Source: a bacterium (GTDB lineage Bacteria > Babelota > Babeliae > Babelales > JAUWHS01). From it: a stretch of 28,343 bases of DNA. The position numbers were made by a program, and so were the translations under genes. Under the pieces are notes generated by a model that was not told the DNA's origin, searched no databases, and worked only from the letters and a program-made list of their open reading frames with translations. Every line of letters begins with the position of its first letter. Position 1 is the first letter of the stretch. Shown here in pieces: positions 1 through 28,343 of this stretch. Location: contig JBDRFY010000005.1 in NCBI GenBank assembly GCA_043818275.1, positions 1-28,343 on the forward strand, given 5' to 3'.

Positions 1-120
1 AGACATCGAAGTATTGCAAATTTCTTTGTTAATATTTTCTCGGCATTAAGCGCATACAGTTTTATTGAAAATAAACCATCAATTAAGTGCATTAAAATGC
101 CATTAATTGAGAATTTATAA
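1..120 (+). CDS. IS982-family transposase, C-terminal fragment (5' truncated by window edge)
   Basis: Frame +1 reads RHRSIANFFVNIFSALSAYSFIENKPSIKCIKMPLIENL*, matching the HSRHRS.xNF.VN....L.AY....KPS C-terminal motif of IS982 transposases. Not in the supplied ORF track. Confidence 0.85.
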   Translation, partial: RHRSIANFFVNIFSALSAYSFIENKPSIKCIKMPLIENL

Positions 121-135
121 TTATCGAATTCGCGT
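121..135. mobile_element. Probable right terminal inverted repeat of the IS982 element
   Basis: TTATCGAATTCGCGT directly follows the transposase stop. Its reverse complement ACGCGAATTCGATAA begins with the AC..GAAT typical of IS982 ends. The left IR is outside the window. Confidence 0.65.
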
Positions 136-195
136 TAAATAGTAGTATTTTATTGAATTTTTGAAAAGGGGTTATTCGATTTGAATTGAAATTAG

Positions 196-1092
196 CTAAA
201 TTTCTAAATTTTTATATTTGGAGCAACTAGCTTTTGAATTAATGATATCTCCCGGACGTGTTTCTTTGAATAAAATTTGAGTTTTTTCTATTTTTAATTC
301 TTTTTCTAGTTGATTGATAAGTTCTAGTAAATTGATACTTTGGCCTGAAGCTATGTTAAAAATTTCACCGTTTAAATTTTGTAGCATTCCCATCTTTAAA
401 TTTGCTTCAACAATTTTTGATACGTGAATGAAATCTCTTAATTGTTTTCCATCGCCAAAAATAATGATAGGTTTTCTGTCGATTAAATTTTGTTTGAATT
501 TTGCAACAACTGCAGCATAATCACCATTTGAATTTTGCCGGTCACCATAAACATTAAAATAACGCAAGCTTGCGCAATTAAGATTATATTTTTGAAAAAA
601 TTCTTTGCATGAATTTTCACTGTTTAATTTGCTTTGCGCATATGGACTTTGTGGATTCGGATCATCTTCTTCTTTGCAAACGTCATCTTTCTCACCATAA
701 ACTGCCGCAGAAGATGATAAGATAAATGTTTGAACATTATTTTGTATGCTTGCGTTTAAAAGATTTTTCGTTCCCACAAAATTAATTTCATGACATAGTT
801 TTGGATTGTCTATCGATTTTGGTACAGAGACAAATGCTGCGGTGTGAAAAACAATCTCTTTTCCTTTTGTTGCTTTATGACAAGTATATGAAGAACGAAT
901 GTCGCCAAATATTAAATTTATTTGGGTTATTACCTTTTTAAGATTATTGAGGGTGCTATTAGAAAAATTATCAAGAATTGTAACCTTTGCTCCGTATTCA
1001 ATTAATTTTTCGACTAAATGTGAACCGATGAACCCACTTCCACCTGTTACTAAAACCTTTTTATCTTTGTAAAAATCATTTAGTTGCCTCAT
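196..1092 (-). CDS. NAD-dependent epimerase/dehydratase (UDP-glucose 4-epimerase-like extended SDR)
   Basis: VLVTGGSGFIGSHL, SSSAAVYG, YAQSK (YxxxK), LRYFNVYG, GDGKQLRDF. ATG at 1092 chosen; alternative GTG at 1098. Confidence 0.92.
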   Translation of the reverse strand: MRQLNDFYKDKKVLVTGGSGFIGSHLVEKLIEYGAKVTILDNFSNSTLNNLKKVITQINLIFGDIRSSYTCHKATKGKEIVFHTAAFVSVPKSIDNPKLCHEINFVGTKNLLNASIQNNVQTFILSSSAAVYGEKDDVCKEEDDPNPQSPYAQSKLNSENSCKEFFQKYNLNCASLRYFNVYGDRQNSNGDYAAVVAKFKQNLIDRKPIIIFGDGKQLRDFIHVSKIVEANLKMGMLQNLNGEIFNIASGQSINLLELINQLEKELKIEKTQILFKETRPGDIINSKASCSKYKNLEI

Positions 1093-2512
1093 TACCACGC
1101 ACTCCCTTTAAATTCCTTTTGTCTCTTCTTAATCCTTTTTTAGCAACAAATAAATAAGATGATTTATTAATGTTGAATTCAGCTGCCGGCATTACTGTTA
1201 AGCTTTTCTTAGTTTGTTTGAGTTTTAAAATGTCGTCAACTGTTGTTTTTGCATCAAGAACAGCTTCTTGCATACTTGAATACTTCCATGCTCCGTATCT
1301 TCCAATTGAATTAATATTAAAAACTTTTAACTGATTTAAAACTTTATTTAAATTTTGTTGTCGCCACTTATCATAAATAACGTATGCGTGTTCGATGTTT
1401 AAAATGTTTTTTGTAACGATATTTGATGAGTTTAAATTTAAGAATTTTAAAGCTTGTTCGGTTGATTTATCCAGAATGCTTTTTAATTTTATTTTTATTA
1501 AATTTTTATTGTATGATACTTCGCCATAAATACCGCTACAATTTTTAGGAACAGAATTTTCTGAAATGTTATTCCAAAAACCTACCCGATAAAAATTAAA
1601 TTGTTTTTCCGGAAAATAAATCCAGTGATTATTTGATATATCAGATTTATTAAAGCCGATATTAAAATTTAAGACAGAATTGCACAAAAGATTTTTGCTT
1701 GCCTTATTCAGATTTTGATCGTTTAAGGATTTTAAAAAATTGTCCAGTGGCATTGTTGTTATTAATTTTTCAAATCTTTGAGCATATCCATTTGTAAAAT
1801 ATATAGTTTTTTTCATTAAATCGATGAATTCAACTTCATGATCAGTGTAAATATGATTTGTAATTTTTTGCGAAAGCTTATTAATTAAAAATTGAATGCC
1901 ATCTTTTTTGGGATAATAGAATTGCGCGTTGTAACCGATTTTTGTTTTTGGATCTGATTCAATGGCGCCGAAGATGATATTTTTTAAATCTGTTTTTGGA
2001 ACAAATCTTCCAGTCCAGTCCGGAGTTATTTTTTTTAAGTCATAATTTTGCATTTTTTTGTTATAAGGAAATAAAAAATGTTTTCCGATTCCTGAACCGA
2101 AATATTTCAAAACCCATTCATGAAAATTTTTAGGTGAATGAATTGATTTTTTTCTTTTAATAAAACCATCAATGCATTCATAAATAACTTGAGCAGAAAG
2201 ACCTTTTAAATTTATTTGAAACGGATAATTTGTAAGAACATTGTTGGAAAAAATAGATGATTTACGGGTAATAAGATCAAAATGTTGCAGACCTGCAATC
2301 TCATTTAAAAAATCAAAAAAGTATGGCGAACTTATGTGAAGAAGGTGACCTGTGTAATCAAACGTGAAACCATCATGTTTTACGGATCTTAATAACCCTC
2401 CTGGGAGTGAATTTTTTTCAAAAATTTTGTAATCGAAAAAGTTGTTTTTTTCCAGATGATAAGCAACACTTAAACCTGTAAGGCCTGCTCCAATTACTAC
2501 TACTTTACTCAA
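1076..2512 (-). CDS. FAD-dependent oxidoreductase, HemY / UDP-galactopyranose mutase-like family
   Basis: N-terminal VVVIGAGLTGL, GG..RS...GFTFDYTGH, C-terminal GRYGAWKY. Overlaps the epimerase gene, suggesting a surface-glycan role. Confidence 0.8.
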   Translation of the reverse strand: MSKVVVIGAGLTGLSVAYHLEKNNFFDYKIFEKNSLPGGLLRSVKHDGFTFDYTGHLLHISSPYFFDFLNEIAGLQHFDLITRKSSIFSNNVLTNYPFQINLKGLSAQVIYECIDGFIKRKKSIHSPKNFHEWVLKYFGSGIGKHFLFPYNKKMQNYDLKKITPDWTGRFVPKTDLKNIIFGAIESDPKTKIGYNAQFYYPKKDGIQFLINKLSQKITNHIYTDHEVEFIDLMKKTIYFTNGYAQRFEKLITTMPLDNFLKSLNDQNLNKASKNLLCNSVLNFNIGFNKSDISNNHWIYFPEKQFNFYRVGFWNNISENSVPKNCSGIYGEVSYNKNLIKIKLKSILDKSTEQALKFLNLNSSNIVTKNILNIEHAYVIYDKWRQQNLNKVLNQLKVFNINSIGRYGAWKYSSMQEAVLDAKTTVDDILKLKQTKKSLTVMPAAEFNINKSSYLFVAKKGLRRDKRNLKGVRGNEATK

Positions 2513-2599
2513 TCCATTTCCTTTTTACTTTTTTACATTACAACTCAACTGACTAAAGAAAATTTATAGATGAAAAAGGTCAAAATGTCCAAAAGAAAT

Positions 2600-3653
2600 T
2601 TAAAAATCAAACTGTCTAGAAACGATTGCGAAGTGACCGCCGGAACGATGTTTTTTTTCATTGAAATGTTTTGGAATAGGTGGAAATGGTGATGTTTCTT
2701 GTATTAATTTTATAAATATCTGATCTAATTCTTTATTTCCACATGTTTGAGATAAATCTATATTTTCTACATTTCCATATTCATCAATTACAAAATAAAT
2801 GACCGGGGATAATCCAATTGGTAGATTTCCGATTCTATCCTGAAATCTTTGTTTCCATGTTGCCTGTAAATGCCAAACTATTGTTTGCTCATAAGAAAGA
2901 TATTTTAATTCTTCGTATGATGGTCGCTTGCTTTCATCGCCATCTCTTTTGATCCAATCATTTCCTTCTTGTTTTAAATTTTCAATAAATCCTTGTGTCA
3001 TATTAATAATACTTTTTTTCGGTTGAACATCAGGTATTTGATCTTTTGCATCTTTTCCAAATGTTTTTAGCATTTCAATTTTAATTGGTTCTAATTTAGT
3101 ACTTGTTTGAGTTAACTCAATTTGTTCAACTTTAATTTCTTTTTTCAATTTATCTTTTTTAATCGTTGTATCTAAGGTGTCTGTGAATGTTTTGTCCAGA
3201 AGTTTAACATTTTTGTCCTTAATGACAGCTTTGTCTTTGGTCAAATCTTTTATTTTAGTATCTTCTGTTTTTTTTGTTTGTTGTTTTTTTCTGCTTTTAT
3301 CAGATTCTGATTTTGACTCAGTTTTTTTTTTCTTTTTTGGATATCTTTTTGATTTCCTTTTTCGGCTTTCCCGCCTGTTTTTGTGGGCCAATGATTTTAG
3401 ATTTGGGTGGTGTAAATTGTGGAACATCATCAACAAATGTTACCAAACCGAATTCTGATTTTCTTGGCTTTAGCGCAGCTGGAAGTTCTTTTTTATCTTT
3501 GTTTTCATCAACTAATTTAATTAACCTGAATTTTTCAACAGCTTCTTGCCTGAACGCAAAAATAAAAAAAAGTAAAATTAAGACAATATGAATAATTAAT
3601 GAGATTTTTATGAATCTGGAAAATTTACTTTTTTTTTCTTTCTGATTTTTCAT
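2600..3653 (-). pseudogene. TonB/TolA-like energy transducer, split by a 1-nt frameshift in an A10 run
   Basis: ORF 3653-3318 gives the TM anchor (SLIIHIVLILLFFIF). ORF 3436-2600 gives a Lys-rich linker and TonB_C-like domain (FVIDEYGNV..I...CGNKELD...SPFPPIP). The T10 run is at 3322-3331; removing one base joins them into about 350 aa. Confidence 0.8.
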
Positions 3654-3793
3654 ATGTTTACCAACTAAAATTAATTTATTTAACTTTTATTAAGCTTAAA
3701 CATCAGTGGAGATATAATCAAATAATCAGATTTTTCTTTCTTTCTGTGATTCAATTTTGCTAAATTAATTTTCTGTTAAAGATAGTGAAAAAA

Positions 3794-3984
3794 TGAAGCG
3801 CTCAACGGCTTAAAAGCCGTTGTATCAGCGCGGAATTCTTCGAAGCCAACCCTACTTCGCTTCCTCCTTCGTTAAAACTACGGAGGATATTCTTTGTAGC
3901 TTTAGCGAAAGAGAAAAAGCTTCGAAGGGTTCTACCCCGCCATTCATCCCAAGGCTAAAGCCTAGGGTATTCTGGCGAAGTAGA
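3794..3984 (-). mobile_element. Non-autonomous IS200/IS605-type miniature element (PATE-like: LE and RE hairpins, no genes)
   Basis: On the - strand: TTTAT, then a LE-like CGCCA-GAAT-hairpin(CCCTAGGCT TT AGCCTTGGG)-ATGAA-TGGCG. The distal RE-like hairpin CAACGGCTT/AAGCCGTTG (3803-3822) is followed by AGCGC-TTCA. GC-rich within an AT-rich intergenic region. Confidence 0.6.
3850..3929. repeat. Three nested 26-bp hairpin units
   Basis: The outer unit CCCTAC-TTCGCT^AAAGCTTC-GAAGGG is split by 54 bp: unit 3862-3887 (TCCTCC-TTCGTTAAAACTAC-GGAGGA), then TA, then inverted unit 3890-3915 (TTCTTT-GTAGCTTTAGCGAA-AGAGAA). Confidence 0.85.
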
Positions 3985-4003
3985 ATAAAACAAGGAGAAA
4001 GAG

Positions 4004-7000
4004 ATGGTCAATTTTTCGAGTCTGTCGAAGCGATTATTATTATTATTATTTGTAAGCTTAAATTTGTTTTGCGTGAAAAGAAAACGGGCAGGAATAGGAG
4101 AAGAAGGTTCAGAAAAAAAGCAAAAGAAAACGGGCTTATCTTTTTTTCAGGAACGTCTCGATGAAAACGCAAAAGAAGTTGGTTACGGCTATAAAACAGC
4201 AAATCTGATGGAATTTAAAAACGTTGTTGATAATTTAAGCGGCAAACTTCCGCAAGGTTATCAAGTTGCGGTTCCAAATTTTGTTGGAATTACAAGTGAA
4301 CAGATTCAAGATTTTTTTAATAAAAATGGGTTGGATATTCAGGCTCGTTGGAATCAGATTATTCCTTCAATGGATATTGATGACTCAATTCAATATTTAA
4401 AAGATCCCAATAATCGAAAAATTTTTATAGATAATTCTGAAAAGTTGGCAAATGAGATAGAAAATCTGGAAATTCCAGAACAGAGCCCTGATTTTCAGGC
4501 TGTTGCATCTTTTTTAAGCAAAGCTCAGCAAAATAATTGGCGGCTTATGGTTCGAAGCACAGGAAAAGAGGATACGAAAGAATTGCCAAATGCTGGGGGA
4601 AATCATAGCGAGCCAAATGTTTATCCGGATAAAGTTGCTGTAATAAACGCGATTAAAAAAGTTGTGGCATCTTATTTTAAAGAAAAATCACTGAGCCAAA
4701 GAATTGACGCGGGGGATAAAGATATTTTTGCTGATCCGTTAACACCGGTTTTAATTCAGCAAATGATTGGGGAGCCTATTGGCGAAACGCAAAATTTACA
4801 AGACATACCAGTTGGTTGCGTTGTTTACACTGGAGAAGTTGAAGGCTCAACGCCGGGAGTTATAACAATTCAGGCTGCGTTTGGACACAACGAAGGCGTT
4901 GTGAATAGCGAAGTCGCGGTGGACACGTATTACGTAAAAGACGGAAGCATCAGACCCGTTATTCAAATAAAAAATCAAAGAATTATTCCGGTTGAAAGCA
5001 ATGATGGTTATGGTTTGGAGTTGGTAAATAATCCGGAAGAAATAAAAAATGTTCAGGTGCTGAGTGATGAAGATATTTTAGTAATTAGTCAGGTTGCTCG
5101 TGCTATTCATGAATATTACAACGAGGCAATGGATATTGAATTGGTTTTTGAACCATCAACAAAAACAGTGTATCTGGTTCAGGCAAGACCATTGCAAATC
5201 AAAAATGAGGTTGAAGCAAGTTACATTTCAGACATAAAAACTATTTCTCAAGAAAATGTTTTAAAATGTTCAACGGTTAGCGCCGCTGGTGGAAGTGTTA
5301 GACACATAACAAATAAAAATCAGATAATTATTGCTTCGACATTACAACAAGCTTTGGATAAATATTTGTCTGGCGGCGTTGATCAATCTCAAGTTTTAGC
5401 TGTGATTGTTCAGGGTCAGGCGGAACCAACTTCGCACGCCGCGGCAATTTTTCGCGGCGCGGGAAAAGCAATTTTGACAAGTGATGGAATTGAAAAATTA
5501 GAAAAATGGCTGAATGAAGAAAATATAAATTTATTTGTTGACGTTCAACGTGAAATTGTTGTTAACACGAAAGATTTAGTGGATTTTGACGGTTTGATAA
5601 AAATCGGTTGGTTTAAACATCCAATTTCACAAAGAATGACAATAACTTTAGCCCCTTATGCTGAACCTGAATTTACAAAGCTTTTTTCAAAAAACATTCC
5701 ATTAAAAACACGCAAAGAATTAATAGAAACAATGAAAAATGGCAAAAATGTAATGGCAACGCGCGCATTAAAAACATTGCTTGCAAAAATTTCAAATACT
5801 TTAGAAGCCGGACAAGAAGTAGAAAATCAATCAGTGTTGCAAGCGCGAGCATTTAATGAGTTACAGCAAATTTACAATGTTGCGACAAAACTTGCGCAGG
5901 AAATGTTAAACCAAAAAATATTTGAAAAAGGGCCGCAAGATATTGAGCGTTTGTACGCAATTAATTTTCTGGAAGCGATTTTATTTCAGCCAAAAGAAAC
6001 ATCAAGATCTGTAAGTGTTTTTTCAGTCAAATCGGTTTTTGATGATTATGAAAAAAGTTATGAATTTATAAAAAAGATAAGAAAAAGAAGATTATTTTCA
6101 GAAGATGAATTAGAAAAGATAATTAATAATATAAATGAATTATCGATTATGCAATTTGGTTTTGAAGTTGCTTTAACAGATGAGTTGGAAAACAAATGGG
6201 TGAAATTTGTTTATGGTGTTTTCGTCGCTGATGAAGCAGGAAATATAAATAACCTTAAATCTGTTTTTGAAAAGATAAAAAAATTAGAAATTTTACCACT
6301 ATGGATGAATACGATTTTTGCATATGCGCAAGGAGATGTTGGAGCAATTCTTCAAGGTTTAAATAAGCAGTTAACTGAATCAGATCAATTTTTAAAAATA
6401 ATTTTGAATAAAAAAAACTGGTTGAAAAATTTTGATCCAAATAAGTTTGATGATCCAAAAAAATATGAAAAATTATTATCAAGTTTTAAAGAAAATATAT
6501 TAAAAGATTTTATTTCATATGATTTTATAAATGAAGTTAAAAATGGAACGTTGTTATCAAAAGAGGTTGCAATGGAAATTATGTCGAATATTGTAGATGC
6601 ATGGGATAAATCGATAAAAGCCTTAAAGGGAAGCGTTCAGTATGAGTTGAAAGATAAAGTTGAAAAATTCCGTGAGATGTTAAAAGTATATTTTGAATTT
6701 CTAAAAAAATGGAAAGGTTCTGTAGAATATAAAAATATATTTAACTCAATAGATCAGATTTTAAATAAACAAATTTTAGATTATGAGGCAGAACTTATAA
6801 ATTCAGTATCATTCAATGTTGAACTAACCGCAGTCGGCCGTAAGGGTGTTTTTGAAAGATATAAACCAAAAACGTTTGAAGATGTTTTTACGTTTATTCA
6901 TCAAAGCTTAATTAATATTATTTCTATAAAAACAAAAGAAATTTTTCCAGAAATTCAATTACCTGAATTGGTTAATAATGTTATTGAGATGTTGAAAAAA

Positions 7001-9136
7001 TTAGAAAGCGTAAGCTTATTTTATTATGAATTTAAAAATAATGATTTGATTGTGACATATAATAAAACTATTAGAACGCACAGCATTGTTTACCAATTGA
7101 GATATAACAAATTATCTTCCATGGTTTATTTAGAGACAAAATTTTATGGAGATGATGAAGAGGGGCGATGGGAACGGATGGCTGACTTTATAGACGTTGC
7201 CAGTGATTTAATGGAAATACCGTTAAGTAAGAATAATGCTATTAAAATGACAGAAATTTTTGAGTTTGAGATAGACAAAAATGTTAATGATGAAAAGTTG
7301 GATAAAATTTTTAAAATATTAGAACAGTGCTTAAAAATATCTTTAGATACAGATCATGTATATTTAAAGCGTGGCGTTTCGGGAAGAATATTTTTAAATA
7401 ATTTAAATAATATTTTTCAAAATAAAGAAGGAATTAATAGTTCAATAATAAAATTGTCTTTAGATAAAAATAAAATTAATTGGCTTTTGCCAGATGTTTT
7501 AAAAAACGTTGTTAAAAAAATAGATTTTTTAACAACAAAACAAGCTGATAATTTAAAAAAAATAAAAAATATGCTTTCAAATGAATCTTCTGAATATTTT
7601 ATAAAAACAATAGTTTTTATATTTAAAATTTTAAATGATCCGAGAGGTGTTTTAAGTGACTCGTTCTTCGGCCCGGAATATTATTTAGTAAATGAATCTA
7701 ATTTTTTAAATTTGTATTATAAACAGTTGACGGAGGCACAAAAATTGAAGTTGGGCGTTTATTTTTTTGGAGATGTTTTAGCCTCAATTTTTTTAGTTTT
7801 ACAATTAAATTTAGATTTAATTAATATTAACGAATTTCAATCATTGCGTTTTCAGGAGGAGCTTTTATTCATAAAATATTATTTTGAACTAGCAGATGGA
7901 AAAAAAATTAATGATATAATGGGTTTTTTTAATAAAATTTATGCTGAACAGAATGAAGAATTAGAAAAAAAAGCCTTAGTAGAATTTTATATTTATTCAA
8001 TTTCGATTTTATTCGAATCTAGTGATTCGAAAGCAAAAAATTTTGGAATGCAAATAATTAAAAAGGTTTTTGATGGTGAAAATGAAGAATTGAAAAAGGT
8101 GCCCTTAGAGCCATTTGGTGTTGTTTATGAATTACTTAAATCTAAAGTTTATGACGAGCAAGATCTTGCTATTAAAATTTTGACTAAAGTTTTTAATGAG
8201 GGTTCAGATGATCTCAAGATAAGAGTTTTGAAAATATCTGGTTTTGTTTCACATGTAGTCTCTTCAAATTCAACTGCAATAATAAATGGAATTTTAACTC
8301 TTTTACAACGAGTTTTTTCCGGCAATGACGAAAGTTTAAAAATAAAGATGTTAGGCAAAAAGTCGTATGTTTCTCCTTTTTATTTTTTAATAACATCCAA
8401 ATACAAACCTTTTGTTGATAAAGTGGAACAAATTATTGAAAATATTTTTAAATCTGGTTCAGAAGGGTTGAAAAAAGCGGCTTTAAATCCTTTGAATACA
8501 TTAATTGAATATTCAGATTCACAAAAAACAAAATTGTTAGCTTATTATGTTTTAAATGAAGTGCTTGATAATGGTTCGAATGAATTAAAAGAAGCATCTT
8601 TGAAGGCTTTTAATACCATGATAAAGAAGTTCCCTGTTTCAATTCAAGAGATTAATTTGGCAGAAAAGTTTTTAAATAACGTTTTTGTGCCAGGGTCAGA
8701 AAAAATAAAAAAAGAATTTTTAGGTAATATTGCCATTGTTATAAAATTAATTGAATCAGAAAATAAGGCTTTAAAAATCGCAAAATCCTTTTTTGTTGAT
8801 GTAATTGAGAAAGGTTCATCTGTTTTTAAAAAAGAATTATTCAAATTATATGGTCCAATTTATTATTTAACTGAAAAAAAGAGTGCGAAGGTTCTTGAAT
8901 TTGTTGTTGATATTTTGACAAATATTTTTGAAGGTGCAGATGATGAGTTGAAACATATGGTTTTGGATAGCTATTATACAATTCCAAATTTAATTAAAAC
9001 TAACAATGAATATGCTCTCTCTGCAGTAACAATGATTTTTAAAAATATTTTTTCTGGCGAAAATGAAGACCTTAAAGAAAAGGTTAAACAAGGGTTTGGC
9101 TATTACATCAAAAAACAAGGCATTAAAACCGATTGA
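4004..9136 (+). CDS. 1710-aa putative secreted dikinase-like protein: PEP synthase/PPDK ATP-grasp domain, phospho-His swivel domain and long helical/repeat region
   Basis: RBS AAGGAG. Signal-like residues 1-23. Motifs GYKTANL, VRSTGKED..NAG (about aa 183), IQQMI, FGHNEGVV, DIELVF (377), YLVQARP (393), TSHAA (His478). No recognisable PEP-binding TIM barrel follows. Confidence 0.85.
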   Translation: MVNFSSLSKRLLLLLFVSLNLFCVKRKRAGIGEEGSEKKQKKTGLSFFQERLDENAKEVGYGYKTANLMEFKNVVDNLSGKLPQGYQVAVPNFVGITSEQIQDFFNKNGLDIQARWNQIIPSMDIDDSIQYLKDPNNRKIFIDNSEKLANEIENLEIPEQSPDFQAVASFLSKAQQNNWRLMVRSTGKEDTKELPNAGGNHSEPNVYPDKVAVINAIKKVVASYFKEKSLSQRIDAGDKDIFADPLTPVLIQQMIGEPIGETQNLQDIPVGCVVYTGEVEGSTPGVITIQAAFGHNEGVVNSEVAVDTYYVKDGSIRPVIQIKNQRIIPVESNDGYGLELVNNPEEIKNVQVLSDEDILVISQVARAIHEYYNEAMDIELVFEPSTKTVYLVQARPLQIKNEVEASYISDIKTISQENVLKCSTVSAAGGSVRHITNKNQIIIASTLQQALDKYLSGGVDQSQVLAVIVQGQAEPTSHAAAIFRGAGKAILTSDGIEKLEKWLNEENINLFVDVQREIVVNTKDLVDFDGLIKIGWFKHPISQRMTITLAPYAEPEFTKLFSKNIPLKTRKELIETMKNGKNVMATRALKTLLAKISNTLEAGQEVENQSVLQARAFNELQQIYNVATKLAQEMLNQKIFEKGPQDIERLYAINFLEAILFQPKETSRSVSVFSVKSVFDDYEKSYEFIKKIRKRRLFSEDELEKIINNINELSIMQFGFEVALTDELENKWVKFVYGVFVADEAGNINNLKSVFEKIKKLEILPLWMNTIFAYAQGDVGAILQGLNKQLTESDQFLKIILNKKNWLKNFDPNKFDDPKKYEKLLSSFKENILKDFISYDFINEVKNGTLLSKEVAMEIMSNIVDAWDKSIKALKGSVQYELKDKVEKFREMLKVYFEFLKKWKGSVEYKNIFNSIDQILNKQILDYEAELINSVSFNVELTAVGRKGVFERYKPKTFEDVFTFIHQSLINIISIKTKEIFPEIQLPELVNNVIEMLKKLESVSLFYYEFKNNDLIVTYNKTIRTHSIVYQLRYNKLSSMVYLETKFYGDDEEGRWERMADFIDVASDLMEIPLSKNNAIKMTEIFEFEIDKNVNDEKLDKIFKILEQCLKISLDTDHVYLKRGVSGRIFLNNLNNIFQNKEGINSSIIKLSLDKNKINWLLPDVLKNVVKKIDFLTTKQADNLKKIKNMLSNESSEYFIKTIVFIFKILNDPRGVLSDSFFGPEYYLVNESNFLNLYYKQLTEAQKLKLGVYFFGDVLASIFLVLQLNLDLININEFQSLRFQEELLFIKYYFELADGKKINDIMGFFNKIYAEQNEELEKKALVEFYIYSISILFESSDSKAKNFGMQIIKKVFDGENEELKKVPLEPFGVVYELLKSKVYDEQDLAIKILTKVFNEGSDDLKIRVLKISGFVSHVVSSNSTAIINGILTLLQRVFSGNDESLKIKMLGKKSYVSPFYFLITSKYKPFVDKVEQIIENIFKSGSEGLKKAALNPLNTLIEYSDSQKTKLLAYYVLNEVLDNGSNELKEASLKAFNTMIKKFPVSIQEINLAEKFLNNVFVPGSEKIKKEFLGNIAIVIKLIESENKALKIAKSFFVDVIEKGSSVFKKELFKLYGPIYYLTEKKSAKVLEFVVDILTNIFEGADDELKHMVLDSYYTIPNLIKTNNEYALSAVTMIFKNIFSGENEDLKEKVKQGFGYYIKKQGIKTD
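7910..9090 (+). repeat. About 10 degenerate ~42-aa protein repeats (HEAT/ARM-like solenoid)
   Basis: Recurring cores: IYAEQNEELEKKAL, VFDGENEELKKVPL, VFNEGSDDLKIRVL, VFSGNDESLKIKML, IFKSGSEGLKKAAL, VLDNGSNELKEASL, VFVPGSEKIKKEFL, VIEKGSSVFKKELF, IFEGADDELKHMVL, IFSGENEDLKEKVK. Confidence 0.8.
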
Positions 9137-10157
9137 TCCAAAAGGACCTTTCTTTTTTATGAATTTTCCAAAGGCTGCCTGTTTGATGATTGCCACCTTG
9201 TTTTGAATTTAAGAACCGAATAATTTCATTGATAAATGACTTGCTTGGATTAAATTGAATTTTTTCCTGAATCAACCAGTGCAAAATTAATTGTTTTTGT
9301 AAAAATGAATCCTGTTTTTTAAATAAATTTAAATTACCAACAAAACAATTTTTTTGTTTATTCGCTCGTTCTGCTTGCCAGCCGAAGCCTGGGCGTAGGT
9401 TGGAGCTGGATCGAAGGATGAAAATTTCATTAAATTTTTGAATCACGATTTTTTGTAAGAAATCATCAACTTCTTTTAAGTTTTGCATTGAACTTTCAAG
9501 CTTTTTGTTTGCGCGTTCATCAATTTTTGAAAATGTGGGTAAAATGTATTTTCGGATTCTGTTTCTTAAAAAATCATCGGATTCATTTGTTGGATCGATT
9601 AGATATTCGATTTTGTTTTGATTTAGATAATTTAAAATTTCTTGTTTATCTAAATTTAAGAGCGGACGTAAATATTTTCCGTTAATTTCTTTAATTCCAG
9701 TCAATCCGCTTAAAGAACATCCGCGAATTAATCTAAGGAAAAAAGTTTCGAAGTTGTCCTGTTGATGATGGGCTGTTGCAATAAAATCACAATTTTGTTC
9801 ATTTTTAATTTTCTCAAAAAAATGACGGCGTAACTTTCGGCCAATTTCTTCCTTGGAGCCGTTATATTTTAAATTTAAGTTTAACTCGCTTGCTGTTGAA
9901 GTAAAAAATTGGATATTGTGTTTTTCGCACAACTTTTTACAAAACATTTGGTCGTTTCCAGATTCAATTCTCCATTCATGATTAAGATGCGCGCAAATTA
10001 ATCCTAAAGATTTTTCTTCATTAATTTTTTTTAAAATGTGAAATAAAAAAACAGAATCTGGCCCGCCGGAAAGAGCGAGAAGAATTTTTGGCTTTTCTGA
10101 GAAGGTGTTTTTTGAGATTAGGTTTTTAATTTGTTGTTTTGCTTTTTGTGTGATCAT
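9123..10157 (-). CDS. tilS: tRNA(Ile)-lysidine synthetase
   Basis: PP-loop ALSGGPDS, AHLNH, TAHHQQDNFET, RPLL, DPTN...RNRIR. 14-bp convergent overlap with the upstream gene. Confidence 0.95.
   Translation of the reverse strand: MITQKAKQQIKNLISKNTFSEKPKILLALSGGPDSVFLFHILKKINEEKSLGLICAHLNHEWRIESGNDQMFCKKLCEKHNIQFFTSTASELNLNLKYNGSKEEIGRKLRRHFFEKIKNEQNCDFIATAHHQQDNFETFFLRLIRGCSLSGLTGIKEINGKYLRPLLNLDKQEILNYLNQNKIEYLIDPTNESDDFLRNRIRKYILPTFSKIDERANKKLESSMQNLKEVDDFLQKIVIQKFNEIFILRSSSNLRPGFGWQAERANKQKNCFVGNLNLFKKQDSFLQKQLILHWLIQEKIQFNPSKSFINEIIRFLNSKQGGNHQTGSLWKIHKKERSFWINRF
9361..9420. repeat. Composite REP-like repeat inserted in-frame in tilS
   Basis: TTCGCTCGTTCTG[CTTG-CCAGCC-GAAGCCTGGGCGTA-GGTTGG]AGCTGGATCGAAGGATG, with the inner 30 bp at 9374-9403. 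Translated as ILRSSSNLRPGFGWQAERAN. Confidence 0.9.
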
Positions 10158-10159
10158 GA

Positions 10160-11242
10160 TTATTTTGTAAATTCTATTAAATATGTTTCAATTAAAGGCA
10201 TTAAATTACCATCTAAAATAAGATCTGGTTGAGGTGATTCATGGTTTGTTCGTAAATCTTTGACCATTTTATATGGATGTAAAACATAAGAGCGAATTTG
10301 AGAACCCCATTCAATCTTTTTCTTTTCAACCGATTTTTCCTTTACGTGTTGTTCTTCTACCTGTTTTTCAATTAATTTTGCCATTAAAAGTTTCGTGGCT
10401 GTTTTTTTGTTTTGTAATTGTGATCTTTCGTTTTGACATTGAACTACAATTCCTGTTGGAATATGTGTAATTCTGACAGCAGAATCTGTTTTATTTACGT
10501 GCTGACCGCCTGCGCCGCCTGCGCGATATGTATCAATTTTTAAATCTTTTTCATCTATTTCAATCTTTTCTTCGCCAACTTCAGGGACAACGCTTACTGC
10601 GGCAAAAGAGGTGTGTCTTCTTTTGTTTGCATCAAAAGGTGAAATTCTGACAAGACGATGAATACCTGTTTCACTTTTCAAAAAACCGTTAGCATATTTA
10701 CCTTTTATGAAAATGGTAGTACTTTTAATTCCTGCTTCGTCTCCACTTTGATAATCAATTATATCTGCCTGAAAATTTTCTTTTTCACAAAAACGCAAAT
10801 ACATGCGCAATAACATATTGGCCCAGTCCTGCGATTCAGTTCCACCGGCTCCTGAATTAATGCTTAAAAAACAATTACTTTGGTCATCCGGTTTATTTAG
10901 CAATAATTCTAGTTTGAATTTGTTTATTTTTTTAGGCAGAGCGTAAATTTCATTTTTGATTTTATTTAAATCTGCTTCATTTTGTTCGAAAAGCTCAACT
11001 AATTCTTTATTGTCTAAAACGCTGCTTTTTAATGTTTCAAATTTTTCTTTTAATTGTTTAATCCTCTGAAATTCTTTTAATATTTCAGCCTGTTTAGGGT
11101 TTTGCCAAAAATTTTCTGTGTTAATTTGTTTATCAAGGTCTTGAAAGGTTTCTTCTAATTTCGTATTTTTCAGGAATTGTTCAATAGATTTAAAATTATT
11201 TTCGGCAATTTTTAAAATTTCATTTAATTCATCAGCTAACAT
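10160..11242 (-). CDS. prfB: Peptide chain release factor 2
   Basis: GAGGTESQDWA, SPF recognition motif (RISPFDA), GAGGQHVNKT, WGSQIRSY. Single uninterrupted ORF. Confidence 0.97.
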   Translation of the reverse strand: MLADELNEILKIAENNFKSIEQFLKNTKLEETFQDLDKQINTENFWQNPKQAEILKEFQRIKQLKEKFETLKSSVLDNKELVELFEQNEADLNKIKNEIYALPKKINKFKLELLLNKPDDQSNCFLSINSGAGGTESQDWANMLLRMYLRFCEKENFQADIIDYQSGDEAGIKSTTIFIKGKYANGFLKSETGIHRLVRISPFDANKRRHTSFAAVSVVPEVGEEKIEIDEKDLKIDTYRAGGAGGQHVNKTDSAVRITHIPTGIVVQCQNERSQLQNKKTATKLLMAKLIEKQVEEQHVKEKSVEKKKIEWGSQIRSYVLHPYKMVKDLRTNHESPQPDLILDGNLMPLIETYLIEFTK

Positions 11243-11380
11243 ATCTTTAATTTTCTTTTTAAAGTTATAGATTAAATAAGTAATTGTTTGAATTATAGTG
11301 TATTTTCAGAATATTAAAAAAATGGAGTAAAAATTTAACTTATTAATAAAGAAAGGGCATATTAAATGCCATGTTTAGGG

Positions 11381-11563
11381 TTAAAACTTATGACCTTTAA
11401 GATTGTCTCTTTTACACGACCATAACCTGCTGGGAAAACCCTTTTTTAAAAAGCCTACAAATTTACGGGCCATTTCCCGAATTTTGGAAGATTTTTTTTC
11501 CTGAATTGCTTTATAAATTTCAAGTTGTTCATTTTGTTCATTCTTTGTTTTTGGATTATCCAT
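11381..11563 (-). CDS. Small hypothetical protein (60 aa)
   Basis: ATG preceded by a strong RBS (AAAAGGAG, 6-nt spacing). No recognisable motif. Confidence 0.4.
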   Translation of the reverse strand: MDNPKTKNEQNEQLEIYKAIQEKKSSKIREMARKFVGFLKKGFPSRLWSCKRDNLKGHKF

Positions 11564-11737
11564 TTTTGCTCCTTTTAATTGTTATATAAAATTGATTTAT
11601 ACCATTATATTATGTTTTTTAATGTATTTGAGAGTCAACTATTCAGTTTTTTGATGTTTAATTTGATTAATATTAAAAATTTTTATAATTTTTATTGTAC
11701 AGTTGATTAAATTGTCAAAAAAATAGCAAAAATTCAT

Positions 11738-11765
11738 TTGCAAGCTAATTAAAATTGTTTATAAT
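11738..11765 (+). promoter_or_regulatory. Putative sigma70 promoter for the tRNA pair / rrn
   Basis: TTGCAA-16 nt-TATAAT, about 60 nt upstream of tRNA-Ile. A 16-nt spacer is typical of stable-RNA promoters. Confidence 0.55.
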
Positions 11766-11827
11766 TCATTTTTCGCTATTATTTGAAATTTTTCTTCCAA
11801 AAAAAATATACAAAAAATACTATTAAT

Positions 11828-11904
11828 GGGCCTATAGCTCAGTTGGTTAGAGCACTCCGCTGATAACGGAGAGGTCAGTCGTTCGAGTCGACTTAGGCCC
11901 ACCA
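11828..11904 (+). tRNA. tRNA-Ile(GAT)
   Basis: GGGCCTA/TAGGCCC acceptor stem, anticodon arm CTCCG-CTGATAA-CGGAG, TTCGAGT T-loop, encoded CCA. Confidence 0.97.
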
Positions 11905-12056
11905 TCCTACGCCTTCACTTTCGAAGTTTAGCAAAAGAAGTATAGGCTATGGATGGCAGGCCAATCTTCGCTCGTTCATGTTGTCTTTACGGCGACATGT
12001 CCTCCGACGTGTCCACCATAGCTTTAGCGACGGTGGAAGCTTTATGCGAAGGATGA
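11902..12056. repeat. Cluster of four hairpin units (two nested pairs) between the tRNAs
   Basis: CCATCC-TACGCCT[11915-11943 degenerate unit]AGGCTAT-GGATGG-CAGG (11902-11960); CATG-TCCTCC-GA[CGTG-TCCACC-ATAGCTTTAGCGAC-GGTGGA]AGCTTTATGCGAA-GGATGA (11996-12056). Confidence 0.85.
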
Positions 12057-12092
12057 CGGGCTTATTTTTAATGAATTTGGGAAAATAATTTT

Positions 12093-12168
12093 GGGGGTGT
12101 AGCTCAGTTGGTAGAGCGTCCGTTTTGCACGCGGAAGGTCAGCGGTCCGATTCCGCTCACCTCCACCA
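12093..12168 (+). tRNA. tRNA-Ala(TGC)
   Basis: GGGGGTG/CACCTCC acceptor stem with G3:U70, anticodon loop TTTGCAC, encoded CCA. The T-loop reads TCCGATT. Confidence 0.95.
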
Positions 12169-12301
12169 AAATTTTGTTGAATTTTGTAAAAAAAATATAA
12201 ATTTGTTTGCCAAATAAAGAATTATGTTTTTTTGTATAAATTGATTGAGATGGTTTTTGTGAAATTTTTCAAGCTTTTTTTAAAAAAATATTTAAAAAAG
12301 C

Positions 12302-12329
12302 TTGAAAATATAAAAAAACCAAGTAAGAT
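12302..12329 (+). promoter_or_regulatory. Putative rrn promoter
   Basis: TTGAAA-16 nt-TAAGAT after an A/T-tract (UP-like) region, about 120 nt before 16S. Confidence 0.45.
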
Positions 12330-12385
12330 ATTTCTACATCTCGGGAGAAAGTAATCACAAAAAGTTTTGAAAAATAAATTTAAAA

Positions 12386-12395
12386 TTCTTTGAAA
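12386..12395 (+). promoter_or_regulatory. boxA-like antitermination site (leader)
   Basis: TTCTTTGAAA just before the 16S processing stem. The same motif recurs in the ITS. Confidence 0.55.
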
Positions 12396-12437
12396 TTCAC
12401 AAAAAATTTTCAAGATTCTTGGATCTTGGAAGGATCC
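12396..12437 (+). other. 5' arm of the 16S processing stem (pairs with 14044-14137)
   Basis: CTTGGATCTTGGAAGGATC pairs with GATCCTTTCAAGGTCCAAG (G-U allowed); TTTCAAG pairs with CTTGAAA; TTCACAAAAAA pairs with TTTTTTGTGAA. Confidence 0.8.
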
Positions 12438-12449
12438 CAAAACAATTCT

Positions 12450-13986
<1,537 letters not shown>

Positions 13987-14156
13987 CGAGGGAGATTATA
14001 AAGCCTTTTGGTTATTAAAGGTGTGAAAAAAAATGAATTATAAGATCCTTTCAAGGTCCAAGTTTTTATTTAACTTGAAATTTTTTCGAAGATACTTTGT
14101 GTTAGAAGTGTCTTCAAAAAAAAATCTTTTTTGTGAATTTAGTTGAAAATTTATAA

Positions 14157-14167
14157 GTTCTTTGAAA
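14157..14167 (+). promoter_or_regulatory. boxA-like site in the ITS, overlapping the 5' arm of the 23S processing stem
   Basis: GTTCTTTGAAA. The following TTGAAATGTTTGTAGTCCGTAAT pairs with ATTATGGATTACAAACAATTTCAA downstream of 23S (about 18028-18051). Confidence 0.6.
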
Positions 14168-15348
14168 TGTTTGTAGTCCGTAATTTATAGCGGATTTTTT
14201 ATACGACTTAGCATATTTAAAATTTGTAAATAATTGAAAAGAGCGTTTGGTGAATGCCTTGGTATCAGGAGTCGATGAAGGAGGTGGAAGGCTGCCATAA
14301 GCTTCGGGGAGCTGCCAATCAAGCTTTGATCCGGAGATTTCCGAATGGGGAAACCCACCCAGGAAAATCCTGGGAACTTTTATCTGAATACATAGGGTAA
14401 AAGAGACAACGGTGTGAACTGAAACATCTAAGTAACACCAGGAAAAGAAAACGAATGTGATTCCCTAAGTAGTGGTGAGCGAAACGGGAACAGCCTAAAC
14501 TTATGCTGTGTAAGCCTGCATGCGTTGCAGTATAGGTGTTGTGGGAGTTGTTTGCTAGACATGCAGAGTCTAGATTATTTTTGTTGATTTAGTTGAATGT
14601 CTTGGAATGGGCAACCGAAGAAAGTGAAAGTCTTGTAAATTAAAAATCAATTAAAAATATTAACAAATTTCCCGAGTATCACGGAGCACGTGAAATTTCG
14701 TGAGAATCTGCCCCGACCATGGGGTAAGGCTAAATACTCCCTGATGACCGATAGTGAACAAGTACTGTGAAGGAAAGGTGAAAAGAACCCCGGGAGGGGA
14801 GTGAAATAGAATCTGAAACCAAACGTTTACAAGCTATGGAAGCGATATATACGTATGCGCGACCATGTGCCTTTTGCATAATGAGCCAACGAGTTGCTCT
14901 TACGTTGCAAGGTTAAGTTTAGAAAGAATGGAGCCGTAGCGAAAGCGAGTCTTAATAGGGCGATTAGTAACGTGAGGCAGACCCGAAACCTAGTGAGCTA
15001 TCCATGGACAGGATGAAGTCTTGGTAATTCGAGATGAAGGTCCGAACCAGTGTGGGTTGAAAACTGCTTGGATGATCTGTGGATAGGGGTGAAAGGCCAA
15101 TCAAACTAGGAAATAGCTGGTTCTCCCCGAAATATATTTAGGTATAGCCTTGTTCGATGATTTGCGGAGGTAAAGCACAGTTTAGGCTAGGGGGCATAAG
15201 CTTACCAAACCTTTACTAACTCTGAATACCGTAAATTTAGGACAGGAGTCAGACTGCGGGGGATAAGCTCCGTAGTCGAGAGGGAAACAGCCCAGACCAT
15301 TAGTTAAGGTCCTTAAATGTCCATTAAGTGGTTAAAGATGTGGAAATA

Positions 15349-15388
<40 letters not shown>

Positions 15389-16271
15389 TAAAGAAAGCGT
15401 AACAGCTCACTGGTCAAGTGTTTTTGCGCTGAAATATAAACGGGGCTTAAATGGATTACCGAAACTATGGCTGATGCTTTTAGCATCGGGGTAGGGGAGC
15501 GTTCTTTAACAGATACAAGTTTAACCGTAAGGATAGATGATGTTGGTTAAAGAAGTGAGTATGTTGGCATGAGTAACGAAAAAACAGGTGAAATTCCTGT
15601 TCGCCGTAAGCCCAAGGGTTCCGTGAGAAAGGTTTATCCACTCAGGGTTAGTCGATACCTAAGCCGAGGCCAAATGGAGTAGGCGATGGAAGGCAGGTTA
15701 AATATTCCTGCACCACTTTTTTACGTTTGAGTGATTGGGGTGACGCAGGAGGATAAGTCTACCTGGTATATGGGTTACCAGGCTAAGCAGTTAGAAGGAT
15801 TTCAGAGGCAAATCCATGAAGTCATTACTTTGAGCTGTGATGGGCATATTAATCTAAGCGAGAGATATGTTAGATTGAGTCCACGCTGACTAGAAAAACC
15901 TCTAGCGAGTAAAAGAGTGATCGTACCGTAAACCGACACAGGTGGGCGAGCTGAGTATGCTAAGGCGTTGAGATAATTCCCATTAAGGAACTCGGCAAAA
16001 TAGCCTCGTAACTTCGGGAGAAGAGGTGCCAGCGCCGTTATTTTGCAAAAAAGAAGCGGAGGCTGGTTGCAACAAAGAGGCCCAAGCGACTGTTTAACAA
16101 AAACACAGGGCCATGCAAACTCGTAAGAGGAAGTATATGGTCTGACGCCTGCCCAGTGCTGGAAGGTTAACAGGAGGTGTTAGCTCTTCGGAGCGAAGCG
16201 CTGAATCGAAGCCCCAGTAAACGGCGGCCGTAACTCTAACGGTCCTAAGGTAGCGAAATCCCTTGTCGGGT

Positions 16272-16986
16272 AAAATTCGTCGGATTAATTGCCCGAATGT
16301 CGTGGTGACACGGCATTAGTACACTGGCTAATATCGGGGAAGGCTAAGTTTTGATTTTATAATCAAGATAAGCTAATCCCGAGGGAACCTTGAATTTTTC
16401 AAGGACCTGTAACGACTGATCCGAAAGGTGAGGCGTACAACATAAGTTGACGCAATACGCCAGCTCTTGTCGAAAGGATAAAACATATGGATTTTGCCTC
16501 TTATATTACTGGTTTTGTGGATGGAGAAGGTTGTTTTTCGATTTCGTTTAATTTAAGAGCGAAGCTCAAAACCGGAATTGAAGTTAGACCAAGTTTTTCA
16601 ATTTCTCAAAATAAAAGAAGCTTAGGTGTTTTAAAAGAGATTCAGGCTTTTTTAAATTGTGGTTTTATTAGATTTTCAAAACGAGATCAAACTTATAAGT
16701 TCGAAGTTCGTTCGATAGATGATCTTGTAAGGAAGATCGTTCCACATTTTAAAAAGTTTCCTCTAAAAACATTTAAGCAAAAGGATTTTGAGAGTTTTGT
16801 GCAAGTTTGTGATTTAATTTTTAAATCTAAACATTTAAATCACGATTATTTGTGTAAAATAATTGAATGGTCTTATACAATGAATTCATCCGGAAAAAGA
16901 AAGTATTCAAAGGCAAAACTCCTAAGTGTTTTGGACAAGATGAAGAGATAGTCTGATCCCTTGTGAAAGCAAGGTAAACATAAATG
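16272..16986 (+). mobile_element. Group I intron (IA-type) at 23S position L1951, 715 nt
   Basis: Interrupts CCTTGTCGGGT^AAGTTCCGACC. The 5' exon ends in U and the intron ends in G. P1 TCGGGT/GCCCGA with U.G; P10 GTCGGA/TCCGAC; P3 CTGGC/GCCAG; P7 GACT/AGTC; two extra hairpins between P7 and P3'; P9 CCTTG/CAAGG. Confidence 0.95.
16487..16951 (+). CDS. Single-motif LAGLIDADG homing endonuclease (intron-encoded)
   Basis: YITGFVDGEGCFSI motif, FSISQ, HFKKFPLKTFKQKDF. RBS AAGGA. Lies in the P8 loop. Confidence 0.96.
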   Translation: MDFASYITGFVDGEGCFSISFNLRAKLKTGIEVRPSFSISQNKRSLGVLKEIQAFLNCGFIRFSKRDQTYKFEVRSIDDLVRKIVPHFKKFPLKTFKQKDFESFVQVCDLIFKSKHLNHDYLCKIIEWSYTMNSSGKRKYSKAKLLSVLDKMKR

Positions 16987-17460
16987 AAGTTCCGACCTGC
17001 ATGAATGGCGTAACGATTTGGGCGCTGTCTTGATGGGAAACTCAGTGAAATTGTAGTCTCGGTGAAAATGCCGAGTACCCGCAGTAGGACGGAAAGACCC
17101 TGTGCACCTTTACTATAACTTGACATTGATTTTTGGATTGGTATGTGTAGGATAGGCGGGAGACTTTGATGTTGTGGCGCTAGCTGCAGCGGAGTCGTCC
17201 TTGAAATACCGCCCTTATTGATTTGGAAATCTAACTTCTGCCCGTTATCCGGGGGAAAGACATTGTCTGGTGGGTAGTTTGACTGGGGTGGTCGCCTCCC
17301 AAAAGGTAACGGAGGCGTTCAAAGGTTCCCTCGTGACGAATAGAAATCGTCAGAAAGAGTGTAAAAGCAAAAGGGAGCTTGACTGCGAAACATACAGGTT
17401 GAGCAGGTACGAAAGTAGGATTTAGTGATCCAGTGGTTCCAAATGGAAGGGCCATTGCTA

Positions 17461-17497
<37 letters not shown>

Positions 17498-17521
17498 TCC
17501 TCTAAGAGTCCATATCGACGA

Positions 17522-17583
<62 letters not shown>

Positions 17584-17596
17584 TGGCTGTTCGCCA

Positions 17597-17631
<35 letters not shown>

Positions 17632-17681
17632 CAAGACAGTTCGGTCCTTATCCACTGTGGGCGTAGGATATTTGAGAGGAG

Positions 17682-17723
<42 letters not shown>

Positions 17724-18080
17724 ATTCCAGTTGTTTACCAAAAGCAACGCTGGGTAGCCAAGTTCGGATGAGATAACCGCTGAAAGCATCTAAGTGGGAA
17801 ACTCACCTCAAGATTAGATATCCCGTATTACTAAGCAATCAGATGAAGCTTCGGTTTCTGAAGAAAGTGTGTGATACTTTGAAGATTCCTCAAAGACTAT
17901 GAGGTTGATAGGCTGGGTGTGTAAGTGCAGTAATGTATTTAGCTAACCAGTACTAATAGATCGATAGTTTTATTTACGCTTTAAAAGTTTTTAAGAATGC
18001 GATTCGTATAAAATTTTGTTATTACGGATTATGGATTACAAACAATTTCAAGGTTTTTAGGTTTGAAAAATTTTAAAAAT

Positions 18081-18198
18081 TTCCTGGTGGCGATAGTGAT
18101 GGGGCCACACCCGTTCCCATTCCGAATACGGTAGTTAAGCCCATTACGCCAACGATACTCGGCTGGCAACGGCCCGGAACAATAGGTACTGCCGGGAA
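18081..18198 (+). rRNA. rrf: 5S rRNA
   Basis: TTCCTGGT/GCCGGGAA terminal helix; CACCCGTTCCCATTCCGAATACGGTAGTTAAGC. Confidence 0.96.
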
Positions 18199-18205
18199 TT
18201 AAATT

Positions 18206-18239
18206 AAAAGCCTCGAAAATATTTTCGAGGCTTTTTTTT
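18206..18239 (+). terminator. Rho-independent terminator of the rrn operon
   Basis: AAAAGCCTCGAAAATATTTTCGAGGCTTTT is a perfect palindrome ending in a T8 tract. Confidence 0.9.
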
Positions 18240-18302
18240 ATGCATAATTTTTAAAAAATCTTTTTATTGAGTTTTTAAAACTATCTAATTATCTTCATTT
18301 TC

Positions 18303-18893
18303 ATGAAGTTCAAAAAATTATTTTTTTTAATCTTTATTTTTGCTTCAGCCTTTTTAGTTTTTAAAGAAATAGGAAAAAATTTTATGAAGAAACCTATTTT
18401 TGTCATTCAAAAACATGATGCCACAACTCTTCATTATGATTTTCGGATAGAAGTAGATGGTGTATTGAAATCGTGGGCTGTTCCAAAAGGTCCTTCATTA
18501 AATCCAAAAGATAAACGTTTAGCAATTATGACGACTGATCACAAAATGAGTTATGCAAAATTTGAAGGAGTTATTCCTGAAGGTGAATATGGTGCTGGAA
18601 CTGTTATGATTTGGGATAAAGGAACTTATAAGAATATAAAAGAAAAAGATGGTAAAATTGTACCAATTAAAAAATGTTTAAAAAACGGCAGTGTTGAAAT
18701 TTTTCTTGATGGTGAAAAATTAAAAGGTGTTTTCGCGTTGGTAAAAATGCAAAATAGCGATAAAAATTGGTTGTTGATTAAAATGAAAGATGAATATGCG
18801 GATGATAGAAAAAATATTGTAAAATCTGAATCTAAATCAGCGGTTACAAACCGTACGTTAAAAGAAATAGAAAAAAATGTTAAAACAAAATAA
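18303..18893 (+). CDS. Stand-alone LigD-type DNA 3'-phosphoesterase (PE domain)
   Basis: FVIQKHDATTLHYDFRIE, KSWAVPKGPS, DH..Y..FEG.IPEGEYGAGTVMIWDKG. An alternative start at 18384 (after AGGA) removes the hydrophobic leader. Confidence 0.92.
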   Translation: MKFKKLFFLIFIFASAFLVFKEIGKNFMKKPIFVIQKHDATTLHYDFRIEVDGVLKSWAVPKGPSLNPKDKRLAIMTTDHKMSYAKFEGVIPEGEYGAGTVMIWDKGTYKNIKEKDGKIVPIKKCLKNGSVEIFLDGEKLKGVFALVKMQNSDKNWLLIKMKDEYADDRKNIVKSESKSAVTNRTLKEIEKNVKTK

Positions 18894-19024
18894 GTTATAT
18901 TTTAATTTTTCAATTAGTTGAATAGTTTTTAGCGCACTTTTTTCTTTTTTTTATTTCAAACTTGATGTTAAAATCAAATTCTTTATTCAGTTGTTTTCTC
19001 GTGATTTTATATATGTTTTTTACA

Positions 19025-19053
19025 TTGACTATGTTGTTTTAAATTACTAATAT
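19025..19053 (+). promoter_or_regulatory. Putative sigma70 promoter
   Basis: TTGACT-17 nt-TAATAT, 45 nt upstream of the 19098 ORF. Confidence 0.45.
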
Positions 19054-19097
19054 TGTACAGGTTTTTATTTCTTTATTTTTAATCGAAGGAGTTTGTT

Positions 19098-19679
19098 ATG
19101 AAAATAATGAAGATTTTTTTTGCGATAATTTTAAGTTTAAATTTAAATGCATTAACAGAAAAAAGTAGCGATGCCTTTTCTGAATTGAAATCAAAAAATA
19201 TTGATTGTGTCTCAATTAGGTTGTCAGTCACCAAGGATGAAGAAAATTTCAATCAAGATCTTTGGTTAGAAGTTGAAAGTTTAGCAAAAAAATTTGATGT
19301 TGATTTCAAAGAATTTAAGAATGATGATGGTTTAATTGATAAAAGTGTTGATTTGATTAAAACCGTTTATGAATTAGTCAAAGATGAAAAAACTCTTCAT
19401 GGAAACTTAGATATTTCTTTATTTGCTAAGCGAGATGAGGAGGAAAAAAAGGTTATTGAATCAGATGAAATAATATTAGCATTTTTTGTTGAAAGAGATG
19501 AAAAAGATTTTGACCAAAATAAATGGGAAAAAATTGTTGAGAGTGGAGTTGAATTAGCTAGATATGGAGAAAGCTCAGAAGAGTTTAATGAAGAATTCCT
19601 TTCAAAAATAAAAGAATTAATTCAAGCTTTTTATGATTTTGGAAAATATAACAATGATGTTTTAGAAATTAAATCATAA
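19098..19679 (+). CDS. Exported acidic hypothetical protein with an internal duplication
   Basis: RBS AAGGAG; signal peptide ending SLNLNA; two similar halves (VTKDEENFNQDLW / VERDEKDFDQNKW). Confidence 0.85.
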   Translation: MKIMKIFFAIILSLNLNALTEKSSDAFSELKSKNIDCVSIRLSVTKDEENFNQDLWLEVESLAKKFDVDFKEFKNDDGLIDKSVDLIKTVYELVKDEKTLHGNLDISLFAKRDEEEKKVIESDEIILAFFVERDEKDFDQNKWEKIVESGVELARYGESSEEFNEEFLSKIKELIQAFYDFGKYNNDVLEIKS

Positions 19680-19703
19680 ATTTAGAAGAATATTTAAATT
19701 TAT

Positions 19704-19733
19704 AAGCCGCAAGTTTTATCTTGCGGCTTTTTT
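19704..19733 (+). terminator. Rho-independent terminator
   Basis: AAGCCGCAAG-TTTTAT-CTTGCGGCTT followed by a T-tract. Confidence 0.85.
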
Positions 19734-19847
19734 GTTTTAAGGTGTTTAGGTTTGGAATTTAAAAAAACTTGAAGTTTAAATGTATTTTATGTTTTCTTAA
19801 ACAATCATATAAGGGATAAATTTAGTTCTAAACCAAAAGGGGAGGCG

Positions 19848-20228
19848 ATGTTTAAATCAATTTTGGTTGCGACTCTTTTTATAAATCTTTTTTGTATCAC
19901 AAATGTTTTTGCAGATGAAGAAGATCTTATCGAAAAAAAAGAAGTTACTTCTACTCGAATAATTAACATAAAAAATGTTTGTGGTTGTTCTGCTGCTATT
20001 GTTGTTATTGCTGCTGGGGTTACCATTACAGCAGCTGTAGTTGTTGGCGGTGTTATCTTGGCTGTCCGTTCTTTTGATATTCCAGATATAGATCTTTCTA
20101 ATTTTCATAATTTTGATTGGTCTGAATTTTGGTCTGAATTGTGGCCTGATAGGGATTGGCATTTTCCAGATTTCGATGATTGGATAAATGATATATTTGG
20201 ATGGTTATTTAAAAGGAAGGGATTATGA
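19848..20228 (+). CDS. Hypothetical membrane/exported protein with a Trp/Asp/Phe-rich tail
   Basis: RBS GGAGG; signal peptide ending VFA; long hydrophobic segment; ATGA overlap with the next gene. Confidence 0.8.
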   Translation: MFKSILVATLFINLFCITNVFADEEDLIEKKEVTSTRIINIKNVCGCSAAIVVIAAGVTITAAVVVGGVILAVRSFDIPDIDLSNFHNFDWSEFWSELWPDRDWHFPDFDDWINDIFGWLFKRKGL

Positions 20229-20890
20229 AAATAAAGATTTTTTTGTTTTATATTATGATCATTTCTTTAGGTTTTTGTTCTTTTTACATGATTTTATCAT
20301 TTTTTCCATTGAGATATTTACCTGGAAAAAATATTTTTTATATAAAAGATACATTTATAAAACCGAGAGTTTTATTTCATGCGTCAAAAAATAAAAATAT
20401 AAAAGTTTTAGAACCAAAACAAATTCATGGAAGATCTAAAGAAGAGGGTAAATTAGTTTTTGCTACTACACATATTGGGTTTGCGTCAATTTTCATGTCC
20501 AGACATGAAGATAGTTGGCAAAAAAGTGGAAGTTTTGATAATGGTCCTTTTTATTTTATTTGTAGCGACAAAGAAAGATTTCTTAAAGAGGATATAGGAG
20601 GAGCTATTTATGTTTTGTCTTCGAAAGATTTTTATGCTGATTTGACTAAAGGTATTCGGATAAATGAATGGGTTTGTCGACATGTTGTAAAACCATTAAC
20701 AAAATTAGAATTTGATTCAACTTTAAATGCTATGATGTCTTTTGGCGTACAGGTTTACTTTGTAGATAAAGAAGCATTTAATGAGATAAAAACGGTAAAA
20801 GATTATGGTCGTAAAATTATAATGAATCTAAAATCTGAAAATGAAAAAAAGGGTATAAATCCGATGCCTCTTTTTGATTACAATAAATGA
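20225..20890 (+). CDS. Hypothetical protein with N-terminal TM/signal; possible Arr-like ADP-ribosyltransferase fold
   Basis: LFHAS...LEP, VFAT....ASIF, AIYVL and NEW motifs occur in the order of ART-fold strands. Confidence 0.6.
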   Translation: MKIKIFLFYIMIISLGFCSFYMILSFFPLRYLPGKNIFYIKDTFIKPRVLFHASKNKNIKVLEPKQIHGRSKEEGKLVFATTHIGFASIFMSRHEDSWQKSGSFDNGPFYFICSDKERFLKEDIGGAIYVLSSKDFYADLTKGIRINEWVCRHVVKPLTKLEFDSTLNAMMSFGVQVYFVDKEAFNEIKTVKDYGRKIIMNLKSENEKKGINPMPLFDYNK

Positions 20891-20927
20891 AAATTTTTTG
20901 AATTTACACAAAAATATTTATAAATCC

Positions 20928-21431
20928 TTAATTTTCAATATCTAGAAATTTTCCAGTTTCAATATCAAGCCATTTAATAAAAGATGAATTTAATTCTATA
21001 AATAAAATTTCTATTTTAATTAGTTGATGTGTTTTTTCTTCTATTTTAAATTCTAGGGTTTCAATTAAAGTTATTTGAGTTTTTAAATTTTCTTTTCTGA
21101 ATGGAGTTAATTCTTTTCCTTTCGGATTGTTTTCTATTATTTCCATCCTTTCTATCAAATTATATTTGTTTTCTTTTTCTACTATTTCAATATTTACAAT
21201 TAAATATTTACTATCTTGGGTCCATAATATTTCTTTTAAGTTATAATCTTTATATTCAAAATTTAATATTTTTATTGGTTTTTCTAATTCTTTAATTTGC
21301 ACCATTAAAAATTTTGTATTATCGTCAAAATATGCTGTTTTTGTTTTATCCGGTGATTCAACTTGAATTATTCCGAACAGATTTGATGTTAAGATTAAGC
21401 AGAAAATAGATAGAAAAATTTTAAGATTCAT
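20928..21431 (-). CDS. Exported hypothetical protein with WD40/PD40-like blade motifs
   Basis: RBS GGAGGAGG; signal peptide; ESPDKTKTAYF and ILWTQDSKYLIV. Confidence 0.7.
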   Translation of the reverse strand: MNLKIFLSIFCLILTSNLFGIIQVESPDKTKTAYFDDNTKFLMVQIKELEKPIKILNFEYKDYNLKEILWTQDSKYLIVNIEIVEKENKYNLIERMEIIENNPKGKELTPFRKENLKTQITLIETLEFKIEEKTHQLIKIEILFIELNSSFIKWLDIETGKFLDIEN

Positions 21432-21444
21432 TCCTCCTCCTTTT

Positions 21445-22653
21445 TTATCTAGGATAAGAATTTCTGGTTTTTAATTTATTTGCAATGTCGCTTATATCTG
21501 AAGCGTTTAATAATTGAACCAGTTTTGTATTAATCGCATTGTACAATTCTCTATTGTTATACTGATTTTGTTCATCAACATACCAATTATTTTTTTGTAA
21601 AATTTGCGTTATATCTTTAGTTACTCCATTTAGTAATGTTGGATCGTTAATAATTGCTTGTTGATAATTGTAAAAATTATCACGCAGATATTGATTGTCT
21701 CTTACGTAATAGGTTATGAGATATTGTTTGATCCATTCATTTATATACTTGTCAAAAAGTTTATTTGTAATCGTTGTGTAAATTGCTCTGTTGCTTGTTC
21801 TTGTCATATTATCCGCAAAGTCAAAATAACCTTGTCTGAAATTTGAAAATCCGGCAACATTTGGCATTGGAAAATAGTAATCAGCATTCATTGATTCAAA
21901 TAAAGAATCGACAATCGTTTGAATATTTGTATCAGTTGGCTTATTAAAAAATTTTGAAATATCATTTGATTGAAAAAAACTCAAGATAAATATTTTATAG
22001 TATCTGGAATTTTTTGATTGTTGTGCTAAGCCGATTTGTGCTCCAAGACCATCAACTTTTGCACCTAAGTGCATAATTGCAGTTAATTTTCCAAGGTCAT
22101 AACAAATTTGTTGTATATTTATTAGCTGTGAACTTACTCTTGGATAATTATTTACTATTTTTTCTACTTCATCATAACCTATAAATTCACCCTTTATTTC
22201 TGATTCAGAAATATCATTTTTATTATATGTTCTGTATCTGAGATACATTTGGGTTAAATAACCGCTTACAGATTCTTTTAATGGGTAAAGTCGCTCCATA
22301 AAAAGAAGGCATGTTTCACTTACAATTTCTAATCTATTTGGTTTTGGAAATGAAGCGCGATTTAAAAATGTTGTATCTGTGTTGTATCGTGTAAGTGAAT
22401 CTTGTAATTTTTTTAAAATTGTAAATTCATTCGTATATTTTCCGCACAATGTTTTGCTCAATGTTCCTTTAACAGCTAATTCATTTGCAGTACTTCCCCA
22501 AACTTCTCTTTCAGGTCCTTTACCTAATAAAATTGGATTTGAATATTGATCTGGATATTTATAAATCAGAGCTGCTTTAATAGCACTTGGAATGATTGAA
22601 TTTAAATTGTTTAAAAAAATTATAGAAATAAAAAGTATTGATATTTTTTTCAT
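21445..22653 (-). CDS. Exported protein-kinase-like protein, probably a pseudokinase
   Basis: RBS AAGGAG; signal peptide; LLGKGPEREVW, LAVK, NEFTIL, LFMERL, AIMHLGAKVDG, IFILSFFQ, YYFPMP. Confidence 0.7.
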   Translation of the reverse strand: MKKISILFISIIFLNNLNSIIPSAIKAALIYKYPDQYSNPILLGKGPEREVWGSTANELAVKGTLSKTLCGKYTNEFTILKKLQDSLTRYNTDTTFLNRASFPKPNRLEIVSETCLLFMERLYPLKESVSGYLTQMYLRYRTYNKNDISESEIKGEFIGYDEVEKIVNNYPRVSSQLINIQQICYDLGKLTAIMHLGAKVDGLGAQIGLAQQSKNSRYYKIFILSFFQSNDISKFFNKPTDTNIQTIVDSLFESMNADYYFPMPNVAGFSNFRQGYFDFADNMTRTSNRAIYTTITNKLFDKYINEWIKQYLITYYVRDNQYLRDNFYNYQQAIINDPTLLNGVTKDITQILQKNNWYVDEQNQYNNRELYNAINTKLVQLLNASDISDIANKLKTRNSYPR

Positions 22654-22721
22654 AATTTCTCCTTACCTTTTTTAATTTTATCTAAATTTAATTTATTTAA
22701 ATTAAGTTTGACAATTAAATG

Positions 22722-22751
22722 AAAAAATCCCAAGTTTTATCCAGGGATTTT
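22722..22751 (-). terminator. Probable terminator after speD-speE
   Basis: On the - strand, AAAATCCC..GGGATTTT hairpin ending in a T6 tract, 16 nt after the stop codon. Confidence 0.6.
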
Positions 22752-22767
22752 GCTTTTTATTTTGATT

Positions 22768-24273
22768 TTACTTAAATATATCTTGCAAATATTTTGGTAA
22801 AATTGCTGATGCGAAATGAATTTCAGGTGAGTAATATTTCAGATTTTGTAGATTTAATAGTTTGAATTTTTCTTTTATTTCTTTTTCGGTTACAGAACTT
22901 AAATCAAATTTGGCGGCCATCATAAAACTAAATTCACCACCTTGATAAGTTGGAACAACGGCTTTATGAATTTTTACAGATTCAAATACGCTTTTAACTC
23001 TTTTGTGGATTGTTGCGATTTCTTTTGATTGATATTCAAAGGATCCACTTTGAATTGAAATGACACCATTTTTAGTTAATGCCTTTTTTACATCTTGATA
23101 AAAGGCTTCTGTTATTAATTCTTCAGCTGGACCATCAGGATCTGATAAATCCATTATTATTACATCAAAATAGTTTAAATGATTTTTAACAACTTTTTTT
23201 CCATCATCAATTATAAGATTTGTTTTTTTATTTTCAAAGGCGCCTTCAGATAAAGTAGGTATGTGCTTTTTACAAAGTTCAACAACTTCAGCATCAATTT
23301 CTACAATATATACTTCTTCTATTTCATGTTTTAAAACTTCTCTTAACGCACCTCCATCACCTCCACCTATAATTAAAACTTTTTTAGGGTTTGGATGATA
23401 AAACATTGGAGTATGTATCATCATTTCATGATAAATAAAATTATCATTTTCTGTTGTTTGAATAATTCCATCAAGAACAAGCATTTTACCAAAGAAATTT
23501 GTATCATAAATTTCGATATTTTGGAATTCAGATTTAGCAGAATATAATTTTTCTTTTGTTTTTATTCCGATTTTAAAATTGGGCTCACTATTTGGAATGT
23601 TTCTTTCAAAGAACCAGGATGAATCGTTATAATAGTCAATTCCTATTGTAAAAGATTCAGGCGTTTCGATTTCTTTTTTATTTGAAGTTAAATCAATTAA
23701 TACTTGAGTTAAATCAACGAGTCCTGTTTCTTTATTGGCTTTAAATGTTTTTTGTTCATTAACAACTGTCGTTAATTTAGTATTTGTTTTTAAGGGCTCT
23801 TTTTTATATCCTCTCTTAACTTCTTGAATTTCAACGATTTCTGGTTCAAGGATATCTTTTAAATATTCAATAGCTTTTTGTGGTTTAGCTTTTGGTCCAC
23901 AAGTAAACGCATCAACAGCAATATAACCATCTTCTTCAAGCCATGTATGAATTGTTATATGAGATTCTTCTAAAATAACAGCACTTGTTATTCCGGGAGG
24001 AAGTATTTCGTTTGGTGCTTCAAATTTATGTGAAATAATTTCAAGGGGACTAGCATCAGCTTTTTTTGCTGCTTCGGTTAAAAGCTTTTCTACATCTAAA
24101 TCTTTTAATTTTTCAGGTTCTACACCCCAAAATTCTGCCAAAATATGAAGTCCTGCATATTGTTCACCGTTTTCATCTGAAACCCAATGAATTGAATGTT
24201 CTATATCTTTAGCATTTAATGAAATAGTAACTATTATAAAAAGACAAAATATGATTTGTTTAAAGCTTCTCAT
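22768..24273 (-). CDS. speD-speE: S-adenosylmethionine decarboxylase-spermidine synthase fusion with a signal-peptide-like N-terminus
   Basis: SpeD: GLHILAEFWG, LEESHITIHTW (E-S autocleavage), DAFTCG. SpeE: LVLDGIIQ, YHEM, LIIGGGDGG, VEID, DLSDP. ATG at 24273 follows GGAG; the ORF track starts at TTG 24285. Confidence 0.95.
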   Translation of the reverse strand: MRSFKQIIFCLFIIVTISLNAKDIEHSIHWVSDENGEQYAGLHILAEFWGVEPEKLKDLDVEKLLTEAAKKADASPLEIISHKFEAPNEILPPGITSAVILEESHITIHTWLEEDGYIAVDAFTCGPKAKPQKAIEYLKDILEPEIVEIQEVKRGYKKEPLKTNTKLTTVVNEQKTFKANKETGLVDLTQVLIDLTSNKKEIETPESFTIGIDYYNDSSWFFERNIPNSEPNFKIGIKTKEKLYSAKSEFQNIEIYDTNFFGKMLVLDGIIQTTENDNFIYHEMMIHTPMFYHPNPKKVLIIGGGDGGALREVLKHEIEEVYIVEIDAEVVELCKKHIPTLSEGAFENKKTNLIIDDGKKVVKNHLNYFDVIIMDLSDPDGPAEELITEAFYQDVKKALTKNGVISIQSGSFEYQSKEIATIHKRVKSVFESVKIHKAVVPTYQGGEFSFMMAAKFDLSSVTEKEIKEKFKLLNLQNLKYYSPEIHFASAILPKYLQDIFK

Positions 24274-24345
24274 TAACCACTCCAAAAGATTATTATGAAA
24301 ATAAAACAGATTTAATTTTGTATTGTACTTATAAGATCAGAGAAA

Positions 24346-25599
24346 TCAAGGGGAATTTATATTTTGAGGGTTTAGTTTAATTTTTATTTCTTCCAAATCC
24401 GTTAAAGTTTTTTGATAACGTTCTGAATTGGAAGTGAATTCCTGATAAAGTTTATCTATTTCTTTAGTTAACATTTTTACATTACATTCACCTTGAATTA
24501 GTTCTTTAAAAACTTCTTTGTCTAAAAATAAATTTGGCAAGCCGACATAAGATTTTTGAAATATTAGTTTTGCCATTAAATAAGTAATTAGTGGAATTTT
24601 AAATGTGATTATAGTTGGAATTTTTAATAAAGCTAAAAATAAGGTTATTGTTCCTGGTTTTGAAATCGCGATACAGCAAGAACTCAATTTTTCAAAAAGT
24701 TTTTCATCATCTTTTATAACTTCTATTTTATTTTTTAAATTATATTTTTTTATTTCCTGTTCTATTTGTTCCTTTGAAATATATTCAGCAATTGGCAAAA
24801 TAAAAGATATTTCAGGATGTTTTTTACTTATAATTTGTGCTACTTCTAAAAAAATAGGCAACATTATTTTTATTTCACTTTTACGTGAACCTGGACAAAG
24901 TGCGATTTTATTTTCTTTTTTAGTATTTGCATCAAGATAAGGTTTAATTTTTTCATATCCAGGCCAACCAAGAAATTCAGTTTCAAGGCCTTGCTTTTTG
25001 TACCAATTAGCTTCAAATGGATAAACAACAATTGTTTTGTCGGAGTAATTTTTGAAAAAATAATCTAAGCCCCATTTCCCCCATATCCACATTTCTGGCG
25101 GAGCAATGTATGTAATTTTAATTTCAGGTTTGCTTTTCTTTAATTTATACATCAAAGGAATGTTTGTGAGTGGACAATCGATTAAAATCACTTCACTAAA
25201 ATTATTTTCTAAAATGTAGTTTGATAATATCTTTAATCCATACCAGCGATCGGGAAGGTTTTTGATGAATTGTATTGGGCCGACAGCGCCTAAAATTAGA
25301 TTTTTATAGTTATCATAAATTTGTGCGCCAGCTTTTTGTAAATTTTGGCCTCCAATAGCTTCGCATTTAATGGGATTTTCTCCATCCCGTTCACCCTGCC
25401 TGCCCGACGAAGCCTTGGCGTAGACTGGAGCTTGTCGAAGGGTTAAGTACCATGCTCCAATTTGTTCGGCAGATGTTTCTCCTGTTACCATGAATATTTT
25501 GTGTGTATTGTGTGTATTTTGTGTTGCAAATATAGGGGTAAAATTAAGATTTATTGTTAGAAAAATAAAAATATTTAGTTTAATTAAGTTTTTTAGCAT
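24346..25599 (-). CDS. lpxB: Lipid-A-disaccharide synthase-like glycosyltransferase
   Basis: IFMVTGETS, AIGG, YIAPPEMWIW, YPFE, LCPGSRKSEI, KPGTITL, YVGLPN, FKELIQ. Divergent, with an N-terminal extension and a repeat-derived insert. Confidence 0.85.
   Translation of the reverse strand: MLKNLIKLNIFIFLTINLNFTPIFATQNTHNTHKIFMVTGETSAEQIGAWYLTLRQAPVYAKASSGRQGERDGENPIKCEAIGGQNLQKAGAQIYDNYKNLILGAVGPIQFIKNLPDRWYGLKILSNYILENNFSEVILIDCPLTNIPLMYKLKKSKPEIKITYIAPPEMWIWGKWGLDYFFKNYSDKTIVVYPFEANWYKKQGLETEFLGWPGYEKIKPYLDANTKKENKIALCPGSRKSEIKIMLPIFLEVAQIISKKHPEISFILPIAEYISKEQIEQEIKKYNLKNKIEVIKDDEKLFEKLSSCCIAISKPGTITLFLALLKIPTIITFKIPLITYLMAKLIFQKSYVGLPNLFLDKEVFKELIQGECNVKMLTKEIDKLYQEFTSNSERYQKTLTDLEEIKIKLNPQNINSP
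25386..25442. repeat. Composite REP-like repeat inserted in-frame in lpxB
   Basis: CCCGTTCACCCTG[CCTG-CCCGAC-GAAGCCTTGGCGTA-GACTGG]AGCTTGTCGAAGGG, with the inner 30 bp at 25399-25428. Translated as TLRQAPVYAKASSGRQGERD. Confidence 0.9.
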
Positions 25600-25660
25600 A
25601 AAATAAGCCTTATTAGTGTTAGTGAAAGCTTTAATTAATTAAAAAGAATAGGAATTAGCC

Positions 25661-26362
25661 GTGTATTTGTCAAAATATTTAGCTGTTTGTGGAGTTTGTT
25701 CCAGAAGACAGGCTACCCAATTAGTAAAAGATGGTAGAGTTTATGTTAATGATAAAATAGAAACGCAACCTAATTATTTTGTCAAACCGGGTGATGAAGT
25801 AATTTATGATGGTGAAATTATAATATCGCAAAAAAAAGTTTATGTTTTGCTTAATAAGCCCAAAAATTATGTAACAACGAGAAGTGATGAAAAAGGTAGA
25901 AAAACAGTTTTGGATTTAATTAATTTAAAAAATGATTTAAAAATTTATCCTGTTGGTAGATTAGATAGAGAAACAACGGGTTTGCTGTTACTAACAAATG
26001 ATGGTGATTTGGCCTATAAACTTTCACATCCAAAATTTAAAATAGAAAAAAGATACAGAGTTTTATTGGATAAAAATTTAACTAAAAAAGATATTGAGCG
26101 ATTGTTGATTGGCTTTAAATTGTATGATGGATTTACAAAATTTGATCATGTTTATTTTGATCAGCAAAAATCAAAAAAAGATGTAATTGTTCAGTTGCAC
26201 AGTGGGAAAAACAGAATTATTAGAAGGATGTTTAAACATCTTGGTTATGACGTAAAAAAATTGGACAGAATTTTTTACGCCGGGTTGCAAAAAAAAGGGT
26301 TGCTTGTTGGTAAATGGCGTTTTTTAAGCAAGCAAGAAGTTGAGGCTTTACAGGGATTGTAA
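25661..26362 (+). CDS. rluB: rRNA pseudouridine synthase, RsuA/RluB family
   Basis: S4 domain (LSKYLA..GVCSRR), LNKPKNY, catalytic YPVGRLDRETTGLLLLTNDG, GKNRIIRRM. The exact paralog is uncertain. Confidence 0.85.
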   Translation: MYLSKYLAVCGVCSRRQATQLVKDGRVYVNDKIETQPNYFVKPGDEVIYDGEIIISQKKVYVLLNKPKNYVTTRSDEKGRKTVLDLINLKNDLKIYPVGRLDRETTGLLLLTNDGDLAYKLSHPKFKIEKRYRVLLDKNLTKKDIERLLIGFKLYDGFTKFDHVYFDQQKSKKDVIVQLHSGKNRIIRRMFKHLGYDVKKLDRIFYAGLQKKGLLVGKWRFLSKQEVEALQGL

Positions 26363-26372
26363 AATAAAAAAA

Positions 26373-27758
26373 TTAAAACTCGGCGTGCCCGGGATAACGA
26401 GGAAACGGAATTACATCTCTAATATTTTCCATGCCTGTTACAAATAAAACAAGTCTTTCAAATCCTAAACCAAAACCGGCATGTGGTACTGTTCCATATT
26501 TTCTTAAATCCAAATACCACCATAAAGTTTTTGGATCGATTCCCATTTTTTTAATTTTTTCTTCTAATATTTCAAGCCGTTCTTCACGTTGTGAGCCACC
26601 AATAATTTCTCCAACGCCTTCAACTAAAATATCCATCGCTGCAACTGTTTTTCCGTCATCATTGTTGCGCATGTAAAAAGCTTTTATTTCTTTTGGATAA
26701 TCAATAACGATTACAGGTTTTTTGAAATGTTCTTCCGCTAAATAGCGTTCATGTTCTGTTTGCAAATCCATTCCCCATTTAACAGGAAATTCAAATTTCT
26801 TTTTTGCGTTTTGTAAAATTTCTATTGCTTTTGTGTATGGCAAGCGTTCAAATTTTGAATCAACAACATGTTCCAGCTTTTTAATTAAGCCTTTACTTAT
26901 AAACTTATCAAAAAGTTGTAAATCATCTTTACAATTTTCAAGCGCATATTTTATACAATATTTTAAATATTCTTCAGCACAATCCATATCATCATTCAAA
27001 TCTGCAAACGCCATTTCGGGTTCAATCATCCAAAATTCGGCCAAATGTCTAGATGTATTTGAATTTTCTGCTCTAAAAGTTGGTCCAAATGTATAAACAT
27101 CAGACATTGCGCACGCATAACATTCTGCCTCAAGTTGTCCCGAAACTGTTAAAAAAGTTGGTTTGTCGAAAAAATCTTTCGAATAGTCAACCTCATTTTT
27201 GTTGATCATTGGTGGCTTTATTAAATCAAGAGTTGTGACTTTAAACATTTCGCCTGCGCCTTCACAATCACTTTCTGTAATTATTGGAGCATTTATGTAT
27301 AAAAATCCTTTTTCTTGAAAAAATTTGTGTGTGGCAAAAGACAGCGCATTTCTTACTCGTGTAACAGCTCCTATTGCGTTTGTTCGTGGACGTAAATTTG
27401 CAATTGTTCTTAAGAATTCAAAGGAGTGTCGTTTTTTTTGTAGAGGATAAGTTTGTGCATCACATTTTCCAAGTAATTCAATTTCAGTTGCTTTTATTTC
27501 AAACGCCTGTTCTTTTCCTGGGCTTTTGACAACTTCGCCAGTAACGCTGACAGAACATCCGGTTGTTAAATCATTAATTATTTCTGTGTAATTTTGGGTA
27601 TTCTCATCAGCAATTATCTGCAGATCTTCCAGTTGTGAACCATCATTTAAATCAAGAAATGAAAAAGTTTTTTGATTTCTGACTGTTTTTAACCAGCCTT
27701 TTACTGTGATTTTTTTACCGATATCTGTTTCTTTAATTTGATTTATTTTAATTCTCAT
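26373..27758 (-). CDS. asnS: Asparagine--tRNA ligase
   Basis: [62 protein letters not shown]. Confidence 0.98.
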
Positions 27759-27830
27759 ATTTTTTAACTCCTTACAAACATTTTATTTTGTCATTTAGTA
27801 TGACAAAATTGTTTGAAAATGCGAATTCTG

Positions 27831-27869
27831 AAAGAAGAGGGGCTTATATAAAACAAGCCCCTCTTCTTT
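27831..27869 (-). terminator. Strong hairpin after the asnA stop (probable terminator)
   Basis: Perfect 15-bp stem AAAGAAGAGGGGCTT/AAGCCCCTCTTCTTT with a 9-nt loop. Confidence 0.75.
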
Positions 27870-27872
27870 TGC

Positions 27873-28343
27873 TTATAAAATAGGTAGAGATATTTTTGTT
27901 GGCCATGCGCTTGACTGAACTTCTCCAATATGCGCTTTTTTCAAAAAGAACATACATAACCTTGATTGACCGATTCCGCCACCGATGGAAAGAGGCATTG
28001 TGTCATCGAGTATTTTGCTATGGAATTCCTGGGTTAAGATATGTTCCTGACTCATCAGTTTTGCTTGTTTTATTAATGCTTGCTTATCTACACGAATTCC
28101 CATTGAAGAAATTTCTAAAACATCTTTTCTTACATCATCCCAAACAAGAATATCTCCGTTTAATCCAAATGTTTTTTCGCCTGTTTGAGTTGACCAGTCA
28201 TCATAATCTGATGCGCGCAAATCGTGTGGTTTTCCAGATGATAAAGGATGACCAATTCCAATTACAAAAACAGAGCCATATTTTTTTGTGATTAATTTTT
28301 CTCGTTCTTTTGAGCTTTTTTCTGGAAACATATCCAATAAATC
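27873..28343 (-). CDS. asnA: Aspartate--ammonia ligase, C-terminal part (truncated by window edge)
   Basis: HDLRASDYDDW, LNGDILVW, EISSMGIRV, SIGGGIGQSRLCM, HIGEVQ. The frame stays open to base 28343. Confidence 0.95.
   Translation of the reverse strand, partial: DLLDMFPEKSSKEREKLITKKYGSVFVIGIGHPLSSGKPHDLRASDYDDWSTQTGEKTFGLNGDILVWDDVRKDVLEISSMGIRVDKQALIKQAKLMSQEHILTQEFHSKILDDTMPLSIGGGIGQSRLCMFFLKKAHIGEVQSSAWPTKISLPIL

What the first reader, a model, noticed from the sequence alone, without database searches (positions are those of the whole stretch)
3850..25442. Self-nesting 30-bp hairpin mini-element with an apparent AGCT target and no target duplication
Seen: nine copies of one unit, a 6-bp arm + 14-nt core (approx. 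TWCGCYAARGCTWC) + 6-bp arm, with or without a CANG tail. They lie at 3850-3929 (x3), 9374-9403, 11902-12056 (x4) and 25399-25428. The arms covary (TCCTCC/GGAGGA, TCCACC/GGTGGA, CCATCC/GGATGG, CCAGCC/GGTTGG), so structure is conserved over sequence. The three cleanest insertions (9374, 12008, 25399) are all exactly 30 bp, start with CNTG, sit immediately 5' of AGCT, and removing them restores the host repeat with no duplication. The core can itself contain AGCT, which would explain the Russian-doll nesting. Established: tetranucleotide-adjacent insertion without duplication is characteristic of HUH/Y1 enzymes (IS200/IS605 TnpA, RAYT/TnpA-REP). Inference: a minimal non-autonomous ssDNA element whose 3n length lets it persist in genes. 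No mobilising enzyme is in the window. Two insertions (3862, 11915) do not strictly fit the AGCT rule.
Basis: partly seen in the sequence, partly recalled or inferred. Interest (0 to 1): 0.85.

Follow-up and report, generated by a model that had tools for sequence, protein, structure and literature searches.

The report
Solo hairpin of tRNA-end nuclease cassette
A 30-base DNA hairpin inserts by itself into genes, into other repeats and into its own copies in many bacteria; it appears to be the gene-less offshoot of a tiny nuclease cassette that sits at tRNA ends, not of the HUH transposases first proposed.

Summary
The unit is real and has been inserted repeatedly.
- This genome has 120 copies after removing 4 false hits, against 0-2 in shuffles.
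- Exact empty junctions exist for three window insertions. Orthologues lack the tilS insert.

The AGCT rule fails: 7 of 51 sites here, 4 of 173 elsewhere. The target is a loose (G)(C)W^Y(C/A). There is no classical duplication, but 1-3 nt overlaps are enriched.

HUH/Y1 is not supported. Five 1-2-contig genomes with 29-52 cores have no detectable Y1 gene.

The unit lies within 300 bp upstream of an 80-aa Slx1-like GIY-YIG gene in 21 of 29 and 73 of 80 loci, mostly behind a tRNA or tmRNA. A covarying second arm there pairs with the tRNA's terminal CA.

Best reading: the solo unit is the non-autonomous derivative of this cassette, spread by nuclease nicking plus host repair (mechanism inferred). 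It resembles Ssn/NTS but is a different clade and repeat. Ten literature searches found no description. This scan noted the cassette earlier on other DNA.

The parts
3850..3929 (-). Outer hairpin unit without CANG tail, split in its inner loop by a 54-bp dimer (strand given = CNTG/purine strand)
   Evidence: unsplit form in contigs C12, C27, C80
3862..3915 (.). Tail-to-tail dimer of two units (3862-3887 and 3890-3915), inserted at GCT^AAAG with no duplication
   Evidence: empty junction found exactly 4 times in the genome
3793..3989 (+). Multi-copy host module with IS200/IS605-like end hairpins (likeness inferred). Its second site, between 3956 and 3957, is empty here and filled with a 30-bp unit in other copies
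   Evidence: filled in C12, C41, C57, C72 twice, C86
9374..9403 (+). 30-bp solo unit, in frame in tilS
9363..9419 (+). Host repeat (27 bp without the unit) in tilS. Host plus unit add 19 codons that are absent from the G001 orthologue
9123..10157 (-). tilS, open through the insertion
   Evidence: TIGR02432 above cut-off
11828..11904 (+). tRNA-Ile(GAT); its CCA forms the first three bases of the following unit
11902..11960 (-). tRNA-anchored unit (left end of the cassette, no nuclease gene here), followed by a second CCA
11915..11941 (+). Degenerate inner module in the loop of the tRNA-anchored unit; recurs at other tRNAs and in G001
11996..12056 (+). 31-bp unit split by the 12008 copy; its own host is not resolved
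12008..12037 (+). 30-bp solo unit nested in the core of another unit
   Evidence: empty junction found exactly once, 9 times within 1 mismatch
25399..25428 (+). 30-bp solo unit, in frame in an lpxB-like gene
25386..25442 (+). Host repeat in the lpxB-like gene; the same family flanks a second GIY-YIG clade as inverted pairs
24346..25599 (-). lpxB-like gene (TIGR00215 at 178 bits, below the 190 cut-off), open through the insertion

Best explanation
The 30-bp unit is a REP-like ssDNA hairpin: a 5' CNTG tag, a 6-bp stem, a purine-rich 3x3 internal loop and a short variable inner stem. It is the free, gene-less derivative of a small selfish cassette: tRNA/tmRNA-CCA | hairpin F | CANG-CCA | spacer | arm X' | hairpin R | 80-aa Slx1-like GIY-YIG gene. 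SHOWN: the layout, its spread across phyla, gain and loss at orthologous tRNAs, and repeated independent insertion of solo units at loose (G)(C)W^Y(C/A) sites, often in other hairpin repeats, short tandem arrays and its own core. The tRNA junction CA^CCA fits the same consensus. INFERRED: the nuclease binds the tagged hairpin on exposed single-stranded DNA and nicks beside it, as SsnA does with NTS. Host repair then copies the hairpin into a nicked target by a short template switch using 1-3 nt of microhomology, stopping after CANG (solo unit), further on (truncated cassettes at tRNAs) or after the gene. Filled host repeats spread further by gene conversion. In the full cassette X' pairs with the left arm from C75-A76 of the tRNA onward and may place the R-bound enzyme on the CCA junction (speculative).
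For: Unit within 300 bp upstream of the GIY-YIG clade in 21 of 29 phylum loci and 73 of 80 best-hit loci from many phyla. tRNA/tmRNA within 400 bp in 21 of 29 and 65 of 80. Controls: 1 of 29 IS200 tnpA loci, 9 of 29 loci of the other GIY-YIG clade, and 0 units in 148 kb around tilS/lpxB orthologues. Co-occurrence in 200 genomes: 39 of 43 genomes with at least 10 cores have the gene, 18 of 43 have a Y1 gene. X/X' are complementary within one error and directly followed by an R-type hairpin in 63 of 109 loci, against 25.5% of swapped pairs. At least 25 of 46 tRNA/tmRNA genes of this genome start a unit at CCA, and several orthologues in G001 differ in presence or sequence. Seven different unit sequences sit at one position of a host repeat that has 10 filled and 36 empty copies. 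Empty/filled pairs occur in this genome and at the repeats flanking two Y1 genes of G187 (L147 vs L155). The protein matches Slx1 structures (E 4e-9) and keeps invariant Y3, Y17, G19, R27, E63. Precedent: SsnA cuts ssDNA a few bases 5' of a tagged hairpin (PMC11893778, sections read).
Against: No cleavage or insertion was observed. A GIY-YIG nuclease has no known joining activity (own knowledge), so insertion needs host enzymes. 26 of 136 genomes with a core had no detectable gene and 17 of 64 without a core had one; related genomes are not independent, so the p-values overstate. The second GIY-YIG clade also co-occurs with the core (58 of 136 vs 6 of 64). Only hairpins upstream are conserved (units downstream in 2 of 29 and 2 of 80), so the cassette has no clear right end. 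The X/X' search kept the best match per locus, and 46 of 109 loci did not pass. Enrichment of hairpin targets was seen only in the metagenome set (57 of 119 vs shuffled mean 41, maximum 51), not in the own-genome, viral or phylum sets. 5 of 20 other Y1 loci carried units in flanking repeats.
Confidence: 0.6

Rival explanations
1. HUH/Y1 (IS200/IS605 TnpA or RAYT) peel-and-paste mobilises the unit, with NGCT as target tetranucleotide and CANG as the right-end tetranucleotide.
For: Tagged hairpin and duplication-free junctions resemble REP and IS608 ends (PMC6006769, passages). The genome has six Y1 matches. Units sit in repeats flanking some Y1 genes (5 of 20 loci).
Against: No fixed tetranucleotide. 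No co-occurrence with PF01797 in 200 genomes. G149, G127, G143, G151 and G112 (1-2 contigs, 88-95% complete, 29-52 cores) have no match to PF01797, NF047646 or the local Y1 alignment (one search had no positive control). Where units flank Y1 genes they are insertions into that gene's own repeats, with empty versions beside close homologues.
Confidence: 0.07
2. No dedicated enzyme: the hairpin is copied by polymerase template switching at stalled forks or spontaneous breaks, then carried by host repeats and gene conversion. The nuclease gene only shares the tRNA niche.
For: Weak target consensus with 1-3 nt microhomology. Insertions in short tandem arrays (14 of 119 vs 2.9 expected). Mixed filled/empty combinations in the 3793-3989 module imply recombination or precise loss.
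Against: Unit ends are very precise and the unpaired tag is conserved across hundreds of unrelated sites. The fixed leader geometry holds across phyla. Genome-level co-occurrence with the gene.
Confidence: 0.15
3. The hairpins are RNA elements (terminator or processing switch of the tRNA trailer, leader controlling the nuclease gene), and solo copies spread through an RNA intermediate.
For: The tRNA-linked unit folds on the transcript and is often followed by a T run. X and X' offer two alternative pairings that both involve the CCA. The R hairpin ends in GGAGGA-like sequence near the start codon.
Against: Wobble pairs favour the purine strand (19 vs 4), which is antisense to the tRNA for hairpin F but sense for hairpin R. 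Copies in ORFs lie on both strands (16 and 7 of 23). Many tRNA orthologues lack it. No Rfam match in the window. I did not search for a linked reverse transcriptase.
Confidence: 0.1
4. A domesticated host system like Neisseria SsnA/NTS: the nuclease restricts incoming or exposed ssDNA marked by the hairpin, and copies are kept for that role.
For: SsnA lowers integration of NTS-bearing DNA (PMC11893778). The gene family is common and multi-copy (128 of 201 genomes).
Against: Patchy presence, 0-52 cores per genome, turnover between congeners, and insertion into tilS and an lpxB-like gene look selfish. This reading does not explain how copies arise.
Confidence: 0.08

Closest known systems
Ssn nucleases with NTS/SRM repeats (Chenal et al. 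2025, PMC11893778; parts 1-4 of 11 and passages read)
   Same: Single-domain GIY-YIG gene tied to a roughly 30-nt hairpin with an unpaired 5' tetranucleotide tag and many solo copies in the genome.
   Different: Tag CNTG rather than CGTC; 3x3 internal loop; hairpins only upstream of the gene, on opposite strands, anchored at tRNA CCA ('tRNA' occurs 0 times in that paper's main text). The protein clade is separate from a CGTC-type-flanked GIY-YIG in my tree. Insertion with empty sites is shown here; in the parts I read the paper only raises it as a hypothesis.
GTAG- and CGTC-tagged REPs and REPtrons (Di Nocera et al. 2013, PMC3733652; parts 1-3 of 8, passages, 4 supplement files searched; figures not held)
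   Same: 20-40 bp tagged stem-loops, singletons and tail-to-tail dimers, complex loops with GC-flanked inner stems, some in-frame intragenic copies, some REPs inserted into other palindromes.
   Different: Different tag; partner is not a tyrosine transposase; tRNA-end anchoring. Core motifs were not found in the supplement text, but consensus figures 1 and 2 could not be seen.
IS200/IS605 ends and RAYT/TnpA-REP (Quentin et al. 2018, PMC6006769; passages)
   Same: Tetranucleotide 5' of a hairpin; duplication-free junctions at clean sites.
   Different: No conserved target tetranucleotide and no Y1 gene linkage. The X' arm is only an analogy to a guide sequence.
Rickettsia palindromic elements (as summarised in PMC3733652)
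   Same: Palindromic repeats translated in frame inside housekeeping genes.
   Different: 30 bp, self-nesting, with an identified candidate nuclease partner; unrelated sequence as far as tested.
Stand-alone prokaryotic Slx1-like GIY-YIG proteins (PMC1564403, passages) and T4 SegB in a tRNA cluster (PMC2330249, abstract start in search listing)
   Same: Minimal GIY-YIG domain; SegB shows that a free-standing GIY-YIG gene can spread a tRNA region.
   Different: The passages read give no hairpin or tRNA-end association for the Slx1-like proteins. SegB is a phage homing endonuclease, and no solo hairpins are mentioned in what I saw.

Membership tests
IS200/IS605 non-autonomous element | Conserved target tetra- or pentanucleotide at the insertion point | tested here: not met
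   AGCT 7 of 51 and 4 of 173; loose W^Y bias only
IS200/IS605 non-autonomous element | Cognate Y1 TnpA in genomes with many copies | tested here: not met
IS200/IS605 non-autonomous element | No target-site duplication | tested here: inconclusive
   Zero overlap at 82 of 173 sites and at clean empty/filled pairs, but 1-3 nt overlap enriched
REP/RAYT (REPtron) | GTAG tag 5' of the hairpin | tested here: not met
   Tag is CNTG
REP/RAYT (REPtron) | RAYT gene flanked by the repeat as its own REP | tested here: not met
   Y1 genes have other repeats; units occur there as secondary insertions in 5 of 20 and 1 of 29 loci
REP-like repeat (broad sense) | Multi-copy 20-40 bp tagged stem-loop, mostly extragenic | tested here: met
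   120 copies; 23 inside ORFs that cover about 79% of the genome
Ssn / NTS-SRM | Single-domain GIY-YIG gene physically linked to the hairpin | tested here: met
Ssn / NTS-SRM | CGTC-tagged NTS/SRM motif, often on both sides of the gene | tested here: not met
   CNTG tag; units downstream in only 2 of 29 and 2 of 80 loci
Ssn / NTS-SRM | Membership of the cd10448 clade | tested here: inconclusive
   No CDD library or SsnA sequence was at hand. The clade is apart from one CGTC-type-flanked protein (L453) used as a stand-in, and its best structure hits are Slx1
Ssn / NTS-SRM | Site-specific cleavage of ssDNA only | not testable with these tools
   Needs biochemistry
MITE (IS-derived, terminal repeats plus fixed duplication) | Terminal inverted repeats at both ends and a fixed-length duplication | tested here: not met
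   Asymmetric tag; exact flank duplication 0-1 nt in 104 of 119 metagenome sites

The most novel reading that the evidence does not exclude
An 80-residue Slx1-like GIY-YIG nuclease drives a REP-like mobile system with no transposase. It is aimed at tRNA 3' ends by intramolecular DNA pairing (X' with C75-A76 onward), and it spawns a 30-nt self-nesting insertion element found across bacterial phyla and in viral contigs.
Probability: 0.3. Interest if true: 0.85.

Novelty: new variant of a known kind. Interest (0 to 1): 0.62.

Why it matters
How REP-like repeats multiply is still open, and Di Nocera et al. noted tagged repeats with no transposase partner. Here a 30-bp repeat comes with exact empty/filled pairs, a measurable target bias and one tightly linked candidate enzyme, so its insertion mechanism can be tested directly. 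It also proposes a substrate for a common family of stand-alone Slx1-like proteins, a possible new specificity of ssDNA nuclease beside Ssn. And it explains recurrent 10-residue inserts in housekeeping proteins of these bacteria.

Tried and rejected
- The generic repeat finder was swamped by AT-rich matches and showed only one pair.
- A loose core pattern over 201 genomes matched no more than its reversed control; it was discarded and replaced by a 16-nt pattern (137 of 201 genomes, one control hit in all).
- Rfam: only rRNA and tRNA in the window. NCBIfam names neither GIY-YIG clade above cut-off.
- Watson-Crick DNA folding did not separate the strands; the strand call rests on wobble counts.
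- A rule 'inserted one base 5' of a stem' fitted some hosts but not the Y1-flanking repeats or the IS605-like hairpin; rejected.
- 'The tail copies the target' was rejected: tail and downstream tetranucleotides often differ.
- The hairpin-target test was positive in 1 of 4 sets only.
- Sequencing runs: no RNA holder listed, and four DNA holders had small shares. Laid contigs gave no record bridging an insertion site among the pieces shown, so there is no information on polymorphism or expression.
- lpxB series: the G001 protein with the bare host repeat is closer to this genome's second lpxB copy (63%) than to the window gene (38%), and the host sits a few codons off. It is an empty host copy, not a proven orthologous empty site.
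- In the tree script, 9 of 18 added loci were not parsed and were left out.
- Literature searches that found no description. Subscription papers, figures and bioRxiv supplements were not visible.
Full report
SETTING. The window (contig C5 of G000; 1.33 Mb, 31% GC) carries tilS, an rRNA operon with tRNA-Ile and tRNA-Ala, and an lpxB-like gene. Earlier scan notes call the genome Dependentiae (TM6), and the best hit of its GIY-YIG alignment is a Dependentiae record. I did not place it by a marker tree.

OBSERVATION. All nine copies are present. A structural scan (6-bp arms, 3-nt internal loops, GC- or GT-started inner stem) found 124 hits in the genome against 0-2 in five shuffles. Four false hits were dropped, leaving 120. 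Arms show compensatory pair types, and the inner stem-loop varies from 7 to about 20 nt while staying complementary. Its purine-rich GAA/GAA-type loop could form sheared G-A pairs (own knowledge, not tested).

MOBILITY. Exact empty junctions exist in the genome for 12008, 25399 and the 54-bp dimer at 3862. The window itself holds an empty site (3956^3957) that is filled in six other copies of the same module. One host repeat has 36 empty and 10 filled copies carrying seven different unit sequences at the same position, which points to repeated independent insertion. In tilS, host plus unit add 19 codons missing from the same-genus orthologue and from most of the other 28 aligned orthologues; two or three have unrelated extra residues there. 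In G187 two Y1 genes have the same flanking repeat with and without a 30-bp unit and no duplication. The exact 16-nt core occurs in 136 of 200 other genomes of the phylum.

TARGET. AGCT precedes 7 of 51 distinct tagged sites here and 4 of 173 elsewhere. The bias is loose: -1 is A/T in 134 of 173, +1 is C/T in 142, +2 is C/A in 130, and GCT precedes 22 (2.7 expected). Self-nesting at the core's GCT is real but a minority (2 of 51, 3 of 119, 3 of 54, 1 of 32). There is no fixed duplication. However, the unit's first bases recur after it: at least 1 nt in 91 of 173 (64.6 by permutation) and at least 2 nt in 50 (34.8); at tRNA ends the whole CCA recurs. Targets were enriched for hairpins only in the metagenome set; tandem-like junctions were enriched there (14 vs 2.9) and borderline in the viral set. 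Tagged copies inside long ORFs are all 3n (15 of 15) against 33 of 44 outside, so 3n length is a survival filter as well as the modal size.

PARTNER ENZYME. The genome has six small stand-alone GIY-YIG genes in two clades, one GIY-YIG match in a 567-aa frame, and six Y1 matches. Clade A genes are flanked by inverted copies of the host repeat. Clade B genes (80 aa, Slx1-like) follow a tRNA plus the unit. In relatives a unit lies within 300 bp of 22 of 29 clade B loci, 9 of 29 clade A loci and 1 of 29 IS200 tnpA loci, with none in 148 kb of control DNA. 5 of 20 other Y1 loci have units; in those I inspected they lie inside the gene's own repeats, and several of the 20 are broken IS200-type genes. 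Among the 80 best clade B hits from GTDB, with record titles including Alphaproteobacteria, Verrucomicrobia, Acidobacteria, Cloacimonadaceae and Patescibacteria, 73 have a unit upstream and 65 a tRNA or tmRNA. Over 200 genomes the core co-occurs with clade B (odds ratio 11.7) and clade A (7.2) but not with Y1 (0.8) (kin are not independent). Five 1-2-contig genomes with 29-52 cores lack any Y1 match in three searches and all have clade B.

CASSETTE. The leader reads tRNA-CCA, hairpin F (whose first arm begins with that CCA), CANG-CCA, spacer, X', hairpin R in the opposite orientation, then the gene. X' is complementary to the stretch from C75 through the first arm and loop of F and covaries with it. 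63 of 109 loci pass within one error (37 perfect, counted from the output), against 25.5% of swapped pairs. X' ends in NNTG directly before hairpin R, so the tag of R is the partner of the tRNA's CA. At least 25 of 46 tRNA/tmRNA genes in this genome begin such a unit, mostly without the gene, and congeneric orthologues differ. The window's 11902 copy is one of these truncated left ends.

MECHANISM. Shown: structure, dispersal, insertion polymorphism, target bias and gene linkage. Inferred: nicking of ssDNA by the clade B nuclease next to the tagged hairpin, by analogy with SsnA (PMC11893778), then microhomology-assisted template-switch repair by host enzymes, then gene conversion among host repeats. 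The three filled/empty combinations in the 3793-3989 module need recombination or precise loss. I put the linkage to clade B at about 0.9, its causal role in spreading solo units at about 0.6-0.65, and the specific copy mechanism at about 0.35.

KNOWN OR NEW. It works like a REP/Ssn-type nuclease-hairpin pair but fails the defining tests for IS200/IS605 elements, REPtrons and, on tag and layout, NTS/SRM. The link of clade names to CDD numbers other than cd10448 is recalled and was not tested. Ten literature searches found no description; consensus figures of PMC3733652, supplements of PMC11893778 and subscription papers were not seen and could hold the repeat. Other agents of this scan described the tRNA-end cassette and in-frame copies on other contigs of this genome and in other genomes. 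Those notes are not independent support; the Ssn paper came to me through them. New here are the empty/filled evidence for the solo unit, the refutation of the AGCT and HUH claims, the microhomology bias and the X/X' geometry.

VERDICT. Real and inserted repeatedly; a new variant of a known kind; interest 0.62.

Noticed in passing
window 16487-16951: LAGLIDADG endonuclease ORF (PF00961) inside the 23S rRNA gene (14228-17977), probably in a group I intron.
   Followed up: partly
window 18303-18893: Stand-alone LigD 3'-phosphoesterase domain gene (TIGR02777 above cut-off).
   Followed up: no
window 4004-9136: 1710-aa protein with an N-terminal PEP-synthase-like nucleotide-binding region and roughly 123-bp repeats near its C-terminal end.
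   Followed up: no
window 3793-3989: Gene-less module with IS200/IS605-like end hairpins in several contigs, often at contig ends, showing three filled/empty combinations at two sites.
   Followed up: partly
L001, L002 (G000 C18:20500-20790, C75:30799-31071): A second GIY-YIG clade flanked by inverted copies of the host repeat that receives the unit in tilS and lpxB: a REPtron-like layout with a non-Ssn GIY-YIG.
   Followed up: partly
G000 C13:27161, C13:27348, C50:67251: Units inserted at GCT^CA in what look like duplicated tRNA 5' fragments (D-arm position) near intact tRNAs.
   Followed up: partly
L009-L012, L145-L157: Y1 genes of an 'HTYS...HxVWSTK' type flanked by long inverted repeats, TIRtron-like; their repeats are frequent hosts of the unit.
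   Followed up: partly
L447 (G023:C12:27113-27230): Four cores in tandem with a 31-bp period.
   Followed up: no
L167, L176, L222: Permuted leader: X pairs with X' first, and the right half of hairpin F lies after hairpin R (seen in L167 and L222).
   Followed up: no
G000 C34, C78, C15, C28: Two nearly identical tmRNA genes and two odd tRNAs lacking CCA, in line with the 4% contamination estimate.
   Followed up: no
L055 (G000 C16:2105-3298): Second lpxB copy, also with a different hairpin repeat inserted in the same loop, as in G001: a recurrent tolerant site.
   Followed up: partly

Follow-up and report, generated by a model that had tools for sequence, protein, structure and literature searches.

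The window analysed here, a stretch of 28,343 nt, is contig JBDRFY010000005.1 (C5) of a 1.33-Mb genome of about 30% G+C from the Babelota, a phylum described as protist parasites (PMC6561590). The genome has six matches to TLC nucleotide transporters, 41 ankyrin matches and three secretins. Near one end of the window lies a stand-alone gene for a protein of 1710 residues (Table 1), the named relatives of which are labelled Dependentiae, Babeliales and TM6. Immediately 5' of this gene, positions 3801-3995 hold a dispersed repeat with 34 blastn hits on 19 contigs and a depth of 9-15 at the positions sampled. Further along, a 23S rRNA match (14228-17977) extends over 3750 nt against a model of 2925 positions and encloses an ORF for a LAGLIDADG endonuclease (16487-16951; E 3e-27), an arrangement that fits a group I intron. 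The window also encodes a LigD 3'-phosphoesterase domain on its own, with a hydrophobic N-terminal segment (18303-18893, + strand), and a 505-aa fusion of S-adenosylmethionine decarboxylase and spermidine synthase with a hydrophobic N-terminus (22768-24285, - strand). Between these two (19098-22653), five ORFs have signal-like starts and none has a Pfam match above cut-off; a 402-aa ORF in the same interval (21445-22653, - strand) resembles, by eye, a divergent kinase N-lobe, and a PDB sequence search with it returned no match.

Table 1. Features of the 1710-residue gene, in window coordinates
Feature	Position	Strand	Residues	Remarks
Ribosome-binding site AAGGAG	3992..3997	+		supports ATG at 4004; read from sequence
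Whole gene	4004..9136	+	1710 aa	stand-alone; convergent with tilS, 14-nt overlap
Sec-type signal-peptide-like segment	4004..4072	+	1-23	heuristic prediction
Basic stretch KRKR...KKQKK	4076..4129	+	25-42	bipartite-NLS-like; member-specific
PEPS/RPH-type ATP-grasp domain	4187..5203	+	~62-400	K64, R184, S202, E379, Q393, R395 conserved
Phospho-histidine swivel domain	5216..5638	+	~405-545	
His478 of TSHAA	5435..5437	+	478	predicted phosphate carrier; present in 120/120 aligned sequences
Conserved helical region	5681..6958	+	560-985	D868, K872, E959, D960, H966, Q967; predicted acceptor-site half
Conserved alpha/beta subdomain	6959..7333	+	986-1110	N1020, H1026, S1027, R1055
Variable tail	8021..9103	+		9 helical repeats of ~41 aa; HEAT/ARM-like by spacing

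Domain architecture of the 1710-residue protein

A preliminary description of this DNA had read in the protein a signal peptide, a PEPS/PPDK-type ATP-binding domain, an intact phospho-histidine motif and helical sequence ending in repeats where the PEP/pyruvate barrel would be expected, and each of these calls stands. The N-terminal segment is predicted to be signal-like by our heuristic. The PPDK_N ATP-grasp domain is matched in Pfam (E 7e-35), with its nucleotide-binding and catalytic residues conserved, and in fold by Foldseek to 2ols (E 6e-13). The swivel-domain call is supported by a Pfam match to the PEP-utilizers mobile domain in a relative (P0128), and the TSHAA histidine, invariant in the aligned sequences, has an equivalent in 48 of the 49 chlamydial members. 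Beyond the His domain, the protein has no Pfam match to the barrel (PF02896), and the model shows a long stretch of helices and then one sheet rather than alternating beta and alpha elements, so that the alternative of this region folding as a PEP barrel failed. The RPH-type rifampin-binding-domain fold was absent among the fold matches listed for the acceptor region, as were the GWD central-domain structures 9HA9 and 9QVI, entries that may lie outside the structure library searched.

What the preliminary description did not contain is a conserved acceptor domain that ends near residue 1110, has invariant residues of its own and belongs to a family reaching the chlamydiae. Homology among the relatives extends past the His domain to about residue 1110 in nearly all of them and then collapses. 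Fold searches with this region (560-1110) gave no clear match, and its alpha/beta subdomain weakly resembles YjbR/MotA and type III chaperone folds. Among 227 full-length copies of residues 780-1110, D868, K872 and H966 are present in all 227, H1026 in 226, E959 and Q967 in 225, and R1055 in 210. In the structure model, which is confident for the acceptor region, D868 and K872 lie one turn apart on the same helix, E959, H966 and Q967 sit on another helix, H1026 is placed at a beta hairpin, and R1055 lies on the helix that follows. From this conservation we infer that the seven residues build a second site, and they may form one pocket within reach of His478. Such a single invariant acceptor site suggests a single conserved eukaryotic target for the family.

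The tail is variable, and its repeats have no Pfam match in the 1710-residue protein. They are matched only by the second family member of the same genome (P0133) and by one other stored protein. The gene for this second member runs off its contig (G000:C10:9282-11753) and continues on another (G000:C72:1-2133), the two contig ends overlapping by 141 nt, and its product carries the same 41-aa tail repeats.

Distribution, N-termini and partner genes of the family

A search with a profile restricted to the acceptor domain defined a family of 984 clusters at 50% identity, and wherever the N-terminus is present in the matches it contains the same ATP-grasp and His module. The survey of homologues proposed in the preliminary description placed the family in 45 of 261 Babelota genomes (two with weak matches, E above 1e-4; up to five matches per genome) and in 58 of the 400 scored genomes of the chlamydial phylum, counts in which related genomes are non-independent. 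One Chlamydiales genome has 11 family matches, some of which are pieces. Elsewhere, six of 38 genomes in a Myxococcota class match, all six being 1.6-2.0 Mb in size, and none of the 15 genomes of at least 4.5 Mb does; in the class of an Oligoflexia genome, the figure is two of 201. Four carriers are large, at 4.0-5.6 Mb (G263, G264, G268 and G904), and the tie to reduced genomes is therefore strong, not absolute. Occurrence is patchy and multi-copy, in host-dependent lineages, the large genomes being the exceptions; members carry eukaryote-type domains, and the family is concentrated in bacteria living inside eukaryotic cells. A quick tree divides the chlamydial sequences into two groups, one of which is sister to a Babelota group with support of 100. 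In the pair L007/L012, the member on a contig titled Planctomycetes and another titled Babeliaceae are near-identical (branch lengths 0.04 and 0.1), which suggests mis-binning. The predicted mis-annotation as PEP synthase can be seen in the source labels of the relatives, which read 'PEP/pyruvate-binding domain-containing protein', 'hypothetical protein' and 'phosphoenolpyruvate synthase/pyruvate phosphate dikinase'.

Signal-like starts were scored by a hydrophobicity heuristic, neither SignalP nor EffectiveT3. They were found in 85 of 120 family sequences against 157 of 2420 internal windows, which counts against the possibility that homologues lack signal peptides and are ordinary metabolic enzymes. 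By lineage, and skipping three partial loci, the counts are 39 of 42 Babelota loci (37 of 40 without two duplicates) and nine of 46 chlamydial loci. A Sec signal alone takes a protein only as far as the periplasm. Chlamydial N-termini contain 7.5 Ser/Pro/Thr per 25 residues (n=42), where the figure is 4.4 for 119 neighbouring ORFs and 4.3 for internal sequence; a bias towards these residues is described for type III effectors (PMC2669295). Signal-like starts are common in the source genome (302 of 933 ORFs by the same heuristic), and signal peptides are given for 44% of CDS in Chromulinavorax (PMC6561590). Three Babelota genomes have the gene as two pieces, with two different breakpoints (L036:6443-10188, L037:4472-8184 and L038:6300-9994); both halves begin with a signal-like segment and the first half ends in normal sequence, an arrangement that is hard to explain unless both leave the cytoplasm. 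P0228 resembles another split-gene half. The basic stretch that follows the signal-like segment, which resembles a bipartite nuclear localisation signal, suggests a nuclear destination for the 1710-residue protein alone and not as a family trait: among signal-bearing family proteins, bipartite stretches occur in two of 136 and monopartite ones in seven of 136, against a background of seven in 302.

Family relatives carry HEAT, ankyrin or DUF4116 repeats, and in one case a USP deubiquitinase fusion; the variable repeat tail probably determines where the protein acts or which partner it meets. No metabolic neighbour recurs beside family genes, nor does any envelope or transport neighbour. Only one enzyme recurs, a DSP phosphatase whose HCxxGxxRTGT loop is intact; nine of 232 family proteins have it fused to their N- or C-terminus, a count that leaves out a tenth motif match without TGT. 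A stand-alone phosphatase adjoining a family gene is closest to human DUSP23 (E 2e-32). Of the 23 strong PTP-SAK hits in the Babelota family f17, 19 have a family match no more than 10 kb away, in seven of nine genomes, against 0.67 expected from genome size. A strong hit occurs in one of 401 chlamydial genomes, and no DSP phosphatase lies near the window gene, the two weak DSP matches of the source genome being on other contigs. The phosphatase link is thus lineage-limited, its clustering confined to one family of related genomes. At two loci (L033:3622-5715 and L040:17631-19913), a signal-bearing DSP phosphatase is fused to the alpha/beta subdomain only, without the conserved His, and both fusions adjoin full family genes. 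They fit a shared target, but could be deletion remnants. Effector genes can also cluster without having a target in common, and the archaeal relatives of the DUSP23-like phosphatase are described as having unknown substrates (PMC13577060).

Proposed mechanism and alternative explanations

Beyond the domain set, conserved residues, export-type N-termini, distribution and fusions shown above, the 1710-residue protein is probably a host-delivered beta-phosphate transferase working through His478. The preliminary reading, an exported beta-phosphate-transferring kinase, is supported as a prediction. By analogy with the chemistry of RPH, PEPS and GWD, the ATP-grasp domain would cleave ATP to AMP and Pi and load the beta-phosphate on His478, a first half of the mechanism that follows from the precedent of RPH, HpeHI and GWD (PMC4844700, PMC12167813, PMC13553574). 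The His domain would then swing, carry the phosphate to the second conserved site and hand it to a host acceptor, while the repeat tail would position the enzyme. Judging from N-termini and lifestyle, Babelota would use Sec export followed by an outer-membrane step, and chlamydiae type III secretion.

If the protein is delivered to the host, a protein acceptor and a small molecule, lipid head group or nucleotide are about even, each falling somewhat short of an even chance and a host protein being marginally ahead, with glucan or nucleic acid rather unlikely. Repeat tails and the DUSP23-like partner favour a protein, and precedent together with the invariance of the site favours a small molecule or lipid. 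Taken jointly with host delivery, a kinase that acts not on a protein but on a small conserved metabolite, a nucleotide, an inositol phosphate or a lipid head group is possible though doubtful. Lipids, RNA and glucans are also among the substrates of DSP-fold enzymes, a breadth that would suit such an acceptor. The dikinases RPH, HpeHI, CreHI and PpsAB act on small molecules (PMC4844700, PMC12167813), and the acceptor site is near-invariant over 227 sequences; its mix of acid, Lys, Gln and Arg resembles, with D868-x3-K872 analogous in chemistry only, the RPH phosphate site (E667, K670, Q337, R666), in which R666 and E667 are needed for the second transfer only (PMC4844700). However, the HEAT, ankyrin and 41-aa repeat tails and the USP fusion point to protein partners, and DUSP23, to which the linked phosphatase comes closest, acts on proteins. 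A more specific version of host delivery, in which Babelota and chlamydiae use a swivelling phospho-histidine and an undescribed acceptor fold to place a beta-phosphate mark on a conserved eukaryotic protein, from which a DUSP23-like phosphatase erases it, is put forward tentatively. It might be a third kind of structure by which host-manipulating bacteria phosphorylate proteins, with the phosphatase co-secreted in one lineage; effector kinases typically have ePK-like or PI-kinase folds and transfer the gamma-phosphate.

It is unlikely that the protein acts in the bacterium's own periplasm, in its envelope or in the vacuole lumen, where it would draw on host ATP bound for the nucleotide transporters and phosphorylate an incoming nutrient or a polymer of the surface. 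Sec signals do deliver to the periplasm, a space that host ATP probably crosses given the TLC transporters in the genome, but most chlamydial members have type III-like N-termini without a Sec signal, and the eukaryote-type fusions, the patchy multi-copy distribution and the lack of recurring envelope or transport neighbours argue for action elsewhere. A GWD-like glucan dikinase that mobilises host storage glucan together with the DSP phosphatase appears improbable. GWD is the dikinase known to act on a polymer, its acceptor domain is helical, and phosphorylation by glucan kinases alternates with dephosphorylation by glucan phosphatases (PMC13553574), yet no carbohydrate-binding module had a Pfam match in the 139 sequences scanned, some of them redundant, the domain order differs, the acceptor includes a beta sheet where the GWD central domain has 20 helices, and the phosphatase is DUSP23-like. 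That the protein acts above all as a toxin that wastes ATP (ATP to AMP and two Pi), or as a catalytically idle scaffold, is quite improbable: in vitro, StGWD1 does break down most ATP to AMP with no phosphate transferred (PMC13553574), but the invariant second site has been retained with the ATP-grasp domain in two phyla, and an energy parasite relies on host ATP. That the protein is a cytoplasmic metabolic enzyme, such as a diverged PEP synthase, is scarcely credible, since, although the best family matches are PEP synthase models, the whole-protein models score 95 bits against a cut-off of 598 and 83.7 against 739.75, the barrel is absent, N-termini are signal-like, and the source genome has a separate, ordinary full-length PEP synthase, its sole PF02896 match lying on C79.

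Known swivel-histidine dikinases serve in metabolism, drug resistance, aromatic catabolism and starch turnover, and the present family bears a PEP-synthase-like label in two phyla of intracellular bacteria that are not related to each other. If host delivery holds true, this would be a new way for intracellular bacteria to manipulate their hosts, possibly through a new phosphate mark, and one in which beta-phosphate transfer would be missed by gamma-32P kinase assays. The exact residues to mutate would make it a defined enzyme for the remodelling of protist hosts by Babelota and environmental chlamydiae.

Comparison with known dikinases and effector pairs

The closest sequence matches of the 1710-residue protein are PEPS and PPDK (PDB 2ols, 8a8e; PRK06464, TIGR01418), with which it shares the TSH motif and the order of ATP-grasp, His swivel and acceptor domain. 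It differs from them in its export-type N-terminus, its repeat tail and the replacement of the barrel by a helical and alpha/beta domain. In RPH, alongside which we name its kin PigC/RedH, HpeHI, CreHI and PpsAB, the His domain follows the substrate domain at the C-terminus (PMC4844700), whereas here it is central and precedes residues 560-1110; unlike in RPH kin, the split copies are divided inside the helical region, with both halves signal-bearing. StGWD1 shares beta-phosphate transfer, a pivoting His domain and a large, mostly helical acceptor domain with what is predicted for the 1710-residue protein. GWD, however, is a eukaryotic plastid enzyme of reverse domain order, with CBM45 modules and an all-helical central domain, while the protein described here has its ATP-grasp domain at the N-terminus, and no CBM. 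As described in the available text on RPH, HpeHI and GWD, swivel dikinases act on small molecules or glucan, not on proteins (PMC4844700, PMC12167813, PMC13553574). The literature searched, with coverage largely outside subscription journals, contained neither a swivel-His dikinase acting as a host-directed effector nor a paper on the acceptor-domain family.

Legionella has adjacent writer and eraser effector genes, and f17 likewise has a predicted secreted writer beside, or fused to, a predicted secreted DUSP23-like eraser, although the pairing here is lineage-limited and read from sequence. Taken together, the 1710-residue protein has neither the barrel that defines PEPS/PPDK, nor the domain order of RPH kin, nor the order and CBM of GWD; it is a known dikinase engine joined to an undescribed acceptor domain, with a predicted new role.
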